In this document: in pieces, positions 1 to 64,000 of the stretch
How positions within the stretch are numbered: position 1 is the stretch's first letter
Layout: every line of letters begins with the position of its first letter
Virus record (IMG/VR): IMGVR_UViG_3300047553_000365
Span: 64,001 to 128,000 of that record
Reading direction: 5' to 3' (one strand)
Source of the DNA: a virus
DNA: 64,000 nucleotides
Made by a program: the position numbers and the translations under genes
The notes under the pieces: generated by a model
Databases searched by the model: none
What the model was told of the DNA's origin: nothing
Seen by the model: only the letters and a program-made list of their open reading frames with translations

Positions 1-185
1 CAAGAAGAATCCCAATCGTCTCTACGAGGATTGAAAAATAGAATGTCATATCTCTTAAAATCATTAAGAATTTTGGATTGCCAATTTTCAGCAGCTCCCA
101 TTTCAATAGAACCTGCTAAGAAAATAGAAGGCCATCTACTAGACTTCTCAGGGATAGCTCTGTTCGGTGCTTGTATTTCTTTCAT
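1..185 (-). CDS. Nucleoside 2-deoxyribosyltransferase-like (NDT-like) protein, partial (runs off window start)
   Basis: Not in ORF track; manual translation from ATG at 185: MKEIQAPNRAIPEKSSRWPSIFLAGSIEMGAAENWQSKILNDFKRYDILFFNPRRDDWDSS. The IFLAGSI..W and NPRR.DWD motifs are typical of the NDT-like family. Confidence 0.75.
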   Translation of the reverse strand, partial: MKEIQAPNRAIPEKSSRWPSIFLAGSIEMGAAENWQSKILNDFKRYDILFFNPRRDDWDSS

Positions 186-189
186 ATCA

Positions 190-495
190 TCAGATAAATT
201 GTTTAACGATTGCTCCAATAACGATTGCGGCAGTAGGTTTAGCAATACCAATAGAAACGGTATGAATCACCGATTCCAGATAAGACCTATCATCCTTCAA
301 ATCTTCTTTTTTAATTTGATAAGTAAGATATTGTGCAATCATAATTACTCCAATAGCCTGTGCAACACTAAGAGGACTTAGAGGAAACATAGGAACTAGA
401 AACCATTCCCACAATAGAGAGAATGCATATCCACTATATATGGTGAATAGAACATATAGAACTACTCCAAATACGATTTTAAGTAATGTTTTCAT
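190..495 (-). CDS. Hypothetical membrane protein
   Basis: 101 aa with 3 hydrophobic segments; in-line with neighbouring genes. Confidence 0.7.
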   Translation of the reverse strand: MKTLLKIVFGVVLYVLFTIYSGYAFSLLWEWFLVPMFPLSPLSVAQAIGVIMIAQYLTYQIKKEDLKDDRSYLESVIHTVSIGIAKPTAAIVIGAIVKQFI

Positions 496-499
496 ATGA

Positions 500-2107
500 T
501 TAAAAGTTCTTTGCTACAGTTGCACGAATCTCTGCCAAAGTGTATTCCTTGGTAAGCTTACCATTAGAGAACACTTGCTTGAATGCACAGTTCTTAACTT
601 CATCCCAAGTTGCTTGATCCTTAAGAATAAAGTTACCATCATCTTCATAGACAGCAGTAAGACCCTTTGCGGATTTCTTAAGACCACTATCAGTCTTAGG
701 ATCTTTAAAGATTTCAATGCCCACAGTCTTACCACCCTTAAGGACTTCTCCATAAGTAGACTTAACTGCAAATCCATGAGTATCACGGGTAATGATTGCA
801 TCAGGAGTAACAGCCCCTTGATAGGTAAAGCTACCAATACCATACACAAGGTTAGTGGATGCAAATCCCTTAGCAGCAAGACGCTCACAAATTTCCTTGG
901 CACGATCAATAGTAATACTATCTCCGTAGATAGCACCAATATGAGAATCAAGTTGCTTATAACCAGTAGAAGTAGTAGTTCCACCGAAGATTTCCCACAG
1001 ACATTGGATCATACCTTTAATTTCATTTTCGGTAAGATCAGCCCTTTCTCCAAGCTTTCCATTGTCGTTATATCTGTATGCGCCATTAGGCATTTTGATT
1101 AGATCGTATTTGTTCCAATCATCGCTTTCAAAGTCTCCAATAGTATATCCAGTAACAATCTTCACTGGATCACCACTATCAGGACGAATAACAACCTTAC
1201 CATCACGATTCATGATGATATCTTTAAGTTGCTTACAGATACCATTAACGGGATCAACAACATTCCAGAAGTCCCAAGTATCACTAACAATGCTAACAAT
1301 TCCAGCAGGATAGATTTCAGAAATCAAACGCTTAAAGGTTCCAACTTCATCTTCCAATCCACCCATACACATAACGCTGTGTTCCGTAGCACTAACACTA
1401 CCACCCACAAGTTCTTTATCACTATCAGCACCATAGTATTGCTCCAAGAAATCAATAGCAGGAACAGTATCAGTTCCAGTAAAGGATAACAAGTGAGCAG
1501 CACCCGACATAGTAGCAGCCTCTAATCCAAAGTGACCACGAAAACTAAAGTCATGACCCTGCCAAGGAACAAACTCAATCATTTCAGGATTGGTTTTCTT
1601 AGCCCAAGTATTAAAGATCTTACGATAGATCAATGCAGTAGTTGCGCTAGTGCATGGACCCCAAACAGTTGTGCTAATAATAGTTTCAATGGCATTAGTA
1701 AACCAGAAGAAACGAGGATCAGTATTATACATCACAAACATTGGAACACGAAGATTAACATTAGAACCTTCTGGCAATGCCCAAATCTCAAGAGGAATAT
1801 AACCCAATGCATGAAGATCACGAATATGTTGCTCTCCAATACCATTAGGCCCAAGGTAGTTATTCAGTCTACGAGTATAAGCCTTAACAACTTCTTCAAC
1901 ATCCTTTTGGAAGAAGTTCTTATTCCAGTCATTAATCAAATATTCCTTAATGAAATATTGCAGACCGAAAAGAATAACCTTGTTAAGTCCTTGAACACGA
2001 CTACCACGGGCAGTCATATTAGAAAAGACCATTTGGCTATTACTAGGGTATTGGCGGCGATGGTCACACTTGTAACCATCATATAGTAGATGCGGGTTGT
2101 TTTTCAT
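500..2107 (-). CDS. nadV: Nicotinamide phosphoribosyltransferase-family protein (probable NARP1 Namat)
   Basis: 535 aa; DGYKCDH, HDFSFRG, SATEHSVM, SIVSDTWD, VIRPDSGDP and GAIYGDSIT motifs of the NAMPT family; Prs-like gene two ORFs upstream. Confidence 0.92.
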   Translation of the reverse strand: MKNNPHLLYDGYKCDHRRQYPSNSQMVFSNMTARGSRVQGLNKVILFGLQYFIKEYLINDWNKNFFQKDVEEVVKAYTRRLNNYLGPNGIGEQHIRDLHALGYIPLEIWALPEGSNVNLRVPMFVMYNTDPRFFWFTNAIETIISTTVWGPCTSATTALIYRKIFNTWAKKTNPEMIEFVPWQGHDFSFRGHFGLEAATMSGAAHLLSFTGTDTVPAIDFLEQYYGADSDKELVGGSVSATEHSVMCMGGLEDEVGTFKRLISEIYPAGIVSIVSDTWDFWNVVDPVNGICKQLKDIIMNRDGKVVIRPDSGDPVKIVTGYTIGDFESDDWNKYDLIKMPNGAYRYNDNGKLGERADLTENEIKGMIQCLWEIFGGTTTSTGYKQLDSHIGAIYGDSITIDRAKEICERLAAKGFASTNLVYGIGSFTYQGAVTPDAIITRDTHGFAVKSTYGEVLKGGKTVGIEIFKDPKTDSGLKKSAKGLTAVYEDDGNFILKDQATWDEVKNCAFKQVFSNGKLTKEYTLAEIRATVAKNF

Positions 2108-2116
2108 ATTTTTATT

Positions 2117-2326
2117 TTAGAGTTTTTTATTAAGTATTTGTTTTTCGTGTTGAAGCATTTTAAATCTTTGAGAATATGCCCATCTGACAATCTTCAAATC
2201 TTTATTCGTAAGACCATTATTAAGATTCGATGTTAGACAGTCCATAATCAGCTTTTGGTTTTCTTTTAATTCTTGTCCAGATTTATTCAAACCTTCAAGT
2301 TTTTTCAGTATCTCGTCTCGATTCAT
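2117..2326 (-). CDS. Hypothetical protein
   Basis: 69 aa ORF directly downstream of a copy of the conserved early promoter motif. Confidence 0.7.
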   Translation of the reverse strand: MNRDEILKKLEGLNKSGQELKENQKLIMDCLTSNLNNGLTNKDLKIVRWAYSQRFKMLQHEKQILNKKL

Positions 2327-2341
2327 GTGGTAATGATATCT

Positions 2342-2353
2342 CGGTTTTAATTA
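2342..2353 (-). promoter_or_regulatory. Early promoter motif copy 1 (TAATTAAAACCG-aga-TATCAT-6 nt-ATG)
   Basis: Exact 12-mer; -10-like hexamer ends 6 nt before ATG 2326. Confidence 0.75.
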
Positions 2354-3045
2354 CTCACTATCTTCCTCATCATCTTCATCTTCATCAATATATTCAAGCT
2401 TACCAGTAGTTGATTCTCTCTATAATATTCAGGAATTTCTTCATACTTTAACATTACTGCAAATCTAATAGGATCATCAATTTCGATTTCAATGATTTCT
2501 CCATCCTTAATAATAAAGTGTCCATAATTACTACCGATATCTTCATCGGCATACTTCACTTCAATACTTTCTTCTGGAAACATCTTAGACAGCTTTTCAA
2601 TTACTGGTCTAGGAGTTGCCCACGCAGTATCAAATTTAACATGATCCCCATGATTAACAAAGTCATAAGCATTCCACTTAGTTCCCCAATTATCAATACT
2701 CCACTCATACCAAGAAGTGTAACCAGTTTCCTTCTTGGCCTTAATCATATTGATAAGATTTTCGATTCTCTTATCATCCCAATTCTTAATCGCACCATCC
2801 TTTAAGGAATTGATCTTATTAGAATAAGCAATATTTTCAAAAATTCCACCATCCTTTATCTTAAGTCCATCAAACAATACTTCGACAATATCAACAGCAT
2901 GAAATTCACACTGAACATCTTTAAGGATTTTCGGCATGGGTATGATCTTGCTAAAGTCCACACATTGAGTTCCATCCTCTTCTGAGAGTAATGCATTCAA
3001 CACATTCTCGGAAGCTTTAATTATAGTAGTAATATGGTTAGGCAT
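2347..3045 (-). CDS. DUF1281/YubB ferredoxin-like domain protein; probable 1-nt frameshift near the 3' end
   Basis: MPNHITT start (ATG 3045); WYEWSIDNWGTKWNAY..FDTAWATP motif; an acidic tail is encoded in an alternative frame after ~2411. Confidence 0.7.
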   Translation of the reverse strand: MPNHITTIIKASENVLNALLSEEDGTQCVDFSKIIPMPKILKDVQCEFHAVDIVEVLFDGLKIKDGGIFENIAYSNKINSLKDGAIKNWDDKRIENLINMIKAKKETGYTSWYEWSIDNWGTKWNAYDFVNHGDHVKFDTAWATPRPVIEKLSKMFPEESIEVKYADEDIGSNYGHFIIKDGEIIEIEIDDPIRFAVMLKYEEIPEYYRENQLLVSLNILMKMKMMRKIVSN

Positions 3046-3058
3046 AATTTTAGTTTTC

Positions 3059-4018
3059 TTAGTAAAGTGGAAGGCAGGTAAACCTATCAGTAAAGGTATA
3101 ACAGAACTTACCCCAATTCTTTTTACTGTTGGTAGTATAGTAATAGTCAAAGTTTTCTACAATCTTTTGAACCCCCTCTACACAATCAGCATGAGCAGTA
3201 AACAACATCAGCTTACCACAATTCTTCTCACGAAGTTTCTTAGCAAGACCAATGAAGGTTCCACCCATGCAATTAATATCATCAACAATGAGAGTATCCA
3301 GTCTTCCAAGATCATCAGCTTGCACAAAGAAATCCTTAAGACTTCCATCCTTAACATCACGAACCTTTTCACAACGAATAAGTTTAAATTCACAGTTGGT
3401 AAATTTATTACTAAGGTGTTGAATAATTTTACCTACCCGTTTTCCAGCACCAGCATCAGGTTGAACAATATTAAATCTTTTAACTATCGCATCCTTCTTG
3501 GCAATATTAATATACCCTTGCATCGGTTTGAGACAATCCTCAATAACCTTTTCAACATATTCCAATTCATCCTTAACAACAACATTGTTAAGCAATGCAG
3601 GAACAACTTCACTATGCGGACAAAAGATTTCCACACTAGCAAAGCCACAGCCATTAATCATATCAGTAAAGACTTTACAAGTCAAGGGTTCTCCCATATT
3701 ACAAACCCTATCTTGTCTTGCAGCAGGAAAGTAGGGAAGAATCAAATGAATATTCTTAAAGCCCATTCTACGAGCAGCATCATTAGCAAGAATGATTTGA
3801 AATAGATCAGCAATATTATTATAGCGTTGAGTAATAATCAAATCGCCGGGATACTCCACAATAGTAGTAATTTGCAAATGAGGTTCACCCCCCTTAAATT
3901 CAAAATACTTATAATCCAAAACCTTAGTATCAGAAATAGTAGGAGTAAATTCCTCATCTAAATTAATCTGATAGGGAGTAGTTTTAGTTTCCCAATTTAC
4001 ATGAATATGATTTTTCAT
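3059..4018 (-). CDS. prs: Ribose-phosphate pyrophosphokinase-like protein (probable NARP1 Adps)
   Basis: FKGGEPH, LPYFPAARQDR, VQPDAGAGKR and LIVDDINCMGGTF motifs of the PRPP synthetase fold. Confidence 0.9.
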   Translation of the reverse strand: MKNHIHVNWETKTTPYQINLDEEFTPTISDTKVLDYKYFEFKGGEPHLQITTIVEYPGDLIITQRYNNIADLFQIILANDAARRMGFKNIHLILPYFPAARQDRVCNMGEPLTCKVFTDMINGCGFASVEIFCPHSEVVPALLNNVVVKDELEYVEKVIEDCLKPMQGYINIAKKDAIVKRFNIVQPDAGAGKRVGKIIQHLSNKFTNCEFKLIRCEKVRDVKDGSLKDFFVQADDLGRLDTLIVDDINCMGGTFIGLAKKLREKNCGKLMLFTAHADCVEGVQKIVENFDYYYTTNSKKNWGKFCYTFTDRFTCLPLY

Positions 4019-4020
4019 AA

Positions 4021-4464
4021 TTACTTACATTTTTCTTGTTGAGTCTTACTATTATAAAAGTTGAGTGCTTCTTCGATCAGATAAACACGGGGAGCAACTT
4101 TAATTTGCACACAGTCTTTAGCATTATCAATAACCTTACAAACACCTATCCCACTAATTACCACTATAGCGAGAAGGACTATAGCAAACAAAGGTTCCAA
4201 TCCATCAATAGAATTTTTATTATCTTTCCACATCCAACAAAGAAATTTCTTACCATAGTAGATAGTAAGGGGAACGATAATCAACGAAATAATACCACTG
4301 ATAAGACATTCATAAAATCTCCAAGTCAAAAACTCTTGCAGAACAATAGGAATTTGTTCAAGCATAAAATTAGTGCCAGCTTGAATTGCTTCCACTCCAT
4401 TCTTAATAACGGTTTCCGCCCCTTCAATACCTTTTTCCAATGCTTTTTCTACTGTAGGATTCAT
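4021..4464 (-). CDS. Hypothetical membrane protein
   Basis: 147 aa, two hydrophobic helices. Confidence 0.7.
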   Translation of the reverse strand: MNPTVEKALEKGIEGAETVIKNGVEAIQAGTNFMLEQIPIVLQEFLTWRFYECLISGIISLIIVPLTIYYGKKFLCWMWKDNKNSIDGLEPLFAIVLLAIVVISGIGVCKVIDNAKDCVQIKVAPRVYLIEEALNFYNSKTQQEKCK

Positions 4465-4652
4465 GATTGTGTTTGTTTTATATAGTGAATTATTTCGTTT
4501 TGTTGACTCTTAGAATGAAAATCTTTTGCTCTTTCTCTTATCTCAATAATTGATCTACAGCTTTTATAACGCTTAATAAAGGATATATGAAATACACAGC
4601 CTGTTTTATGGAAGTGTATTGATTCTCCTATTACTGTATATCTTTCGTTCAC
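4461..4652 (-). CDS. Hypothetical protein
   Basis: GTG start 5 nt after the -10 of an early promoter copy; ATGA overlap with the next gene. Confidence 0.65.
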   Translation of the reverse strand: MNERYTVIGESIHFHKTGCVFHISFIKRYKSCRSIIEIRERAKDFHSKSQQNEIIHYIKQTQS

Positions 4653-4666
4653 ACACTACTATAGTG

Positions 4667-4678
4667 CGGTTTTAATTA
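4667..4678 (-). promoter_or_regulatory. Early promoter motif copy 2 (-cac-TATAGT-5 nt-GTG)
   Basis: Exact TAATTAAAACCG. Confidence 0.75.
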
Positions 4679-5029
4679 CTTATTCTTTGGATCATAGATA
4701 ACAACTTCATAGTTAGTATAGCTATCAAATCCCCAAGAATTACGATGAGTTGTCTTTTTAACCTGCAACATTCTATCCAAATACTTAACATCAGTTACAA
4801 TCTGTGTTGGAAAGTTTTCAGAGAGAACAATAATATCGCTCTTAGTTTGAAATCCTTTTGCCGTTTCATACTCAATCTTCGCATCCCCAAAACCAGCAAC
4901 AATAGATAGCATTAAATTAACTCCAAATAATACAAAACTTAAAACAAATCCTAATTCACTTCCTTTACGAAATGCGTAAATTACTACTAGTAAAAGAAGA
5001 CCTGTGCAGACTAAATGTATAATATTCAT
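4676..5029 (-). CDS. Hypothetical membrane protein
   Basis: Start reassigned to ATG 5029 (MNIIHLV) because the longer start lies inside a hairpin; two N-terminal TM-like segments. Confidence 0.65.
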   Translation of the reverse strand: MNIIHLVCTGLLLLVVIYAFRKGSELGFVLSFVLFGVNLMLSIVAGFGDAKIEYETAKGFQTKSDIIVLSENFPTQIVTDVKYLDRMLQVKKTTHRNSWGFDSYTNYEVVIYDPKNK

Positions 5030-5053
5030 ATGTTTATTTTGTTTATAAAATGG

Positions 5054-5087
5054 GGGGTGATGATAAGCAACCACCTATCATCACCCC
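5054..5087 (-). terminator. 12-bp perfect stem-loop downstream of rIIB
   Basis: ggggtgatgata / tatcatcacccc inverted repeat with 10-nt loop, 22 nt after the rIIB stop. Confidence 0.65.
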
Positions 5088-5108
5088 GATTACTAACCTC
5101 CCCCTTCT

Positions 5109-6116
5109 TTACAGATACACAACCTCCATGCCAATCTCATCATCATATTCCCAATCATACCACAAGTCTTGAAGAATATTGAAGGCTACTTCCTTAGTGA
5201 TATAACTAGGAGATACACTATTTTGCACCTGCCTAATAGTCACTTGATCGACACCAGCATCCTTCTTATTCTCAAGATAGGTTTGCACCTTCTTAGTGTA
5301 TGCTTGCAATTCAGATGAATTCTTCTCATCAGTCTTATCAACTTCAAGAACATCTTGTCCCTTCTCATCAACAACAGAAGTTTTGATTTCGTGTGTGAAT
5401 TCTGCAACAACTTCATACTTACAAACACGACACTTTTGGAAATTGCAATCCGTTGGAACGGACACAACATCTTTAGGATTGACCTTAACTAACACAGTCT
5501 TGTTAGCAAAGGTAGAACCATAATCAAAGCTACCACAATGCAGACCAAAGGAACAATGCTTATTACGATCATCATCCACATGACTACGGGAAACTTCAAT
5601 GACTTCTCCCACGCCATTATAGATATGACCATGTTCATCAACCTTACCCTTAATCACCTTAGTTTCCTTATTACCAGAAGCGGAGTAGTAATCATCACGA
5701 ACTCCCTTATAGGCAACAAAGCAACCATCTTCAGTAATTGGCAGTTCCTTATAAGAAAGGAAGTCAGTCAATTCTGCAATAGATTGAGCAGAAGGATTGT
5801 CCTTAAGATTCTTCCAAAAGTTCTCAAAGTGTTCAATTGGAAGACCATCACGAATAATGGACTTAATCTTAGTTGCTAGTGCCTTGGGAAGCTTCTCCCC
5901 TTCATAACTAACATCATCTCCTGCGACCACAAATCCCTTATCGTTAAGCTTACGAGCAGGATTTACAATATCAAGGACAGCCTGTTCTTGCTCATCCTTG
6001 GGAAGTTCAAAGACCTTAACAATACTTGCGTATTTAGGATCAGTCTTTTCAACTCTAACTTTCTCACCACTCTCAAGAATGATGATGATTGCGCTTGCGT
6101 TTGTAATGTATTTCAT
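5109..6116 (-). CDS. rIIB: rIIB-like protector from prophage-induced early lysis
   Basis: ELPITEDGCFVAYKGVR, DDDRNKHCSFGLHCG and VKVNPKDVVSVPTD..K.RVCKYEVV motifs; immediately downstream of rIIA. Confidence 0.88.
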   Translation of the reverse strand: MKYITNASAIIIILESGEKVRVEKTDPKYASIVKVFELPKDEQEQAVLDIVNPARKLNDKGFVVAGDDVSYEGEKLPKALATKIKSIIRDGLPIEHFENFWKNLKDNPSAQSIAELTDFLSYKELPITEDGCFVAYKGVRDDYYSASGNKETKVIKGKVDEHGHIYNGVGEVIEVSRSHVDDDRNKHCSFGLHCGSFDYGSTFANKTVLVKVNPKDVVSVPTDCNFQKCRVCKYEVVAEFTHEIKTSVVDEKGQDVLEVDKTDEKNSSELQAYTKKVQTYLENKKDAGVDQVTIRQVQNSVSPSYITKEVAFNILQDLWYDWEYDDEIGMEVVYL

Positions 6117-6148
6117 AGCTTTGTATCTGTTTCGTGTTTATTGTATCT

Positions 6149-6160
6149 CGGTTTTAATCA
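6149..6160 (-). promoter_or_regulatory. Early promoter motif copy 3 (TGATTAAAACCG-aga-TACAAT), 23-nt leader to rIIB
   Basis: 11/12 match plus -10-like hexamer at the conserved spacing. Confidence 0.7.
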
Positions 6161-6172
6161 ATGTCAAGTAAG

Positions 6173-8155
6173 TTATTTCAGGTTCATAATCTTCCTAATG
6201 TCCTCTCTGGTAAGATTCTTTGAGGCATAAGAATGGCGAATTTGACGCAGAATTCTACCTCTGCAAGAATCTTCCGAAAAAATTCTACGCATAACTTTAT
6301 CAATCTTATCAAGTTTTTGTTGTCTAATATTGCTATCAGTATATTTCTTAATAGCCTTGGCAGTTCTAGGAGAAGCAGCCCCCAGACAAATATCCTTAAT
6401 CCTTGATTCAACTGCTTCAAGTTCTCTTTGTTCTCTGTGTCTTTCTCGGATTTCATCAGCCTTTTTATTATACTCTTTACTTCCATATTCAATCCATCCT
6501 GCTTCCAGAAGAGATTCAATCATGGCTTTACTATTAGTATAATAATAAAGATTATTAAATCCGTAAGTTGCCTTATTAACAATGGTCTTATATTCCAGTT
6601 CATTAAGATCCGTAACTTGGTCATACCAATCATCGGCGGTATAATCAACTTTAACATTAGGATTGTTCTTAAGAAAATTAGCGATTCTCTCATCAGAATG
6701 TTTAATGAGTTCTTCCGCATTCATAGTATTCTTCCAATTACTATTACGGAAGTAGACAAGAAACTTAGTAGTATCCTTGGCAGTAGTTTGAAGCTTGGGA
6801 AGCTTCATCTTCTTAACATCAATAAAGTCGCAGTCAGTGATATCAATATTCTTATCACCAGCAGCAATCTTAGCAGCCATGTTATTAAACTCTACCTCAG
6901 AGATATAAAGGAATCCTTCATAGTCTAAGCCTTGAAGATTCTTATAGTAACTAATAAGTCTCTTCTTCCAAGAGTTGGTATTCTTAATATCAGGAATGAT
7001 ATGAATAGGCTTTCTCTTACCCACAAGGTTCTTCATTCCATTATAACCATATTGATTAAGTTCCACCATCTTTACGATGTGTCGAGAAGTATAATGAGTA
7101 AGAGGAAAGAGTTGCGTATAGTTATGGGAGAAATATTCCAAAGTGGAAGTCTTACCAAAGGGAACTTCCTGTGTAAGAACTGCACCAAGCTTAGGACAAG
7201 TAATAAGTTCCTTCTCCTGCGCCCTAACTTCATCAATAAACTTAGTAATCTCTACATAAACCTTAGTATTAAGAGCAGTAGATTCAATACGCTCACGGCT
7301 AATGGGAAGAGTAAGCTTACCAATAGGAACATCAATCACAATAATGTGTTCCGATTCCACAGAGAAGGAATAATTTTCGTAACCATAGATCACTCCCCCC
7401 ATTCTAAGGTAAGGATTGTTATAGGTCTGCCTATCGGGAATATCACTAGCCTTGTAAGCTTCAATAGTAAAGTCTCCAATGGTCTTGGTATGCAATGGAA
7501 TTGCAGGAACCGTAACAGTATTGTAAACGATTTCCTTAAACTCGATAGGACTAGTAAAGGTTCTAACGAACTTCTTGGTAGTGTTAATGAAGTTAGCAAT
7601 ATCGCTATTCTTAACATCCACGGAAACTTCAATACCTTGCTCCGTAGTGGGTTCTTCTGAAACCTTATAGATTTCTCCAATGGGAATACCACTACCACTA
7701 GCTCCCAAGGTGCAGACATAAGTTGCCTTAACACCGTTATGGTGACTCACAACATAGTAAGTATCACTATAACAGAATGCAGCCTTACCACCGATACCAA
7801 ACCCACCAATAGAGTTATTCTCTGCGGACTTAGTAGATTCAAAGTAAACAGCAAAGATATTACGAACATCATGTTCATTCAATCCCATTGCATAGTCGCG
7901 CACTCCCCAAACATAACTACCATCACGACTTTCAATAAAGACATTAATGGGTTGAGTAATTCTATACTTAATATGCTCATCCCGTGCATTAGAAATATAC
8001 TCACGAACAACTGCAAGAACCTTATCAGAATAAATCTTATCCCGCATAAAGTATTGAGCCATTTCCATGCCCTTCATGGACATACCCATAATACTCTTAG
8101 AACTCTGCAAGTCCTCAGATACAAATGTTTTCTTAGTGATGATTCCTGTTTTCAT
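6173..8155 (-). CDS. rIIA: rIIA-like protein (N-terminal GHKL ATPase)
   Basis: IYSDKVLAVVREYISNARD, VRDYAMGL, STKSAENNSIGGFGIGGK; precedes rIIB. Confidence 0.9.
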   Translation of the reverse strand: MKTGIITKKTFVSEDLQSSKSIMGMSMKGMEMAQYFMRDKIYSDKVLAVVREYISNARDEHIKYRITQPINVFIESRDGSYVWGVRDYAMGLNEHDVRNIFAVYFESTKSAENNSIGGFGIGGKAAFCYSDTYYVVSHHNGVKATYVCTLGASGSGIPIGEIYKVSEEPTTEQGIEVSVDVKNSDIANFINTTKKFVRTFTSPIEFKEIVYNTVTVPAIPLHTKTIGDFTIEAYKASDIPDRQTYNNPYLRMGGVIYGYENYSFSVESEHIIVIDVPIGKLTLPISRERIESTALNTKVYVEITKFIDEVRAQEKELITCPKLGAVLTQEVPFGKTSTLEYFSHNYTQLFPLTHYTSRHIVKMVELNQYGYNGMKNLVGKRKPIHIIPDIKNTNSWKKRLISYYKNLQGLDYEGFLYISEVEFNNMAAKIAAGDKNIDITDCDFIDVKKMKLPKLQTTAKDTTKFLVYFRNSNWKNTMNAEELIKHSDERIANFLKNNPNVKVDYTADDWYDQVTDLNELEYKTIVNKATYGFNNLYYYTNSKAMIESLLEAGWIEYGSKEYNKKADEIRERHREQRELEAVESRIKDICLGAASPRTAKAIKKYTDSNIRQQKLDKIDKVMRRIFSEDSCRGRILRQIRHSYASKNLTREDIRKIMNLK

Positions 8156-8170
8156 GCGCTCAGTGTAGGT

Positions 8171-8182
8171 CGGTTTTAATTA
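8171..8182 (-). promoter_or_regulatory. Early promoter motif copy 4 (-acc-TACACT-6 nt-ATG of rIIA)
   Basis: Exact 12-mer; its TAA is the stop codon of the upstream gene. Confidence 0.75.
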
Positions 8183-9109
8183 ATTATCTTCCACCCATCG
8201 TTGATTGATCTCAACTGCGGCATCCGTAATAAGCTTTGCAGTAATTTCTTGCATATTTGTATTAGAATCTTGGCTACCCTCCCCAGAAGGTTTAATCCAT
8301 ACTTTACGAGAACGACCCATATAGTAATTTAGAACAGTCATAACAATGTAGCACTTCAAGAAGTGATTATGCTTATCTTTATCTTTCGCTTCTTTAAGAA
8401 TAACTTGTTGGGCATGTTTGTATCCATATCTAATATCCATACCTCTAAAAATATCCCAATAGTCAGGCATTTTGTAACCTGTTTGTTTGAGGGAAATACT
8501 CAAACTGGTAAGTCCTGCCAACAGCATAAATCTTGACATAGAATCATCCTCACTAATTTTGATTATTGCTTGTCTAACATTCTCAAAATCAGATTCAAAA
8601 TCCTTATAGTATGCTTTTAAGGTAGTATAGTAGTCTTCATCCCCATTTTCCTTTTTAGGATTATAGGAAAGTCCTACACTTTCCAATAAGGAATCAAGAA
8701 CATTTTTCTTAATGATGATATGTGTAAATCTTAATTCGTCTTTACCATACTTTCCATTTTTAACATACAACCTGCCTTCATGATCTGCTTCCAAAACTTT
8801 ATAGATATCAAGATCATCCACTTTAACAGGAACATCATGGTATTTATTTTCCCCTTGCTCCATCTCCACAATATTTTCTTTAAGAAAGTCAACAATGTAT
8901 TGTGATTCAGGGCTACATTTTTCAACCCCACCATAATCATCATATTCACCCTCAAAGAAAAGAGGGAATGGAGTATAGTAAGTATCACAATAACAATGAT
9001 CCCCGTCTACTCCCTTATAAGGACTTTCTACCAAAAATAAGCAATACACTTTATCTCCTGCCATAACAGGAAGATTAGTAATTGCACAAGTTCCATTCCA
9101 GCATCCCAT
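8180..9109 (-). CDS. Hypothetical phage protein (MGCWNGTCAITNLP N-terminus)
   Basis: 309 aa ORF, in-line. Confidence 0.75.
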   Translation of the reverse strand: MGCWNGTCAITNLPVMAGDKVYCLFLVESPYKGVDGDHCYCDTYYTPFPLFFEGEYDDYGGVEKCSPESQYIVDFLKENIVEMEQGENKYHDVPVKVDDLDIYKVLEADHEGRLYVKNGKYGKDELRFTHIIIKKNVLDSLLESVGLSYNPKKENGDEDYYTTLKAYYKDFESDFENVRQAIIKISEDDSMSRFMLLAGLTSLSISLKQTGYKMPDYWDIFRGMDIRYGYKHAQQVILKEAKDKDKHNHFLKCYIVMTVLNYYMGRSRKVWIKPSGEGSQDSNTNMQEITAKLITDAAVEINQRWVEDN

Positions 9110-9121
9110 ATTATTAGTTTT

Positions 9122-9613
9122 CTATTGGTTAATCCATTCGGGTTTGTTTTGTTTCCAGTTATGAAGATGTTTCTTATCGTGGATATAGTAAAGACGATAA
9201 CAATGCACAGGATCAGATTCATCAAAGTCAGGCATAGTGCGACAAATAGAATCTTGACTAATAGCAATGGCAAACTTGGTAAGACCCTGTGTAGGGAATG
9301 TAAGCTTGTTCATATTGAGAACACACCAATCTAAAACATCTTGGCTTTTGTGACGCTTACCATATCGTGCAGTATATTCATGAAAGGTAGCATAAGAATG
9401 CCTAATAAGCCAGAGCATATTTTCTTTAGACTCACGCACCCAAATAGAACTAGGATGATTCTGGTGAGACTTTTTATAAGGCGCATCAATACCTTGTAAT
9501 TGAAATGCGGTGCATAAGAGTTGTGTATGCTCTAAGCCCATCTTACTAATATGACGATCAACTTGCCATTGTGCAGATTGCACAGGATCATTAGATAGGC
9601 AGAAAATGTTCAT
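9122..9613 (-). CDS. Pyrimidine dimer DNA glycosylase / endonuclease V-like
   Basis: MNIF.L..DP..SAQ...D.H..KM.LE..QLLCTA, HQNHPSSIWVRES and YRLYY motifs. Confidence 0.75.
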   Translation of the reverse strand: MNIFCLSNDPVQSAQWQVDRHISKMGLEHTQLLCTAFQLQGIDAPYKKSHQNHPSSIWVRESKENMLWLIRHSYATFHEYTARYGKRHKSQDVLDWCVLNMNKLTFPTQGLTKFAIAISQDSICRTMPDFDESDPVHCYRLYYIHDKKHLHNWKQNKPEWINQ

Positions 9614-9628
9614 GGCCCTATCATACCC

Positions 9629-9640
9629 CGGTTTTAATTA
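9629..9640 (-). promoter_or_regulatory. Early promoter motif copy 5 (-ggg-TATGAT-6 nt-ATG)
   Basis: Exact 12-mer. Confidence 0.75.
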
Positions 9641-9654
9641 AACCTTTTTAATGG

Positions 9655-9688
9655 GAGAAACTATAATGTTACTGGCATCATAGTTCTC
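9655..9688 (-). terminator. Imperfect stem-loop, possible terminator upstream of promoter copy 5
   Basis: gagaactatgatg / cattatagtttctc pairing (one bulge, one G-U) in the intergenic gap. Confidence 0.45.
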
Positions 9689-9706
9689 GATTCAATCACT
9701 TCAAGT

Positions 9707-9937
9707 TTAGTAAGAAGTGATTCGGCTGTTGCGAATTTCGCAAGTAAGATCACGGGTATCAACATTAACCCATTCTCCACCGTGTTGATTCTTACGAATA
9801 AGAACCTTTGATTCTCCACCCAAAAGATGGAAAGAACCGTCAGGATTGCGAACCATGCTTACTTGATAAACCTTGGGGTTTTTTCTTTGGTCACGGTTAC
9901 GCAGCCATTGCTTGTTTTTTCTGTTTGTGTTTCTCAT
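9707..9937 (-). CDS. Small basic hypothetical protein
   Basis: 76 aa ORF. Confidence 0.65.
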   Translation of the reverse strand: MRNTNRKNKQWLRNRDQRKNPKVYQVSMVRNPDGSFHLLGGESKVLIRKNQHGGEWVNVDTRDLTCEIRNSRITSY

Positions 9938-9941
9938 ATGT

Positions 9942-10184
9942 TTATTTTTGTTTTTTTATATAACCTTCTGCTATTAATAGATCATCTACAGAATCTAGAA
10001 AACTTTCTACATTAATATCTATTAATAAGTTTTCCAATAAAGAATCAAGTCTGTCTAATTCTTTTTCGTATTTTTTCTTATCAACAGGATTGTCAATAGA
10101 TTCTATTTCTATAGCTATCTGGTTAAGTCTTTCTTTTACTGATTCAATTTGACTATCAATACGGTTCCAATCTTCTTGTCCCAT
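9942..10184 (-). CDS. Acidic coiled-coil hypothetical protein
   Basis: 80 aa ORF. Confidence 0.65.
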   Translation of the reverse strand: MGQEDWNRIDSQIESVKERLNQIAIEIESIDNPVDKKKYEKELDRLDSLLENLLIDINVESFLDSVDDLLIAEGYIKKQK

Positions 10185-10187
10185 GTA

Positions 10188-10850
10188 TTAATTAGTCCGC
10201 TCATCGTGATGGTCAATCATTTCTGTGTCTTTTGTTGACATAATATCTTGAATATCATCGAACGACCATATCTTACCATAATCTATTCCAACGTCAAGTC
10301 CTTTTCCTAAAGGAAATTCAGGTCTACGTTGAGGATCATTTAAATGACTATGGCCAGATAAGTTCCAAGCCCCCCTATGACTCTTATGAAAGATTCGATA
10401 AGGAAAGTGATTAAGAATTACCATCTGCTTACCAACGTGTATTTCCAGATGATTACCCATAAATTCCACATTGGCAATTCTTAAGGGATAAACTTCAATA
10501 TCATCCCTACCAAATTGTTTTAATACTTCAGTCTTATAAATACGATACATATTAGATTCATGGTTTCCCCACAAATATCTAATAGTTCTACATTTAATAG
10601 ACTTCAGCCATGACATACAGAGTTCGTCCGTAGCATTTAAAAATCCGTCTCCAAGAAAGTAAAGAATACCATCTTCAGGAACAGTATTATTAATCATGAC
10701 CAACATCTTCTCTGCGGAATCCTGTGCGTTTAAATGTCCACGGGTTTCCCAGATTGGAGTAGGCCAATTAGGATTATGATAGGCATGAAAGTCACTACTA
10801 AAGTATAACTTACTCTTTTCTTCCCACTTGTGTTTTATTATTCGATACAT
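10188..10850 (-). CDS. Calcineurin-like metallophosphoesterase
   Basis: SSDFHAYH, YFLGD, WGNHE, LNHFPY and GHSH motifs. Confidence 0.88.
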   Translation of the reverse strand: MYRIIKHKWEEKSKLYFSSDFHAYHNPNWPTPIWETRGHLNAQDSAEKMLVMINNTVPEDGILYFLGDGFLNATDELCMSWLKSIKCRTIRYLWGNHESNMYRIYKTEVLKQFGRDDIEVYPLRIANVEFMGNHLEIHVGKQMVILNHFPYRIFHKSHRGAWNLSGHSHLNDPQRRPEFPLGKGLDVGIDYGKIWSFDDIQDIMSTKDTEMIDHHDERTN

Positions 10851-11082
10851 GTTCTTTTAAGTATTCTACGATATCATCTGTTCCTGTCAGTCTACCAGTA
10901 ATCTCTCCATTGTCAAATGTAATTAGAACGGGGGTAGACTTAACATTTCGCTTTTTAAATTCCTTGGGGTTGTCCTTGGAGTTAAAGTATTCCACTTCAA
11001 GGTTGTTCTGTTCCAGCTTTCTTTTTAATACAAATCCTAAGCCCTCCCAAATATTTAAAAATAATATATAATCATTTTTCAT
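10810..11082 (-). CDS. Thioredoxin/glutaredoxin-fold protein lacking CxxC
   Basis: NVKSTPVLITFDNGEITGRLTG matches the thioredoxin C-terminal half; the protein contains no cysteine. Confidence 0.55.
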   Translation of the reverse strand: MKNDYILFLNIWEGLGFVLKRKLEQNNLEVEYFNSKDNPKEFKKRNVKSTPVLITFDNGEITGRLTGTDDIVEYLKEHVSNNKTQVGRKE

Positions 11083-11089
11083 ATATTAA

Positions 11090-11356
11090 TCAACATCTGG
11101 GGGTGCATCTCTTACAAGGACAGGAGATGAAGTGAATACAGGATTGTTTAGTTACCTTATCTACACCAGTCCCATTACAACGCTCACATTGTTTATGTAA
11201 ACAATCATTATCTTCATTACTATTTGTCCAAAGAGGTTTGAAATCTTCGAAAGGATCTATCTTATTATCACTTCTCACAAATTCTGAAAAAGTGATTTCT
11301 CCCCTTCCTATAACTTCACTGAGTTTAGGTAATTTATCTTTATCTATATCATTCAT
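11090..11356 (-). CDS. Hypothetical protein with Cys-rich (Zn-binding?) C-terminus
   Basis: CLHKQCERCNGTG...CIHFISCPCKRC. Confidence 0.65.
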   Translation of the reverse strand: MNDIDKDKLPKLSEVIGRGEITFSEFVRSDNKIDPFEDFKPLWTNSNEDNDCLHKQCERCNGTGVDKVTKQSCIHFISCPCKRCTPRC

Positions 11357-12435
11357 ATATTAAGTTTGTTTTCCATATATTTTTGAACGAGCTTATCATC
11401 AATGAAGGCTTTGTCAAGCATAGTAAATGCCATGCTTTTCTCTATTCCAGTTCGGAATCTAGTTTGAATTGCTATGGCTTGATCCTTACGAGTATCTAGC
11501 TTCTTTATGTAAGTATCCAACTCATATTCGATATCTTCAACATCCTTACGAAAGTCATTAAAGGCATTCACAACATCTTGCATATAGTCCTTACACTTCT
11601 CTGCAATTTCGTGATCCATAGTATCTTCCACATACTTATAGAATTCGTCATAAGTAGTAGGACGATGAGATTCCATGAAAACACCAAGAACTTGCTTTAC
11701 CCCCTTAACACCAGTAGCAAGAGCATGAAGAGACAAATACCAATCTGCTTTACACTTACGAAGATATTGACCACATTCTGAATACAATACAACACCTTCC
11801 TTACCTTCCCACATCTTTACATCTTCAATACAGTCATGTATAGAATCAAACTCATAACGCTTAGGACGATTCATATACCATGTATCGGCCAATACATCCA
11901 AATAAGATTGAGAAGTCAATTCACCAGTTTCATTGTTTATGATGCCGATAAGTGACAGAGTAGGTTCCTTAGCATTGTTAATAACAATGACATTACTAGG
12001 AGTAGTCCATTCGGTAAGAATCGAATAGTAGTCAGAAAACAGAAAAAGATTGTTTACGAATTTAGAATACTTCTTCTTAAGAAATTCTATTTCCTTACCA
12101 TTTACCATCTGTTCTGCATTAACAGTTCCACGGGTTCTGTGTATGATTTCTTCATTGTGGCATCCCCAGATAAGCAGAGAACCATCCATCTTTTCAATTG
12201 CAGTAAATCCCCCATTGGGAAACTTATTCAAATCAGGCTTTTCAGACCAGTTAAAGAACTTATTAAATCCACGGGAAATAACCTTATGATCGGACTTACG
12301 CACAATCATAGAACGAAACTTAAGATTGTCTTCAGTCCAAGTGCAACGAATATCATTAGGAGTAATAAGGACACAATCATCCCCTCCTATGACACAATCT
12401 TTAAAGTTGAAATTTTCTGTATCGGGCAAATTCAT
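11353..12435 (-). CDS. RNA ligase, T4 Rnl1-like
   Basis: ISRGFNKFFN, AIEKMDGSL (adenylation motif I), EGVVL and KCKADWY motifs. Confidence 0.85.
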   Translation of the reverse strand: MNLPDTENFNFKDCVIGGDDCVLITPNDIRCTWTEDNLKFRSMIVRKSDHKVISRGFNKFFNWSEKPDLNKFPNGGFTAIEKMDGSLLIWGCHNEEIIHRTRGTVNAEQMVNGKEIEFLKKKYSKFVNNLFLFSDYYSILTEWTTPSNVIVINNAKEPTLSLIGIINNETGELTSQSYLDVLADTWYMNRPKRYEFDSIHDCIEDVKMWEGKEGVVLYSECGQYLRKCKADWYLSLHALATGVKGVKQVLGVFMESHRPTTYDEFYKYVEDTMDHEIAEKCKDYMQDVVNAFNDFRKDVEDIEYELDTYIKKLDTRKDQAIAIQTRFRTGIEKSMAFTMLDKAFIDDKLVQKYMENKLNI

Positions 12436-12450
12436 GTAAGCATAGTAAGT

Positions 12451-12462
12451 CGGTTTTAATTA
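12451..12462 (-). promoter_or_regulatory. Early promoter motif copy 6 (-act-TACTAT-6 nt-ATG of RNA ligase)
   Basis: Exact 12-mer. Confidence 0.75.
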
Positions 12463-12463
12463 C

Positions 12464-12784
12464 TTATTCCCAAAGTCCCATTACTAGACCATAAGCTTCT
12501 GCCCTAGTAGATGCATTACACATCCACCAGTAGGAACATCCTTGATATCCAACAGCCCTTAGATAAAGATATTCTATCTTTTCTTGATACTCTTCAACCA
12601 ATTCTTCTTCGTTCCACATTGTTAATTCTAATTTTCTCATGGAATCAAGACTTTTAAAATAGTTGGGAGGTATAACTCTCTTCTCTCCATTAGGGGTAGT
12701 TCCTCTTAAACAGAATTCTCCCCGTTTAAGTTCAGTCCATCCTAGATGTTCTAGAATCTTAATTCTCTTTTCCTCCGTAGTCAT
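12464..12784 (-). CDS. Hypothetical protein
   Basis: Start reassigned to ATG 12784 (MTTEEK) to avoid overlap. Confidence 0.65.
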   Translation of the reverse strand: MTTEEKRIKILEHLGWTELKRGEFCLRGTTPNGEKRVIPPNYFKSLDSMRKLELTMWNEEELVEEYQEKIEYLYLRAVGYQGCSYWWMCNASTRAEAYGLVMGLWE

Positions 12785-12786
12785 AA

Positions 12787-12981
12787 TCAATTTATTTGAT
12801 ATATAGTAGTATTTGTAATCCAATAGGCGGAATGATAACTCTTTTTCCAAAGTTTTTTGGCCTTATTCTCTGCGGATTTTTCTGTCTTGGCGGATACATA
12901 ATACTCCGACCACCCATCACAAAGATCATATCCATTATACGATTCGTGATATGTTAAAAATTTAACTGTCCAATTTTTCAT
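12787..12981 (-). CDS. Hypothetical protein
   Basis: 64 aa; ATGA overlap with the upstream gene. Confidence 0.6.
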   Translation of the reverse strand: MKNWTVKFLTYHESYNGYDLCDGWSEYYVSAKTEKSAENKAKKLWKKSYHSAYWITNTTIYQIN

Positions 12982-13418
12982 AGTAGTGGTAAGCGGTCGG
13001 TTACTCCCTCAAATTTATTATCCCAATGTGGACCGATTGCAATACAAGTTTTAGTAGTTACTCCATTAAATTCAGTAGCACCATTATCTTCAACCATATG
13101 AACAATTAAACCAGCATCAAGGGCTTTCTGATAAACAGCAACCAGTTCTTCTTCGCTTTCTACATAGACACAGATTTTACGAAAAGAGTTTCTAAGCCAA
13201 TGAGAAATTTCATCAACATAAATATCTGAAACAAAATCTGTGGAGAAAAAAAATGCTTTGGAACACCAAGGGGATTCGCCATCATCGTCTATAATTTCGG
13301 AATCAAGACGCATTCTCTTAGTCAAAAATGCCATAGACGCATGACAGGATTGTGCTGCAAGCTTGCCCTTACGCATATTCAAATCCTTACGGATAACTAT
13401 GATTTGTTTAGTATTCAT
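12978..13418 (-). CDS. pth2: Peptidyl-tRNA hydrolase, Pth2 family
   Basis: KQIIVIRKDLNMRKGKLAAQSCHAS, RKICVYV, VEDNGATEF and TCIAIGP...VTDRLPLL motifs. Confidence 0.92.
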   Translation of the reverse strand: MNTKQIIVIRKDLNMRKGKLAAQSCHASMAFLTKRMRLDSEIIDDDGESPWCSKAFFFSTDFVSDIYVDEISHWLRNSFRKICVYVESEEELVAVYQKALDAGLIVHMVEDNGATEFNGVTTKTCIAIGPHWDNKFEGVTDRLPLL

Positions 13419-13624
13419 TCCCAAGAAATGGTAATAGGTTTCACATGAAGATCCTCAATTTTTAAATTTTTTGTAATTCTATATTTTGCTCCTGCTGCTT
13501 CATTAGGATCTTTATAAAGATCATTAAGATCAAGCTTATCAGAAAACCACCAGCTACTACGAACACTATAAAAGAATTCTCCCCCAGAATTTGCTAGTGC
13601 ATAATATACAATTTTCTTTTTCAT
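13415..13624 (-). CDS. Hypothetical protein
   Basis: 69 aa, coupled by ATGA overlaps. Confidence 0.6.
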   Translation of the reverse strand: MKKKIVYYALANSGGEFFYSVRSSWWFSDKLDLNDLYKDPNEAAGAKYRITKNLKIEDLHVKPITISWE

Positions 13625-14238
13625 TTTCCTTTAATTCTATCGTGCTTATCACAATCATCAAGTCTAGCAGAAAGATTATCTGCCAAATGTAATACCCATG
13701 CTTCCTTAGTAGCAGGAGCCACAGGACTACCCCATTCTCTCATACCATGATGAGATAAAATATTATGAGTTACGTTTTCAATTCTAAAAGGAAATACCGT
13801 ATCTTCATATATAGGATTGTTAATAATTCTATCAACATGTCTTTCCCACTCAATTGCGGATCTTGAAATATGATGAATTGTTCTAGCATGATTATCATGT
13901 TTCCCCCACACTCCATCATCATCCTTTTGATAATCCCAGAGTTTACCAAAATCATGCCAAATAACACTAACAAAAACTTCGACTTGATCGAAATGATTAT
14001 CATCCCCATAACTTTTATGAGTTGCCCATATACTTCTGGCTAACATCCAAACTTCATAAGTATGTTTAAGTAATCCCCCATCACCATAATGATGATGTTC
14101 AGGTTTACCTGCACCAGACCAAATTCTAAAGTCTTCATCATTTAAGACTTTATTTACAAAAATCTCCACCCCATAAACTCTGGCCTGATTTTTCAATTCT
14201 TTAATGTAATCTATATTCATATTATTTTTTTTCCTCAT
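13621..14238 (-). CDS. HD-domain phosphohydrolase, YhaM-like without OB fold
   Basis: HHHYGDGGLLKHTYEV, WHDFGK and ILSHHG..EWGSPVAPATKEAWVLHLADNLSA motifs. Confidence 0.85.
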   Translation of the reverse strand: MRKKNNMNIDYIKELKNQARVYGVEIFVNKVLNDEDFRIWSGAGKPEHHHYGDGGLLKHTYEVWMLARSIWATHKSYGDDNHFDQVEVFVSVIWHDFGKLWDYQKDDDGVWGKHDNHARTIHHISRSAIEWERHVDRIINNPIYEDTVFPFRIENVTHNILSHHGMREWGSPVAPATKEAWVLHLADNLSARLDDCDKHDRIKGK

Positions 14239-14422
14239 CTAGTGTCCAGTAATATTCCACGGTAGTTCTATTTGATTCAAACACAAATGGAGACTCCACA
14301 CATTTCAAACGAATAAAATCTTTCTTAAGATCAACATACTCTAACATCGCTTTAATCCCTTCAAGTTTATGAGTATATATTCTACCCATAATTAGAGGCA
14401 TTGTATATAAATAGAAATTCAT
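14222..14422 (-). CDS. Hypothetical protein
   Basis: Start reassigned to ATG 14422 to remove a 68-nt overlap. Confidence 0.55.
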   Translation of the reverse strand: MNFYLYTMPLIMGRIYTHKLEGIKAMLEYVDLKKDFIRLKCVESPFVFESNRTTVEYYWTLDEEKK

Positions 14423-14429
14423 ATTCAAA

Positions 14430-14726
14430 TTAATAAAAATACTTATCTTGGTCAAGCTGTTCTTGAATATAAGATGCTCTTTTAAGAATACCTCCAACAG
14501 CGTTTTTTAATTCTTCTTCCGATGGGTCTGTAATATTTGATGCAATAGGTTTTTTTATCTTATCATACTCAAGATCCAACCATTCTGATAAAGCTAAAGA
14601 CTCTGAATATTTCATATTACCATCCTTTTCAAAAGTGAATCCAATGGATTTAAGAAAATCCATTCTCTGATAATATTTTTCGCAATCAGATTCTTTCCAA
14701 ATTTTTATAAAATCTTTTTTATTCAT
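14430..14726 (-). CDS. Hypothetical protein
   Basis: 98 aa ORF. Confidence 0.65.
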   Translation of the reverse strand: MNKKDFIKIWKESDCEKYYQRMDFLKSIGFTFEKDGNMKYSESLALSEWLDLEYDKIKKPIASNITDPSEEELKNAVGGILKRASYIQEQLDQDKYFY

Positions 14727-14740
14727 TGGTTTGTTATGTT

Positions 14741-15091
14741 TTACTTTAGTAAGAAATAGGTTCCAAACAGAGTAGCATAGTGAATTAATTGGTCAATACC
14801 CACACAATCCCAGAATTGCTTATTAGGATAGTGTTTAGCATTGTATCGGGAAGTAATAGCATCCGTAAGAAAGTGTAAAATGGTATTAGATTGCACCCAG
14901 ATCAACGCACAGACGATTGAAGCAAATGGTAGGATAAGTCCCGCAATAGCCAATCCAGCAAGGTATACAAGGACATGGACGCTTAATGCATTCCAGTTCT
15001 TACTCTTGTTTTCTGCCATCCATCTAGTCTGCAAAAGCCAATCAAAGGTGGTATGCATTGCCAGTATTGTTAATATTTGTAAGTATGTCAT
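14741..15091 (-). CDS. DUF3307-like membrane protein
   Basis: LAMHTTFDWLLQT.WMA..K, LSVHVLVY, HFLTD and GIDQLIH motifs. Confidence 0.75.
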   Translation of the reverse strand: MTYLQILTILAMHTTFDWLLQTRWMAENKSKNWNALSVHVLVYLAGLAIAGLILPFASIVCALIWVQSNTILHFLTDAITSRYNAKHYPNKQFWDCVGIDQLIHYATLFGTYFLLK

Positions 15092-15291
15092 AATGTTTTG
15101 TTTAATAGGTTAGTAACTTCATCTTTCATTGAGATTAAATTTTCTAATGCGTTGGTTAAGGCTTCTTCATCAGACATTCCTTCTCCAATAATCATAAACC
15201 CATCATGATGTTTTTCATCATATTCCTGTCCCTTTATAATAACTTGTCTTGTGCCACAAGGCCATCCTATCAATGCAATTTTGTTATTCAT
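15088..15291 (-). CDS. Hypothetical protein
   Basis: 67 aa, ATGA-coupled. Confidence 0.6.
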   Translation of the reverse strand: MNNKIALIGWPCGTRQVIIKGQEYDEKHHDGFMIIGEGMSDEEALTNALENLISMKDEVTNLLNKTL

Positions 15292-15734
15292 GGGTTTAAG
15301 AGTTCGGGATTTTCAAAAATGTTGCCAACAACTTCATACCGACCCATTGTTTGATTCAGTGGATACTGTTCTTGAAAGATAGATCCCAAAATAGAATGAT
15401 TTAATTCATGTAAGTGATAAGAGGGGGAGTGCATTTTATTTAAAGAAACTGCTACAGCAAATCCAACTTCTTCGTATTTAGACCAAACAACCAATTGAGG
15501 ATTTCCCCAATCTTCATCTGATGTTTCGTTAATAATCAAGTCTCCCTCATAAATCTCTTTTCCATTTTTGTCTTTTAATCCTGTGTATTGTTGAACTATT
15601 TGATCCCTACACTCATATTCATACTTAGATTTTTCTCCAAACAATACTTCACCATCAAGAGAAATTAAGAAATCTCTGCCCGTAGACCATTCTTTTTTGG
15701 ATTCATCCCATAATCTAAATTTAAGTGTTTTCAT
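15288..15734 (-). CDS. YopX family protein
   Basis: LKFRLWD, QQYTGLKDKNGKEIYEGDL and EVVGNIFENPELL motifs. Confidence 0.9.
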   Translation of the reverse strand: MKTLKFRLWDESKKEWSTGRDFLISLDGEVLFGEKSKYEYECRDQIVQQYTGLKDKNGKEIYEGDLIINETSDEDWGNPQLVVWSKYEEVGFAVAVSLNKMHSPSYHLHELNHSILGSIFQEQYPLNQTMGRYEVVGNIFENPELLNP

Positions 15735-16162
15735 AATCCAAAATAAGGAGTATTTTCTACTTGTTTTAAAATTTGAAGCTCTCTTTGGGCTTCCTCTTCC
15801 AACATATCAGGAGTCTCAAAAATGTTACCAACTACTTCATCACCACCGGGAATATAAAATCCTCCAATTTCATCAGATTCAATATTTTTTCCCATTTCAT
15901 ATGTAGGATCTTCTTTGGAGTATCTTACCACTCTAATAGACCAATCCCAAACACCACGACCATAGTGTATATAGCTCTTAACAAGATCCCCCTCATATAC
16001 AGGAACCCCTTTAATATCTTTAAATCCAATATACTGTTGAATAGTTAGACCCTTAACATTAGCAAAGAACCACCCCAATCTATTCCTTCCTTCTGTAGTA
16101 AAGGAATAGATAAATTTATTTTCCTTGGGATTCCAAGCTCTGAATTTAAGTTCTTTACTCAT
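15731..16162 (-). CDS. YopX family protein
   Basis: LKFRAWN, QQYIGFKDIKGVPVYEGDL and EVVGNIFETPD motifs. Confidence 0.88.
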   Translation of the reverse strand: MSKELKFRAWNPKENKFIYSFTTEGRNRLGWFFANVKGLTIQQYIGFKDIKGVPVYEGDLVKSYIHYGRGVWDWSIRVVRYSKEDPTYEMGKNIESDEIGGFYIPGGDEVVGNIFETPDMLEEEAQRELQILKQVENTPYFGL

Positions 16163-17241
16163 TATCTTACAGCAGCAGGAATATAGTTAAGGTTTGCAGT
16201 AGACAGATTTTGAACCTTAGTAGATGCATAGAGAGAAAGATCGGAAATAGTGTGTGCATATCTACGATAATCCAATGCGCTATCTGCTTCAATCTTAGTC
16301 TTTCTGTGTTTAATTCTAGCATTAGTAAAACGACCATCCCATGCATAAGTTTCATCATCTCCCGTATTAGACAGATAATTGAACTTGGTCTTATTCAAAA
16401 GGTGTCCGTTATTATGGTGCAAGTCGAGAACTTTGTCAACCCATAATTCCTTTTCCTTGGCATTTCTAGGATGTTGAAACAGGAATTCCGTAGCATCCCC
16501 CCAAAGCTTACCACCATAAGCCTCATCCCAACAAAATTCTCTATAACCATAGAAAATATCAGAAATAAGCTTGTTAGTAATATCTTCAGGTCTTTTACCT
16601 TTTTCAAGGTAAACTCGCAATGCTCCACTATCATACAAATGAAGACAATCCTTAGATACGGACTTAATACGAGTATACATACCTTTGGGATATTGCTTAC
16701 TCTCATGCAGCATAGCTTGGTCATTGAAGTGTCTAAACTCACGAATGACAGAGTATTCCAATGCTCTACGAACTTCATTATACATATCCTCCACGGTCTG
16801 TTCGTAGGTTTCCTCAATTCGTCTGACCCTATTAGAATGGTTTAACGAATTTGAACCAGCAAAGTAATTCAAAAGACTAAGGGTGTAGAAGTCGAAAAAT
16901 TTAGTAATACAATTAGGAAGCTTTTCAGGTTGAAAATTATCCTCTTCATCCCATTCATCCTCAATTTCGACAGTCCATTTAGAATCTAGCTTCTTAGCAT
17001 TCTTATTCTTACCAACCTCTACCGCCGTCACATTATACTTAACAGTGGGTTTATGCTTAATATGCTTACCACCCGCCACACTCTTCGCCTTTGGTTTTGC
17101 TTTAGTTTTCATATCTGGTTTTTCTTCGATAGGGGCATTATACCCGGTTTTAATTACTTCTTCCTTTTCTAAAAAGAATAGATTCGCTCCTGTAAGGACT
17201 TTTAACAACATTTCATCAGGTTTCGTATTCATATCATTCAT
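16162..17241 (-). CDS. Hypothetical protein; probable real start at ATG 17112 (MKTKAK)
   Basis: 359 aa ORF containing an internal early promoter copy; C-terminal WDEAYGGKLW...DKVLDLHHNNGHLLNK motif. Confidence 0.7.
   Translation of the reverse strand: MNDMNTKPDEMLLKVLTGANLFFLEKEEVIKTGYNAPIEEKPDMKTKAKPKAKSVAGGKHIKHKPTVKYNVTAVEVGKNKNAKKLDSKWTVEIEDEWDEEDNFQPEKLPNCITKFFDFYTLSLLNYFAGSNSLNHSNRVRRIEETYEQTVEDMYNEVRRALEYSVIREFRHFNDQAMLHESKQYPKGMYTRIKSVSKDCLHLYDSGALRVYLEKGKRPEDITNKLISDIFYGYREFCWDEAYGGKLWGDATEFLFQHPRNAKEKELWVDKVLDLHHNNGHLLNKTKFNYLSNTGDDETYAWDGRFTNARIKHRKTKIEADSALDYRRYAHTISDLSLYASTKVQNLSTANLNYIPAAVR
17145..17156 (-). promoter_or_regulatory. Early promoter motif copy 7 (TAATTAAAACCG-gg-TATAAT), inside an ORF
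   Basis: Exact 12-mer followed by a perfect TATAAT; 24 nt to in-frame ATG 17112. Confidence 0.7.
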
Positions 17242-17752
17242 GTTTGGTTTCTAAAAATGCTTTAACATCTTTCTCAAAGGTGCAATCAGGAAAATTAACA
17301 CCATAGTAATCATCAACCTGAAGGTAGTTACCACCCCCAAGTTTTATACCTATATACTGTAGCTTCTCAAAGTTCTTATGAATGGGAAGATTGTCAATCA
17401 GAACATTATTAGGATTTGCTAGTTTAGAGGGAATGACATAACCACCACCATAAGCACCCCGAACATAATTGTTTTGTAGGTCTTCCATTGCATGAATGGT
17501 TTGATATGTGAAATCAAATTTACCCAAAACATTTATCTCCATAGCATAGTGTCTCATGGCAGCAGTAAGGATGAACACCTTATCTTTACCAACTAATTCT
17601 CTTGCAAATCTCAATACTTCTTTCGCTTCTGGTCTTATGATAGTATAATATACTCCATCGGCCAAAACAATAGTAAAATGCTCTTGTTCAGGCTCATCAA
17701 TACTAGAATAGACCAAAGTTTCATCTAGGTCAAAAAATACATTCTCTATCAT
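17234..17752 (-). CDS. HAD-superfamily phosphatase (DxDxT, FCP1/NIF-like)
   Basis: FFDLDETLV, IRPEAKEVL, FILTAA and LIDN motifs. Confidence 0.8.
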   Translation of the reverse strand: MIENVFFDLDETLVYSSIDEPEQEHFTIVLADGVYYTIIRPEAKEVLRFARELVGKDKVFILTAAMRHYAMEINVLGKFDFTYQTIHAMEDLQNNYVRGAYGGGYVIPSKLANPNNVLIDNLPIHKNFEKLQYIGIKLGGGNYLQVDDYYGVNFPDCTFEKDVKAFLETKHE

Positions 17753-17753
17753 A

Positions 17754-18158
17754 TTACAGTTTAAGTGATTCAATAATGCTTTCCTTCTGTCTAATCAAAG
17801 TTTCTTCAGGAACATTGTGAGTATTCTTACCACCGTGACGATTTTCCATCACAATAAAATGCACAGGAATACCACGGGATCTTGCAGTAGATGCATAGAA
17901 TTCAAAGTCCTTAGTTTTAGTATTGGTATTGGCAATCACGATGTTCTCAATAGAATCATCATCCAATGCCTTAAGAAACTTATCCTTACACCAACCATGT
18001 GCCTTGGGAATGTCCTTAACATTCCAGTTATAGAAACCATAGGTTTCATAATACCAATCATCTGCGGTGCAGATAACTTTAGGATCTGCAATAAGATTGG
18101 AGAAGGTAGACTTACCGCTACCACTCACACCACGAATGATAATAACACTCTTTTTCAT
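17754..18158 (-). CDS. P-loop polynucleotide kinase-like protein (AAA_33 / N4BP2-like)
   Basis: IIIRGVSGSGKST, CTADDW, AHGWC, IANTNT and HNVPEETL motifs. Confidence 0.85.
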   Translation of the reverse strand: MKKSVIIIRGVSGSGKSTFSNLIADPKVICTADDWYYETYGFYNWNVKDIPKAHGWCKDKFLKALDDDSIENIVIANTNTKTKDFEFYASTARSRGIPVHFIVMENRHGGKNTHNVPEETLIRQKESIIESLKL

Positions 18159-18173
18159 GCGCCTATCATATCC

Positions 18174-18185
18174 CGGTTTTAATTA
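18174..18185 (-). promoter_or_regulatory. Early promoter motif copy 8 (-gga-TATGAT-6 nt-ATG)
   Basis: Exact 12-mer. Confidence 0.75.
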
Positions 18186-18189
18186 CTAC

Positions 18190-18525
18190 TTATTTCCCTC
18201 TTTTGATCTTTTCCTTACGAATAGCCTTAGATTCTTTTTTATTAGGAATATGAGGAAGTCCTTCCAAAACATCAATAAAATCCCCCACATTAACAGCCAT
18301 ACGAATCGAAGGATATTCTATTCCACAATATTTTATATTGGGAACTATAAAAACTATATTAGATTTACGATCATAACCATTAATACCAATAGGCTTTTGA
18401 TTTAAAATATACCTAGGATTAAAAGTTAAAATTTCTTCCTTGGTAATTCTGGGAAGTTTGATTCTTTCATATTCATCCCACCCAAGGCTAACTAAAACAT
18501 CTATAAGTTCTCTTTCGGTGTTCAT
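18190..18525 (-). CDS. Hypothetical protein
   Basis: ORF; start moved to MNTERE. Confidence 0.6.
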   Translation of the reverse strand: MNTERELIDVLVSLGWDEYERIKLPRITKEEILTFNPRYILNQKPIGINGYDRKSNIVFIVPNIKYCGIEYPSIRMAVNVGDFIDVLEGLPHIPNKKESKAIRKEKIKRGK

Positions 18526-18526
18526 A

Positions 18527-18994
18527 CTACAACACAATTTTAATTTTAGAAACTTTATTTAAAATTTCCTCTCTAATTTTATCTACTGATATCTTTGGAG
18601 GATTTTTCTTTTTATAATCACTATCATCATAACTACCCCAAGAACACCCATAATAATAGGGTTCCCCACTTTTAGTCTTATTACAACAAGGATTATACTT
18701 TTCAGCTATTTCCATAAGTTTGAATGTATAATGATAGAAACTATCAAAATTCCAAACATCATATTCGAAAGAGGACGCACTACTATATCCTTCTTCTCTG
18801 GCAAGAACCATTATCTCTTCTTCCTTCTTTTCTTGTAGTTCCTTATTATTAGGCCACTCATGTCCCCAAATATCGTTTTCATCATTTCTATTTGAAAACA
18901 TAATACCAGAGTAATAGTAAATATTACCACTTTTATCAAACTCATATATTTCCATATGAGTTTCATCAACTTTATGTTCTATCGTTATGCTCAT
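18527..18994 (-). CDS. Hypothetical protein
   Basis: 155 aa, ATGA-coupled. Confidence 0.65.
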   Translation of the reverse strand: MSITIEHKVDETHMEIYEFDKSGNIYYYSGIMFSNRNDENDIWGHEWPNNKELQEKKEEEIMVLAREEGYSSASSFEYDVWNFDSFYHYTFKLMEIAEKYNPCCNKTKSGEPYYYGCSWGSYDDSDYKKKNPPKISVDKIREEILNKVSKIKIVL

Positions 18995-19548
18995 GATATT
19001 AGCTCTAACTTATTAATCTCTTTCATAACATCATCTTCGGAAAGATGATATAAATTATAAATTGGTATATTTCTACTTTTTGCAATTCTCATGGCTTGCC
19101 CTGTTCCTCCTACATCGGTTCCATCATGTGTCCAACATATAACAAAACTACTATCGGGTTCATTATTCACATAACCACAAATTTGTCTATAGTTTCTAGC
19201 ATGAAAATAACCATCTGGAACATTAGGTTTTCCCTCCTTATTTATAATATATGATCCTCTAGGATGGAACTTTACTACAGATTTAAAAGCCTCTTCATCA
19301 TAATCAGATAAAATCCTATATGTATGTTGAGGATGAGAATCTTTAAATTTTTTGTTAAAATTATTCCAAGGCAACCATATTTGTGCATCACAACCCTTAA
19401 CACCTTTAGCAAATGCTTGATCTGCGCCCTCGGCATTACCTGATCTTAAAGTATATCCCATACATTCAAGTTTACCTGCAATACTAGTCATAGTCTTAGA
19501 AATATCATCAGGAATAGTCCTAGATCCTATACCAGCATAATACTTCAT
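18991..19548 (-). CDS. SLOG/DprA-like nucleotide-binding protein
   Basis: YYAGIGSR, LRSGNAEGADQAF, HARNYRQICG and FVICWT.DG...GGTGQAMRIA motifs. Confidence 0.78.
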   Translation of the reverse strand: MKYYAGIGSRTIPDDISKTMTSIAGKLECMGYTLRSGNAEGADQAFAKGVKGCDAQIWLPWNNFNKKFKDSHPQHTYRILSDYDEEAFKSVVKFHPRGSYIINKEGKPNVPDGYFHARNYRQICGYVNNEPDSSFVICWTHDGTDVGGTGQAMRIAKSRNIPIYNLYHLSEDDVMKEINKLELIS

Positions 19549-19549
19549 A

Positions 19550-20188
19550 TTACTTCTTAGTTAAAGGGGTGGCACTACTAAGTTGATTATTTTCAATCAA
19601 AAACACTTCACCATTCTTAGGACTTTTATACGATTCAAATTCTTCAACAGTCCATCCAAAAAGATACATGAGATACACCTTGTTGAATTCACCATGAGAA
19701 ACCACAATGTTATTACTAGATGCATTATTAAGAAGATGTTGGTGAAAGATCATAGCTCTCTGATAACAGTCAGCAAAACTTTCTCCCCCATCAGGTCTAT
19801 TATAGAAGTTGAAATCATGTTCAGTATGAAGTTTATTAAAGGTTAGTTCTCTAAGCTTTCCCCATTCCCTTTCTCTAAGAATAGGCATAGTAAAATGCTT
19901 ACCAAAAGAATACATGGGAATACCACTTAGTTCATACTTAATAACACTAGCAGTTTGTTTTGCCCTCCTAAATGTAGAGGTAAACATATTAAACATTTGC
20001 GGTGTATGAGTAGGATACTCTACTTGATTATCAAATCTATCAAGTAACTGAATAATCTTCTTTGCTGCTAAAGATGCGTGTCCCGTTCCTTTAGCAGTAA
20101 GTTGAATATCTGCATCATGTTTAGTGAAGTAAACAGAATGATCTGCATTACCTTCTGATTCTCCATGTCTGACTAGCCAAATTCTCAT
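19550..20188 (-). CDS. Histidine phosphatase (phosphoglycerate mutase family)
   Basis: LVRHGESEGN, STFRRAKQT, LREREWG, GGESFAD and VVSHG motifs. Confidence 0.9.
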   Translation of the reverse strand: MRIWLVRHGESEGNADHSVYFTKHDADIQLTAKGTGHASLAAKKIIQLLDRFDNQVEYPTHTPQMFNMFTSTFRRAKQTASVIKYELSGIPMYSFGKHFTMPILREREWGKLRELTFNKLHTEHDFNFYNRPDGGESFADCYQRAMIFHQHLLNNASSNNIVVSHGEFNKVYLMYLFGWTVEEFESYKSPKNGEVFLIENNQLSSATPLTKK

Positions 20189-20316
20189 GATTCTTCTTTG
20201 ATTTGTTTTTTACCGTCTTTTCTTACACGCTTATTTTGTGGTTTTTTCCAATCTCGTAGATGTTTCCACCGTTGGACAGTTTTAACTGAACCTTTGCCTT
20301 TAGATGAAGATGCCAT
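20185..20316 (-). CDS. Small basic peptide (43 aa)
   Basis: MASSSKGKGSVKTVQRWKHLRDWKKPQNKRVRKDGKKQIKEES; ATG lies 1 nt after the upstream stop. Confidence 0.55.
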   Translation of the reverse strand: MASSSKGKGSVKTVQRWKHLRDWKKPQNKRVRKDGKKQIKEES

Positions 20317-20317
20317 A

Positions 20318-21046
20318 TCAGTTTCCTTTAAGATTAATAGGTTTTTCTCTGTCAGTAATTCTAAAGACAGGATGCGGAGTAAAGCCACCTTGATAAGTTC
20401 CCCAAGGGGGAGTCATATTATCACCAGTAACATCACAATACTTTGCAATATTAGGATACCACTTCTTGTTACTGATTAAACCAACCTTGTCCTTATGAAC
20501 AAAAATATGATAACCACCACGGGTTTCCACAACATCACAATAACCTTCGCAAAGGTCAATACACTCCATAATAGTCTTTTCATCCTTGGAGTCAAGATCA
20601 AAAGGAATATATTTTTTATTGCTACTGCAAGACCTTTGAATCTCACTAAGAATTTCCGCATGAGGATTTGCATTCTTGGAAGAACATTCCAATAGAGTAG
20701 CTAAAACGCTAATACCCTTAAGAGTAGCCTTCCATAGATCCCTAGGATTAGGAGTAACATATAATGCAAGTGCCTCTTGAGGAACAGGCTTATCTTGCTC
20801 TCCCTTAACTCTATATGCACCAAGCTTACATTCAAGCTGTGCTACCTTACCATAAAAGTATTCCTTATCGGTGGTGAACCTCTTAAGTTGTCCTTTGTCA
20901 CTTTTAATCCAAGGCATATCGTGACAATACTTCTTACGACAAAAAAGACAACCATAGTATTTCTCATTTACTTCCAGATCAGGAAGCCAATCAATAAATT
21001 CTCGGAAAAGTTTATCATCAGTAATAATTTGATAAGTTTCGCTCAT
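20318..21046 (-). CDS. Putative AEP-superfamily (primase/polymerase-like) protein
   Basis: IPFDLDSK (hhDxD) and VETRGGYHIF (TxxGxH) motifs; directly behind an early promoter. Confidence 0.55.
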   Translation of the reverse strand: MSETYQIITDDKLFREFIDWLPDLEVNEKYYGCLFCRKKYCHDMPWIKSDKGQLKRFTTDKEYFYGKVAQLECKLGAYRVKGEQDKPVPQEALALYVTPNPRDLWKATLKGISVLATLLECSSKNANPHAEILSEIQRSCSSNKKYIPFDLDSKDEKTIMECIDLCEGYCDVVETRGGYHIFVHKDKVGLISNKKWYPNIAKYCDVTGDNMTPPWGTYQGGFTPHPVFRITDREKPINLKGN

Positions 21047-21061
21047 GACCCCACTATACCT

Positions 21062-21073
21062 CGGTTTTAATTA
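21062..21073 (-). promoter_or_regulatory. Early promoter motif copy 9 (-agg-TATAGT-6 nt-ATG)
   Basis: Exact 12-mer. Confidence 0.75.
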
Positions 21074-21255
21074 ATAAACTTCTCTGCCTCTTTCTCTGTC
21101 TTTAACAGAATTTTCTTAGAGACTTCCAACATACTAAGAGCAAATTCATCAGGAAGTTTTTTAACATGTTCTTCCCAAAATAAAACATAACCCTTGGCAT
21201 TCATTAAGCGTCTACTATAGATGCGCTTAATTCTATATTCATCATTCTCTTCCAT
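21067..21255 (-). CDS. Hypothetical protein
   Basis: 62 aa; TAATG overlap with the ligase stop. Confidence 0.6.
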   Translation of the reverse strand: MEENDEYRIKRIYSRRLMNAKGYVLFWEEHVKKLPDEFALSMLEVSKKILLKTEKEAEKFIN

Positions 21256-22361
21256 TATTCAAAGTCTCTAATTCCGTAAACGAACGGGAACCTAGGAATA
21301 AGCTTATCAGGAGTAAGATTGAAATATCTTACAGTTGCTTTCTTACCAATATAGTTACCCTTATTCACCCAGAGTTCTTGTAAGTAGTCTCTATCACCCT
21401 TGATATTAGAATTAAACTGGTGTCCTAATTTGTTGACAAATACCATAGCACCTGCCAATCCGCTTCTATTACCATTTCCTTCAAGAATATCCATAATAAC
21501 AAATTCATCATCTTGGAATTCCTTTCTCTTAAGAAGAGAAGCAGAACGCTTGAATTCATACTTAGTATTCTCTCTCACCATTTGACCTTCATAACCATTA
21601 TCAAGAAATTGCTCATACAGGGAATCTAATTGACTATTATTTTCCGCTAAGTATGTGGGAACAACTTTTATACCATATTCACCAAGATTAAATACCGTGT
21701 GAATGTGGTTAATTAAGTTGTTTCTTTCTGAAAATGTATTTGTATCATCGGCAATATCATACCACCAGAATTGAACCATGTTCTTACACTCATTCAAATC
21801 TTTAGCAGATGGTTTTTGTTTCTTAACCAATGAAGTGATCTTGTTAAAATCATCTTTCAGATTATGGTTGTAGAGTTCACCATCCAACACAAGGTCAGGA
21901 TACATATTAAATACATTCTCAAGACCCTCTAAAATAAAGGGAATAGTCACCCATTTCTTACCATTTCTAGAGTATGCACCTTTACGGGAAATTACTGCTC
22001 TAAGACCATCAAGCTTTGGTTGACAGTAAAGAGGAAACTTAACCTTATCCTTACGATCTTCCCACTTCTTGGCTAACATGGGTTCAACATATTGTTGAAT
22101 GTCAATACTATTGATATCCTCATGATATCCTGTATCTTTTCTTTTTTGCCATGCTGCCTGTGCTTCAAACAATGCCTGTTCAGCAGGATTTCTCTGATTG
22201 GATCTACCAAAATTTGTAACATCACAAACAGTCCATTCAGTAGTTTGTAACTTACCATCTAATTGACCATGAATAGTTCGATATATCTCACCCTCAATCT
22301 CAATAGTCCAAGTTTGAATTGCACCCGTATTTGTTCTTGAATATAGTGTAGGTAATTTCAT
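21255..22361 (-). CDS. lig: ATP-dependent DNA ligase
   Basis: EPMLAK, QPKLDGLRA, YSRNGK, LDGELY, GYEGQMVR, RSASLLKRKEF and LIPRFP motifs. Confidence 0.93.
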   Translation of the reverse strand: MKLPTLYSRTNTGAIQTWTIEIEGEIYRTIHGQLDGKLQTTEWTVCDVTNFGRSNQRNPAEQALFEAQAAWQKRKDTGYHEDINSIDIQQYVEPMLAKKWEDRKDKVKFPLYCQPKLDGLRAVISRKGAYSRNGKKWVTIPFILEGLENVFNMYPDLVLDGELYNHNLKDDFNKITSLVKKQKPSAKDLNECKNMVQFWWYDIADDTNTFSERNNLINHIHTVFNLGEYGIKVVPTYLAENNSQLDSLYEQFLDNGYEGQMVRENTKYEFKRSASLLKRKEFQDDEFVIMDILEGNGNRSGLAGAMVFVNKLGHQFNSNIKGDRDYLQELWVNKGNYIGKKATVRYFNLTPDKLIPRFPFVYGIRDFE

Positions 22362-22363
22362 AA

Positions 22364-22771
22364 TTAAGATCCTGCATGTAATACTAATTCACCATTTTCC
22401 ATACTATATCCTTCCAGATAACCATGATGGCCATCGTGGTTGTTCGCAAAGAATCTAAAGATATCCTTTATGGTAGGATTGGTAAACACTTGTGATTTGT
22501 TTTCCCAATCTTCAATACGAACAGTCAATTCCCCTTCATAAATTACTTCTTCATTGGAGAAGTCTGGATACTTAACAATCCATTCAGATCCTTTATCATC
22601 ATCCCCATAATCAATCGAATCAAACATGGAAAATCTAGACCATGCATTGATAGTATACCCACCATATGTTTTCCATTGTCTAGGTGCATGTTCTCCAATT
22701 AATTCTTCCCATTCTCCGCACATCTGGTCATAAGTTCCAGTCTTAACATTTTCTAGTGGTTTTTCGTTCAT
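22364..22771 (-). CDS. Hypothetical protein
   Basis: 135 aa ORF. Confidence 0.65.
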   Translation of the reverse strand: MNEKPLENVKTGTYDQMCGEWEELIGEHAPRQWKTYGGYTINAWSRFSMFDSIDYGDDDKGSEWIVKYPDFSNEEVIYEGELTVRIEDWENKSQVFTNPTIKDIFRFFANNHDGHHGYLEGYSMENGELVLHAGS

Positions 22772-23067
22772 TTTCTTTTGGTCTTTTGTTTAAATTTCTT
22801 AAAATCATCATCAGATATCCAATCTACATCTTCTCTATAAAATTGGAATTCTACCTTACAATATTTTGGTTTAACATAAAGTATACCGTCCCCAATATCA
22901 TCCTTGGTGAGAGTTCCAACAGTTACAAAATATTCCTCTACAGGAATTAGAGTGGTCGGTCTAATCTTTCTAGGAGAATACATAGAAATCTTAAAGGGAT
23001 CTCTTAGATAACAGATAATCCTAGGCTGTTTCAACTTGATTTTATCACCTTTTCTTAGCGTGTCCAT
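22768..23067 (-). CDS. Hypothetical protein
   Basis: 99 aa, overlap-coupled on both sides. Confidence 0.65.
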   Translation of the reverse strand: MDTLRKGDKIKLKQPRIICYLRDPFKISMYSPRKIRPTTLIPVEEYFVTVGTLTKDDIGDGILYVKPKYCKVEFQFYREDVDWISDDDFKKFKQKTKRK

Positions 23068-24425
23068 TAGCTTTCTTCCTCCATGTCAGATTCTCCATTG
23101 TCTCTAGATGCACTTTCCTTAATAACGAAATCAGGATTCTTAAACTTAAATGCTGGTCTAGTAGGCTTGCTTTCAATTCTTACAACAATACCTTCATTAA
23201 CAACAGCATTCTTACTAAGGAAACATTGCTTCTTGAAATAGGTTTCCTTAAGCTTAGTAATGAAGTTTGTTCTCCAATCATCATCCACAGGAATATTAAA
23301 CAGATCCTTGGCCAGTCCGTAGTAATGAATAGGAACAGTTTCCAATCCTCTATCCACACAGAACTCAACCATAGACGGAAGAGAGAATTCGTGCTTTTCC
23401 GTAGAGCTAATATTTCTCACGACACGATAAACATAGAATCCAAGTTCACCCTTAGTTAAACCATAGTCATATCCCTTTTGAACACACTTCTCAGGAGATA
23501 CCCATCCAACAATTTCTCCATAGATAAGATAATCGTCTGGAATGCTGTCCTTAATTCTTTCGGAAATAACAGACCACACACCATTATCATTACCAGTTAA
23601 AATTCTGCTTCTAGATGCATACACATGACGATATTCTGTATTAGGAATACCTACCAAAAATCTGAATGGATTAAATCTCTTCTTACATTCCAGTTCTGCA
23701 AAGATAGCAGATGTGCCATGAAGCTTTTCAGACACAGTAATAATATCATCGGGACTAATAAGAAACATATTCTTACCCAACTGTTCAGTCTTGTAATGAA
23801 AGGCAAATTGATTACCCACAATGCTCTTTTCCGCAGAAGGCTTACGGATAGCACTCTCCACAACATTGTATGCAGAGTTAAGAACCTTTCTAACGGGTCT
23901 TGGAAATATGCCAACGATCTTACCAAAGACTTTACGACACTTATTAGGTGTGCTTTGTGTTTGATTGCTAACTTTAACCTCTGGTCTTACATACTTAGTA
24001 ACCAGTAGATCACTACCCACAGTATCAAATTCTTTACCAAGAGCAAACACAGATTCATTCACCTTGTAATATTCTGCAAGTTTGGAAACCTTAAACACAA
24101 ATCCCTGACTAGGAACTTCACGAAGTCTAATAGCCTTTACACGGCATTGCTTACCAAAGAATCCTTTGGTCTTACCATCGCTATTAAGTTCTGGTCTGTC
24201 CAGAAGATTAGCCCAAGAAAGAAACTTTTTATCAATGCAACATTCCACAGGAAAATACACCAATAGTTCCCCTTCCTGATAAGTGCCTTTTTGAATGATA
24301 ATTTCATTACCGAAAATATCAATCAGAGAAAGCTTATCAGCATTAGGATGATCCTTAATTGTTGGACACTTTACAACTGTGGCCAAATAGTTAGGATCTG
24401 CTGTTTCGGAAATAGTAAGTTTCAT
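23067..24425 (-). CDS. RNA ligase, Rnl2/DRB0094-like with N-terminal OB (tRNA-binding-like) domain
   Basis: HPNADKL..VYFPVE..VKAIRLREVPSQG OB-like N-terminus; VSEKLHGTS, IYGEIVG, EGIVVR and FKFKNPDF motifs. Confidence 0.85.
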   Translation of the reverse strand: MKLTISETADPNYLATVVKCPTIKDHPNADKLSLIDIFGNEIIIQKGTYQEGELLVYFPVECCIDKKFLSWANLLDRPELNSDGKTKGFFGKQCRVKAIRLREVPSQGFVFKVSKLAEYYKVNESVFALGKEFDTVGSDLLVTKYVRPEVKVSNQTQSTPNKCRKVFGKIVGIFPRPVRKVLNSAYNVVESAIRKPSAEKSIVGNQFAFHYKTEQLGKNMFLISPDDIITVSEKLHGTSAIFAELECKKRFNPFRFLVGIPNTEYRHVYASRSRILTGNDNGVWSVISERIKDSIPDDYLIYGEIVGWVSPEKCVQKGYDYGLTKGELGFYVYRVVRNISSTEKHEFSLPSMVEFCVDRGLETVPIHYYGLAKDLFNIPVDDDWRTNFITKLKETYFKKQCFLSKNAVVNEGIVVRIESKPTRPAFKFKNPDFVIKESASRDNGESDMEEES

Positions 24426-24937
24426 AGCGGAATACGAATTGAAGATTGGTTTTTTGTATTTGTGGGATTAAGTTTATAGACGATGAATTCAACATTGAAT
24501 AGATGTTCCATGTCTTCAAGAATAGCTTCCACTACTCTCCAAGAACCTCCTGCACGATCACAGCCCATCTTATAGGGAACACCAATCTTGATAGGAAAGT
24601 AACCATCATACAGATTATCGAAAGCTTCGCAAGCTTTAAAAATAGAATTATATAGGTGGTCATATGAACAGTTCCTATTAAGAGGATTGCCATCGCATCC
24701 AACACCAACTTGCCCATAGAGATTAACCACTAGCCTATTATCTGGCAAGGTGGCAATGGTAGAACTTCCAAGCCTATCCTCTGGTGCAGCATCCCATGCA
24801 TTATCTGCCTGTTCCACTTGGGGCCATTTAACCCTAAGTGCCAATGCAACACCACTACCCATAACTTTATGAGCATTGGCACAATGCATAGCAACATCCC
24901 AATCCCCTTCCAGAAGATCACCATCAATAGTTTTCAT
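24422..24937 (-). CDS. Macro domain (ADP-ribose binding/processing) protein
   Basis: IDGDLL, HCANAHKVMGSGVALAL, VVNLYGQ and VPYKMGCDRAGGSW motifs (T4 Tk.4-like). Confidence 0.88.
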   Translation of the reverse strand: MKTIDGDLLEGDWDVAMHCANAHKVMGSGVALALRVKWPQVEQADNAWDAAPEDRLGSSTIATLPDNRLVVNLYGQVGVGCDGNPLNRNCSYDHLYNSIFKACEAFDNLYDGYFPIKIGVPYKMGCDRAGGSWRVVEAILEDMEHLFNVEFIVYKLNPTNTKNQSSIRIPL

Positions 24938-24952
24938 GCGCCTAGTATGAGT

Positions 24953-24964
24953 CGGTTTTAATTA
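24953..24964 (-). promoter_or_regulatory. Early promoter motif copy 10 (-act-CATACT-6 nt-ATG of macrodomain)
   Basis: Exact 12-mer; its TAA is the upstream stop codon. Confidence 0.75.
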
Positions 24965-25366
24965 CACTCTTTGGTCGGTTTTTATGAATGATTCTACATC
25001 GAAAGAATTTACTACATTATATTCCAGACCGGGATAATGCATTTCCATATATAAATCTAGTTCATCTCTATTTTGAGCAGCCACAAAATATGTCTTTTGT
25101 TCACTATCTTCCACAAACAATTCATAGATGGTATGAACAATGGTGTCGTAGTAAATGATTGAAAATAATTTACCCCAAGCTATTCTCCCAATATACTCCC
25201 ATGAAAACAAAAACACAGAAGCTACCATCCATAGATTTCTATGTTCAATATTAAAGACTCCTCCAAAATGAAGGACTAGGTAAAAGCTTATAATAGTCCA
25301 AAACCATGCGGCAAAATCAAAATGTGATTTATATTTGTAATATATTTTTGGATTTCCTTCAGGCAT
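24962..25366 (-). CDS. Hypothetical membrane protein
   Basis: Two hydrophobic helices. Confidence 0.65.
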   Translation of the reverse strand: MPEGNPKIYYKYKSHFDFAAWFWTIISFYLVLHFGGVFNIEHRNLWMVASVFLFSWEYIGRIAWGKLFSIIYYDTIVHTIYELFVEDSEQKTYFVAAQNRDELDLYMEMHYPGLEYNVVNSFDVESFIKTDQRV

Positions 25367-25583
25367 TTTTTTGTTTCTCTCTAATTTTTCTTTCTAGTAT
25401 ATCTAACTTAACAGTTATATCAGTCTTTTTAGGATTAGCATCTTCAATCCGTAGCAATGAAAAATACTTTTTCTTCAGTTCCTCAAGTTCTAGATCAACC
25501 ACAGGTTCTTTCTTTACAGCCTTTTTCTTAGCAGTAATTTTCTTTGGTTTCTTCTCTTTTTTTGCTGATTCTTCAGGCTCCAT
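25359..25583 (-). CDS. Lys/Glu-rich hypothetical protein
   Basis: Start reassigned to ATG 25583. Confidence 0.55.
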   Translation of the reverse strand: MEPEESAKKEKKPKKITAKKKAVKKEPVVDLELEELKKKYFSLLRIEDANPKKTDITVKLDILERKIREKQKNA

Positions 25584-25890
25584 ATTCAAAGTAATCTTCC
25601 TTTTTACCATAGGCAGTAAAGACTTTAACATCATCGTCTAATCTGGCCACAATGTCTTTGGTATTTAATCTGGATATAAGTTCTGCACAATCTGTTTTGA
25701 AATCATGACTCCAATATCCACACCCCCAATGTCCAATAACTCCCTCACAACATTTACAGTGAACTTCATATTCCAATACTGGTCCTAATGTTTCCAATCT
25801 ATCAATAATTTTTTCCTGAAAATCCGTAGATCCACAGAAATAGCACTTTATGGGCTTACCAATAGTATTATAGTAATCACTGACTTTCAT
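25573..25890 (-). CDS. Zn-ribbon hypothetical protein
   Basis: KCYFCGS..HCKCC motifs. Confidence 0.65.
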   Translation of the reverse strand: MKVSDYYNTIGKPIKCYFCGSTDFQEKIIDRLETLGPVLEYEVHCKCCEGVIGHWGCGYWSHDFKTDCAELISRLNTKDIVARLDDDVKVFTAYGKKEDYFEYGA

Positions 25891-26047
25891 AATCTTCTAC
25901 ATCGTAGTTGTAATCTATCTCCCAGCAGTTTATACCACAACAAGGGCATCCTGTCAACCATGCATCCCCTCCTAATTCATCAAGAGAGTAGAATCTTTGT
26001 TCTGCATGACACCATCCATCATATTCGTTTTCTTCTTCGATATTCAT
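25877..26047 (-). CDS. Small acidic Cys-containing protein (56 aa), not in ORF track
   Basis: Manual translation MNIEEENEYDGWCHAEQRFYSLDELGGDAWLTGCPCCGINCWEIDYNYDVEDYESQ; ATGA overlap with the YopX stop. Confidence 0.6.
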   Translation of the reverse strand: MNIEEENEYDGWCHAEQRFYSLDELGGDAWLTGCPCCGINCWEIDYNYDVEDYESQ

Positions 26048-26442
26048 TTTACTGTGGTTTTAATTAAATTATTATTTTCATTAACATTTCCTATTATGGT
26101 TAATTTATCGAAAGAGTCTTGTGATGTTACAACTCTACCAACAACTTCTGGCTCCCCGTTCCCCATAGCTCTATATATGTAGGGAGTATTAAATCCACCA
26201 TTGTAGTAATCCATATGATAGAGAAATTTTACACCACTTTCAGAACTACTCAATCCCGTAATAGGATTAGCTTCTAAAATATCTCCCTCATATATATCGT
26301 TACCTTTGGAATCTTTAAATCCAGTATATTGTTCAACCTTACACCAATATAGAGGAAATGAAAAGTCTTTAAACATTTTAAGTTCTCCATATTGGTATTT
26401 TTTCTGTTGGTCATACCATGCTCTAAATTTTAGTTCTCTCAT
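26044..26442 (-). CDS. YopX family protein (third paralog)
   Basis: LKFRAWY, EQYTGFKDSKGNDIYEGDIL and IIGNVNEN motifs. Confidence 0.88.
   Translation of the reverse strand: MRELKFRAWYDQQKKYQYGELKMFKDFSFPLYWCKVEQYTGFKDSKGNDIYEGDILEANPITGLSSSESGVKFLYHMDYYNGGFNTPYIYRAMGNGEPEVVGRVVTSQDSFDKLTIIGNVNENNNLIKTTVK
26055..26066 (-). promoter_or_regulatory. Degenerate early promoter copy 11 (TAATTAAAACCA-cag-TAAAAT)
   Basis: 11/12 match at the YopX 3' end; the -10-like hexamer overlaps the next ATG. Confidence 0.4.
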
Positions 26443-27284
26443 ATTCTCATTCTCACATCATCACAAATGCATTCCATAAATTCCAACTCATTCAGAATAT
26501 ATGATGCACATTCTTCTGTTACTCTTCTTTCAGTTCTATGAAAATGACCATGAAATGATTTCTTCGGTTTTGCCAGATCGAAAAGTTTATCATGTAATTT
26601 TCTTTCCATTACACATTCTTCCCAGAGTGTTTTGTCATTAACACACCAAGTAGCTATTCCATCTTTTCTATTTGGACCTAACCAACTAGGAGCAGAATGA
26701 GTTATTAGAACATCACACTCCACCACTTTACTCTCATCAAGATAAAATCGTTCATCGGGCCAATAGTCAACACCTTCAACTCTATATTTTCTATCAATGG
26801 AAATTCCTCCACCGACAAATAGAAACTTTTTACCATTGATAGTCTTTACCGTATAATCAGGTAAAAACTCAATGTTAGAAAGACATGTTATTCTCCAATC
26901 CCCATTAAAGTAATCAGGATTGTCATGATTTCCACGGATGACATACAGTTGTATGTTTCTTTCAGCCAAGACTTCATTTAACTTTGATTGTAATTCAATC
27001 TCATCACCAATCTTGCGCTTGAAACCTATACCATAATCTCCAACTTGAATTATGATACAATCTCTAAAATCTTCTTTAATGATCCTTTCTTTGAATCTAG
27101 TAAATCCTCCATGAAGATCACCAACCACAAGAACCATAGTGTAAAATGTGTAAGGAGCATTTTCCTCCACATTTTTCTTCTTTTTATTCGGGCCTACATT
27201 ATCCCACAAGGGAGATTTATTCCAAGCCTTAATATCATTCACCCTACTAGTCGGGCCTTTTCCACCATGCCATTGTCCTTTCAT
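26439..27284 (-). CDS. Calcineurin-like metallophosphoesterase with N-terminal WHGGKG peptide extension
   Basis: VGDLHG, QVGDYG, IRGNHD, ITHSAP and FHGHFH motifs. Confidence 0.88.
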   Translation of the reverse strand: MKGQWHGGKGPTSRVNDIKAWNKSPLWDNVGPNKKKKNVEENAPYTFYTMVLVVGDLHGGFTRFKERIIKEDFRDCIIIQVGDYGIGFKRKIGDEIELQSKLNEVLAERNIQLYVIRGNHDNPDYFNGDWRITCLSNIEFLPDYTVKTINGKKFLFVGGGISIDRKYRVEGVDYWPDERFYLDESKVVECDVLITHSAPSWLGPNRKDGIATWCVNDKTLWEECVMERKLHDKLFDLAKPKKSFHGHFHRTERRVTEECASYILNELEFMECICDDVRMRI

Positions 27285-27706
27285 TGTGATAAAATTTTTC
27301 TTATAATCGGTCTTGCTCTAGCATTTGCAGAATGCACATAAAACTTAGGAATAGGGACTTCCGCAAGCTTACACGCACTCACTAAATATTGAGCGCAATG
27401 CGCTCCTGTCTTAATATCAAAATTCTCCCAATTTTCCATGAGAAATTGGGCTGCTAACTTCTTACTAGTTCTATTTTCGGCTAATTCATATGCCACATCC
27501 CACAGATCATTATCAAAACTGACAACATCAGGAATACCCACGGTATCAATGTAGTTTACAAACTCATCGTAGGATCTTACAATGTCCCACTTCCATACAG
27601 GTATACCAGAATAAACAATCAGATTAGCATCCTCATCCCACAGGTGAGCATGTTCTGGTTGTCTATCATCATCCAAGAATAGAAATCTCTTTTCCTTTAT
27701 ATCCAT
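27281..27706 (-). CDS. Cyclic-phosphate-processing receiver-like domain protein
   Basis: LFLDDDRQP, VRSYDEF, VSFDNDL, KTG.HCA.YLV and VHSAN motifs. Confidence 0.75.
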   Translation of the reverse strand: MDIKEKRFLFLDDDRQPEHAHLWDEDANLIVYSGIPVWKWDIVRSYDEFVNYIDTVGIPDVVSFDNDLWDVAYELAENRTSKKLAAQFLMENWENFDIKTGAHCAQYLVSACKLAEVPIPKFYVHSANARARPIIRKILSQ

Positions 27707-27933
27707 GTTAAATCTATTTCTAATTGTAAGTCTTCCGAACCTTCTGGTTTAGTGACTATTCCCTCTGAAAGAAAATAGTCCAGATAATCAAGCAGTTTCT
27801 TATTAAGAAACCATTTTGAATCTCTCTTCATTTTAGGCATTGCCATTAATACTACTAATGCTCCAATTTCTTCTAATGTTAAGCTATCGGAAGCAATGTC
27901 TAACGGCAGGGTTATTTCTTCTTTATTATCCAT
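27697..27933 (-). CDS. Hypothetical protein
   Basis: Start reassigned to MDNKEE, coupled to the upstream stop. Confidence 0.6.
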   Translation of the reverse strand: MDNKEEITLPLDIASDSLTLEEIGALVVLMAMPKMKRDSKWFLNKKLLDYLDYFLSEGIVTKPEGSEDLQLEIDLTWI

Positions 27934-28780
27934 TTTTAAATATACTTTTGAGAATTGGCATCCATCCACCCTTCTTTTTGAATACAGTTCGGGCAATCGC
28001 TTCTCTTGCTACAAGCATACCAAGAGAAATCGCATAGTCAACTACTTTTTTATTACCCTTGAATTTCTTCTGAGTGGCAATAATTTTAGGAACATCATAC
28101 TTACCTCTATAGACATAGCCTGTGGAAGTAAGGTCTGCATGAAAAAGTCCTGTGACACCAAATCTATTTTTAATTACTGCAAATATTCTCTTATTAGGGT
28201 CTTCCTCATCATCTCTCAAAATCTCCATTTGAACATCTAGAAAGAATGATAACGATGGACCACCCCTAATTTCACCCTTACCGTTTTCTTGTAGAATAAA
28301 GATAAGAATACATCCATTTTGTTTGACAGCAGCAATTAGTGTTCTAATACAGTAATCGACTATTTTACTCTTAGTGATCTTCTTATCCTTACAGGTCAAT
28401 GTTTGGAATGAGTCGATAACGATCAGGTCGTTTATATAGGTGAGTTGAGTCAATTCGTCAATGTCGGTAACATTACCAATGTTGACATTATTTGCACCTA
28501 GCCTCTTGCCTGTAATAGATAGCTGTGCCTTACTCTCTTCACCAGATGCGTATTTAACACGCTTACCTAGTCGAGTGAGTCTTTCGCATATATCTAGGCA
28601 AAACGAAGTTTTACCTGCGCCAGCATTGGCGTGTATAATACAAGTAGATCCGGGCAATAGACCACCACCAAAAATGGCATCCAAGTTACTATCCCCCGTG
28701 CTTATTCTGTTTGAAAGGTAATCAGGTGCATTTACACAGGATACCCTCTCAAACCCGTCATTTTGCAGATTCAAGTTCAT
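27926..28780 (-). CDS. RadA/Sms-like RecA-fold ATPase (core only)
   Basis: TGDSNLDAIFGGGL, ANAGAGKTS (Walker A), YASGEES, IVIDSFQT and KNRFG motifs; no N-terminal Zn finger or Lon-like C-domain. Confidence 0.8.
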   Translation of the reverse strand: MNLNLQNDGFERVSCVNAPDYLSNRISTGDSNLDAIFGGGLLPGSTCIIHANAGAGKTSFCLDICERLTRLGKRVKYASGEESKAQLSITGKRLGANNVNIGNVTDIDELTQLTYINDLIVIDSFQTLTCKDKKITKSKIVDYCIRTLIAAVKQNGCILIFILQENGKGEIRGGPSLSFFLDVQMEILRDDEEDPNKRIFAVIKNRFGVTGLFHADLTSTGYVYRGKYDVPKIIATQKKFKGNKKVVDYAISLGMLVAREAIARTVFKKKGGWMPILKSIFKNG

Positions 28781-28796
28781 CGCGCATATCATAGGT

Positions 28797-28808
28797 CGGT
28801 TTTAATTA
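28797..28808 (-). promoter_or_regulatory. Early promoter motif copy 12 (-acc-TATGAT-7 nt-ATG)
   Basis: Exact 12-mer. Confidence 0.75.
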
Positions 28809-28820
28809 ATAACTTACAAG

Positions 28821-29015
28821 TTACCCAACATTCGACATATACCAATATGATATCTCTGCGTGAAAATCCTTCTCTGATTTGACTGTATCCTCTTTAAGAA
28901 AAATGTAACTGAATGGATTCTCATTATCGTAATCCGTCCACACTTCAATTACATCAGGAGAAGTCATGAGAAAGGAATAAGTTCCTATTACGCCCTCGTA
29001 TTTTACTTTTTCCAT
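28821..29015 (-). CDS. Hypothetical protein
   Basis: 64 aa ORF. Confidence 0.6.
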   Translation of the reverse strand: MEKVKYEGVIGTYSFLMTSPDVIEVWTDYDNENPFSYIFLKEDTVKSEKDFHAEISYWYMSNVG

Positions 29016-29018
29016 ATA

Positions 29019-30089
29019 TTACCCTTTAATAGTATGACCCAAAGTTGCAACATTAGCAACACCATTATTAATCATTACTGGTTCGACACCGAAATATCCT
29101 TCTTTATCTACAGTAACAATACCAAAACCATTTTGCCAGTTAGGAGCAGATGCATAGATAGGATCTAAATCACACAAACATCCTAATTCCCATGCATAAA
29201 TTTGTTGGTCTTTTCTTGTTCCAATACCGGGAATTCTCTGTGCAGTCATACCAAGTCTATGAGTGTGTCCCATTAGAACAGAGTGGTAATACTTTTCTAT
29301 CATCCCTCTAGCAGAATAGCCCCCGAACTTTCTAACAACATCACCGTGGAAAGCGGCTAAATCAGGGCAAATTTCGACATAATCGCAATGGTCGATTCGA
29401 TCCTTGAATTCACCTAGGAAGATATTCTCATAACTAAGTGCTTCTTGAATCTCTGGCAATGAACCAAGCTCTCCAAGTCTTTCACTTAAGTATCTAAACC
29501 ATCTACCATCAGTTCCATTACCAGAATGGTTAGCATGAGTTTCTACAATGTGTGCATTACCTGCAACAGAAATTAGATCATTCAAGAACTTATGATAAGC
29601 GGCTCTTTCATCCAGTAGAGAATAATTGTGTCTAATATCTTTTGGATATCTTGATACTGCTAATAGATCAACGGTATCACCATTTAAAATAATTTGTCGG
29701 GGTTGCAATTCTGCAATAGTTTCCAACACAATATTGAGGGATCTTTCACAATGCTTAGGAAAGTGCATATCACCAATAACAACAACAGTATCACTTTGAG
29801 AAGTTTTTGTTGGGGTGAAGTTTGAACTTGAAACATTGATGGGCGCAAGTTGTTCTAAGAATTCCAGAACTTCTTCCTCTGTTTTTCCAAACTTAGTTGG
29901 TTTAACCCTTTGTAAGTTTTCATTAACAAAAGTGGAACCTGTTACTACATCACTACTATCTCCTGATTGAAGATAAGTCTCTACCCAATCTCTTGCAGTA
30001 GATTTAGCAATGCCAAATTCTTCTTTAATTGCGCTATATGTGTAACCACGATTTAGCCTTGCATCTATTACTTGTTGTTTTATCGTCAT
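29019..30089 (-). CDS. HTH plus metallophosphoesterase
   Basis: N-terminal YSAIKEEFGIAKSTARDW helix-turn-helix; IGDMHFP, NGDTVD, FHGD and GHTHR motifs. Confidence 0.85.
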   Translation of the reverse strand: MTIKQQVIDARLNRGYTYSAIKEEFGIAKSTARDWVETYLQSGDSSDVVTGSTFVNENLQRVKPTKFGKTEEEVLEFLEQLAPINVSSSNFTPTKTSQSDTVVVIGDMHFPKHCERSLNIVLETIAELQPRQIILNGDTVDLLAVSRYPKDIRHNYSLLDERAAYHKFLNDLISVAGNAHIVETHANHSGNGTDGRWFRYLSERLGELGSLPEIQEALSYENIFLGEFKDRIDHCDYVEICPDLAAFHGDVVRKFGGYSARGMIEKYYHSVLMGHTHRLGMTAQRIPGIGTRKDQQIYAWELGCLCDLDPIYASAPNWQNGFGIVTVDKEGYFGVEPVMINNGVANVATLGHTIKG

Positions 30090-30092
30090 TTG

Positions 30093-30323
30093 TTATTGTT
30101 TGTTTTGTTTGTTTTTCAGATTTTGAAAAAATTGTAAAATATCTGCTTGTGATACTGTCTGTTCTAAGTCTCTGACTTTTTCTTGGGCTTCTTCATAACT
30201 ATTGAAGTTCCCAATAAATGTCAAGCGACCCGTATCTAGGTATTTTTGATATACATCATAAGTATTGTCATCTGGTCTTGGTATAATCCTATTGATATGG
30301 GAATTTAATCGTCTTTGCTTCAC
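30093..30323 (-). CDS. Hypothetical protein
   Basis: GTG start 5 nt after TAAATA. Confidence 0.65.
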   Translation of the reverse strand: MKQRRLNSHINRIIPRPDDNTYDVYQKYLDTGRLTFIGNFNSYEEAQEKVRDLEQTVSQADILQFFQNLKNKQNKQ

Positions 30324-30331
30324 CCTATTAT

Positions 30332-31315
30332 TTAACCATTTTTGCTAAATTTTGAGGCGTAAAAGGTGACGGTTCTGTGCATAGCCTCGTCATGTTCCAT
30401 TAATTCAAACGAGCGTTTATAGTTAATAGAACTTATAGCATACCTAAAATCATGCCCCTGACGATCCTTTACAAACTTGATAATCGGGTCTATTTCTAAA
30501 ATTTTACCAATATCGGCAATCATTTCTAAATTGGTCATTTCCTTACCAGATCCGATATTATACACTCCTCCCGATTCCCCTATTTCTGCCAATTCTAAGA
30601 TACTTTTATTATGGTCATCTACATAGATCCACTCTCTAATGTTTGTGCCATCTCCATAAACAGGTATGGGTTTTCCATTTACTAAATTCTTAATTATGGT
30701 TGGAATTAACTTCTCATCAAACTGATTAGGCCCAAAATTATTACAACATCTAGTAGTAATAATATCTAATCCATAAGTATCCACATAAGATTTAGCAATT
30801 AAATCAGCGGCTGCTTTAGATGCAGAATAGGGACTTCTTGGATTGAGGTTAGTTTCCTCTGTGAATGGGTCAGAATTAAGCCCTAAATGCCCGTAGACCT
30901 CATCTGTTGATACATTTATAACTCTTGCCTGTGGTTGTTTTACACGCACCATTTCAAGCAATTTAGTAATACCCATTACATTGTTGTATACGAATGCTTC
31001 TGGACCAGAAATACTTCGGTCTACATGAGACTCGGCGGCAAAGTGAAAGACATAATCAAACTTGTTCTTGTTTATAACACCGTTCCAGAAAAGATTACTG
31101 TCAGGATTTAGATCACAAAGACTAAAGGATATTTCCTCATAATCAATATGGTTACATGCCATAGTGGTTGACATTTTACGATGGCCAATCCCCCATTTAT
31201 CGACATTTACTATACTTACGTTTTTATAATGTTTCTTTAAATATTCCAGAAAATTACTTCCAATAAATCCGCAACCACCCGTCACAAGAATGTTTTTGTT
31301 ATTTAAATCTACCAT
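30332..31315 (-). CDS. rmlB: dTDP-glucose 4,6-dehydratase
   Basis: ILVTGGCGFIGSNF, HFAAESHVDRSI, VSTDEVYG, SPYSASKAA and DRQGHDFRYAI motifs; start reassigned to MVDLNNKN. Confidence 0.95.
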   Translation of the reverse strand: MVDLNNKNILVTGGCGFIGSNFLEYLKKHYKNVSIVNVDKWGIGHRKMSTTMACNHIDYEEISFSLCDLNPDSNLFWNGVINKNKFDYVFHFAAESHVDRSISGPEAFVYNNVMGITKLLEMVRVKQPQARVINVSTDEVYGHLGLNSDPFTEETNLNPRSPYSASKAAADLIAKSYVDTYGLDIITTRCCNNFGPNQFDEKLIPTIIKNLVNGKPIPVYGDGTNIREWIYVDDHNKSILELAEIGESGGVYNIGSGKEMTNLEMIADIGKILEIDPIIKFVKDRQGHDFRYAISSINYKRSFELMEHDEAMHRTVTFYASKFSKNG

Positions 31316-31422
31316 ATTAATTTTATTACTATTTATTGACATTGAGGGGTTTTTTGAATTTGGAATGCCCTTCAAATATATGTTTAACATTGATTTTCCA
31401 TTTGTCAAGGCTAAATATTGAT

Positions 31423-31908
31423 ATGGACGAAGAACTTGATGACTTTGAGAACGAGATTGATAAGGATGTGGATTCAATTATATCCCAACTCAAGGATCGT
31501 AACAAATCAATGAAAAAGGCTGCTAGAGAAATGACCACTCTAAACAAAGAGGATATTGAAAAATTTATCATAGATAATGCGGCTGCTGTAGTTACGCATT
31601 CTTTAGAAATGATTGAAGATATGAAGGACATTACCATAGCAGGTGGAGAAAGTGAAGCTATTGAAGCGATGGCAGAATTAGTTAAAGCTACCACAGGTGC
31701 AATTGATTCATTGTCTAAGCTTAAACTAGCGGACGATAAAATCAAGGCCCAAAAACAATTAAAAGAAATGGATATCAATTCCAAGAAAATTGGGGATAGT
31801 GGTGTGGGAGCAAGTGGTATATACATAAGCAGAGAAGAACTCATTAAGGAGTTGGTTAAGACTTCAAGCGATCCAGAGAAGATCGAAGAACCTACAATAG
31901 ATGTTTAA
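31423..31908 (+). CDS. Putative terminase small subunit (gp16-like)
   Basis: Helical protein; EAIEAMAELVKATTGAIDSLSKL resembles the gp16 core; TAAATA-N5-ATG start. Confidence 0.45.
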   Translation: MDEELDDFENEIDKDVDSIISQLKDRNKSMKKAAREMTTLNKEDIEKFIIDNAAAVVTHSLEMIEDMKDITIAGGESEAIEAMAELVKATTGAIDSLSKLKLADDKIKAQKQLKEMDINSKKIGDSGVGASGIYISREELIKELVKTSSDPEKIEEPTIDV

Positions 31909-32810
31909 TTACCTAATTGTCCTTTATTAGTGTTAATGGTAAATTTCTCAACATTATTACCAGTATCTACGATTATTACTGCTTTCCTCTTTTCATCGGA
32001 ATCGTAAACATCACCCATAATGTCGATTTCCTCGATATGAGAACCAACTTGTTTTTCTAGAACTAGAGGTTCAGTAATAGATTCATTTGTATTACCGAAC
32101 GGATTGTAGTTCTTTTTATCTGTATACATTCTATAGTCTTCATCCCCCAGATATTCATTAATCTGTGAAAAAACTTTTTTTGTTATATTTGTAAGATTAT
32201 TATAAAAAGCTGAATCTTTTACAAGATATGTGCCATTAGAGGTATATACCCAACTTCCAGTCTTTTCTTTACCCATTCTGCTTCCATTATTTTTATTAAT
32301 AATGGGCATTGTGTTATCATACATTGTTGAACTCTTCAACGATGATCTAAACACATCTTCAACAACCTTATGAGCAGTTTGCAAATTTTTCTGAACGAAG
32401 TCTGGTAATTTATTATATGTGGTAACTGCACAACCCATAGGAATTGCATCCTTGGCATACAGACTAACATTGGATGGGGATCTTGTAAGATTGCCCATCA
32501 CTCCCATAGAATCAGGAGACTCTTTAAAATACTTACTACTCGCAGTTTTGGAAATTACAAGATCAGCAAATGGGCCTGATTTAAGCTGATTAACATAATA
32601 CTGTATGGAGTAGGTATCTAGCTGACTTCCCTCATTCTCCAATTTAGCCAGAAATTTATCTAGTTGGTCAATACCTAATTCGTAGATTTTCTTAAATTCA
32701 ATAATAAACTCAATATCTTTATCACTAAAGATCTTGGGTAAATTCTTGATCGTTTCAAGAGTCTCCTTATCAAAACAAAGAGATCTTAATAGCTCTACTT
32801 TATTTTTCAT
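31905..32810 (-). CDS. Hypothetical (late/structural) protein
   Basis: 301 aa, last gene of the baseplate cluster. Confidence 0.7.
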   Translation of the reverse strand: MKNKVELLRSLCFDKETLETIKNLPKIFSDKDIEFIIEFKKIYELGIDQLDKFLAKLENEGSQLDTYSIQYYVNQLKSGPFADLVISKTASSKYFKESPDSMGVMGNLTRSPSNVSLYAKDAIPMGCAVTTYNKLPDFVQKNLQTAHKVVEDVFRSSLKSSTMYDNTMPIINKNNGSRMGKEKTGSWVYTSNGTYLVKDSAFYNNLTNITKKVFSQINEYLGDEDYRMYTDKKNYNPFGNTNESITEPLVLEKQVGSHIEEIDIMGDVYDSDEKRKAVIIVDTGNNVEKFTINTNKGQLGN

Positions 32811-32815
32811 TGTGA

Positions 32816-33712
32816 TTAATTAGATGCAAACATTTTTGCTTCAAAATTTCGTCTCTTTACTAAACCGGGAGCATCTTTACCACTAGCCTTAGTATATTCA
32901 AGAAGCTTTTTAGCAATCTCTTCATTACTTCTCTTACCGTTTTGTGTTAATGGTCCCAAAGAACCAATATTGAATCGGAAACTAGTTAATGCATCAACCT
33001 GTTTATCATTCCAATCATATCCCCATGCAGCCTTTGCTTTAAGAACTGCTTCCTTATGTTTGGCAAGATCTTCTCTTAGTCTCTTATCAGCTTCTTCTGG
33101 AGTAATGGTAGTTTCATTTGGTTTAGCTCTAGAACCATGACCAATTGACCATTGTTTATGATCCCAATGTTTGTTAGGCTTAAATCCTTCTTGTGTTTTA
33201 ACAAAGTTTACCAAATCTTCTCCCACGCCAGTATTTTTAGAAAACATGGACTGTGGCTTTTTAGGGGTGGGTATTGTTAGCTTACCCTTAACCAATACAG
33301 GTTTAGATTTGTCGGTCTTTGGTTCTGGAGGAGAGGATTTAATATCTTTTCCCTTGGGTTGTGAAATATTTGTTCTCTGTCTAAGAGGAGATGGTTGAGA
33401 CGGACCAATGTAATCCTTGGTGGCTGGTCCTGTTAGGACATCAATCCCATGTATGGTATCATCAATCTTAGGTTTGATCTTAGTGGAATAGTAGTTCTTA
33501 AGATCCTTAACAGTTTTATCGAAAGATGGAGATAGATCCTCTTTATCTGCTTGATTCAACGCTGCCATCTTTTGTTCAATGGGTTCTGGTCTGCTATCTA
33601 AATACTTAACAGCCTTATATGTTCCCACAGACGATGCTGCCATGGCTGTAAGGGCTAATAGAATTTCCTTAACGCCTTCGTCAAATTGAAACTTTTCCTG
33701 ATTATCGTTCAT
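32816..33712 (-). CDS. GH24 lysozyme with long N-terminal extension
   Basis: FVKTQEGF, WSIGHG, QVDALTSFRFNIG and GLVKRRNFEAKMF motifs; N-terminal hydrophobic segment. Confidence 0.85.
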   Translation of the reverse strand: MNDNQEKFQFDEGVKEILLALTAMAASSVGTYKAVKYLDSRPEPIEQKMAALNQADKEDLSPSFDKTVKDLKNYYSTKIKPKIDDTIHGIDVLTGPATKDYIGPSQPSPLRQRTNISQPKGKDIKSSPPEPKTDKSKPVLVKGKLTIPTPKKPQSMFSKNTGVGEDLVNFVKTQEGFKPNKHWDHKQWSIGHGSRAKPNETTITPEEADKRLREDLAKHKEAVLKAKAAWGYDWNDKQVDALTSFRFNIGSLGPLTQNGKRSNEEIAKKLLEYTKASGKDAPGLVKRRNFEAKMFASN

Positions 33713-33720
33713 ATTCTTAT

Positions 33721-35061
33721 TTAATCAATTTCCTCGTTTATACTAGCTTTTGGTCCGATATAGGTCTTTGTGGCAAACACCTGATTAGTGTATAATCCGT
33801 CAAAAAACTGATGTTTTACCTGTGTCACAAACCACCTACCTAGTAACTTCTGGTCAGTTTTGGGTAGTTCGCCCTCTGGGGGTTTACTGGCAGATACTAT
33901 ATCAATGAAGCGTCCTGCCTTTCTAGACGCAGAACCAATATTACTGAAAGATAGCTGTAAATTGTAGAATGTTAAAGAATTATGTATTTCTGCTTCTATA
34001 ATTTTAGCAGAATCTTCGGCCCTATAGGGATAAACATATTTTTTATATATCTTATCCTTGGCCTTGTTTTTAACAGCAAATGGTTTGGGCTTTCCTCCCT
34101 TGGATCTGAAGGGTTCTACGAAAATCTTCTCCCACTTATCTCTAACCTCATCAAAGTTCAATCTAAACGCTTTTTGTTGACCCATAATAGGATCATAACC
34201 ATAAACTATACTGTTAATAAAAAACTCTGTGGACCAGTTGTAGAGAGGAGTATTATACACCAAATTCTTAATGGGTGAAATGTATAATCCAACAGAAACC
34301 TCTGGGTCAGATTGTGGATTGTTTTCATTATCAAATCCAATCTCCGACACCATATCTCCAATTGGAAATGCTTCTAAACCTAAACTCTTATTATTCTTGA
34401 AAATATCAGATAGTAATGTTAAGGAGTATTTCTTGGTCTTATTATCTTTACTAATAAATCCCTTAACATGTATGTCATCACTTTTAGCATAGAAGATCTT
34501 AATAAAGTAACGAAGAAGATCCATATAGCGGAATGTTGCAGGAGGATGATACTTTATATAAAAATCACCCGATGCCCATTGTTCACCAATACTATCACTT
34601 CCTAACAGTTCTATAAAAATCTCTTTTATAAGATCCCCAACATAACCTTCATAAACTTTACCATATGGAATTGAATCCATAAACTTTATGGCATCGATAG
34701 CCTCTATGGTAAATGTTTTAATGTCCATCGATCTACTTAATGGATCTACTGTGTCAATATTATCAATAAGTATAAACTCTTGTTCGAACTCTTCATCCTT
34801 CAATCCCTTTTGTTCTTTAGGTTTAAACTTGATGGAGAGAACATCTCTACCATCTCCTCTTAAAACATAATCCTGTTCAAACAATCCGAAAGGATTAACA
34901 ATAGAAATTGTTCCTGACATAAATGGATCAAAGAAATCATCTACTAATTCCATTCCACGAATAGCAGCCTTTGTGAATATGATTTGTTGGTTATCAGGAT
35001 TTGATAATTTGAACTCACATTCATATTCAATGTCATTAAGCTTGAATATATTAGTTGCCAT
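33721..35061 (-). CDS. Baseplate hub-like protein (gp27-like)
   Basis: 446 aa in the baseplate cluster; D.F.P..SG.I.I at the N-terminus and GRWFVTQVKHQF at the C-terminus. Confidence 0.5.
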   Translation of the reverse strand: MATNIFKLNDIEYECEFKLSNPDNQQIIFTKAAIRGMELVDDFFDPFMSGTISIVNPFGLFEQDYVLRGDGRDVLSIKFKPKEQKGLKDEEFEQEFILIDNIDTVDPLSRSMDIKTFTIEAIDAIKFMDSIPYGKVYEGYVGDLIKEIFIELLGSDSIGEQWASGDFYIKYHPPATFRYMDLLRYFIKIFYAKSDDIHVKGFISKDNKTKKYSLTLLSDIFKNNKSLGLEAFPIGDMVSEIGFDNENNPQSDPEVSVGLYISPIKNLVYNTPLYNWSTEFFINSIVYGYDPIMGQQKAFRLNFDEVRDKWEKIFVEPFRSKGGKPKPFAVKNKAKDKIYKKYVYPYRAEDSAKIIEAEIHNSLTFYNLQLSFSNIGSASRKAGRFIDIVSASKPPEGELPKTDQKLLGRWFVTQVKHQFFDGLYTNQVFATKTYIGPKASINEEID

Positions 35062-35063
35062 GA

Positions 35064-35459
35064 TTAGTAATGTCTTCCACCGAATACGGTTGAGTTAGTA
35101 ATATCCTCATAGATCAATGATCTTATGGGATCTAGAATGTATTTAAGTTGAACCCCACCCTCTACATAGAATGGTGCGCCTTCAAACTTATCCTTATTAA
35201 GTAAGTATAATATCCACCAACTTTTAATATCTCCGTAAATATTATAAGAAGCTATTGTCATTGCCATTCGTTTGTTGGGAGTATAGAAACCAATGTATTG
35301 ATCGTCAATCTCAGGAAAGTCAATCTTCTTTAAGATGTTATAGGTGTAGAAGTTCTTATCATCTTTCGATTGTTGAAAGACTTTAAAAATGCGTTCATAT
35401 TCTCTGATGCTTAATGCTGAGAGTGATGGTATATCGTTTCTGTAAGTTCCTGTGTCCAT
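35064..35459 (-). CDS. Baseplate wedge protein (gp53-like)
   Basis: IASYNIYGDIKSWWILYLLNK (LysM-like gp53 pattern). Confidence 0.6.
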   Translation of the reverse strand: MDTGTYRNDIPSLSALSIREYERIFKVFQQSKDDKNFYTYNILKKIDFPEIDDQYIGFYTPNKRMAMTIASYNIYGDIKSWWILYLLNKDKFEGAPFYVEGGVQLKYILDPIRSLIYEDITNSTVFGGRHY

Positions 35460-36328
35460 TATACGTGATCCATAAATCCTGCGTGTTCGATTGTGAGAGA
35501 TTGGAATGTCATGGAAACAAGATATGCTTCCGGTTCAATAACACCATTTATCTCTCTTCTTGTTCCAATAAAGTCAACAGCAAAATCACTACAATAGGCC
35601 CATCTGATAAATCTATGACCGGGAATTCTAATCTTATAGATTCTTGGCGGTTCTACTGTTAAGCTATTCTTTCTTAAAGGTCTATTTATTCTTGTTAGCT
35701 TATCGATCAGCTCTCTGTTTTTCTGTAAGCTATCAGCGTTGATAGTATTTGATAATACAAATGTCACTTCAATGGGACCATCTGTTTTATCGTATTGGTA
35801 ATACATTGGAGTTTCAATGTATGTACCGGGACTCATGTTGGTAGCAAATTGATTATTAAAAAAGTCTTTAACCCCTGCCCATCCACCTATAGCACCCGCA
35901 TTTTCAGCGTTTTTCTTGAAGGTATCCATTCCTTTATCTGCACCAGTTATATTCTTAAGTTCTCCCAACCCACCGAAAAGTTGTTTGACCATTTCATTTA
36001 CTTCACTACCTATACCACCTGAAGATGCACTACTTGGTCCTGCAAACGAATCACCGAAAGCGTTTGAGAATCCCCTAATACGATCACTAAACATCGGAAA
36101 ATTAAAATCATCTTCCTCAGTTACAGACTCCGAATACATCCTATCATAAAACTCATCAGCACTCTTATCTTGAGTATCGTATATATTCATATAACCCCTA
36201 AATGCCAACATGATTTGATTGGCATTTATCTTATATGATTTCACTATAGCCTTTGGTGCAGAATTTCTCAAACCAGATCCTCTTGGGGAACTGGTCCAAT
36301 CATAATCTCTGACTACATCGTATCTCAT
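35459..36328 (-). CDS. Baseplate tail-tube cap/initiator (gp48/gp54-like)
   Basis: Position; F.LSNT, PPRIYKIRIPG and Y.VSMTFQSL patterns. Confidence 0.5.
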   Translation of the reverse strand: MRYDVVRDYDWTSSPRGSGLRNSAPKAIVKSYKINANQIMLAFRGYMNIYDTQDKSADEFYDRMYSESVTEEDDFNFPMFSDRIRGFSNAFGDSFAGPSSASSGGIGSEVNEMVKQLFGGLGELKNITGADKGMDTFKKNAENAGAIGGWAGVKDFFNNQFATNMSPGTYIETPMYYQYDKTDGPIEVTFVLSNTINADSLQKNRELIDKLTRINRPLRKNSLTVEPPRIYKIRIPGHRFIRWAYCSDFAVDFIGTRREINGVIEPEAYLVSMTFQSLTIEHAGFMDHV

Positions 36329-36338
36329 ATTTTATTAT

Positions 36339-38249
36339 TTATGCTTGTGCATAAGGACTAGCCCTATAGCCGTCTCTATTATTACCTACTGGAATTCTAT
36401 TAGTTGAAGAGGATTGATTTTGAACAGGCAATACTATAGGTGGGCCACCGCTAGAATTGTTTCCACTAATTCTCTTCAATTCCTTTAAGGATAATGTGCT
36501 TATAGTTACTAGGCTTGCCAGTAGCTCGACATTTTTAGATGATAGCTCTTCAAGAGTATTGATAGGTTTAGATTCTTTTGATATTGCACCAAAGTTTATT
36601 TTGCTCGCTTCCTCTGCTTTCTTAGCTTTTGCAGCGTTGGTCGAATTTGGCGATGATTTACCTTCACCGAAAAATGAATTCCATGACCAGTCTTGATTAA
36701 GCATACTTAAAATACCTGATCCTTTTTTAGCACCATTACTTATTCCAGCCTTTAAACTTTTTATAGTTTCTTTAGCGGAATCTACTAGTGTATCTACAAG
36801 TCCCTTATGTTCATCTTTTACATCATTCTGTGCATTTTTCAAATATTCGTATGCTTTGTTTCCTCCCAAGACTTTATCTACAGAACTATAGACCCAATCA
36901 GATGCATTATTAATTACCTTTGTAGTTTTCTCTGAAAGATAACCCCAAAAACCCTTTTTAACTCCATCATCAGATTTTAGAGGTTCTGCGGTCTTTTCCT
37001 CTCCACCAAAGAATGAAGTTAGTAAGGAGAATCCTTCCATAGCACCGGGAGCTAAAAATCTACTCATTCCATTTGCTACAGCCATAAGACCCTCTTTCTT
37101 TCTTCCACTCTTAAAGAATTTATTAGCATCTACCATTAACTTAACCCCACTCAATAATGGGATTTTGTCGGCATTATCCCACAACCAATCACCTATAGAT
37201 TTAGCCCATCCCTTAATAGTTTCCCATCCATGTTTTTCAAATGAAACATCTTTTGGTTTTTCTTTAGGACTTAAGAATCCAACTAAGGTTGCAAACCCTG
37301 TGAATATTTGATCGACTCCTATAAATCCAAGAAATGCTCGTCCTAAGTCGATAAGACCACCTTTGGTATCGCCAATGGCAAACTTGTATTGTGCATCAGT
37401 AAATCTTTTGATCCCTCCAAGAATTGGAAGATACTCTGCTTTAGACCAAATAAAATCACCTATATTGGATGCCCATCCTTTAATGGTCCCCCACGCATTC
37501 GCATTGCTTAATGATCCACCTTCGTCAAACATTCCCTTTTGTTCAGCATATGCAATTAATATATCTGCACCAATAGATAGTATAGGGCCAACGCCCGGAA
37601 TTAGATTTAAAAAGGCTGATATTAATTCTGCCACGCCTTTAGCTATATCCCCCTGCATAAATGCCGTGGCAGCATAGGCAAACCCAACAATAGCACCTAC
37701 GATTGGGAGTCTTTTCAACACATGTTTTGTAAATCTTTTTAAGAATAATTTGCTTACTAGTTTCAACCCTCCCCAAATACCTACTTTACCAATAGTCTTT
37801 ACCCATCCACCAGCGTTTCCAAACACCCCAAACAACGAGGCTATGATGCCACCAATACTGGCAGCGACTAGAGCTAATCCCCCAACAACCATTTTGATAA
37901 TAGACATAAGAGGACTTCCCTCTTTCTTCTCTTTAGCAAAACTGTATTTTTGTCTATCCTTATTGATTTTCTCAACTAAGGTTCTTTCTTTACTATCCCT
38001 CTCTTGTGTCTTCTTGTAATCAAAAAAGACCTTAGCAAATATCGAAAATGTTTCAACGGCTCTTTTCCTTTCCTTTGGGGAAAGCCTAGATGGTTGAACC
38101 TTCTGTCCCCTGTCTAAAGTGGACTTTTCGGACTTGATAACATTCTTATCTACTATCAATTCCCCCGAATCAGGAACACCCCTTTCTGATGAAAGCCGCT
38201 CTAGCAGCCCCATCATCTTTGATAGAAGGTCAAATGTCTGTTCGTTCAC
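36339..38249 (-). CDS. Tape-measure-like protein (gp29-like)
   Basis: 636 aa, Gly/Ala-rich amphipathic helices with internal Trp-containing repeats; lies between hub assembly genes and tube cap. Confidence 0.6.
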   Translation of the reverse strand: MNEQTFDLLSKMMGLLERLSSERGVPDSGELIVDKNVIKSEKSTLDRGQKVQPSRLSPKERKRAVETFSIFAKVFFDYKKTQERDSKERTLVEKINKDRQKYSFAKEKKEGSPLMSIIKMVVGGLALVAASIGGIIASLFGVFGNAGGWVKTIGKVGIWGGLKLVSKLFLKRFTKHVLKRLPIVGAIVGFAYAATAFMQGDIAKGVAELISAFLNLIPGVGPILSIGADILIAYAEQKGMFDEGGSLSNANAWGTIKGWASNIGDFIWSKAEYLPILGGIKRFTDAQYKFAIGDTKGGLIDLGRAFLGFIGVDQIFTGFATLVGFLSPKEKPKDVSFEKHGWETIKGWAKSIGDWLWDNADKIPLLSGVKLMVDANKFFKSGRKKEGLMAVANGMSRFLAPGAMEGFSLLTSFFGGEEKTAEPLKSDDGVKKGFWGYLSEKTTKVINNASDWVYSSVDKVLGGNKAYEYLKNAQNDVKDEHKGLVDTLVDSAKETIKSLKAGISNGAKKGSGILSMLNQDWSWNSFFGEGKSSPNSTNAAKAKKAEEASKINFGAISKESKPINTLEELSSKNVELLASLVTISTLSLKELKRISGNNSSGGPPIVLPVQNQSSSTNRIPVGNNRDGYRASPYAQA

Positions 38250-38257
38250 ATATATAT

Positions 38258-38989
38258 TTAATCGTTGGTATCAAAGAAGGACACATCAATATCCACGGAA
38301 TTTCCACTATCATCCGTTAATAGGGTATTTTCAGCACTTTTAATCTTCTGAATAAAGGCTATGGCCTTTCTATTAACCTCTAATGGTAGGTTTTCAACCA
38401 CCTTATATCTGTCCTTGACGGGAATCTTATCGAATTCCAGTTCTTCATTACCAATGACTAATTTTGATATATATTTAACAATCTCAAAAGTATAGATTTG
38501 TCCAATTGACTTACTCACATTATTTTCCTCAACTTTAGTATTATCAATGGAGTATTTCAAAATCTTATTTTCTTCACTTATCTTGGGTGTCTCTAAATGA
38601 AGGATAACTTCTCCCTTAACTACCTCTGTTTTTGGAGGATTGAATTTAGAGACATTATTTAACAGAGATGATATTTTTACCACACCATCTGTTATTACAA
38701 CATCATCACTAATTGATTCCTGTCTCAACTTTAAAATGATAGGCAATTTATCTGTAACTAACAAATCTTGATTATCAGTATTTTCCAACACTACATCATT
38801 CAAAATCTTTTGAAATTTTAATACTCCAATAAACCCATCTCCAATAGTGCTGATGATGTCCTTCTGTTGTTTGAAAGTTAGGTTCTGGCAGCTAATCTCC
38901 TTATTTAGAGAGGCAACAAAAACCTTAGTATTCTTCTTATCACCAAGCTCTTGAATCTTATCCAAGAAATCTTTAATATTGTTTTCCAT
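38258..38989 (-). CDS. Baseplate hub assembly protein (gp26-like)
   Basis: LTFKQQKDI, LKLRQESISD and VENLP patterns; position. Confidence 0.55.
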   Translation of the reverse strand: MENNIKDFLDKIQELGDKKNTKVFVASLNKEISCQNLTFKQQKDIISTIGDGFIGVLKFQKILNDVVLENTDNQDLLVTDKLPIILKLRQESISDDVVITDGVVKISSLLNNVSKFNPPKTEVVKGEVILHLETPKISEENKILKYSIDNTKVEENNVSKSIGQIYTFEIVKYISKLVIGNEELEFDKIPVKDRYKVVENLPLEVNRKAIAFIQKIKSAENTLLTDDSGNSVDIDVSFFDTND

Positions 38990-39010
38990 GATTGTATTTA
39001 GAATGGCGGG

Positions 39011-39736
39011 TTATAATTTCAAGTGGTTATTTTTGGTTTCAATTTCGGAAGTAAGCTTCTTTGTGTAATAGTCAATATCCTGTAATGTGCTGTTCATCAA
39101 CACGTTACCATCTATCTTCTCTGATAAGTGATATATAACATCTCTGAAATAGTCCTCTCCATATGAGGAAAATAGCCTTCTAAGAAAGACCACCGAATCT
39201 ACTGTTAAGAAATTTAATTTAATATCTGCAAATAAAAGATCATCAAAGGATAATATCTTATCCTTATATTCAGAAATATGTTTAATTATAACATTATATA
39301 ATTTTGGAGGAAGACTGTCAAGTATAATTTGTTTATCCTCTTCCTTAAGTTTATCTATATTGATAACAGTATTATGAATACTTATAGTTCGAATAATATC
39401 ATAAATAGGTATGACATCAGAGATCTTAAATTTTTTTGGTATGCTTAATTCTACCTTGTAAGGATCGAATGATACAAACATCGGTTCATTAATATCAGTT
39501 GTCTTCAACTGATCCATTATATAAGATACATTCATCTTAATGTCCTTACCATCTCTATTAAAATTCATAGTTGGAGAAACATCGATATTCCAACAATTCA
39601 ATATGTTCATGAATTTGTCATATGTAGTGTCTCCTCCAAAACTATTAATATACTCTAGAAAAAAACTATCGTTTCCTTTAACGAGTTGTTCTGTAATTGT
39701 TTGAAGATCCTTAAATGTTATTTTATTTTTAGTCAT
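39011..39736 (-). CDS. Baseplate hub assembly protein (gp26/gp51-like)
   Basis: Position; ILDSLP pattern similar to the neighbouring gene. Confidence 0.4.
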   Translation of the reverse strand: MTKNKITFKDLQTITEQLVKGNDSFFLEYINSFGGDTTYDKFMNILNCWNIDVSPTMNFNRDGKDIKMNVSYIMDQLKTTDINEPMFVSFDPYKVELSIPKKFKISDVIPIYDIIRTISIHNTVINIDKLKEEDKQIILDSLPPKLYNVIIKHISEYKDKILSFDDLLFADIKLNFLTVDSVVFLRRLFSSYGEDYFRDVIYHLSEKIDGNVLMNSTLQDIDYYTKKLTSEIETKNNHLKL

Positions 39737-40368
39737 TACACTAAGAAGTTAGGTAAACTATAATCCATCTGCTCGTAATTTTCACATGCAAATGTTACAG
39801 ACTTCACTCTGAAATCTGTGGAATCATAGTTCATGGTATATCCCTCAACTGCTGTGGGAAATACTTTGTTAAACTTAAATCCTTTTAAGAATATTCCTTG
39901 GTTACTATAACACTTAACATTTATAGTAGCTTTGAGATTTGGTCCTGATTCAATGAGTCCTTTAATACCTATAGCAATGGCCCAAGGTCTAAAGAAGTTG
40001 TGTTCAATATCCACAGTGGTTTCTAAAAAATTAATAGAAAATGATCTGTCTAAAAAGTTACTTCTAGATGTAAGACCATATCCCGGTAGAAAGCCCCCCA
40101 TGGCTCCTCCTGTTTCTGTAGCCGCAAAGGATGAGGTTTCTTGGGGTAATGCTACCTCCTGTGCCACTAGCAGGTTCTTACTTCCTGTCATGTTTCTAGG
40201 AGTGGCAAGGTCTGATGCTCTCCACTTCTCTCCAGCATTGGCTAAAACATTATTAATAGAATCTGCTTCCACTCCATCAATAGTAACTGCCCAAAGGACA
40301 GGAAGGTTCATGAAGAACCTTGGATCATACGAGAAAGCGTATAGAAATTCTTTGATGTTGAGTATCAT
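39736..40368 (-). CDS. Tail-tube-fold protein (gp54/gp19-like)
   Basis: VALPQE, SINFLET, FFRPW and FNKVFPT..VTFAC patterns. Confidence 0.65.
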   Translation of the reverse strand: MILNIKEFLYAFSYDPRFFMNLPVLWAVTIDGVEADSINNVLANAGEKWRASDLATPRNMTGSKNLLVAQEVALPQETSSFAATETGGAMGGFLPGYGLTSRSNFLDRSFSINFLETTVDIEHNFFRPWAIAIGIKGLIESGPNLKATINVKCYSNQGIFLKGFKFNKVFPTAVEGYTMNYDSTDFRVKSVTFACENYEQMDYSLPNFLV

Positions 40369-40393
40369 AAAATTATTTACCGTAGTAAACGAA

Positions 40394-40421
40394 AAATCCT
40401 AGCTTTTTAGGGCTAGGATTT
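40394..40421 (-). terminator. Rho-independent terminator after the tail tube gene
   Basis: aatcctagc / gctaggatt 9-bp stem, 8-nt loop, followed by a T-rich run on the minus strand. Confidence 0.7.
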
Positions 40422-40441
40422 CGAAAATATGTTATATCATA

Positions 40442-41008
40442 TTAGCTTGAGAAGTTCTCATACCAGTGGTAGGAGAAGGTGCAAGGAATGGATAGAACCT
40501 CACCTGTACCATCTGCGATCTGATATGCTACTTCTCCAATGTCTCTAATTGAAACACCTACTAGTTTGATTTGTTCGATAACATCTAAACCTTGACCACC
40601 TTCATTATTTTGTCCGCAAGGAACTGATAACACATCTAGAATGATGTAGTGTTGTGGTCCGGGCATACACATTTGACCAGTAGTTGTGTCGTTGTCGAAT
40701 GCTGCTCTGGATGCTTTTTCAAGTTTCTTACGAAGATGTAAATCTTGTGTGTGATAGAACTCAATAGAGTATGCTTCAGAACCGGGATAAGTTGACTTAC
40801 CATTAAGGTTGAATTGTTGACCAGAATAGTTAACAATCTTATTCTCGATATTTCTACCGGGAATGGATGCTGTTTTCGCAAACACCAGTTCATCTTCACC
40901 ATTCAATGAAAGACCCGGAAGTTCGATTTGTTTAACTCTCATGAAGAAGTCCCTTTGGAACTGTCTCTGAGATGCTAAGTTGAAGAATGTATTAATTGTA
41001 GCGGGCAT
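40442..41008 (-). CDS. Tail tube protein (gp19-like)
   Basis: FAKTASIPGR, YSGQQFNLNGKSTY and CTFSYHWY motifs; immediately after the sheath gene. Confidence 0.85.
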   Translation of the reverse strand: MPATINTFFNLASQRQFQRDFFMRVKQIELPGLSLNGEDELVFAKTASIPGRNIENKIVNYSGQQFNLNGKSTYPGSEAYSIEFYHTQDLHLRKKLEKASRAAFDNDTTTGQMCMPGPQHYIILDVLSVPCGQNNEGGQGLDVIEQIKLVGVSIRDIGEVAYQIADGTGEVLSIPCTFSYHWYENFSS

Positions 41009-41033
41009 ATTATTATTTATCTATAATGTTAAA

Positions 41034-43337
41034 TTATCCTCCAATTAACTCTTGGAAATTAGCATCTGTTCTAGTTGCAATGAAGGTTACGAGGATATAC
41101 TCAGCAGTTCTCACTGGCTTGATGTAGATATCTGCTCTCATTTCATTGTTATCGATAACTTCTCCTGTGTTGTTTCTTTCGTCACAGACAATCACATAGT
41201 CGTAGATACCACCATTGTTCTTCGCATATTCAAAGAGTGGTGTCAGAGTGTTTACGAATCTTGTTCTTGTAAACTCAGTGTTAGGTTCGAAGACAAAGAA
41301 CTTAGATGCTTTCTTAGTTGGTCTTTCCAATGCTAGGAATGCTCTACGAACATTGATTCTGTCGAATGCACTTGGTTTTCTACTCATGGTCTTTTGACCG
41401 AAGATTGCCATACCTTGTGATGGAGAGAAGAGAACAGGGTTTAGATTGCTCTTATACAGTTCGTCTCTTTGCTTTTGGTTAGGAGTGATTGCAATGTTGA
41501 TTACATTACCACTCACCAATCCTCTTGTGTAACCTGCTGGTGCAGACCAAGGGAATTCAGCGGCATCTGTTCTAGCATATGCAGCAGCAGCCACAGGGGA
41601 GAATGGAACCCAGATTCTGTCTCCTAAGAAGTCATCATAAACTTGCGCCCAGTTTGCATAAACTGCTGCATAGGATGTATTCTCAAGTTCGAATTGGTGT
41701 CTCATTGCCCAATACACATCTGTTTGGAAGTTCTTAGTGCGATCCGATAGAATCTTACTATCCTTACCAGTCACCATAATGTGTCTGATTGGGTCTGCAA
41801 TAAAGATACAGTCACCACGACCACCAGTGTTGGATGGAAGGTTACAGAAGTTTTCAAACTTGTTGAAGATTGTGCTGTAGTTAGCTCTCACAGTTTCACC
41901 AGAAGCACCAAGATCATTTGATGTTCTCAGAGATGCCATTGCACCGCTGATTGCTGCATTATACAGAGTGTCATCGTAGTAGGTTGTTCCTGCTGCTTGA
42001 GTGATGGTGTAGATGGTTCCAAGACCAGCTTCCACCACAACGTCAATGTCGTAGATTTCATCGTTCTTAACCAATTCAAGAACTCTATCAATCTTATCGG
42101 GAATCGAACCAAGATCCTTAGAACTGATTTGACCAGATGAGTAAGCACCTACTGGATATAGATTATCAGCCAATCCTAGAGTGCTGTAGAGTGTTCCATA
42201 ACCACCACTATCGATACCTGTTGCATCTAGGGATGCGGCAGATAGAGTAGTTGTAAGAACTCTAACTTTTCTGGTAGGTAGTCCATCAACACCAACCGCA
42301 GTAGTTGAATACTTGTTGGAGATGTATGGGTTTACCAGAACTTCAATGTTGTTGTTTTCGGAGTCTCTGCTTTCTAAGAAGAACGAGACAGGAGAACCAC
42401 CGCTTTGATTTGGAATGGTTCTGAAGGTATCAATAGATCCAACAACACCACTATCCAGAATGTAATCCAGTTTGTAGGATTCTGTAGCATACAGACTCTT
42501 ACGAAGTTTGAACACCCCGATGTTAAGAAGATCATCATCTTCTCTACCGTCAATGTTGTAGTTGGTTAGGTTCTCCATGATTTCGGAGATGCTTCCAGAA
42601 GTTCCACTTCCAGTTGCGGTTAAGCTGAACTGTAGAGTTCCCAGAGGAATGTCAGTAAAGCTTGAAGTAAATGTGGCAGACACGCTTACCGACTTGGCTC
42701 CAATGATCGCATCATAGTCAGATGATGGATTGATGTTGGAGTTGTCAGCAATGGCAACATAATAGCCTTCAAATTGGCTATTGATAGTTGTTTGAGCCTT
42801 GTTAAGAATGATAAGACCAGCTTTACCCAATTCAGAGAATGCGGAAAGTTGGCTTCTGTTACAACCCGATTGACTCCATGTGAATAGAGAACCTTCTTTA
42901 ATTTGAAGGTATTGTGTTTCGCTAAGAGTTACTTGAACAGGCGCACCAAGAACAATAGTAGAATCCGCAGTAGTAAGGTCTACCTTAACAGCGGAAAGAG
43001 CGGTATCATAAGCTTTTGCTGGATACACAAGAGCGGAGTATTCTGATCCGAATCCTACACCTGAACCACTACCATAAGGAAGTCTTGCAGTATAGATATG
43101 AGCATTGGAATTTAACAATTCCTTAACACCATGATAAAAGTATCTTTCAGCACTATTGGTAGGTGTGCCGTAGATTTGGTCCAACTCTGCTTTGGAAGAA
43201 ATTTTAATAATCTCATCGGTATAGCCTTGTGGCGCATATCCTGCGATGAATACATTTGTTCCTACATTTGGTTGGGCGATAAGAGACACATCCTTTTCGA
43301 AAATCTCGACACCCGGAGATAAAATTGATCTTTGCAT
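41034..43337 (-). CDS. Contractile tail sheath protein (gp18-like)
   Basis: LSPGVEIFEKD, PWSAPAGYTRG, RDELYKSNLNPV, GQKT..SAFDRINVRR, FVFEPNTEFTR and YIKPVRTAEYI motifs. Confidence 0.95.
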   Translation of the reverse strand: MQRSILSPGVEIFEKDVSLIAQPNVGTNVFIAGYAPQGYTDEIIKISSKAELDQIYGTPTNSAERYFYHGVKELLNSNAHIYTARLPYGSGSGVGFGSEYSALVYPAKAYDTALSAVKVDLTTADSTIVLGAPVQVTLSETQYLQIKEGSLFTWSQSGCNRSQLSAFSELGKAGLIILNKAQTTINSQFEGYYVAIADNSNINPSSDYDAIIGAKSVSVSATFTSSFTDIPLGTLQFSLTATGSGTSGSISEIMENLTNYNIDGREDDDLLNIGVFKLRKSLYATESYKLDYILDSGVVGSIDTFRTIPNQSGGSPVSFFLESRDSENNNIEVLVNPYISNKYSTTAVGVDGLPTRKVRVLTTTLSAASLDATGIDSGGYGTLYSTLGLADNLYPVGAYSSGQISSKDLGSIPDKIDRVLELVKNDEIYDIDVVVEAGLGTIYTITQAAGTTYYDDTLYNAAISGAMASLRTSNDLGASGETVRANYSTIFNKFENFCNLPSNTGGRGDCIFIADPIRHIMVTGKDSKILSDRTKNFQTDVYWAMRHQFELENTSYAAVYANWAQVYDDFLGDRIWVPFSPVAAAAYARTDAAEFPWSAPAGYTRGLVSGNVINIAITPNQKQRDELYKSNLNPVLFSPSQGMAIFGQKTMSRKPSAFDRINVRRAFLALERPTKKASKFFVFEPNTEFTRTRFVNTLTPLFEYAKNNGGIYDYVIVCDERNNTGEVIDNNEMRADIYIKPVRTAEYILVTFIATRTDANFQELIGG

Positions 43338-43376
43338 ACCTTTATTTAGCCTTTTTCGAACATAAATTTGGTAAAT

Positions 43377-43958
43377 TTATATTTCATTTAGTATTTCGAC
43401 ATGCATTTGGGAAAATAAGAAGGTAAATCCTGACACAAGTTCCACCCCTTCGGTCCCCTTTTGGTCATATTCTATAGGATCTAGGCTGGTTGGAAAGGCT
43501 TTCACATACTTAAAATGGATGCGTTTTTTGCCAAATTCGTCAAGTCCATAAACCGACAAATCTATCATATAATCATTAAAGTTGGCATCGTCTGGTTTAA
43601 GTCCTGCCTGATTGTAAACACCTGTTTTATGGTCATGTAGTAAGTTAAGCCAAGACCAAATAGTAAAATAATTGTTATACATAGAATCAATGACAAATTT
43701 TATGTTAACGGGGGGAGGAGTGTCCTTACTAAATGACGATATGTAAAGAGAGGAACCTGCAAATCGGGTTTCGACCCCCTTCACGGTAATTTCTGGTATA
43801 ACTGTGCCGAAAACTGAGAACTGAACACTATCAGGAATGACTGTCTTATTGTTTCGGTTATATTTTGCAGCAATTGGCTTCAAAATTGGCGGAAGGTCAA
43901 AGACAAGTATAAACTTGTCCTGACGGGCCTTATTGAGATACGACTGCTGAATGTCCAT
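43377..43958 (-). CDS. Tail tube terminator/completion protein (gp3-like)
   Basis: LN..RQDKF, VIPEI, FVIDS.YNNY..IW.WL and FPTSL..I.Y patterns. Confidence 0.7.
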   Translation of the reverse strand: MDIQQSYLNKARQDKFILVFDLPPILKPIAAKYNRNNKTVIPDSVQFSVFGTVIPEITVKGVETRFAGSSLYISSFSKDTPPPVNIKFVIDSMYNNYFTIWSWLNLLHDHKTGVYNQAGLKPDDANFNDYMIDLSVYGLDEFGKKRIHFKYVKAFPTSLDPIEYDQKGTEGVELVSGFTFLFSQMHVEILNEI

Positions 43959-43986
43959 GATAGTATTTAACTAGCTATTAACTTTC

Positions 43987-44607
43987 TTATCGGATTTTCA
44001 TTAATGTTAGTTTGGACTCACCTAGGTCAATTTCCACCATGATTTTAATACCCACCGTATTTAGTCTTGAGCTTCTTCTACCAGAGTAGATTCTTAGGGT
44101 ATCCTGAAGACCATCAAAAGTCATGTAAGTATAACCTGCCGCTTTGACTTTTTCGATAAACTTTGGTAATAGTTTTCCTATACCTATTCTATTTTCCTTA
44201 TTAATAACAAAATTAGCAGTGTAGAACGTGTTTTCGGGTGTTAGGGTATTTTCGATTCCATTTTGTAACAATGTTTCTTTAAACCCTTGGTCATAAAATT
44301 GAGCATTGTTGAAGTCGCCTTCATCCAGAGAATCAAGTTCATCATCTGCTCCCAGAGAATTTCCGTATATGTAACCCACAATTCTTTCATGGTCATCAAA
44401 CAATCCAAGCCCTATATAGCCCTCCAGATTATAATCATGTAACAAATCGTATTGGGATGACACATAATAGGTAAAATTCTTTCTTTCTATCTCTGCCATG
44501 TCTCCCACATACTGTCTAATGTCCACTTCTTTCAAATCCTTAACATAGGATTCTTTTAGAATGTTGGAGTTATAAAACTCCGAAAATGATCTAATGTGGT
44601 CACTCAT
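43987..44607 (-). CDS. Putative internal head protein with GNAT-like C-terminus
   Basis: SFSEFY...LKES leader; FVINKENRIGIGKLL..F.EK.K..GY.YM resembles GNAT motif A. Confidence 0.45.
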   Translation of the reverse strand: MSDHIRSFSEFYNSNILKESYVKDLKEVDIRQYVGDMAEIERKNFTYYVSSQYDLLHDYNLEGYIGLGLFDDHERIVGYIYGNSLGADDELDSLDEGDFNNAQFYDQGFKETLLQNGIENTLTPENTFYTANFVINKENRIGIGKLLPKFIEKVKAAGYTYMTFDGLQDTLRIYSGRRSSRLNTVGIKIMVEIDLGESKLTLMKIR

Positions 44608-44631
44608 ACTCAATTATTTACCAAAAATCTA

Positions 44632-47082
44632 CTATTTTTTAAATGTCCATGCTGTCAATTTATCTTCAATGATTTCAGGAACTTCTTTTCCCTTCTTTTT
44701 TAAGTAAGCTCTATAATCCAATGACATACCCTTATTATATGAAATAGCCTTTATTACGGATTCTGGAACCTCTAAATCATGTTTCACTAGAAGCTTAGCA
44801 TATGAATATGATGAGAACGGGGATTTGTCTATAGTATTAACAATAATTTCAGGAACTTCTTCCCCCGTCTCAATTAAGAATTTTGCATAGTTATATGCTG
44901 GAAAAATTTCTTTGGAGATTTTATATAAGACATCATCAGCAACAGTCTTTCCCCTTTCTTTAAGGAACATGGCATACCTATAGGCTGTATTACTCCAACT
45001 CAAAATCGACTTAAGAATATTTTCGGGAATCTTTGGATCTATTGTTTCCTCATCTTCAGAAAAATGAGTGATACGTTCCGCAGCATCTTTAATAATCTGT
45101 GGAATTTCTTCGTGGTAGGATCTTAAAAAAATATAATAATACCTAGCACTAACTCTTGATTTAGCAATAGCATTTAAAAGTTTTTCAGGAACCTTTTCTC
45201 CATTTTCATATAATCTTTCTGCATATTTACGAGAGAATGCGGAGCTTTGTAGTAAAGCATCAAACATGTGTTCGGGAACTTCCTTTCCCAATCCTCTCAT
45301 ATATAATATGTAATCATAAAGAACCCAAACATCTCCTTGTATGCCATTTAATATTTGGTCGGGAATTTTCTGGGGGGCGTTATCTTTAGACTCAGTGACT
45401 GGAGAAGATCCCACAATGCGAAGATTGTCAAGAGAGTTCTTCCAAGAAGAGGTAGGGTTATTTACCCAACGGCGTGCTGCCTGTATAATAATTTCTGGTA
45501 TCTCCAACTCTTTCTTCATTAAAAAATCTATATAATAATCTATACTTGCAGGATGCTTTGTAATTCCTTGTAAAACTTTTTCGGGAACCTCCACCTTTAA
45601 TACCGTCTGTAAATGTTGGGCGTATTTACGAGATAGGGTAGAAGAGTCATCTACAATACAGTCCACAATATTTTCAGGAACCTCCTTCCCCAAATCTGTC
45701 ATAAATATAGCATACTCATAAGCTTTTTGAGGACTTTTGATGATAGCATCCATTATCTTTTGTGGAACTTTTTTATCTGTGGATTCTTGAATTGATTCGA
45801 CACTTTCTTCTACACATGCCTTCCTAATAATTTCAGGAACTTCCTCTCCTTGATCCTTTAAGAAACTAGCATACTCTCTACTATAATAAGTATTTGTAGT
45901 AATAGCCTTTAAAACAATTTCAGGAACTTCCTCTCCTTTAATTATAAGATATGTTGCATAATAAAAAGAATATTGTCTTGATTCTGATATACTCTTCAAT
46001 ATTCTCTCAGGAATCTCTTTCTTTTTCTCTTTTAAAACTCTTGCGAATTGGTAAGAGTATTCTGCATCATTTTCAATACTATCTAAAATAATACTAGGAA
46101 CTTCTGAATTATGTCGAATAAGCTTTGAAGCATAAATAAATGCATGTGATGCAAGTTCGGCTATTCCCTCTAAAACATCTTGCGGGGTTTCCTTCGCTCT
46201 TCCTATATTTATAAAATATTCTCCGCATTTCAAAGCATAATAGGTATCCTTTGACACAGTGTTTAATATCTTTTGTGGAATCTCTTTATCTGTGGATTCC
46301 CTAACTATTACATCCCTTACCTCCTCAGACTCCTCAGATGCTGTCGCCTTCATTATAATTTCAGGAACTTCTAAATTATGAATCGTTAATCTTCTTTTAT
46401 ATGCCGCCGCATATACAGAATTGGTAGCTAAAGTTTTTGTGATTGTATCAGGAACACTCTTGTTATAAACAATCAGTTTTTCGACAAATGCTAAAGAATT
46501 AGCTAAACTTTTGGCAATACTATCAACAATAGCCATTGGAATATCACTAACATCTGCTCCCGAATGTAGTAGATAGACCGCAAGGTAACGGGAATTATTG
46601 GTATCTTCCGAAATTCTATTTATAATATGTTCGGGGACTTCTTTCTTTCTATCAATTAATATTTCCGCATAGTCGCAAGTCGTTGAAAATTCTCTCATTA
46701 TACTATTTTCGACTTCTTTAGGCACAGCCTTATCTTTTCTTACCAAGCGTTTTGCAAAAGCAAACGCATAATAAGAGGATTCCAACATTTTTTTAAACAC
46801 TTTGGTAGGAATTTCTAATTCCATATTCATACAATCGACAGAATACTCGTATGATGAATCGTGTGCTCTTGCAATGGAGTTAATAATAATATCAGGAACC
46901 TCCCTTTTTAACTCTAGCAATGATGATGCATACACATGTGACCCACCGTGACTATGAGAAATTTTTTCCACTATATCATCGGGAACTTCTTGTCCTTTAG
47001 TCAATAATAGACGAGCATACTCAACAGTGAGTGCATAACTAGAAAGAATACTCTTAAGAATTTTATCAGGCAGTTTTTTCAT
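44632..47082 (-). CDS. Helical tandem-repeat protein (~25-aa VPE.I...I......Y.YA..L...G.E units)
   Basis: About 30 repeats; the DNA repeat atttcaggaactt recurs at ~44672, 44847, 45830, 45917 and 46359. Confidence 0.8.
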   Translation of the reverse strand: MKKLPDKILKSILSSYALTVEYARLLLTKGQEVPDDIVEKISHSHGGSHVYASSLLELKREVPDIIINSIARAHDSSYEYSVDCMNMELEIPTKVFKKMLESSYYAFAFAKRLVRKDKAVPKEVENSIMREFSTTCDYAEILIDRKKEVPEHIINRISEDTNNSRYLAVYLLHSGADVSDIPMAIVDSIAKSLANSLAFVEKLIVYNKSVPDTITKTLATNSVYAAAYKRRLTIHNLEVPEIIMKATASEESEEVRDVIVRESTDKEIPQKILNTVSKDTYYALKCGEYFINIGRAKETPQDVLEGIAELASHAFIYASKLIRHNSEVPSIILDSIENDAEYSYQFARVLKEKKKEIPERILKSISESRQYSFYYATYLIIKGEEVPEIVLKAITTNTYYSREYASFLKDQGEEVPEIIRKACVEESVESIQESTDKKVPQKIMDAIIKSPQKAYEYAIFMTDLGKEVPENIVDCIVDDSSTLSRKYAQHLQTVLKVEVPEKVLQGITKHPASIDYYIDFLMKKELEIPEIIIQAARRWVNNPTSSWKNSLDNLRIVGSSPVTESKDNAPQKIPDQILNGIQGDVWVLYDYILYMRGLGKEVPEHMFDALLQSSAFSRKYAERLYENGEKVPEKLLNAIAKSRVSARYYYIFLRSYHEEIPQIIKDAAERITHFSEDEETIDPKIPENILKSILSWSNTAYRYAMFLKERGKTVADDVLYKISKEIFPAYNYAKFLIETGEEVPEIIVNTIDKSPFSSYSYAKLLVKHDLEVPESVIKAISYNKGMSLDYRAYLKKKGKEVPEIIEDKLTAWTFKK

Positions 47083-48403
47083 CGTCCAAAGAATAAAGAA
47101 TTTTTACATATTCAAACGATGTGTGAGGATCTTGGGCGATCATATCGATAATCTTTTCAGGAACTTCTCTTCCAACTTCCATATGATCTTTGGCTATCTT
47201 CAAACCAGTTTCTGGTTTTCCGTGTCTTGTAACACTTTGAATATACCAGTCATAATCATTTTTATCGGCATATTTTCTGAAAGTATCTCTACTCACATAC
47301 CCCCCGATGCCCATATATTTTTTAACCAAATCCTTCTTAGAATTTATATCGATAGGTAATTTATCCCAAGCACTATCCTCAACATCTTTTCCTGTTTGAA
47401 CAAACATGTCATAGTCTTCATACTCCGTCAGTCTTGGATCTAAAATATCCTCAATTCTTTCTTCGATATCCCTATATTTCTTTTCATTCTCTCCATATTC
47501 AATGAATTTAAATACATCCTTATCAAATGCATCTTTTAGCATAGGGTATTTTTCTATGACCGATTCCTTTGGTAGATTATATGCATCTCCTGTTTGTCTT
47601 CCAGTTTTTGAATCGACATTAGTATATGCATATTCATCATCTGCACCATACTCATCACCATGAGAATCAATAACTACAAATGGAAACTTGTCTCCCTTAT
47701 TAAAGGCAAAGTATGTGGTCATACCAGAACTCTTCATTCCTTTAAATCTATATCTCCAATAGTAATTGCTTCTTCTATCTCTTTCAGAAATACATAAGTT
47801 GGTTCCTTTGCCTAAAAGTTGACACATCACCATACTATCTCCCAGATAAATTTCAATTTGACCATTATCATACACTAACTTATCCTTTGGTTTTTCAGTG
47901 ACTTCAGTAGGGTCTTCTTTACTTTGTTTATTTTCTGGACGAACATATTGCTGGTGAATCTTCTCAACAAGTTCAGTGGCCTTGGTATTAAGAAAGTTAA
48001 TCTTCTCCTGTTTTTTCTCTGGAGTGTACAGCCTACCTTGTTTGATACCATTCTTAACATCGTTTGCCCATTTACTTAAAGTTTTATTTCTATAGAGAGA
48101 TGGAGTATCACAATAATTATTATACTCTGTTCTTATGGCTTCAAGGGTTGGAACTACTTGTGTTGCCAATGCTAAGAATGCCAATCCGACAATATCATAG
48201 TCTGTTTTAGCTTCTTGGTTTCGAACGCTATTATATACACTCTCAATTTGAGCTAATGCTTGCTCTGCATCATTGACATGGACAGATCCTAAAATCTTTC
48301 TGGCTTCAGCCCTAAAGGATTGATAATCCTCTACAACTAGCTCCGAATAATCCTCCAAAAGCTCAGAATAAACCTTCTCAAACAAATTTAACCTTTTCTT
48401 CAT
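47066..48403 (-). CDS. Putative internal head protein; N-terminal partner of the repeat protein
   Basis: TAAATA-N5-ATG start (MKKRLNLFEKVYSELLE); ends with one copy of the repeat unit and a stop 3 codons after an A6 run. Confidence 0.7.
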   Translation of the reverse strand: MKKRLNLFEKVYSELLEDYSELVVEDYQSFRAEARKILGSVHVNDAEQALAQIESVYNSVRNQEAKTDYDIVGLAFLALATQVVPTLEAIRTEYNNYCDTPSLYRNKTLSKWANDVKNGIKQGRLYTPEKKQEKINFLNTKATELVEKIHQQYVRPENKQSKEDPTEVTEKPKDKLVYDNGQIEIYLGDSMVMCQLLGKGTNLCISERDRRSNYYWRYRFKGMKSSGMTTYFAFNKGDKFPFVVIDSHGDEYGADDEYAYTNVDSKTGRQTGDAYNLPKESVIEKYPMLKDAFDKDVFKFIEYGENEKKYRDIEERIEDILDPRLTEYEDYDMFVQTGKDVEDSAWDKLPIDINSKKDLVKKYMGIGGYVSRDTFRKYADKNDYDWYIQSVTRHGKPETGLKIAKDHMEVGREVPEKIIDMIAQDPHTSFEYVKILYSLDDEKTA

Positions 48404-48419
48404 ATCTATATTTACCTTT

Positions 48420-50213
48420 TTAGCCAAAAATCCTTTTCATTGCATCCCATTGATCCGGTGTAAATGTTCTACTTTGGTCAATATGTGGCATGGTCCCCTG
48501 TAATAGTTCCCATCCATCTGCCTTAAGTTGCTCAATTTCGTTCATTTGTTCCGTTCCACCCCCGAAAACTATGGGGGCTAGACGGGATTGCTCAATTCTT
48601 TCAACCTTTTCGTTAGAATAGATAGAAGTGGCGTTTTCAAAGTAGGATATTCCTAGATCTAGGGGGGTTATCTTTTTGGGCTTTCCACAGCTATCAGTTT
48701 CCTCAATAGTAAACCATCTTTCACAAAGATCCTTATCTAGAACCATTAAAGCCCAAATTAGTGCCATGGTTCTATCGTCATGTTTTCCTGAGATGGCTCC
48801 CCAAGAATCGTTTGGTAACTTTACAAAGTGTTTAAACAATTCTTCCAAAGAATCCTCATTTCTAAAGATAACAGCCCCCTTATCATTATAATAATAGCGA
48901 GCATTGGCACAAGCATAGTATTTAGTATTGCGCGAAGATACCATACCGAACAGTTCAAGATTCTTACGACCTGCTAGTTTAGACCCCCAATTTACCATCT
49001 TAGGATAACCATAGTCGTTACCTAATCTGTCTGCCACTTGCCCCCCTTGGTTGTTTCTTTCCACACAAACTAATGGATTGCCCCAATGTTGTAGAATGTC
49101 ATACACAATGTTTGAAAATTCCGATACAGGAGTATCATTACTATAATATTCCGCAACTTCAATAATTTCATCTAAGTCAGTAATATCTACTATCTTAATA
49201 ACAGAATAGTCTCCTCCCACCCCTTCTCCAACGTCTACACCTGCTACATAAATTCTGTCTGGATTTGGTAAATCCCAAATCTTATATTTTCCATCCATTA
49301 AAATTTCCTTGGGTTCTCTAAGTTCTCCCCTCAATCTTTTATATAGATCTTCATCAAGAGAGGATGTTCCTGAATTGATAAATTCACATTCATATTCCTG
49401 TCTCCACTTTTCTTCAGATGCAAGACCACTTCTAATCTTCTTGGCCCATGTTTCTGTTCTACCGGGAACTTCATTCCAAATAATCTTATCATTAACCCAT
49501 CCGTTTTTGCCCTCTAATGACCCAGAATATAACTCATGGAATAGATTTCCTGTTCCATTTGGCGTAGAACAGATAAAGATCTTACCGTCTGGAATGGAAG
49601 ACACAATGGGGAACACCGATGCCCAGAATGGGTCCATAAGGTGTTGCTCAATGAATGCAGCTTCGTCAATAACTAGAATGTTACAAGCCTTACCACGGGC
49701 TGCTGTTCCTGTTGTGGTTGAGATTTCAATTCTAGAACCATTCTCCAGACCCATAGAGGTTTTACCATATCCCCCGAATCCTTCATCAATTGGAGACTTG
49801 ATCCAGTTAGGCATTAATTCATATGCCATTCTTATTCTAGTAAAGATTTCAATTGCAGTTGATTCTTTGTTAGCAACCAACAGAATCTTGTTGTCATTAA
49901 AGAACATGGCTACCCATAATAGATAGATGGTCATAAGTGTGGACTTACCCACCTGACGACTTGCTAGAAGAATAAAGTAAGGATTGTTCCTCATCTTTTT
50001 TAATATTCTTTTCTGTGCTTTATATAACTTAATCTTTTCTTTTCCCTTACCCGGTATTAAAATAAAGAAGTAATTCTCTGCAAAGTGTAATATATCATTC
50101 TTACACTTATCTATCTCTTTAACCATTTTTGGGGTGTATTCGAATTCTGCTCCCTTGGAAGGAACATTCGGATTACCCATATAAAATTTTTCTTTTTTAG
50201 GATTTTGAGCCAT
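48420..50213 (-). CDS. terL: Terminase large subunit (gp17)
   Basis: LASRQVGKST, LVIDEAAFI, STPNG, WRQEYECEF, GVDVGEGVGGDYS and HDDRTMA motifs. Confidence 0.96.
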   Translation of the reverse strand: MAQNPKKEKFYMGNPNVPSKGAEFEYTPKMVKEIDKCKNDILHFAENYFFILIPGKGKEKIKLYKAQKRILKKMRNNPYFILLASRQVGKSTLMTIYLLWVAMFFNDNKILLVANKESTAIEIFTRIRMAYELMPNWIKSPIDEGFGGYGKTSMGLENGSRIEISTTTGTAARGKACNILVIDEAAFIEQHLMDPFWASVFPIVSSIPDGKIFICSTPNGTGNLFHELYSGSLEGKNGWVNDKIIWNEVPGRTETWAKKIRSGLASEEKWRQEYECEFINSGTSSLDEDLYKRLRGELREPKEILMDGKYKIWDLPNPDRIYVAGVDVGEGVGGDYSVIKIVDITDLDEIIEVAEYYSNDTPVSEFSNIVYDILQHWGNPLVCVERNNQGGQVADRLGNDYGYPKMVNWGSKLAGRKNLELFGMVSSRNTKYYACANARYYYNDKGAVIFRNEDSLEELFKHFVKLPNDSWGAISGKHDDRTMALIWALMVLDKDLCERWFTIEETDSCGKPKKITPLDLGISYFENATSIYSNEKVERIEQSRLAPIVFGGGTEQMNEIEQLKADGWELLQGTMPHIDQSRTFTPDQWDAMKRIFG

Positions 50214-50243
50214 TATAATACTATTTAAGCTAAATAATGGTAT

Positions 50244-51074
50244 ATGAAACATAAAGATTCAGTCTTACTAGGTGATATCTATGGAAAAATGCTTAATGGC
50301 ATTAAACAAAATATCAAAGAATCCAATAAAAGCGCATTTGAGGAAAAACCTGATGTTGTAGGGGATGGTCCTAAGACTGACGGGTTTCATGAAGCATTAA
50401 ATGATGAAAAGGGTTGCACTTGTAAAAAAGATGGAAAAGAGTGTAAATGTAAGGAAGAAGACGAAGAAATTTCACTGAAAAAGAAAAAAATTAACATCGA
50501 AAAGGTAAATAGTATTATGAGCAAATCAGCATTTGACAAAATTTATAGTAAGTTACTCAAAGAAAACTTTGGAGTAGAAGATCAAGACGTGGATGCCCTT
50601 GGCCTAGACGATGCAACCCCAGATTCCGAATTTGATTTTGGAGACGAAGGTGGTGACGACCTAGGGGAAGAAGGTGACACTGTTACCCTAACCCTCGACA
50701 AAGCTACTGCACAAGCCCTTGTGGATGTTCTACAAGCCGCTCTTGGTGGTGGAGAAGAAGAGGGTGACTTAGGCGAAGAAGGTGATGACCTAGACTTCGG
50801 TGGCGAAGGTGACGGATTCGGAGACGAAGAACCATCCTTTGAAGAAGACGAAGAAGAAGGAACCAAGGAAGCTCCTAAGAAGAACTTCAGCAAGCTACAA
50901 GGTAAGGACAACAAGGTTGGAGCAAACCCAAAACCAAAGGGTGGTTCTGCTAAGACCGATGTGACTGACGAAACTGGAACTAAAGTTGGAACTCCTCCAA
51001 TTGCCGCCCTACAAGGTAAGAATAACCAAGTTCCCGGTTCTACCATCAAAAAAGCATCTGATTATTTCCAATAA
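50244..51074 (+). CDS. Acidic prohead core/scaffold-like protein with nested in-frame start at 50517
   Basis: Gly/Asp/Glu low-complexity middle and basic tail; two TAAATA-preceded in-frame ATGs. Confidence 0.6.
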   Translation: MKHKDSVLLGDIYGKMLNGIKQNIKESNKSAFEEKPDVVGDGPKTDGFHEALNDEKGCTCKKDGKECKCKEEDEEISLKKKKINIEKVNSIMSKSAFDKIYSKLLKENFGVEDQDVDALGLDDATPDSEFDFGDEGGDDLGEEGDTVTLTLDKATAQALVDVLQAALGGGEEEGDLGEEGDDLDFGGEGDGFGDEEPSFEEDEEEGTKEAPKKNFSKLQGKDNKVGANPKPKGGSAKTDVTDETGTKVGTPPIAALQGKNNQVPGSTIKKASDYFQ

Positions 51075-51101
51075 GAAATAACCAATAACAATCAACCATT
51101 A

Positions 51102-51128
51102 AAGCTCACCATTCGGTGGGCTTTTTTG
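51102..51128 (+). terminator. Rho-independent terminator
   Basis: agctcacc-attc-ggtgggct stem followed by a T run. Confidence 0.8.
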
Positions 51129-51141
51129 TTAAATAGATATA

Positions 51142-51465
51142 GTGAAATCTTTCAAACAGTTCTTTTTAGAGTATCGTCACAATCTTGCTGATGGAACTCC
51201 TGCACCATCTCTTCAGGCACACAACGGTAAGAATCCTAACAGAGTTCAACCGGGAAAGAGTCTTGCCACTAGGGGAGAGTATAAAAAGGACAATCCTAAG
51301 ATGAATGTTCCCGGTAGTTTATTATCACCAGTTGAACTAGCAGATATGGGTATTGAATACGAACACGGTAAGATTCTTCAAAATGTTAAGAATAGCGGAT
51401 TCGGTATTGAAATGGTAAGTATTGGTGGTAAACCAATGGGAAGAGTTTTCAAGAGTAATAAATAA
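51142..51465 (+). CDS. Putative internal head protein (capsid-targeting leader)
   Basis: MKSFKQFFLE resembles the T4 IP capsid-targeting sequence MKTYQEFIAE. Confidence 0.6.
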   Translation: MKSFKQFFLEYRHNLADGTPAPSLQAHNGKNPNRVQPGKSLATRGEYKKDNPKMNVPGSLLSPVELADMGIEYEHGKILQNVKNSGFGIEMVSIGGKPMGRVFKSNK

Positions 51466-51470
51466 AGTAT

Positions 51471-52250
51471 ATGGGATGCTCCACAACACCAGCTTCATGT
51501 CTAGCACCAGTAAATATATTTGCTGGTCTATATAACTATTGTGAAGGGTTCGCAGATCCCTCAAATTTTCAAGCAGAAAGAGCAATCTTTGGAAACAACT
51601 TCAGAGAACAGATTTATAAGTATGGGGTTGATGTAAATTACTATGTTAATGGATTTAATCTATCTGCCATGAACATGCTTTATGGAGAACACCCATTACA
51701 GGAGTATTCTGGTCCATTCGCAATTAAAGCACTTATTGAATTGGAAGAAGGTGTTAGTATAACACAATGGGGTATGGCATCAGAAGATGAAGTGACTGCA
51801 TATATCGCCATTCAAGATTTCGCAGCATTATCTGCATTGTCTGCTAGTGCATGGATCAACAATGGTCAAAGATATGAACCTAAAGCAGACGACTTAATGG
51901 AAATCACTGCTCTGGGTTGTGATAGACCGGGAAATCGTGGAGCTAAAATCTTTGTTATTACAGAAGCATTGGATCAAAGTATTCAAGATGGTATCAATCC
52001 TGTCATGGGTCACTATGTATGGAAATTGACTGCTAAACGCTACGAAACATCTATGGAAACAAATGCTCCAATGGAACTTGGAAACGATCAGGTTTACGAC
52101 AATCTGTTGAGTGGAAAACTATCATCTATTCTCTATCCATCACTTACATCAGATGCGAAAGTCTACGATGATGACGCAGATACTATCAGTAGAACACAAG
52201 TCTACGATATGGACAATACCAATAATAGTGTTTACGGTAACTATTATTAA
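51471..52250 (+). CDS. Neck/head-closure protein (gp14-like)
   Basis: EQIYKYGVDVNYY, LYGEHPLQEYS, P...DL and YVWKLTAKRYE patterns. Confidence 0.75.
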   Translation: MGCSTTPASCLAPVNIFAGLYNYCEGFADPSNFQAERAIFGNNFREQIYKYGVDVNYYVNGFNLSAMNMLYGEHPLQEYSGPFAIKALIELEEGVSITQWGMASEDEVTAYIAIQDFAALSALSASAWINNGQRYEPKADDLMEITALGCDRPGNRGAKIFVITEALDQSIQDGINPVMGHYVWKLTAKRYETSMETNAPMELGNDQVYDNLLSGKLSSILYPSLTSDAKVYDDDADTISRTQVYDMDNTNNSVYGNYY

Positions 52251-54355
52251 TCTATCAATGATAGAGATTTATACAGGGTATTGATAAACATATTATCATA
52301 GATTCCGCCATCAACAATTAAGTCATTCTTACTTACAGTAGAAAGTATTGTTGTTCTTGTGTTGTAGAAGTCTGCAACAACATCCATTATGGTATTATCA
52401 TATCTTTCATTGATTGTGAAGAAAATATAATACTTACCAACATCTGCAAAATCAAACACACCGGGAAGAACCAATGGCCATCCCCAATCAGTTGAATATG
52501 CTGATAATGCATAGTGGAAAGCAGACATTGCTGATACAGGTTGATATGTATTCAGTCTTGTATATTTGTTGCTGAACTTTTCTAGAGCTACAATATCAGT
52601 TCCCGCAGACACAATGTATGTGGCAGTATCAATTTGACTGCCTAGGTTTAAACCATACTTAGTTCTTTCAGCCAATCCTTTAGTGTCAAAATTATCAGCA
52701 AATTTATTCGATGTTCCAAACAATCTATTCTTATCGATTGATAGTAGGTCTAGAAGTCTCTTGATCTTTTCAGGATACACATACTTCTCTTCATTCTTAT
52801 CATTGTATCCAATGTTTTGACATAGAGATTCTAATGCTTCCAAGGTGCATCTATCAACATCCGATGCATTATCCACAAAGTTTGCTATACGCTCATATAC
52901 CTTCAGACCAATAGCATCATGATCGGCATTCTCATCTCCCAGAATTCCCGCGAAAAAGTCATCATAGAGTTTAGTGCTTTCAAGAATAATTTCTTGGAAG
53001 GTAATGTCTCTTAGAGTTTGAGTAGCATCAAAATTTTCATTTATCTTATACAGATCATAATAGTTGTCAGGATAGACACTGAATGGTGTGGACTTGGCAC
53101 TTAAGTAATAGGAACTAGTGTCCGTGGTCAATGTGGTGTTGGCATACATCACAACATTTTCAAGAACACTGTCAGACTCAGTAAACAGAATATACCCTCT
53201 AAATGACGACCCATGATTTTGTGCAGAAAGAGTAGTATTTAAAGAAGAAATTGTGTATAGAGTAGTGTCGATTGCACTTAGAGGATTCCAGCTACCATCA
53301 ACTGCTGATAGGCTTATATTGAGAGCAGACAATTCAAGATTGTCGAAATTCTTTACTGAATACCACTCAGCATCCTTCATCTTAATAACGAATGGAATTT
53401 TAGTGTTGTATAATTTGATTGGATTTATCTTAAACGATGAAATTGCGTATCCTTCACCATCCAACCCATTAGAGGTTATGGATAGAGAGTATGGTTCATT
53501 TTCCAGAACATTAACAAGAGTAGTTATACCAAGATTATTGATAAAGTTTTCCGAAGAACTACCCTTAGAGTTATATCCTGTTTTATCGAATTTAAAGGTG
53601 ATGCCCAATTCATCTTTTGGTTGGTCATCTTTAAAGTATACAGATTTGGTCCCTGTCAATCCAACGAAGAATGCACCATCATCACTAGACTTACAAATAA
53701 CAATTTGGTTTCCATCTATCTTAGCAAATATACTGGTAGTCTCTGGAATAATTTTTTCCACATGTCTGTATTGATAACTACTAATTGCATAGTTATAAAT
53801 CTTATCATAAAAACTATAGGTATTATCTAGGTGAGCATATTTATTGGTTTCCAAATCTACATAATTATCACTAGAACTTCCGCTTACAGTATAATACAGA
53901 TTTAGTGCAGTTTGGTAATAAGGATATGTAACGGTGAAAACAAATGGTCCTGAAATTTTACCATTTTTGAAGACTATAGGATTTGTGTTGGCTGAGAGTG
54001 CTGGTAATTCGTTTCCATACACATCATACTTGCTATACACATCCAAATCAAATGTAAGTGGTTTAAAATCTATGACCACAATATCTTTTTCAAATGTCGA
54101 CTTGAGTGCATTGTTATAGCAATCATATACAATCATTTGAACAGTATACTTACCCGGATAAGTGTAGAACTTATATGCGGAAGTTGATCGAGAAATGGTT
54201 CCATCACCAAAGTCCCACACTACTCTATTTTTCTTCTCTTCGAAGATATTAAATTCTGGAACAAACAATAGGGGAGTGCTGGATAAAGCATAAGTTGACA
54301 ATACCTCACTATCGGTATAGTCCATAACCCTAAAGTCTGTAAATGTAGTTCCCAT
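52247..54355 (-). CDS. PKD-domain virion/baseplate protein
   Basis: VWDFGDGT..YTYPGKYTVQM PKD motif; directly downstream of gp6. Confidence 0.7.
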   Translation of the reverse strand: MGTTFTDFRVMDYTDSEVLSTYALSSTPLLFVPEFNIFEEKKNRVVWDFGDGTISRSTSAYKFYTYPGKYTVQMIVYDCYNNALKSTFEKDIVVIDFKPLTFDLDVYSKYDVYGNELPALSANTNPIVFKNGKISGPFVFTVTYPYYQTALNLYYTVSGSSSDNYVDLETNKYAHLDNTYSFYDKIYNYAISSYQYRHVEKIIPETTSIFAKIDGNQIVICKSSDDGAFFVGLTGTKSVYFKDDQPKDELGITFKFDKTGYNSKGSSSENFINNLGITTLVNVLENEPYSLSITSNGLDGEGYAISSFKINPIKLYNTKIPFVIKMKDAEWYSVKNFDNLELSALNISLSAVDGSWNPLSAIDTTLYTISSLNTTLSAQNHGSSFRGYILFTESDSVLENVVMYANTTLTTDTSSYYLSAKSTPFSVYPDNYYDLYKINENFDATQTLRDITFQEIILESTKLYDDFFAGILGDENADHDAIGLKVYERIANFVDNASDVDRCTLEALESLCQNIGYNDKNEEKYVYPEKIKRLLDLLSIDKNRLFGTSNKFADNFDTKGLAERTKYGLNLGSQIDTATYIVSAGTDIVALEKFSNKYTRLNTYQPVSAMSAFHYALSAYSTDWGWPLVLPGVFDFADVGKYYIFFTINERYDNTIMDVVADFYNTRTTILSTVSKNDLIVDGGIYDNMFINTLYKSLSLID

Positions 54356-56163
54356 TATTCTTCAACGATTTCTATTCTATTAACTATACCATTTGGACGA
54401 TATATGTAGGGGAATTTAAAGAACTCTAATGTCTTAGTCTGTGTTACAAGTGTTTCGTCCACTCCTTCAAACATTGGATTCCACATAATGAATGATAATC
54501 CGTTGATAACACTACCATCAGTATTTTCAGTTCTCAAACTAGTTATACCATCTATGCTTAAAATGTCTGTGGTGATTTTTGAAATATCAATTGTCTGTCC
54601 TAACTTAACATTAAGAGGGCTGAAGTAGGTCTTGATCTTATCGATGACTTGTTTCTTCAACTGTTCCTTGTTTTTCTTGTTGTTTTTGTCTCTGACGATT
54701 ACTAATTTGCTGTTCTTATAAACATCCTTAGTTTTGTCAGTATCACTATATCCAATATCGAGTGCCATATAGATAGGATCTCTTGGAACAACTTCATTGC
54801 TAATCATTTTCTTATCCTTAGTGATATCTTTGATTAGTGTCTTATAGCTGTTGCTAACGAAGTCTGGATAATCCTCATCAACAGTTATATTGAATGTTGG
54901 GACACAAAATACATTGACATTATTAAAGTCGCAAGAGTCCGCATAGTTGACTTGGTTTAAAATCACTCTATTAACCTTATTTGGATCTACGCAAATATCA
55001 TAGAAGTATTGAATGTAGCTAGAAATAAACACATCGTTGGATACCACACGAACATCATTCAATGCATTGGGGATACTCTTCTTAAAGAATCTCTCATAGT
55101 CTTCCTCAGTAACCAAACGAAGTTGTGATGATAGAAATACTGGTGTATTACTTCTGATGCTTTCAATACTCTCCGCATCTTGAATAAGAGTGGAGTTTGT
55201 GGGATTGGAAAATGATAGGAATGTGCTGTATGCCTGATCGATAATGGTTCCTGCTCCCACATCACGAACATCGTTATAAATCTGACTAAATGTTGAGTTG
55301 TTGTATAGGAAAAGTTTATTACCATCCACGGCTCCCTTACTAATCAATCCTCTATCACCATCACTCAAAATATAAAATACGGAAACTTCATCAGCAGTGT
55401 TTAATTTCTTACCAAACACGCCATTACCGAATTTGATTTCATAATGACCATTTTCATTGAGTCTAAGATCATATACTCTATCGGTTCCCTTGGTTAAAAA
55501 TAGAGTATCCACTTCTTCATACTCTTTCCAAGTTCCTGAATCGGCTTCTTTAACATATACGCTGATAGAACCGTGAGAGATGAATTTCTTGTTATTTGAA
55601 TCGACCAAATTATCTACAACCACAGGAAATGTTTCATATTCATCTCCAAGGGCGGTATATGTTGGATATTGACCAACGGTTCCTTGGAACAACACAACCT
55701 GATCGTTTAGAGTTTGAATAGCTTCCACACCACTTCCAACTTTCTCAAATGAGAAGTCTTTCATGAAGGTGTATTGAACGTTATCTACTAAAAAGTAACT
55801 ATACTTTCTGATAACATAGCTACCTGTGGCCAATCCATCCGATGCTTCACATGAGATGGGACATAAGGATGTTTGTCTACCTGTAGGTTTGTAACCCAGA
55901 AGTTTTACAATCTTGTTCATGTTCTCATAGATGGTTGCCTGAGAGAACATTGTTTCCGAAGATGTTTGGTTTAAATAAAAGAGAAGAACGTGGGTGTAAT
56001 ATGCCAAAATACTAATAATTGATGACATGTTACTACCTTCATAATTCTGGTCAGTAAATTTACCAGTTTTATTAAGTTGGTCAATCATGTAGGCTTTCAA
56101 TGAAAGCGCATCGAAATTGACATAAGCATTATTCGGTAGGTTATACTCTAAATTATCGTTCAC
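54355..56163 (-). CDS. Baseplate wedge protein (gp6-like)
   Basis: FTDQNYEGSNMS, YEIKFGNGVFGK, ESIESIRSN..RLVTEEDY motifs. Confidence 0.88.
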   Translation of the reverse strand: MNDNLEYNLPNNAYVNFDALSLKAYMIDQLNKTGKFTDQNYEGSNMSSIISILAYYTHVLLFYLNQTSSETMFSQATIYENMNKIVKLLGYKPTGRQTSLCPISCEASDGLATGSYVIRKYSYFLVDNVQYTFMKDFSFEKVGSGVEAIQTLNDQVVLFQGTVGQYPTYTALGDEYETFPVVVDNLVDSNNKKFISHGSISVYVKEADSGTWKEYEEVDTLFLTKGTDRVYDLRLNENGHYEIKFGNGVFGKKLNTADEVSVFYILSDGDRGLISKGAVDGNKLFLYNNSTFSQIYNDVRDVGAGTIIDQAYSTFLSFSNPTNSTLIQDAESIESIRSNTPVFLSSQLRLVTEEDYERFFKKSIPNALNDVRVVSNDVFISSYIQYFYDICVDPNKVNRVILNQVNYADSCDFNNVNVFCVPTFNITVDEDYPDFVSNSYKTLIKDITKDKKMISNEVVPRDPIYMALDIGYSDTDKTKDVYKNSKLVIVRDKNNKKNKEQLKKQVIDKIKTYFSPLNVKLGQTIDISKITTDILSIDGITSLRTENTDGSVINGLSFIMWNPMFEGVDETLVTQTKTLEFFKFPYIYRPNGIVNRIEIVEE

Positions 56164-56177
56164 AAATATATTTAGGA

Positions 56178-56663
56178 TTATGGGAGCGAATAACCAGCAG
56201 AATTCAACTCAGATTTTATAGATAATCCATATACCCCCAAGGATGGGACGTTTATCTTCATCTGAATATAGATGGTATTGTTGTCTTCATCGCCATCCAC
56301 CAGAACCTCCTCTACCTCAACCCTAGGTTCGTGTCTGGGAAGTTTTGACTTAATATTATCAGTAATAATATCGATAATGAAGTCATTAATGGGTTCAAAG
56401 AGGTATTGTCTTAAATCGATTCCATAGGTAGGATTTAGCACCTTATCCCCCGGTTGGGTAGTAAATGCGGATATAATGCTGTTTTTAACGGCCTCAATAT
56501 CGTAAATTGCCACCAAATCCTTTAAAGGTTTGCTTTTATTAAGATCTCTATTTATGTAAACATTCTGGTTAATATCCAGTTGAATATCCTTATACAGATA
56601 GTCCTTCTTCAGAGTTTGCTCCGTCAAGGCTACAGGTTTTAGGGATTTTATCTTAATACTCAC
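56178..56663 (-). CDS. Baseplate wedge protein gp25-like
   Basis: LYKDI, AVKNSI..FTT.PG.KVLNPTYG.DL and EPRV motifs. Confidence 0.88.
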   Translation of the reverse strand: MSIKIKSLKPVALTEQTLKKDYLYKDIQLDINQNVYINRDLNKSKPLKDLVAIYDIEAVKNSIISAFTTQPGDKVLNPTYGIDLRQYLFEPINDFIIDIITDNIKSKLPRHEPRVEVEEVLVDGDEDNNTIYIQMKINVPSLGVYGLSIKSELNSAGYSLP

Positions 56664-56737
56664 AAAATTATTTATCTATATGACCCCCATAAACCGAAAA
56701 ATACCAAATAATCCGGGTTGTTTTATTAAATATAGAC

Positions 56738-57304
56738 ATGGGAAAAAAATTTGATGCAATTTACGAGGCTGTAATCTCCAGATATAATGTAGGAGGTTAT
56801 CTTCCGGGTGATATTATTAAGTTCAGACCTGACTATAAATCTTCTGAAACTTATAAAGCTATGCCTTCCTTGATGAAACAGGAATTGGATGAACTGGCAA
56901 ACAGTGGTCTAAACATTAAAGTGGTTCAAATCGGAACCAGAGTAGACAACCACTCCATTTCGGTAAATCCTAAGCTTGCTAACGATGTTGTTATTACAAT
57001 CGCAGGGGATCACGGTGGTAGACACTTTGGAACGATTGCAGTTGCTCCTGACATGATCGATCTTGAAGATCCTAACAATCCCACTCCAAAGGTTCCTGAC
57101 CAATTTAAGTGGGATGACAGCAAGTATACTAAATTTGAAGCTGAAGAGTATAAGCCAGATGAAAAGAACATCACCCGTGTTACTGACAAGGGAAATGGTA
57201 AAAATACTCCAACTCAATTAAAATTAGCAGGGGAATCCGTAAGAATTACCCGTGATAATGAAAAGATGGCAGAGTTATACGAAAAAACTCTAAATCAAGC
57301 ATAA
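56738..57304 (+). CDS. Hypothetical late protein (possible internal head protein)
   Basis: TAAATA-N5-ATG start; KFDAIYE leader. Confidence 0.65.
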   Translation: MGKKFDAIYEAVISRYNVGGYLPGDIIKFRPDYKSSETYKAMPSLMKQELDELANSGLNIKVVQIGTRVDNHSISVNPKLANDVVITIAGDHGGRHFGTIAVAPDMIDLEDPNNPTPKVPDQFKWDDSKYTKFEAEEYKPDEKNITRVTDKGNGKNTPTQLKLAGESVRITRDNEKMAELYEKTLNQA

Positions 57305-58218
57305 TCTTCTAGAGAAAGAATACAGGCAAAGAAATTAATCTCTTTATCTGCAACTCTAGTAGTTTTATCTAAATAATCGGCTATGGTGATTACCATAGCC
57401 TTTTTATTGGCATCCTCAATCCTTTGAACATACACATAGTTTAAAAGATTGGTCAAAAGCTGATCCCAATCAGAGTTAAATAGGGCATCATTCTCAATAA
57501 GATACTTTCTAGTATCTAATCCTTTTTTACTCTTTAAGTTTTTCCAAATCAGGTTAAGAAGTTCGTCAGTAGATTCCTTCTTGACCAGTTTAAACACTCC
57601 CCCCACACAGTTCTTGGACAATTCCCCGATACACTTACGAAGATCGGGAAAATTCTGTTTAACAAGGTCAACAACCTGTTGTGCTTGTTCCTTATTGATC
57701 TTGATGCCTTCCTTGTCTAATATATGTAAGCATCTACCAACGGCACTTCTTAAATCAGGTCTAAGATCCAAACTTTGACACCTAGACTGAAGGGCAGTAC
57801 TAATCTTGTGCCTATGATTGCCAGTTAGAATGAATCTTGCGGTATTGGCATAAGATTCCATCAGATTTCTAAGGCATTTTTGTCCATCAATGGTCAACCC
57901 GTCTGCCTCATCCAAAATCACCACTTTTAGATTACCATCCAAACTCTTAGTTTGAACAAATCCTGTAACTTTGTTGCGAATGGTATCAATACCATTTTCA
58001 TCAGATGCGTTGATATACAAAAAGTCACATTTCAGTAAATCTTCCACCAAAATTCTAGAAAGAGTGGTTTTTCCAACTCCTGCGTGACCTATCAAAAGCA
58101 AATGGGGAATATCATCTCCCCATCCAACTATTAACCCCTTAATATCGTCAGAAATGCAAAGATCCTCAAGGGTTTTTGGGCGATATTTTTCAATCCAGAG
58201 ATTTTTATACTGTGTCAT
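57295..58218 (-). CDS. Sliding clamp loader subunit (gp44 / RFC small-like)
   Basis: LWIEKYRP, GHAGVGKTT, INASDENGID, ILDEAD and ALQSRC motifs. Confidence 0.92.
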   Translation of the reverse strand: MTQYKNLWIEKYRPKTLEDLCISDDIKGLIVGWGDDIPHLLLIGHAGVGKTTLSRILVEDLLKCDFLYINASDENGIDTIRNKVTGFVQTKSLDGNLKVVILDEADGLTIDGQKCLRNLMESYANTARFILTGNHRHKISTALQSRCQSLDLRPDLRSAVGRCLHILDKEGIKINKEQAQQVVDLVKQNFPDLRKCIGELSKNCVGGVFKLVKKESTDELLNLIWKNLKSKKGLDTRKYLIENDALFNSDWDQLLTNLLNYVYVQRIEDANKKAMVITIADYLDKTTRVADKEINFFACILSLEDYA

Positions 58219-58949
58219 CCTTCAAGGAATATATCACAGTTTGCGCGTTTGTCAAGGGCGCGAATAAACTCTGCACACTCTAGCAAATCGTCATGATTAC
58301 CACAGTCAAACCAGACTCCTCCAAACTCCACAGCATCCACATAATCTGTTTCATCTAGTTCTCTAATTAAATCAACGATTTCCAGTTCTTTTCTGCTAGA
58401 TGGTTTGAGTTTCTTTGCAATCTCAACCACCTTATTGTTAAAGGTATACAGCCCTACAATTGCTTGATCGCTGATGAAATCTTTAGGCTTTTCAACGATC
58501 TGATCTATTCTACCCCACTCGTTGAAAGTCACCACACCGTATGCAGATGGATTTTTAACCTTATATGTCACGATGGTATTAGGCATACAAAACTTATATA
58601 TTTCATCATCCAGTAAGAACACATTATCCCCCAGAATTAGAGTAACATCATCATCACCTATAAACTCTTCTCCTAAAATAAATGCTTCGGGAAGACCATT
58701 TGGATTCTCTTGAACTATAAATTGAATGTTGACCCCAAAATTCTTACCCTCAAAATAATGTTTAAATAGATTTAATTGTTCATTCGATGCCACAATTATT
58801 AATATATCCTTAATACCCATCTTTATTAAGGTTTTTAATGGATAATAAATCATGGGTTGTTTATAAACAGGTAATAACTGTTTACTGATACCGTAAGTCA
58901 ATGGATATAAACGACTTCCCTTTCCTCCTGCTAAAATAATGCCTTTCAT
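58215..58949 (-). CDS. rmlA: Glucose-1-phosphate thymidylyltransferase
   Basis: KGIILAGGKGSRLYPLT..SKQLLPVYKQPMIYYPL, LILGDN, IVEKP, ELEI and WFDCG motifs. Confidence 0.95.
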   Translation of the reverse strand: MKGIILAGGKGSRLYPLTYGISKQLLPVYKQPMIYYPLKTLIKMGIKDILIIVASNEQLNLFKHYFEGKNFGVNIQFIVQENPNGLPEAFILGEEFIGDDDVTLILGDNVFLLDDEIYKFCMPNTIVTYKVKNPSAYGVVTFNEWGRIDQIVEKPKDFISDQAIVGLYTFNNKVVEIAKKLKPSSRKELEIVDLIRELDETDYVDAVEFGGVWFDCGNHDDLLECAEFIRALDKRANCDIFLEG

Positions 58950-59818
58950 AATGAATTATTGTAATCACACACCATCTTCAGAATTTCTTCTTCGGTATGT
59001 AAACAATATATAGCATTGGCCTTTGAATTATCAAGTACACAATTGCTTCGGGGAGCAGCTATTTTCAACTCTTCAATGTTTACCCAATTTGGGTCTAGTT
59101 TTGGCCAGTTTCCCTTATTATTCTCATTAAGAATTTCAATCACTCTTTTTGTGGTAAGAGGTTCGCCATTTACCACATTATAGATGATCTGTCCTGTGGC
59201 ATATAGTTTGGTTTGAAGTAATTTACCAATGAATTCACACAGATCAGGAACATAGGTCTTAGAATTTAGAAAGTCCACTAGATTTGGATATTTCATAATC
59301 TTTGTCAGATAATTTCTACCACTATTAAGATCATTACATATAGGCATTCTTAATCTTATCACTTCCACTCTCATGTGTTTAGATCCTAGTTCATAAGCAT
59401 GTTTACTTTTACTGTAAAATGAACTATAATCAAACAATCCAAAGTTTGGATCGTCTTTTTCCGTAAACTTCTTATCGTAACCAGTAAAAATACACCCTGA
59501 AGAGATGTGAATGTAACGAACACCAATACTGTTACACATGGAAGTAATTCTTAGGGGAGAATTTACATTTAACTCCCAACATTCAGCCTTTCTAGATTCA
59601 GCTTCATCCACATTAGGTCTTCCTGTGAAGCCTGAACAGTTAATAACAGTTTCTATCTGGTTCTTACAAAGATAATACCTCAACGCATGAACATCGTGAT
59701 AATTAAGATCGGAACTACCCACAATCTCCACATCACAGGATTGTTTTAAAAAGTTATATAAATGATTTCCTATATAACCTTTACCCAGAATTAGTATCTT
59801 ACTTGGACAGTTCTTCAT
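58946..59818 (-). CDS. NDP-4-keto-6-deoxyglucose 3,5-epimerase/4-reductase (NRS/ER-type, RmlD superfamily)
   Basis: ILILGKGYIG, INCSGFTGRPNVD, HISSGCIF, SFYSKSK, LRMPI and PRSNCVLD motifs. Confidence 0.8.
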   Translation of the reverse strand: MKNCPSKILILGKGYIGNHLYNFLKQSCDVEIVGSSDLNYHDVHALRYYLCKNQIETVINCSGFTGRPNVDEAESRKAECWELNVNSPLRITSMCNSIGVRYIHISSGCIFTGYDKKFTEKDDPNFGLFDYSSFYSKSKHAYELGSKHMRVEVIRLRMPICNDLNSGRNYLTKIMKYPNLVDFLNSKTYVPDLCEFIGKLLQTKLYATGQIIYNVVNGEPLTTKRVIEILNENNKGNWPKLDPNWVNIEELKIAAPRSNCVLDNSKANAIYCLHTEEEILKMVCDYNNSL

Positions 59819-60014
59819 TTAAATAGTCCTTAATATCATTAATAGACATTGTATTATTATATTCGATAAACTCTAAAAGAGCCTCACAAAATTGGGAACC
59901 CATATAAGATAGCTCCTCATCCTCCGTAGAATCTAGGTAATCCCTAATACTATAGGCACAATCCATAAGAGCTTCTTCCTTTTCCACTAGCTTTTTTAAT
60001 ATTTTTGCGTTCAT
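59799..60014 (-). CDS. Hypothetical acidic protein
   Basis: 71 aa, first gene of the epimerase/reductase-rmlA-gp44 run. Confidence 0.65.
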   Translation of the reverse strand: MNAKILKKLVEKEEALMDCAYSIRDYLDSTEDEELSYMGSQFCEALLEFIEYNNTMSINDIKDYLNEELSK

Positions 60015-60130
60015 TTTCTTTTATTTACTCCAACTTTCCATTTTGCAACTTTTATTTAAGAGCCTTGACAATTTTTGATAAAATCAATCAAATACATTGA
60101 TGTGGAGTGCTACCTTTCTAAATAATAGTA

Positions 60131-62800
60131 ATGGCATTCTCATTACAATTAGGCTTCCCAGAGGTTCCAAAATCTATCACCAATCCTAGCGTAGACAAAA
60201 AAGACGCATTGGATGTTGGAACCCCGTTTGCATTCCTAGATTTCATTAAGATCATTAATACCTCTTTCTCCCCTGATAGTTTACAGAATTATTACAACGC
60301 TTATTTAACAGATTGGAATAATTACAACAAAAGTAAGGGGGATTCTGAAAAAGACCTTATTGTAAGTAAGTATAAGGAATTCCTTAAGGATATTGTTCTA
60401 AAACACACCACCCTTGAAGAGAAGGAATTCCTTTCCAAGATTGATTTTGATGATCCTTTGGACTTGGAGATAGCCTTGGGATTCTATAGCAGAAAATTAA
60501 AGGAACTGTGTCTCTTTTATAACAATAAGAGAAACAATGCTAAGTTTCGTATAACTGCCAATAAGATGAAGGGAACCAACTATGGTTCGGAAATAACCAT
60601 AAAAGAGTTGGTCCTCTCATATATCGACAACATCGAAGAAAGCCAAATCTACATCGATTTGGATTCCGTCAAAGCCAATCTTGAAATTGAAATTGAAGAA
60701 CTTTACGATATTCACCCCCTATACTTTAATCAAGAACCAGATGAAACGGTTTACGATAATAAGGATCTGGATTATGGGTTAAACATCTTTTTAAAGGATA
60801 ATGCCACTCTCATCAATGAAGTATTTTCTGGATTTTCGGAAGATCTTAAAAGAATCAAAGAAGTTGACGAGCTTTTTGATAATAAGAGAAAACTTACAGA
60901 AAAATACATGGGAACCAGTTTCTATTACCTATCCACAGGTTCTACAGGAACTACCTTCCTCTCAGGTAAGTTGTTTGACAATCAAAACACCATTAAGAAT
61001 TTCATAAACAGAAATTATCCAACTACTGCATCAACCACAAGGGATAGTTTTGAAAATAGAATGGAGCGTGGGTTCTTCAGACCTATTAATACTTCATTTG
61101 TGATGATTGATGGGGTCAATAAAGAGTATGTAATCAATTCCAGAAATCTTGAACCAAACTCTCTTTACTTCTTTCCAGATCCAAAAATATTTGGCAACAA
61201 TCTACCAATATTCCAATTCGTAGTCGATGATTCCAAATTAAAAAGAAACACAAGTTCTGGAATAAGTAAGAACCATCCAAATAGTAGTAAGTTTGATACA
61301 AAATACTATGGTTACACATCTAGATTGGACCCAAATGTTAGGAAATATCTAAACTCTATCTTTAACTCTGGATATGTCGCAGATTTCAAAAAGGACATAT
61401 ATGGAAACTCTTACGGACTATTCAAAGATGGGTTTGATAGATACTTTGTCAATGTTGATGCAAACTCTCCTCCAACTTACAATCTAGTATTTAATGGGTA
61501 TGAGTTCTTCGATGAATTTTATAATGAGGGTTATAATTTCAACTACTTCACTGAAGATGATGTAACTTATTCTGAAACTATTAGAAGTGGTCTTTCCACA
61601 AACACAGGATTCTTCACCACAGCCGATGTTGATCTATTTCTATCATTCGGTAAGTTTGATCCATACTATCCCATCATTCCTGCAACAGAAGCACATCTGT
61701 TAAAGACCGAAAGATTTATAGATGCTGGATTTATACTTAAACCAAACCTATCAGCATATGCAGATCCCGTATCTTCTGATCTATCAGCATTTGAACTATC
61801 AACTGATGAGTTTTATTATACTACCCTTCTGGAAGGAGGAGTCAATGCTATCAGTCCTCTTCAAAGAGCATTACTTGATCCTCTCTACCCATCTCTAACT
61901 GCAAACTTCTTAACCTTCCCAAAAACAAGTGCCTTTGGAGTTATTGATTGTGGATCATTCTACGATAACCTTCAAAGTTTCGGAGTAACACAGAACAGTC
62001 TCTATATTGACGATATGGATGGCAACAGTTCTACTAGACTAATACCACAATCCACCTATAATGCTCTTGAGGGAGATATATACATTAAGAATTCTTATGA
62101 CAAGTCGATTCTTCCTCTTCTCAGCGCATTGCCATACCTTACTGATAGACACTCCGTTGCTATCGTCAATGAGTTGAGTGGTGGTATTAGAAAGTTTGAG
62201 GTCATTTATGACAACATGATAATTGAAACTGATAATTATCTTGTTATTGAAAAGATTAACTTCGCTGATGGTCAATTCAAAGAACCAATCGTTGGGTCTA
62301 AGAGTTATACCCACAATATCGACAACTTCAACAAAATCTCAAACAGATTTAAAGTTGATAATAGTGTCTATTACTGCACAGTATCGGCAACAGGGTCGTT
62401 TATAGATGGAGATTTCCGAGTCTTTCCAAAAATCTATAAATTCGATCCTATCAACTTCAAGAACTATCTATTGTTCCCAACAGCAACAACAAATCTTGAA
62501 TATTTTACATTGACTGGTGAATTGGTGGAATACATTGCAGCAGATACTCCTAAGTTGACATACTCAAAGGTGAATAATGTTTTCAATATATCTCTTGTTC
62601 TAAAAGACCATAACTACTTTCCAAAGATTGTGTCTTACGATTGGATACTCAATCCCGATGTGGAATTTATAGATAAGCGTGGATTGGATCTATCCAATAT
62701 CAAGACAACTAACACCTTCCTGTCATCCTTTGCCTCAACGTTGACAATATTCCTATCGTCTAATGGTACACAAATCGTAAATGAGGAGATTGTAATATGA
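60131..62800 (+). CDS. Large virion structural protein (baseplate/fibre-associated?)
   Basis: 889 aa; TAAATA-N6-ATG start; S/T/aromatic-rich like neighbouring structural genes. Confidence 0.65.
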   Translation: MAFSLQLGFPEVPKSITNPSVDKKDALDVGTPFAFLDFIKIINTSFSPDSLQNYYNAYLTDWNNYNKSKGDSEKDLIVSKYKEFLKDIVLKHTTLEEKEFLSKIDFDDPLDLEIALGFYSRKLKELCLFYNNKRNNAKFRITANKMKGTNYGSEITIKELVLSYIDNIEESQIYIDLDSVKANLEIEIEELYDIHPLYFNQEPDETVYDNKDLDYGLNIFLKDNATLINEVFSGFSEDLKRIKEVDELFDNKRKLTEKYMGTSFYYLSTGSTGTTFLSGKLFDNQNTIKNFINRNYPTTASTTRDSFENRMERGFFRPINTSFVMIDGVNKEYVINSRNLEPNSLYFFPDPKIFGNNLPIFQFVVDDSKLKRNTSSGISKNHPNSSKFDTKYYGYTSRLDPNVRKYLNSIFNSGYVADFKKDIYGNSYGLFKDGFDRYFVNVDANSPPTYNLVFNGYEFFDEFYNEGYNFNYFTEDDVTYSETIRSGLSTNTGFFTTADVDLFLSFGKFDPYYPIIPATEAHLLKTERFIDAGFILKPNLSAYADPVSSDLSAFELSTDEFYYTTLLEGGVNAISPLQRALLDPLYPSLTANFLTFPKTSAFGVIDCGSFYDNLQSFGVTQNSLYIDDMDGNSSTRLIPQSTYNALEGDIYIKNSYDKSILPLLSALPYLTDRHSVAIVNELSGGIRKFEVIYDNMIIETDNYLVIEKINFADGQFKEPIVGSKSYTHNIDNFNKISNRFKVDNSVYYCTVSATGSFIDGDFRVFPKIYKFDPINFKNYLLFPTATTNLEYFTLTGELVEYIAADTPKLTYSKVNNVFNISLVLKDHNYFPKIVSYDWILNPDVEFIDKRGLDLSNIKTTNTFLSSFASTLTIFLSSNGTQIVNEEIVI

Positions 62801-63303
62801 ACACCTATACTATAACACTATCATCTAACTCTACATCATATTCCACCACACTTTCAACCCAAAATGTGGAGGATGTAACAAATGTTATTTTAAATTTTGA
62901 AAATATATATCAAGAGATAATTCCAACCCAAATCGTGATAGATTGGGGTAATGGAAATGTGCAGACTATTGAAAATGACCCCTACAGAGTTCTTTTAAGA
63001 ACTGAAGTTAATGTGTTTAGTCGTTTTCCGATTACAAGCACTACCCAAAGCCAAGTCCTATACCCATCTGAAACAAAATTATATAAGACATTTAATATTC
63101 AAGTCATAGTTATCTATTCTGACTACAATTACTCATATTTCAACATACCAGTAAGTTTACGTTCTGGAGACTTCTTTGAAACCATCCAAGACCTTAAAAT
63201 TCAAGATGTTGTCATACTTCCAGAGGATAATAACCCCAAAAACTACATTTTTAAGGGTTCGATAGATAATCAAATTTTCGAAATGAATAACCTAGATAAA
63301 TAA
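62797..63303 (+). CDS. Hypothetical structural protein
   Basis: ATGA overlap; IDWGNG PKD-like motif. Confidence 0.65.
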   Translation: MNTYTITLSSNSTSYSTTLSTQNVEDVTNVILNFENIYQEIIPTQIVIDWGNGNVQTIENDPYRVLLRTEVNVFSRFPITSTTQSQVLYPSETKLYKTFNIQVIVIYSDYNYSYFNIPVSLRSGDFFETIQDLKIQDVVILPEDNNPKNYIFKGSIDNQIFEMNNLDK

Positions 63304-63307
63304 TATT

Positions 63308-64000
63308 GTGTATATTTCATCGTATAGTTTATCTACCTTCGAATCTCCTAAATTAAGCTGTAGCTTAATGGGGGTGGGGGTAAAGCAAGCAGTAAGAAGT
63401 TATCCGGGTAACTACAAGATAACCTTTCCTACCTGTTTTCAGAACTTTAATGATGAAAAGACCATCAATTATAGTAATTTCTACCTGACAGGGGAATATC
63501 TATTCACTGATATCTTCGAAACCTCTAAAAATACCATAAAAAGTCAGACCATTCTGACAAAAATTCAATATGGTAGACAATTTTTAACATTTGAGGCCGT
63601 AAATCCTGATTATTTTGTATATTACGGCAACTATAAGCAATATAAGAACTATGGAATAGGGGTCTTCAGCAGCACGGCTTCCGATAAATTCTACATCGAG
63701 TTCCAAGGATACGGAAAGTGTAATATCTATTTCAAAAAAGACGACCTCAAATACTATCTGGTCGCTGATGAGGATAATAAACTATTTTTTGCCAACGAAA
63801 GAGTAATTCCTACTGGAACTGCCTATACAAGCAAGCCGCAGGACTTCAACTACACCTTCCAAAGTGACGGAAACTACTTCCTGTTATTCAAACAGACTGA
63901 TGATGGATCATTTATTGTAAGAAAAGAGGGGGACATTCTGGTTCTGAAGAACAATATTATTGATTATGTATATGATCCTTTCCGATTGACAAGAGATGTT
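63308..64000 (+). CDS. Hypothetical structural protein, partial (open at window end), not in ORF track
   Basis: GTG 5 nt after TAAATA; frame VYISSYSLSTFESPKLSC...DYVYDPFRLTRDV continues to 64000. Confidence 0.7.
   Translation, partial: MYISSYSLSTFESPKLSCSLMGVGVKQAVRSYPGNYKITFPTCFQNFNDEKTINYSNFYLTGEYLFTDIFETSKNTIKSQTILTKIQYGRQFLTFEAVNPDYFVYYGNYKQYKNYGIGVFSSTASDKFYIEFQGYGKCNIYFKKDDLKYYLVADEDNKLFFANERVIPTGTAYTSKPQDFNYTFQSDGNYFLLFKQTDDGSFIVRKEGDILVLKNNIIDYVYDPFRLTRDV

Follow-up and report, generated by a model that had tools for sequence, protein, structure and literature searches.

What do the repeated copies of a 12-bp sequence lying just ahead of phage genes do, and what reads them? The sequence, TAATTAAAACCG (hereafter the box), recurs in the window analyzed here (a whole stretch of DNA of 64 kb), which belongs to the 138.7-kb record of an uncultured T4-like lake phage (G000). 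Megablast of 20 kb of this DNA revealed no close cultured relatives, and the terminase and sheath proteins were only 30–43% identical to those of known T4-like phages. For comparison, we used a complete 206.6-kb relative (G001) and a sister phage with a complete genome and similar GC content and gene content (G004). As originally described, 12 box copies (10 perfect matches and 2 differing at a single base) were found in the window at a limit of one mismatch, between positions 2342 and 28808, against 0.54 expected from shuffled sequences (maximum 3). All of them lie on the minus strand, which is the coding strand there, and they form the following putative promoters.

2324..2353, minus strand: box promoter 1, with the box at 2342–2353, TATCAT at 2333–2338, a 6-nt spacer, and ATG 2326 of a 69-aa ORF.
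4650..4678, minus strand: box promoter 2, with the box at 4667–4678, TATAGT, a 5-nt spacer, and GTG 4652 of a 63-aa ORF.
6114..6167, minus strand: hybrid promoter 3, with TTGACA at 6162–6167, a T, the box TGATTAAAACCG at 6149–6160, TACAAT, and a 23-nt leader; it would drive ATG 6116 of a 335-aa ORF that follows rIIA.
8153..8182, minus strand: box promoter 4, with TACACT, spacer gagcgc, and ATG 8155 of a rIIA homologue (660 aa).
9611..9640, minus strand: box promoter 5, with TATGAT, spacer agggcc, and ATG 9613 (163 aa).
12433..12462, minus strand: box promoter 6, with TACTAT, spacer gcttac, and ATG 12435 (360 aa, T4 RNA ligase 1 family).
17110..17156, minus strand: box promoter 7, with a gap of N2, TATAAT, a 24-nt leader that opens with ATCGAAGAAAAA in frame with the start codon, and ATG 17112 (316 aa).
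18156..18185, minus strand: box promoter 8, with TATGAT, spacer aggcgc, and ATG 18158 (134 aa).
21044..21073, minus strand: box promoter 9, with TATAGT, spacer ggggtc, and ATG 21046 (242 aa).
24935..24964, minus strand: box promoter 10, with CATACT, spacer aggcgc, and ATG 24937 (171 aa).
26046..26066, minus strand: box variant 11, with TAATTAAAACCA (copy at 26055), TAAAAT, and then gaatATCGAAGAAGAAAAC; it has no ATG at the expected position and no clear start, and is a doubtful promoter.
28778..28808, minus strand: box promoter 12, with TATGAT, a 7-nt spacer, and ATG 28780 (284 aa), the first of a leftward array.

The gene upstream often terminates inside the box (5 of the 12 copies); in box promoters 2, 4, and 10, the TAA of the box is the stop of the upstream ORF.

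A scan of the whole record, the check proposed with the original prediction, detected 32 box copies, of which 31 lie at 34.4–92.8 kb on the minus strand, and G001 carries 67 copies of TAATTAAAACCG. Every copy has the orientation of the local genes, and the 12-bp box is identical in up to 60 copies. Architecture, copy number, fixed distances, and co-orientation with the genes are direct observations. Clusters of boxes with no -10 hexamer were also seen at record positions 31.88–31.98 kb and 34.43–34.56 kb.

The consensus layout is box-N3-TAnAnT-N6-ATG. In the window, the gap between box and hexamer is 3 nt in 11 copies and 2 nt in one (17145), as had been described, and it is 3 bp in 24/26 copies in G000 and 59/59 in G001. 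An nAnnnT hexamer follows the box in 26/27 and 59/60 cases, respectively; T at -12, A at -11, and T at -7 are kept and the middle is variable (TATAAT, TACAAT, TATACT, TAGAAT, and so on), a pattern that, judged from the bases, is the signature of sigma70 region 2. The start codon had been placed 5–7 nt past the hexamer in most copies, and precisely these distances were found: ATG at 6 nt in eight window copies, ATG at 7 nt at 28797, and GTG at 5 nt at 4667. The copies at 6149 and 17145 have leaders of 23–24 nt. Across the genomes, ATG begins exactly 6 nt past the hexamer in 17/26 copies in G000 and 41/59 in G001, with +7 as the mode, compared with a background of 1.8–2.5% for all TAnnnT hexamers (binomial p ~1e-23 and ~1e-51, respectively).

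The base preceding the start codon is C or T in 21/21 promoters of G000, 43/43 of G001, and 41/41 of G004 (105/105 together), compared with about 63% of other genes. Transcription start sites usually have a pyrimidine at -1 and a purine at +1, and the invariant C or T before ATG agrees with this rule. Together with the distance statistics and the sigma70-type hexamer, this supports the predicted placement of +1 on the A of ATG. Leaderless output would not be universal, as several copies precede leaders of 23–60 nt or drive RNAs. No Shine–Dalgarno enrichment was found anywhere, in line with the initial description, and neither stem-loops nor Shine–Dalgarno-like complementarity accompanied the box. 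Terminator-like sites in window positions 1–20000 numbered 9 versus 9.0 expected, with none next to a box. The GC-rich spacer that had been described does exist in G000 (GC of 0.59 in the 6-nt spacer, genome 0.36) and in G002 (0.64), but the value is only 0.38 in G001 and 0.41 in G004, which have the same architecture. Spacer GC is thus lineage-specific, and the accompanying idea of stringent control is not supported.

How does this arrangement relate to an ordinary sigma70 promoter? The -35 element TTGACA is missing from most box copies, leaving a blank consensus upstream of the box, and the box promoters lack TGn as well. The claim that there is no consistent -35 thus holds for most copies and fails at 6162–6167, where TTGACA precedes the 6149 copy. 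This is the only such hybrid in G000; G001 has 5–6. The hybrids take the form TTGACA-T-box-N3-TATAAT, with TTGACA one base 5′ of the box and a 16-nt spacer as in host-type promoters, and they sit before tRNAs and leadered genes. Their spacing and targets indicate that the box, at -27 to -16, belongs to the spacer region of a genuine sigma70-type promoter rather than serving as a translation signal. The -35-less promoter class first proposed, whose conserved element spans -27 to -16, is supported. The same genomes contain a box-less host-type class, TTGACA-N13/14-TGn-TAnnnT, with 12–24 copies versus 0.3–1 expected, which likewise abuts start codons. Early timing of the box promoters, also part of the original prediction, is unproven, since the full host-consensus class TTGACA-N13-TGn-TAnnnT better fits early promoters read by the host alone; the box promoters may be of a middle-like type.

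The late class follows the start-codon-abutting rule independently, with a spacing of its own. Late promoters of the gp55 type, TAAATA-N5-ATG, were present in 19, 47, and 54 copies versus 1–5 in controls, and a gp55 homologue is present. The T4 late consensus TATAAATA was ruled out as the late motif here. The cultured pelagiphage HTVC008M displayed a weaker enrichment of TAAATA-N5-ATG (14 versus 4). T4 also has gp55-dependent late promoters (PMC2988020), and these genomes share with it the TAAATA boxes and the gp55 homologue, here abutting start codons; the box class differs in having a TAnAnT hexamer 6 nt from ATG and the 12-mer instead of TATAAATA.

The sister phage G004 carries a different box in the same setting, tGATnAAACACTA-N3-TAnnnT-N6-ATG, in 49–73 copies. 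Nine orthologous genes (32–66% amino-acid identity) have the first box in G001 and the second in G004 at the same position, and GATnAAACACTA represents the G004-side box specificity, the counterpart of TAATTAAAACCG. The architecture is conserved across the clade, and the box has been replaced in concert in the sister phage. The composite motif was found in about 18 IMG/VR contigs. Among ~185,000 cellular species genomes, it gave 30 single matches, the number expected by chance; none of these genomes had more than one, and none of the 30 matches lay on phage-like DNA. A box that is private to phages, with another box in a sister phage, indicates a phage-encoded reader.

We consider it somewhat probable, on the strength of these sequence patterns, that the boxes mark phage promoters used by host RNA polymerase together with a phage-encoded box-binding factor, yielding leaderless mRNAs that start at ATG. 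The host primary sigma would read the hexamer (TAnAnT, -12 to -7), and the phage-encoded specificity factor would bind the 12 bp of the box (-27 to -16), replacing the missing -35 and TGn contacts. Transcription would begin at the A of ATG, with a pyrimidine at -1 and a purine at +1; mRNAs starting there would be leaderless and translated without a Shine–Dalgarno sequence. Such a mode would be akin to sigma appropriation in T4, with another box at another position and no MotA or AsiA.

T4 middle promoters, which depend on MotA and AsiA (PMC2988021, PMC6755090), resemble this arrangement in combining a sigma70 -10 with a phage box that replaces the -35, in numbering ~60 per T4-type phage genome and lying in pre-replicative gene regions, and in that some combine host-type and phage-type elements. 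The boxes themselves differ: the MotA box is (a/t)(a/t)(a/t)TGCTTtA (PMC2988021) rather than TAATTAAAACCG, it is centred at -30, 12 ± 1 bp from the -10, whereas the present box lies 3 bp from the -10 and spans -27 to -16 (a geometry unlike T4, as had been noted), and MotA tolerates changes whereas the present box is invariant at 12/12 positions. T4 middle transcripts also have leaders with Shine–Dalgarno sites, unlike the leaderless mRNAs predicted here.

The searches for a reader, likewise suggested with the original prediction, gave gp55 only. Profiles of the MotA C-terminal domain (PF09158) and AsiA (PF09010) matched nothing in G000, G001, or G002 at E ≤ 1; the Sigma70_r2 profile matched gp55 only, with no second sigma70, and Sigma70_r4 gave sub-threshold matches only. 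A T7-type RNA polymerase (PF00940) was not matched in G000, G001, G004, or G005, nor in control genomes. The largest ORFs of G001 encode structural proteins, NrdA/B, or products of unknown function; PHROGs and Pfam assignments of ~60 ORFs included nothing relevant to box reading, and conserved small ORFs received no family assignment and no lead from ESM Atlas look-ups. All four genomes conserve the N-terminal HTH of the metallophosphoesterase encoded at window positions 29019–30089, but changes of box are not accompanied by changes in its recognition helix, and it was rejected as a clear candidate reader. Within the tRNA region of G001 there is, in addition, a second gp55, a truncated paralogue (114 aa), which was rejected as a general reader as it is absent from the complete G004 genome with the same promoter architecture.

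That these searches yielded no factor gene would suit a simpler reading, in which the host holoenzyme alone reads the promoter, the box is a strengthening spacer element where the -10 suffices, and the boxes differ with the hosts. The sigma70-type hexamer and the TTGACA hybrids show the host sigma in use, T4 early promoters too have extra conserved positions (PMC2988021), and -10-only promoters beside ORFs work in Deinococcus (PMC12340547), so that a suitable host may need no factor. We nevertheless regard this reading as unlikely: 12-bp identity in up to 60 copies is conservation far beyond that of elements recognized by host sigmas, the composite motif never occurs more than once per cellular genome, a separate box-less -35/TGn/-10 class is strongly enriched in the same genomes, and a sister phage similar in GC and gene content has exchanged the box in concert.

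Less probable still is recognition of box and -10-like hexamer alike by a phage sigma-like subunit, too divergent for detection, that would stand in for the host sigma. T4-like phages do already swap sigma for their late genes, with a gp55 homologue here, and the truncated gp55 paralogue of G001 could be viewed in this light; yet G004 has the same architecture and no such paralogue, the hexamer pattern and the 16-nt TTGACA spacing of the hybrids are those of the host-type class, and the Sigma70 profiles found nothing above threshold beyond gp55. That the box is not a promoter element at all but acts in the RNA, as a translation enhancer or processing site, or in the DNA, as a site of recombination or cassette exchange, to which the stop codons inside 5 of the 12 window boxes, the -10-less clusters, and the use of repeated promoters as recombination substrates in T4-type phages (PMC2839356) might point, is highly improbable given the copies before tRNA genes with correctly spaced TTGACA, the promoter and start-site features (A-11/T-7 hexamer, fixed 6-nt distance, pyrimidine at -1), and the absence of Shine–Dalgarno-like complementarity and stem-loops at the box. 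Promoter function would not preclude an additional role in recombination. The PeSL cassettes of RB49 and phi1 (PMC2839356) likewise intersperse a strong promoter, in many copies, with the small, variable ORFs of hyperplastic regions and, like the box promoters, are possible substrates for modular shuffling; a PeSL is a complete sigma70 promoter with a terminator stem-loop, whereas here the -35 is mostly missing, stem-loops are lacking, and terminators show no enrichment.

Returning to host polymerase with a phage-encoded factor, leaderless expression from a -10 next to the ORF has precedents. Sevostyanova and coworkers are said to have found in 2007 that the middle and late genes of the Thermus phage phiYS40 are leaderless, their -10 lying beside the ORF. 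Such promoters are also known for Deinococcus–Thermus genes (PMC12340547) and for lambda PRM-cI (bioRxiv 10.1101/2023.09.02.556006). All these systems share with the present one a TAnnnT a few bases before the start, no Shine–Dalgarno sequence, and a dispensable -35. Unlike them, the present phages are T4-like, the -10 carries in addition an invariant box of 12 bp, and the layout extends over three classes of promoter and the majority of promoter-proximal genes, with starts predicted from the sequence. A literature search found the 12-mer in no relevant context, and no description of leaderless T4-like phages or of the box–hexamer–ATG layout.

We tentatively suggest, as a broader and more doubtful proposal, that in a ~200-kb freshwater T4-like clade nearly the whole of expression may be leaderless (host-type, box, and late classes), with a new factor, neither MotA nor AsiA, acting at -27 to -16 beside the host sigma and having co-evolved with 50–70 promoters per genome (TAATTAAAACCG, TAATTAAAACCA, tGATnAAACACTA). 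For annotation, the promoter position allows start codons to be assigned to ~25–50 genes in each genome. If the proposal is true, the compact unit of ~30 bp, comprising promoter and start codon, would be usable in synthetic biology, and natural specificity variants would be available for swap experiments. These phages would then offer a natural system with dozens of leader-free genes in a family whose model, T4, relies on Shine–Dalgarno sequences, and a second, MotA/AsiA-independent way to redirect host RNA polymerase via a private box.

The source virus is a distant T4-type myovirus. Its record (G000; 138,655 bp, GC 0.36) is ~67% complete, and the window carries a rIIA homologue, T4-type RNA ligases, a DNA ligase, NAMPT, and a PRPP-synthetase-like gene in its left half and the tail sheath, baseplate wedge, and large terminase in its right half. 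Identity to cultured phages was 30–43% at best, and megablast with 20 kb found no nucleotide-level relative. Among related genomes, the complete G001 (206,590 bp) and G002 encode terminases 80% and 69% identical to that of G000, respectively, and 143 of the 305 G001 proteins are conserved in the complete G004 (202,205 bp). The ~25 phage tRNAs include one with anticodon CTA (amber suppressor; G000 2757–2830, in sub-stretch L009; G001 23941–24013, equivalent to 3941–4013 of sub-stretch L019); TAG is the rarest stop codon in G000, ending 13 of 178 ORFs of at least 80 aa.

The original prediction described a 12-base box, TAATTAAAACCG, as a twelve-copy coding-strand element of the early half of the window, and this proved accurate: allowing up to one mismatch, 12 copies lie between 2342 and 28808 (0.54 expected from shuffles), all on the minus strand, as are the genes of that part. 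Each is followed by the -10-like hexamer noted 2–3 nt downstream (TAnnnT or CAnnnT; 2 nt in a single copy, 3 nt otherwise). A start codon 5–7 nt past the hexamer, also anticipated, was found in most copies (ATG at 6 nt in eight, ATG at 7 nt in one, and GTG at 5 nt in one); two copies have 23–24-nt leaders, and the variant copy at 26055 has no clear start. The downstream genes are real: among them are RNA ligase 1 at 12435 and rIIA at 8155, and in a relative the rIIA N-terminus shows conservation starting with the first Met. The upstream ORF ends at one of the two TAA triplets of the box in 5 of the 12 copies. A genome-wide motif scan extended the enrichment, with the ATG at a fixed distance, beyond the window: G000 has 32 copies (31 on the minus strand at 34.4–92.8 kb and one, on the plus strand, within the tRNA region of that strand), and G001 has 67 (59 in the minus-strand block and eight in the plus-strand tRNA block; consensus atTAATTAAAACCGAAnTAtAATannnntATG). 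In G002 the box reads TAATTAAAACCA. About 18 IMG/VR contigs contain the composite pattern, and one of them, G005 (211,724 bp, with terminal repeats), is a second complete genome. The box copies are far beyond chance.

Two minus-strand box clusters without a usable -10 lie at G000 31880–31984 and 34435–34558 (15880–15984 and 18435–18558 of sub-stretch L010), adjoining a UvrD-like helicase gene at the distal end of the leftward array. One comprises three AAATTAAAACCA copies 46 nt apart and the other four direct copies and one inverted copy inside 125 nt; their role could be factor binding or regulation. Three box promoters without ATG at +1 (window 17137–17112 and 26046–26022, and the G000 60695 region) have ATCGAA(G/A)GAAAA at the predicted +1, with ATC in frame with the downstream ORF in two, which could represent leaderless initiation at a non-AUG codon or a leader common to them. 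Across the box-promoter block (G000 34–93 kb; G001 48–110 kb), orthologues mostly keep the same order; many small ORFs are not shared, and there are a few translocations (e.g., G000 45950 and 46468 to G001 80957 and 93680), a pattern compatible with cassette exchange at repeated promoters.

The proposal of a -35-less promoter class with a conserved element at -27 to -16 agrees with the hexamer signature, the fixed ATG distance, and the spacing in hybrid copies. Within the hexamer, T, A, and the final T are retained, which is the signature of sigma70 region 2, while the other positions vary (TATAAT, TACAAT, TATACT, TAGAAT, TATGAT, and others). The ATG lies exactly 6 nt past it in 17 of 26 copies in G000 and 41 of 59 in G001, compared with 1.8–2.5% of TAnnnT hexamers overall in these genomes. 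If the hexamer occupies -12 to -7, this modal gap would place the A of ATG at +1. Immediately before the ATG stands C or T in all promoters of G000 (21/21), G001 (43/43), and G004 (41/41), and in ~63% of other gene starts; bacterial RNA polymerase prefers a pyrimidine at -1 and a purine at +1. The predicted leaderless placement is thus upheld at the sequence level. Box promoters lack both TGn and, as originally observed, a consistent -35, save in several hybrid copies, where TTGACA and a single T immediately precede the box, so that 16 nt separate TTGACA from the hexamer (in the window, TTGACA at 6162–6167), mostly before tRNA or leadered genes. This spacing indicates that the box fills the spacer of a bona fide sigma70-type promoter, and that it drives untranslated RNAs argues against a translation signal. 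Shine–Dalgarno signals are likewise absent, as had been stated, G being depleted rather than enriched at -15 to -5 of other genes and A peaking at -3 and -6. Terminators were not enriched in window 1–20000 (9 vs 9.0 expected), and none adjoined a box; this part has a single strong intrinsic terminator (5054–5087, minus strand; 15-bp stem, 7 GC pairs), which sits just past a 335-aa ORF downstream of rIIA. We consider the promoter and leaderless reading, well supported by this logic, to be highly probable. The GC-rich spacer before the start codon is real in G000 (GC 0.59; G002, 0.64), but G001 (0.38) and G004 (0.41) lack it despite sharing the architecture; the GC-rich spacer is therefore not part of the mechanism, and the stringent control once proposed from it finds no support.

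Late genes, surveyed over window 30000–64000 and the whole record, carry TAAATA five bases before the ATG (19 cases in G000, 47 in G001, and 54 in G004 vs 1–5 in the reversed control), and a gp55 late-sigma homologue is encoded at G001 177897–178343; TATAAATA itself was not enriched. As the T4 late box occupies -13 to -6, the 5-nt gap would again put +1 on the A of ATG, so that promoters of two unrelated types, with different but in each case correct spacings, both indicate a start at the ATG. In Pelagibacter phage HTVC008M (NC_020484.1), TAAATA-N5-ATG is modestly enriched (14 vs 4 in the control), often as TAAATAGTAnTATG, and the leaderless late layout may extend in part to this cultured T4-like phage.

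By E. coli rules, the lack of both -35 and TGn leaves only a -10 for recognition (host promoter classes are listed in PMC2988021). A single genome can have up to 60 identical copies of the box. Comparison with ~185,000 cellular species genomes revealed no multi-copy match to the composite motif, only 30 single hits, roughly as many as chance would give and all outside phage-like DNA. The promoter layout recurs in sister phages, including with the AAACACTA box; in the sister phage G004 the box is tGATnAAACACTA (box B; 49–73 copies). For nine orthologous genes, the position taken by the original box (box A) in G001 is occupied by box B in G004. Boxes A and B have a common upstream half (TRATTAAA) and differ in the downstream half (ACCG vs CACTA, one base longer in G004), a concerted change expected of a co-evolving trans-acting factor. 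Together, the identical copies, the chance-level cellular matches, box B, and the box-swapped orthologues argue for a phage-private reader. A phage-encoded reader would best explain the box promoters, and we judge the whole model, this reader included, to have somewhat better than even chances of being right.

Profile searches for the suggested phage sigma or activator gene yielded gp55 but no reader: the MotA C-terminal domain and AsiA had no match at E ≤ 1 in G000, G001, or G002, the T7-type polymerase profile matched neither the phages (G000, G001, G004, and G005) nor the control genomes, Sigma70 region 2 had none besides gp55, and Sigma70 region 4 gave nothing above threshold. The large G001 ORFs were structural, NrdA/B, or of no assigned function, and conserved small ORFs gave no lead. 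An HTH-metallophosphoesterase (window 29019–30089, minus strand; 356 aa, N-terminal HTH_23/HTH_28 with a weak Sigma70_r4 match), conserved at 54–73% in all four genomes and always heading the leftward box-promoter array, was rejected as a clear candidate because its recognition helix does not vary along with the box sequence. A second gp55-like paralogue, truncated and without the acidic C-terminal tail (G001 24657–25001, L019 4657–5001, plus strand; 114 aa) lies in the tRNA region and was not found in G000, G002, or G004.

In Thermus phage phiYS40, middle and late genes reportedly have a -10 next to the ORF and leaderless mRNA. This arrangement is documented in Deinococcus-Thermus (PMC12340547) and also for lambda cI. 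Giant phages with mapped start sites (phiKZ, AR9) have no leaderless transcripts (PMC8244752, PMC5312081), and our literature search found no paper on this box or on a leaderless T4-like phage. Functionally, the closest counterpart is the T4 middle promoter, in which a sigma70 -10 is combined with a MotA box 12 ± 1 bp upstream, in ~60 copies, and read by MotA with AsiA (PMC2988021, PMC6755090). Of the features that define membership in this class, box promoters have only the -10, and their geometry differs, as originally argued, with the box 3 nt from the -10. PeSL cassettes share the multi-copy, hyperplastic-region character but, unlike box promoters, contain a -35 and a terminator stem-loop (PMC2839356).

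The same genomes also contain a host-type class, TTGAC[AT]-N13/14-TGn-TAnnnT, with 12, 24, 12, and 21 copies in the four scanned (G000, G001, G002, and G004) vs 0.3–1.0 expected. These promoters have the 16–17-nt spacing seen in the hybrids and mostly lie 4–9 nt from an ATG:

G000 2713, 9229, 16438, 23622, 29382, 29718 (plus strand), and others: host-type promoters matching the consensus

This class points to near-leaderless early genes and to a host whose primary sigma is canonical. As for the early timing first proposed for the box class, the host-consensus class is the better match to immediate-early promoters, and the box promoters may be middle-like.

Follow-up and report, generated by a model that had tools for sequence, protein, structure and literature searches.

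About two thirds of the late-region genes in an uncultured freshwater T4-like phage have a TAAATA box 5–8 nt ahead of their start codon, and this layout is a trait of the whole clade to which the phage belongs. Our analysis indicates that the boxes are probably gp55-type late promoters, set so close to the genes they serve that the late mRNAs would be leaderless or nearly so. In the window – the 64-kb stretch of DNA that was analysed, on both strands – there are 23 such boxes, a site being counted where TAAATA is followed after 5–8 nt by an ATG or GTG that opens an ORF of 50 codons or more. The spacer is 5 nt long at 15 sites, 6 nt at three, 7 nt at four and 8 nt at one; ATG is the start codon at 17–18 sites and GTG at 5–6. 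These are exactly the numbers, spacers, strands and occasional GTG starts given in a preliminary description of this DNA. Its further statement that nearly every late gene has its own promoter went too far: 21 of 32 late-region genes carry a box of their own, and internal genes coupled by overlap have none.

The box, its spacing and its conservation

Across the genome of this phage (G000), 39 of 156 TAAATA (25%) are linked to a start at spacer 5–8, the modal spacer being exactly 5 (24 of 39), as it is in a relative, G001 (50 of 75). The peak in distance that the preliminary description predicted is sharp, and it is missing from hexamers of the same composition: for 14 other permutations, 3–17 occurrences out of 185–315 (1–6%) are start-linked. 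TAAATA-N5-ATG occurs 19 times in this phage, against a single occurrence of the reversed-pattern control. About 117 TAAATA in the genome are followed by no start; unless these sites are weak, silent or tolerated, something beyond the six letters must contribute to specificity. No TAAATA was found at promoter distance upstream of tRNA genes.

Conservation of the layout is extensive. Four complete relatives of ~200 kb have 50–59 TAAATA-N5 starts each; 461 of the 1240 distinct TAAATA in relatives lie at spacer 5–8; and the box is kept in 22 of 23 G000/G001 orthologue pairs. The tail sheath gene, whose product varies between 56 and 81% identity across the clade, is preceded by TAAATA-N5-7-start in 45 of 46 distinct sequences, amid divergent flanks. 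Sheath coding conservation starts at the box-proximal ATG in 45 relatives, while the spacer varies.

Within the window, the box-proximal codon is the earliest possible in-frame start at 19 of the 23 sites, the next in-frame ATG or GTG lying 9–176 codons further on. Of the 23, two are questionable gene starts, 31423(+) and 50517(+). The former belongs to a TAAATA-N5-ATG at 31412..31425 (+) whose ORF overlaps genes on the minus strand and contains an earlier in-frame start; the latter, to a TAAATA-N5-ATG at 50506..50519 (+), is an internal in-frame start within ORF 50244–51074 and possibly gives a shorter product.

Genes served and their surroundings

PHROG scans identify among the genes served a tail sheath, two tube-like proteins, the terminase large subunit, gp6-like and gp25-like baseplate wedge proteins and an endolysin. 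Sheath, tube, gp6-like, gp25-like and terminase had been so named in the preliminary description; its gp3 and gp14 are unconfirmed. At four of the 23 sites, all on the minus strand, the TAA of the box doubles as the stop of the gene lying upstream, so that read-through transcripts could carry the box too: TAAATA-N5-GTG at 30321..30334, between an epimerase-like gene and a 76-aa ORF (30093–30323); TAAATA-N5-ATG at 33710..33723, before the endolysin-like gene (32816–33712); TAAATA-N7-ATG at 36326..36341 (gene 35459–36328); and TAAATA-N5-GTG at 38247..38260, before a 636-aa gene (36339–38249).

Further TAAATA-N5-ATG sites on the minus strand are those at 38987..39000 (gene 38258–38989, in an intergenic gap of 21 nt), 40366..40379 (gene 39736–40368), 41006..41019 (tube-like gene 40442–41008), 43335..43348 (tail sheath gene 41034–43337), 43956..43969 (tail tube gene 43377–43958) and 48401..48414 (gene 47066–48403). 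The same strand has TAAATA-N7-ATG at 44605..44620 (gene 43987–44607) and at 60012..60027 (71-aa gene 59799–60014), and TAAATA-N5-GTG at 56161..56174, ahead of the gp6-like gene (54355–56163). On the plus strand TAAATA-N6-ATG occurs at 51459..51473 (gene 51471–52250) and at 60119..60133 (889-aa gene 60131–62800), and TAAATA-N5-GTG at 63297..63310, ahead of a 755-aa gene that begins at 63308.

Two arrangements point to a promoter. One is the divergent pair: at 50211..50246 two boxes stand back to back, 3 nt apart (50222–50236), a minus-strand TAAATA-N8-ATG serving the terminase large subunit gene (48420–50213) and a plus-strand TAAATA-N7-ATG serving gene 50244–51074. At 56661..56740 a minus-strand TAAATA-N5-GTG opens the gp25-like gene (56178–56663) and a plus-strand TAAATA-N5-ATG, with its box at 56727, opens gene 56738–57304. 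Divergent box pairs are found in relatives also, with a start-to-start gap of ~28 nt in the pair measured. The other is the box behind a terminator: at 51098..51144 (+) a terminator-like hairpin and T-run are followed by GT and then by the TAAATA-N6-GTG of gene 51142–51465, so that 2 nt separate the T-run from the box (51130); G001 has three similar cases. Where boxes stand back to back in gaps of ~28 nt or immediately behind a terminator, a promoter is needed.

TAAATA is restricted to virion and lysis genes. It is missing from early and replication genes, the early genes carrying another, −10-like box. The clamp-loader (gp44-like) gene (57295–58218) lies within the late region, yet is preceded at 58216..58255 (−) by TTGACA-N16-TATATT-N9-ATG and no TAAATA.

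Promoter geometry, the late sigma factor and alternative readings

The T4 late promoter box, TATAAATA, extends from −13 to −6 (PMC2988020); TAAATA corresponds to −11 to −6, and a spacer of 5 nt therefore places +1 on the start codon. Spacers of 6–8 nt would leave leaders of 1–3 nt, unless the choice of start site is flexible. A frequency matrix of 74 N5 sites from G000 and G001 reveals no conserved upstream position and no −35 element; within the AT-rich spacer G+C nowhere exceeds about 22%; 84% of sites have a pyrimidine at −1, and at +1 79% have A and 20% have G. The TAAATA core is by definition invariant in this set, but positions −13 and −12 have no preference for TA, unlike the T4 consensus; T4 gp55 places A(−12) into a pocket (PMC7892883), and in Aeh1 −13/−12 are known to vary (PMC2988020). 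Start codons at N5 across the two genomes – 59 ATG, 15 GTG, one TTG and no CTG – match the RTG start rule that leaderless mRNAs follow (PMC4633059).

A second, sigma70-like promoter class, TTAAAACCG-N3-TAnnnT, shows a modal spacer of 6 (21 of 25 in G000, 40 of 50 in G001). The −10 hexamer of sigma70 promoters lies at −12 to −7, so its canonical distance to +1 is 6. The late box and the sigma70-like box each stand at their own correct distance from the start codon.

Shine-Dalgarno (SD) motifs are at background throughout the genome (8%; 6% in G001), as compared with 52% in T4, 49% in HTVC008M and 31% in Syn9, which bears out the earlier impression that no SD-like signal is evident. Four boxes have AAGG or GGAG 1–2 nt upstream, that is, 13–16 nt ahead of the start and too distant for a canonical SD. 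The AAGG reported ahead of the sheath gene is real, though the spacer varies among relatives.

From these features we infer the transcription start site, the dependence on gp55 and the mode of translation. TAAATA would form the core (−11 to −6) of a T4-type late promoter read by the host RNA polymerase core together with the gp55 of the clade, and initiation would fall on the A or G of the ATG or GTG, or within 1–3 nt of it. Every late gene or short late operon would thus yield a leaderless or near-leaderless mRNA translated without an SD, the later genes of a transcription unit being reached through stop–start overlap.

The T4-type late sigma that the preliminary description invoked is encoded by the relatives: gp55 (phrog_234, E 1e-24 to 1e-27) forms an intact ORF of 146–153 aa in all five complete relatives, and the clade protein has matches annotated as gp55 in over 2000 records of T4-like phages. 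On the contig of this phage, which is 67% complete, searches for gp55, gp33, gp45 and sigma-70 region 2 found none of them. The co-activator gp33 (PF16805) was found in none of the five complete relatives, where one sub-threshold match was seen (E 0.03, 12 bits). gp45 (phrog_223) was detected in two of the five, and a clamp loader is encoded in the window. Small divergent proteins may evade the gp33 and gp45 profiles. The clade gp55 shares with T4 gp55 a conserved sigma-region-2-like core; it differs in having no C-terminal clamp-binding tail and in carrying T99N and N13S/P at two residues of the T4 pocket.

One alternative is that TAAATA acts as RNA and not as DNA. It could serve as an A-rich, Kozak-like enhancer or re-initiation context within long polycistronic late transcripts, in a host without SD pairing. 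Such a role would supply the initiation signal that internal cistrons need in a genome where SD motifs are nowhere in use; long runs of late genes on one strand could be polycistronic, and the four boxes that contain an upstream stop are in keeping with it. We nonetheless regard it as unlikely. Early and replication genes, translated by the same ribosomes, have no TAAATA but a different, −10-like box at the distance canonical for that box; TAAATA is identical to the core of the T4 late promoter; the start codons obey the purine +1/RTG rule; overlap-coupled internal genes have no box; and the divergent pairs and the boxes behind terminators demand a promoter.

Still less probable is that the promoter is real but the true starts lie further downstream, the messages having ordinary leaders and the fusion of box and start being an artefact of gene calling. 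Starts were assigned from ORFs only, and at four of the 23 sites another in-frame start lies close by. At the remaining 19, however, there is no in-frame start earlier than the box-proximal codon; none of the alternative starts is preceded by an SD; sheath conservation begins at the box-proximal ATG; and in HTVC008M the layout coincides with the starts annotated by its depositors. A third possibility is that base composition alone generates the pattern by chance in AT-rich intergenic DNA, the G+C content being 36% and upstream regions A/T-rich, but the contrast with control hexamers, the rarity of the reversed pattern (in relatives, 3–5 against 53–59) and the retention of the layout across a clade of such divergent sheaths refute it, and the chance we attach to it is negligible. 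The most probable reading is that of gp55-type late promoters that yield leaderless or near-leaderless mRNAs.

The preliminary description extended its argument to the genome as a whole, and at the level of sequence the pattern is there: two more promoter classes adjoin start codons, and SD motifs are at background. It is conceivable, if doubtful, that essentially the entire genome of these ~200-kb phages is expressed without ribosome-binding sites, the host sigma70-type, TAATTAAAACCG-box and gp55 late classes all placing +1 on the start codon and overlaps providing for the remainder. Were this so, a host with canonical sigma70 promoters would translate mRNAs beginning 5′-AUG or 5′-GUG as well as do Actinobacteria or Thermus; alternatively, the phage would switch the cell to leaderless translation and shut off host protein synthesis.

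Relation to known systems and to possible hosts

In the textbook system of T4 late transcription, the messages carry leaders with SD sites. The T4 late promoters are read by gp55 with the co-activator gp33 and the sliding clamp gp45 (PMC2988020, PMC7892883). Common to T4 and the clade are the TAAATA core, the missing −35, an AT-rich downstream segment, use of both strands and service to virion and lysis genes; in the clade, however, the box comprises 6 bp rather than 8 (−13/−12 being unconserved), SD sites are lacking and gp33 is undetected. In T4 and Syn9 the box lies 16–40 nt upstream of the start, never at the 5–8 nt found here, and the layout was not seen in T4, Syn9, S-PM2, P-SSM2, RM378 or Cr30. 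A literature search found no paper tying leaderless mRNAs to T4-like late promoters.

A functional parallel comes from the Thermus phages phiYS40 and Lalka27a, in which phage-specific middle and late promoter classes give rise to transcripts most of which have the first base of the initiator codon, A or G, as their 5′ end (bioRxiv 10.64898/2026.04.20.719267). These phages are unrelated to ours, infect a phylum known for leaderless genes, and use a late box, TAGGGT, unrelated to gp55; their 5′ ends are mapped, whereas those of the present phage are deduced from sequence. Leaderless genes of Actinobacteria and Deinococcus-Thermus have a TANNNT box ~10 bp before the start (PMC3160421, PMC4633059). 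They share with the late genes described here a −10-type box ending 5–7 nt before ATG or GTG, the lack of SD and the exclusion of TTG; in the phage, by contrast, the box is a late-sigma motif rather than a housekeeping −10, and the share of late-region genes concerned exceeds the roughly 20–40% of genes genome-wide in those bacterial phyla.

As regards the host, WhiB, an actinobacterial marker, is absent from the contig and four complete relatives, and this phage and its relatives were found to encode neither S21 nor IF3. Although SD sites are lacking, a Bacteroidota host is unlikely, because the Bacteroidota-type promoter TTTG-N19-21-TAnnTTTG is not enriched (4 vs 3, 5 vs 6) and TTGACA-N16-18-TAnnnT is (19 vs 6, 35 vs 7). 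A moron-like gene matches a Victivallaceae (PVC) MAG at 79% over its C-terminal 38 aa; with SD in 52% of its genes and no leaderless signature, that MAG is a poor fit as host.

The clade is abundant, environmentally widespread and aquatic, and in it the T4 promoter core has shifted onto the start codon and SD sites have been lost. If RNA mapping confirms this, gp55-type promoters can function as 6-bp boxes, apparently without gp33; the hosts must efficiently translate leaderless AUG and GUG messages; and hundreds of genomes from uncultured phages could have their late genes and start codons assigned by a simple rule. HTVC008M, a T4-like myophage of SAR11 (Pelagibacter; NC_020484), offers a point of entry. 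It has TAAATA-N5-ATG exactly at the annotated starts of ~14 genes, among them a back-to-back gp2/gp4-like pair as well as genes for a tail-tube cap, a baseplate wedge and tail completion. A divergent pair lies at 18916/18943, the tail-tube cap gene at 19456, the baseplate wedge gene at 31132 and the tail-completion gene at 75830. The system of this phage is mixed: SD motifs are common, many boxes lie further upstream, and the phage encodes gp33 together with a gp55 that possesses a C-terminal tail. Since HTVC008M is cultured, a bench test of the layout is possible.

TAAATA at the starts of late genes

At 23 sites in the window, on both strands, TAAATA is followed after 5 (n = 15), 6 (3), 7 (4) or 8 nt (1) by the ATG or GTG of an ORF of at least 50 codons – the same counts as in the preliminary description. 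The box-proximal codon is the earliest possible in-frame start at 19 of the 23; at 31423(+) and at 50517(+), the latter internal, the gene start is doubtful. Our contig (the 138,655-bp IMG/VR source record, of which the window is bases 64001–128000; G+C 36%, estimated completeness 67%) contains TAAATA 156 times, and 39 of these copies precede such a start at a spacer of 5–8 nt, 24 of them at exactly 5, as against 3–17 of 185–315 for 14 other permutations of the same six letters. The postulated distance peak is thus real against a composition-matched null; moreover, TAAATA is the rarest permutation and falls below its Markov expectation (156 observed versus 179). Some 117 further copies in the genome are not accounted for by the start-codon layout. 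The TAAATA at genome ~9180–9215, outside the window, is an example of a non-promoter box, being the loop sequence in a strong terminator hairpin, GGGTGGGT-TAAATA-CCCGCCC-TTTTT.

By PHROG scan, the first 30 kb of the window contain rIIA, rIIB, RNA ligase, DNA ligase, NAMPT and PRPP synthase; assigned are further tail sheath, two tube-like proteins, terminase large subunit, endolysin, gp6-like and gp25-like baseplate wedge proteins and the clamp loader in the remainder. The suggestion that nearly every late gene has its own promoter holds for 21 of the 32 late-region genes, which carry their own TAAATA; the others overlap or abut the preceding gene, or use another promoter type. TAAATA follows gene function rather than position: the clamp-loader gene, amid late genes, has a TTGACA-type promoter, and early genes never have TAAATA at 5–8 nt.

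Several boxes are tightly packed. Two stand back-to-back, 3 nt apart, at 50222–50236; the box at 51130, with its GTG 6 nt beyond, comes just 2 nt after a terminator hairpin and T-run, and three more cases of a hairpin and T-run just before TAAATA occur in the closest complete relative (G001; 206,590 bp). The TAA of the box doubles as the stop codon of the upstream gene in four cases, so that read-through RNAs may exist as well. A perfect TAAATA-N5-ATG (N5 being the nucleotides between box and start) lies at an in-frame internal ATG, window 50506–50519 (+), within ORF 50244–51074; from two late promoters, this gene might give rise to both the complete protein and one truncated at the N-terminus.

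The layout is conserved across the clade. Querying with the sheath protein recovered 80 related loci (56–81% identity), records of 177–207 kb included, and of the 46 distinct regions upstream of the sheath gene 45 retain TAAATA-N5-7-ATG, with variable spacer and flanks; the single exception reads TAAGTA. The related loci contain 1240 distinct TAAATA, of which 461 lie 5–8 nt ahead of a long ORF; a spacing of 5 nt accounts for 325 of these, where the background is ~5 per position. Three complete relatives have 53–59 TAAATA-N5-RTG each (RTG, ATG or GTG), compared to 3–5 for the reversed control, many as back-to-back divergent pairs (start-to-start gap of 28 nt in the one pair measured). G001 has 50 sites at N5, and shares the layout with our contig in 22 of 23 orthologue pairs.

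A probable promoter abutting the start codon

T4 late promoters are classical; they lack a -35 element and have an AT-rich spacer, as does the TAAATA class. Since the first T of the 8-bp T4 box lies at -13 (PMC2988020), TAAATA would occupy -11 to -6, with +1 following after five further bases. The base at -1 is a pyrimidine in 84% of cases, and that at +1 is A or G. Over the contig and G001 together, codon usage at N5 – ATG 59, GTG 15, TTG 1, CTG 0 – agrees with the RTG rule that experiments in mycobacteria established for leaderless mRNAs (PMC4633059).

A second, sigma70-like class, TTAAAACCG-N3-TAnnnT, has a modal distance of 6 nt to ATG (21 of 25 on the contig, 40 of 50 in G001), which is the canonical distance for a -10 hexamer ending at -7. 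Each of the two box classes stands at the distance canonical for it, which would be difficult to account for if transcription did not begin at the start codon. The sequences give good support to reading TAAATA as a promoter whose +1 falls on the start codon; spacers of 6–8 nt would then give leaders of 1–3 nt, unless start-site choice shifts. A third class, TTGACA-N16-18-TAnnnT, stands 5–9 nt before starts.

The non-late box also precedes tRNA genes and would thus drive RNA genes as well, which speaks for a promoter and against a translation signal. At G001 28680–28714 TTGAC-TTTAATTAAAACCG-N3-TATAAT stops 5 nt short of the mature 5′ end of tRNA-Asp, and similar boxes lie ahead of other tRNAs (G001 21430–21470 and 23900–23941). 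The element TTAAAACC(G), in 39 copies (window 1–29000 (-) and genome 39–93 kb), is followed by 3 nt and TAnnnT or CAnnnT; its spacer, in contrast to that of the late class, is GC-rich. Some G001 copies have TTGACA 16 nt before the -10, placing the box inside the promoter spacer in a manner reminiscent of a MotA-box-like activator site.

The lack of a Shine-Dalgarno (SD) signal extends genome-wide. GGAG, GAGG or AGGA at -18 to -5 of ATG genes occurs in 8% on the contig and 6% in G001, both equal to background; the same count gives 52% for T4, 49% for HTVC008M and 31% for Syn9. A promoter box abuts the start in 67 of 237 called ORFs and a further 89 overlap or abut the upstream gene by ≤3 nt, so that at least two thirds need no internal ribosome-binding site; the remainder include spurious calls over tRNA genes. 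Of the proposed pairing of a late sigma with leaderless translation, the layout is confirmed; the leaderless step itself we infer.

The late sigma factor and other T4-like phages

The search for gp55 and gp33 homologues succeeded in part. While gp55, gp33, gp45 and sigma-70 region 2 were not found on the contig (67% complete), each of the five complete relatives has an intact gene for a 146–153-aa protein that matches phrog_234 ('late sigma transcription factor'; E 1e-24 to 1e-27), and the clade thus has a late sigma. This protein matches annotated gp55 genes in >2000 T4-like records; gp45 was found in two of the five relatives and gp33 in none. Alignment to T4 gp55 shows a conserved core (L54, F86, Y97), with the pocket residues T99 and N13 (PMC7892883) changed to N and to S or P, respectively; perhaps the clade sigma reads -13/-12 in a relaxed way. 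Unlike T4 gp55 it has no C-terminal clamp-binding motif, and ends in an acidic tail, DENDGDYE (ORFs L085:1447–1893 and L086:1459–1920, on stretches from relatives). In one relative (G005) the gp55 homologue adjoins a helicase gene, resembling HTVC008M, where helicase lies just upstream of gp55.

Cultured relatives are very distant: the terminase has 30% identity to cyanomyoviruses, and a sheath DNA segment 66% to Pelagibacter phage HTVC008M. In T4 the box TATAAATA lies 16–40 nt upstream in 18 of 24 genes, in Syn9 TAAATA lies 16–40 nt from gene starts, and neither has a box at 5–8 nt; in S-PM2, P-SSM2, RM378 and Cr30 TAAATA-N5-ATG is not in excess over control. HTVC008M – cultured and published – shows exactly this layout at some 14 of its annotated starts, among them those of a back-to-back divergent gp2/gp4-like pair (example sites 18916(-)/18943(+), 19456, 31132 and 75830), yet still uses SD at 49% of genes, and is for that reason a testable intermediate.

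Phage-wide leaderless transcription is known from Thermus phages phiYS40 and Lalka27a (bioRxiv 10.64898/2026.04.20.719267), and leaderless genes of bacteria are by common acceptance marked by a -10-like box ~10 bp ahead of the start (PMC3160421). In related marine myophages late promoters have been located only by BLAST with TATAAAT. The literature searched contained no report of start-codon-abutting late promoters with complete SD loss in a T4-like clade. The observation is confirmed and its reading as leaderless late promoters well supported by the sequences; what appears to be new is the combination of a T4-type late box on starts with complete SD loss in such a clade.

Host signals and accessory genes

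Canonical TTGACA-N17-TAnnnT promoters are enriched, and the Bacteroidota-type promoter is not enriched in the phage sequences. WhiB is absent from the contig and four complete relatives; S21 and IF3 are not encoded by contig or relatives. A PVC host, represented by a Victivallaceae MAG, fits the phage poorly: 52% of MAG genes have an SD and there is no leaderless signature. In a moron-like gene outside the window (genome 8331–9161; L123:82–909) the C-terminal 38 aa match proteins of Victivallaceae (79%) and Bacteriovoracaceae (56%) MAGs, and probably represent a sorting or anchor domain common to these proteins. Among the late genes lie two nucleotide-sugar epimerase-like genes (phrog_540), at window 30332–31303 (-) and 58946–59818 (-).
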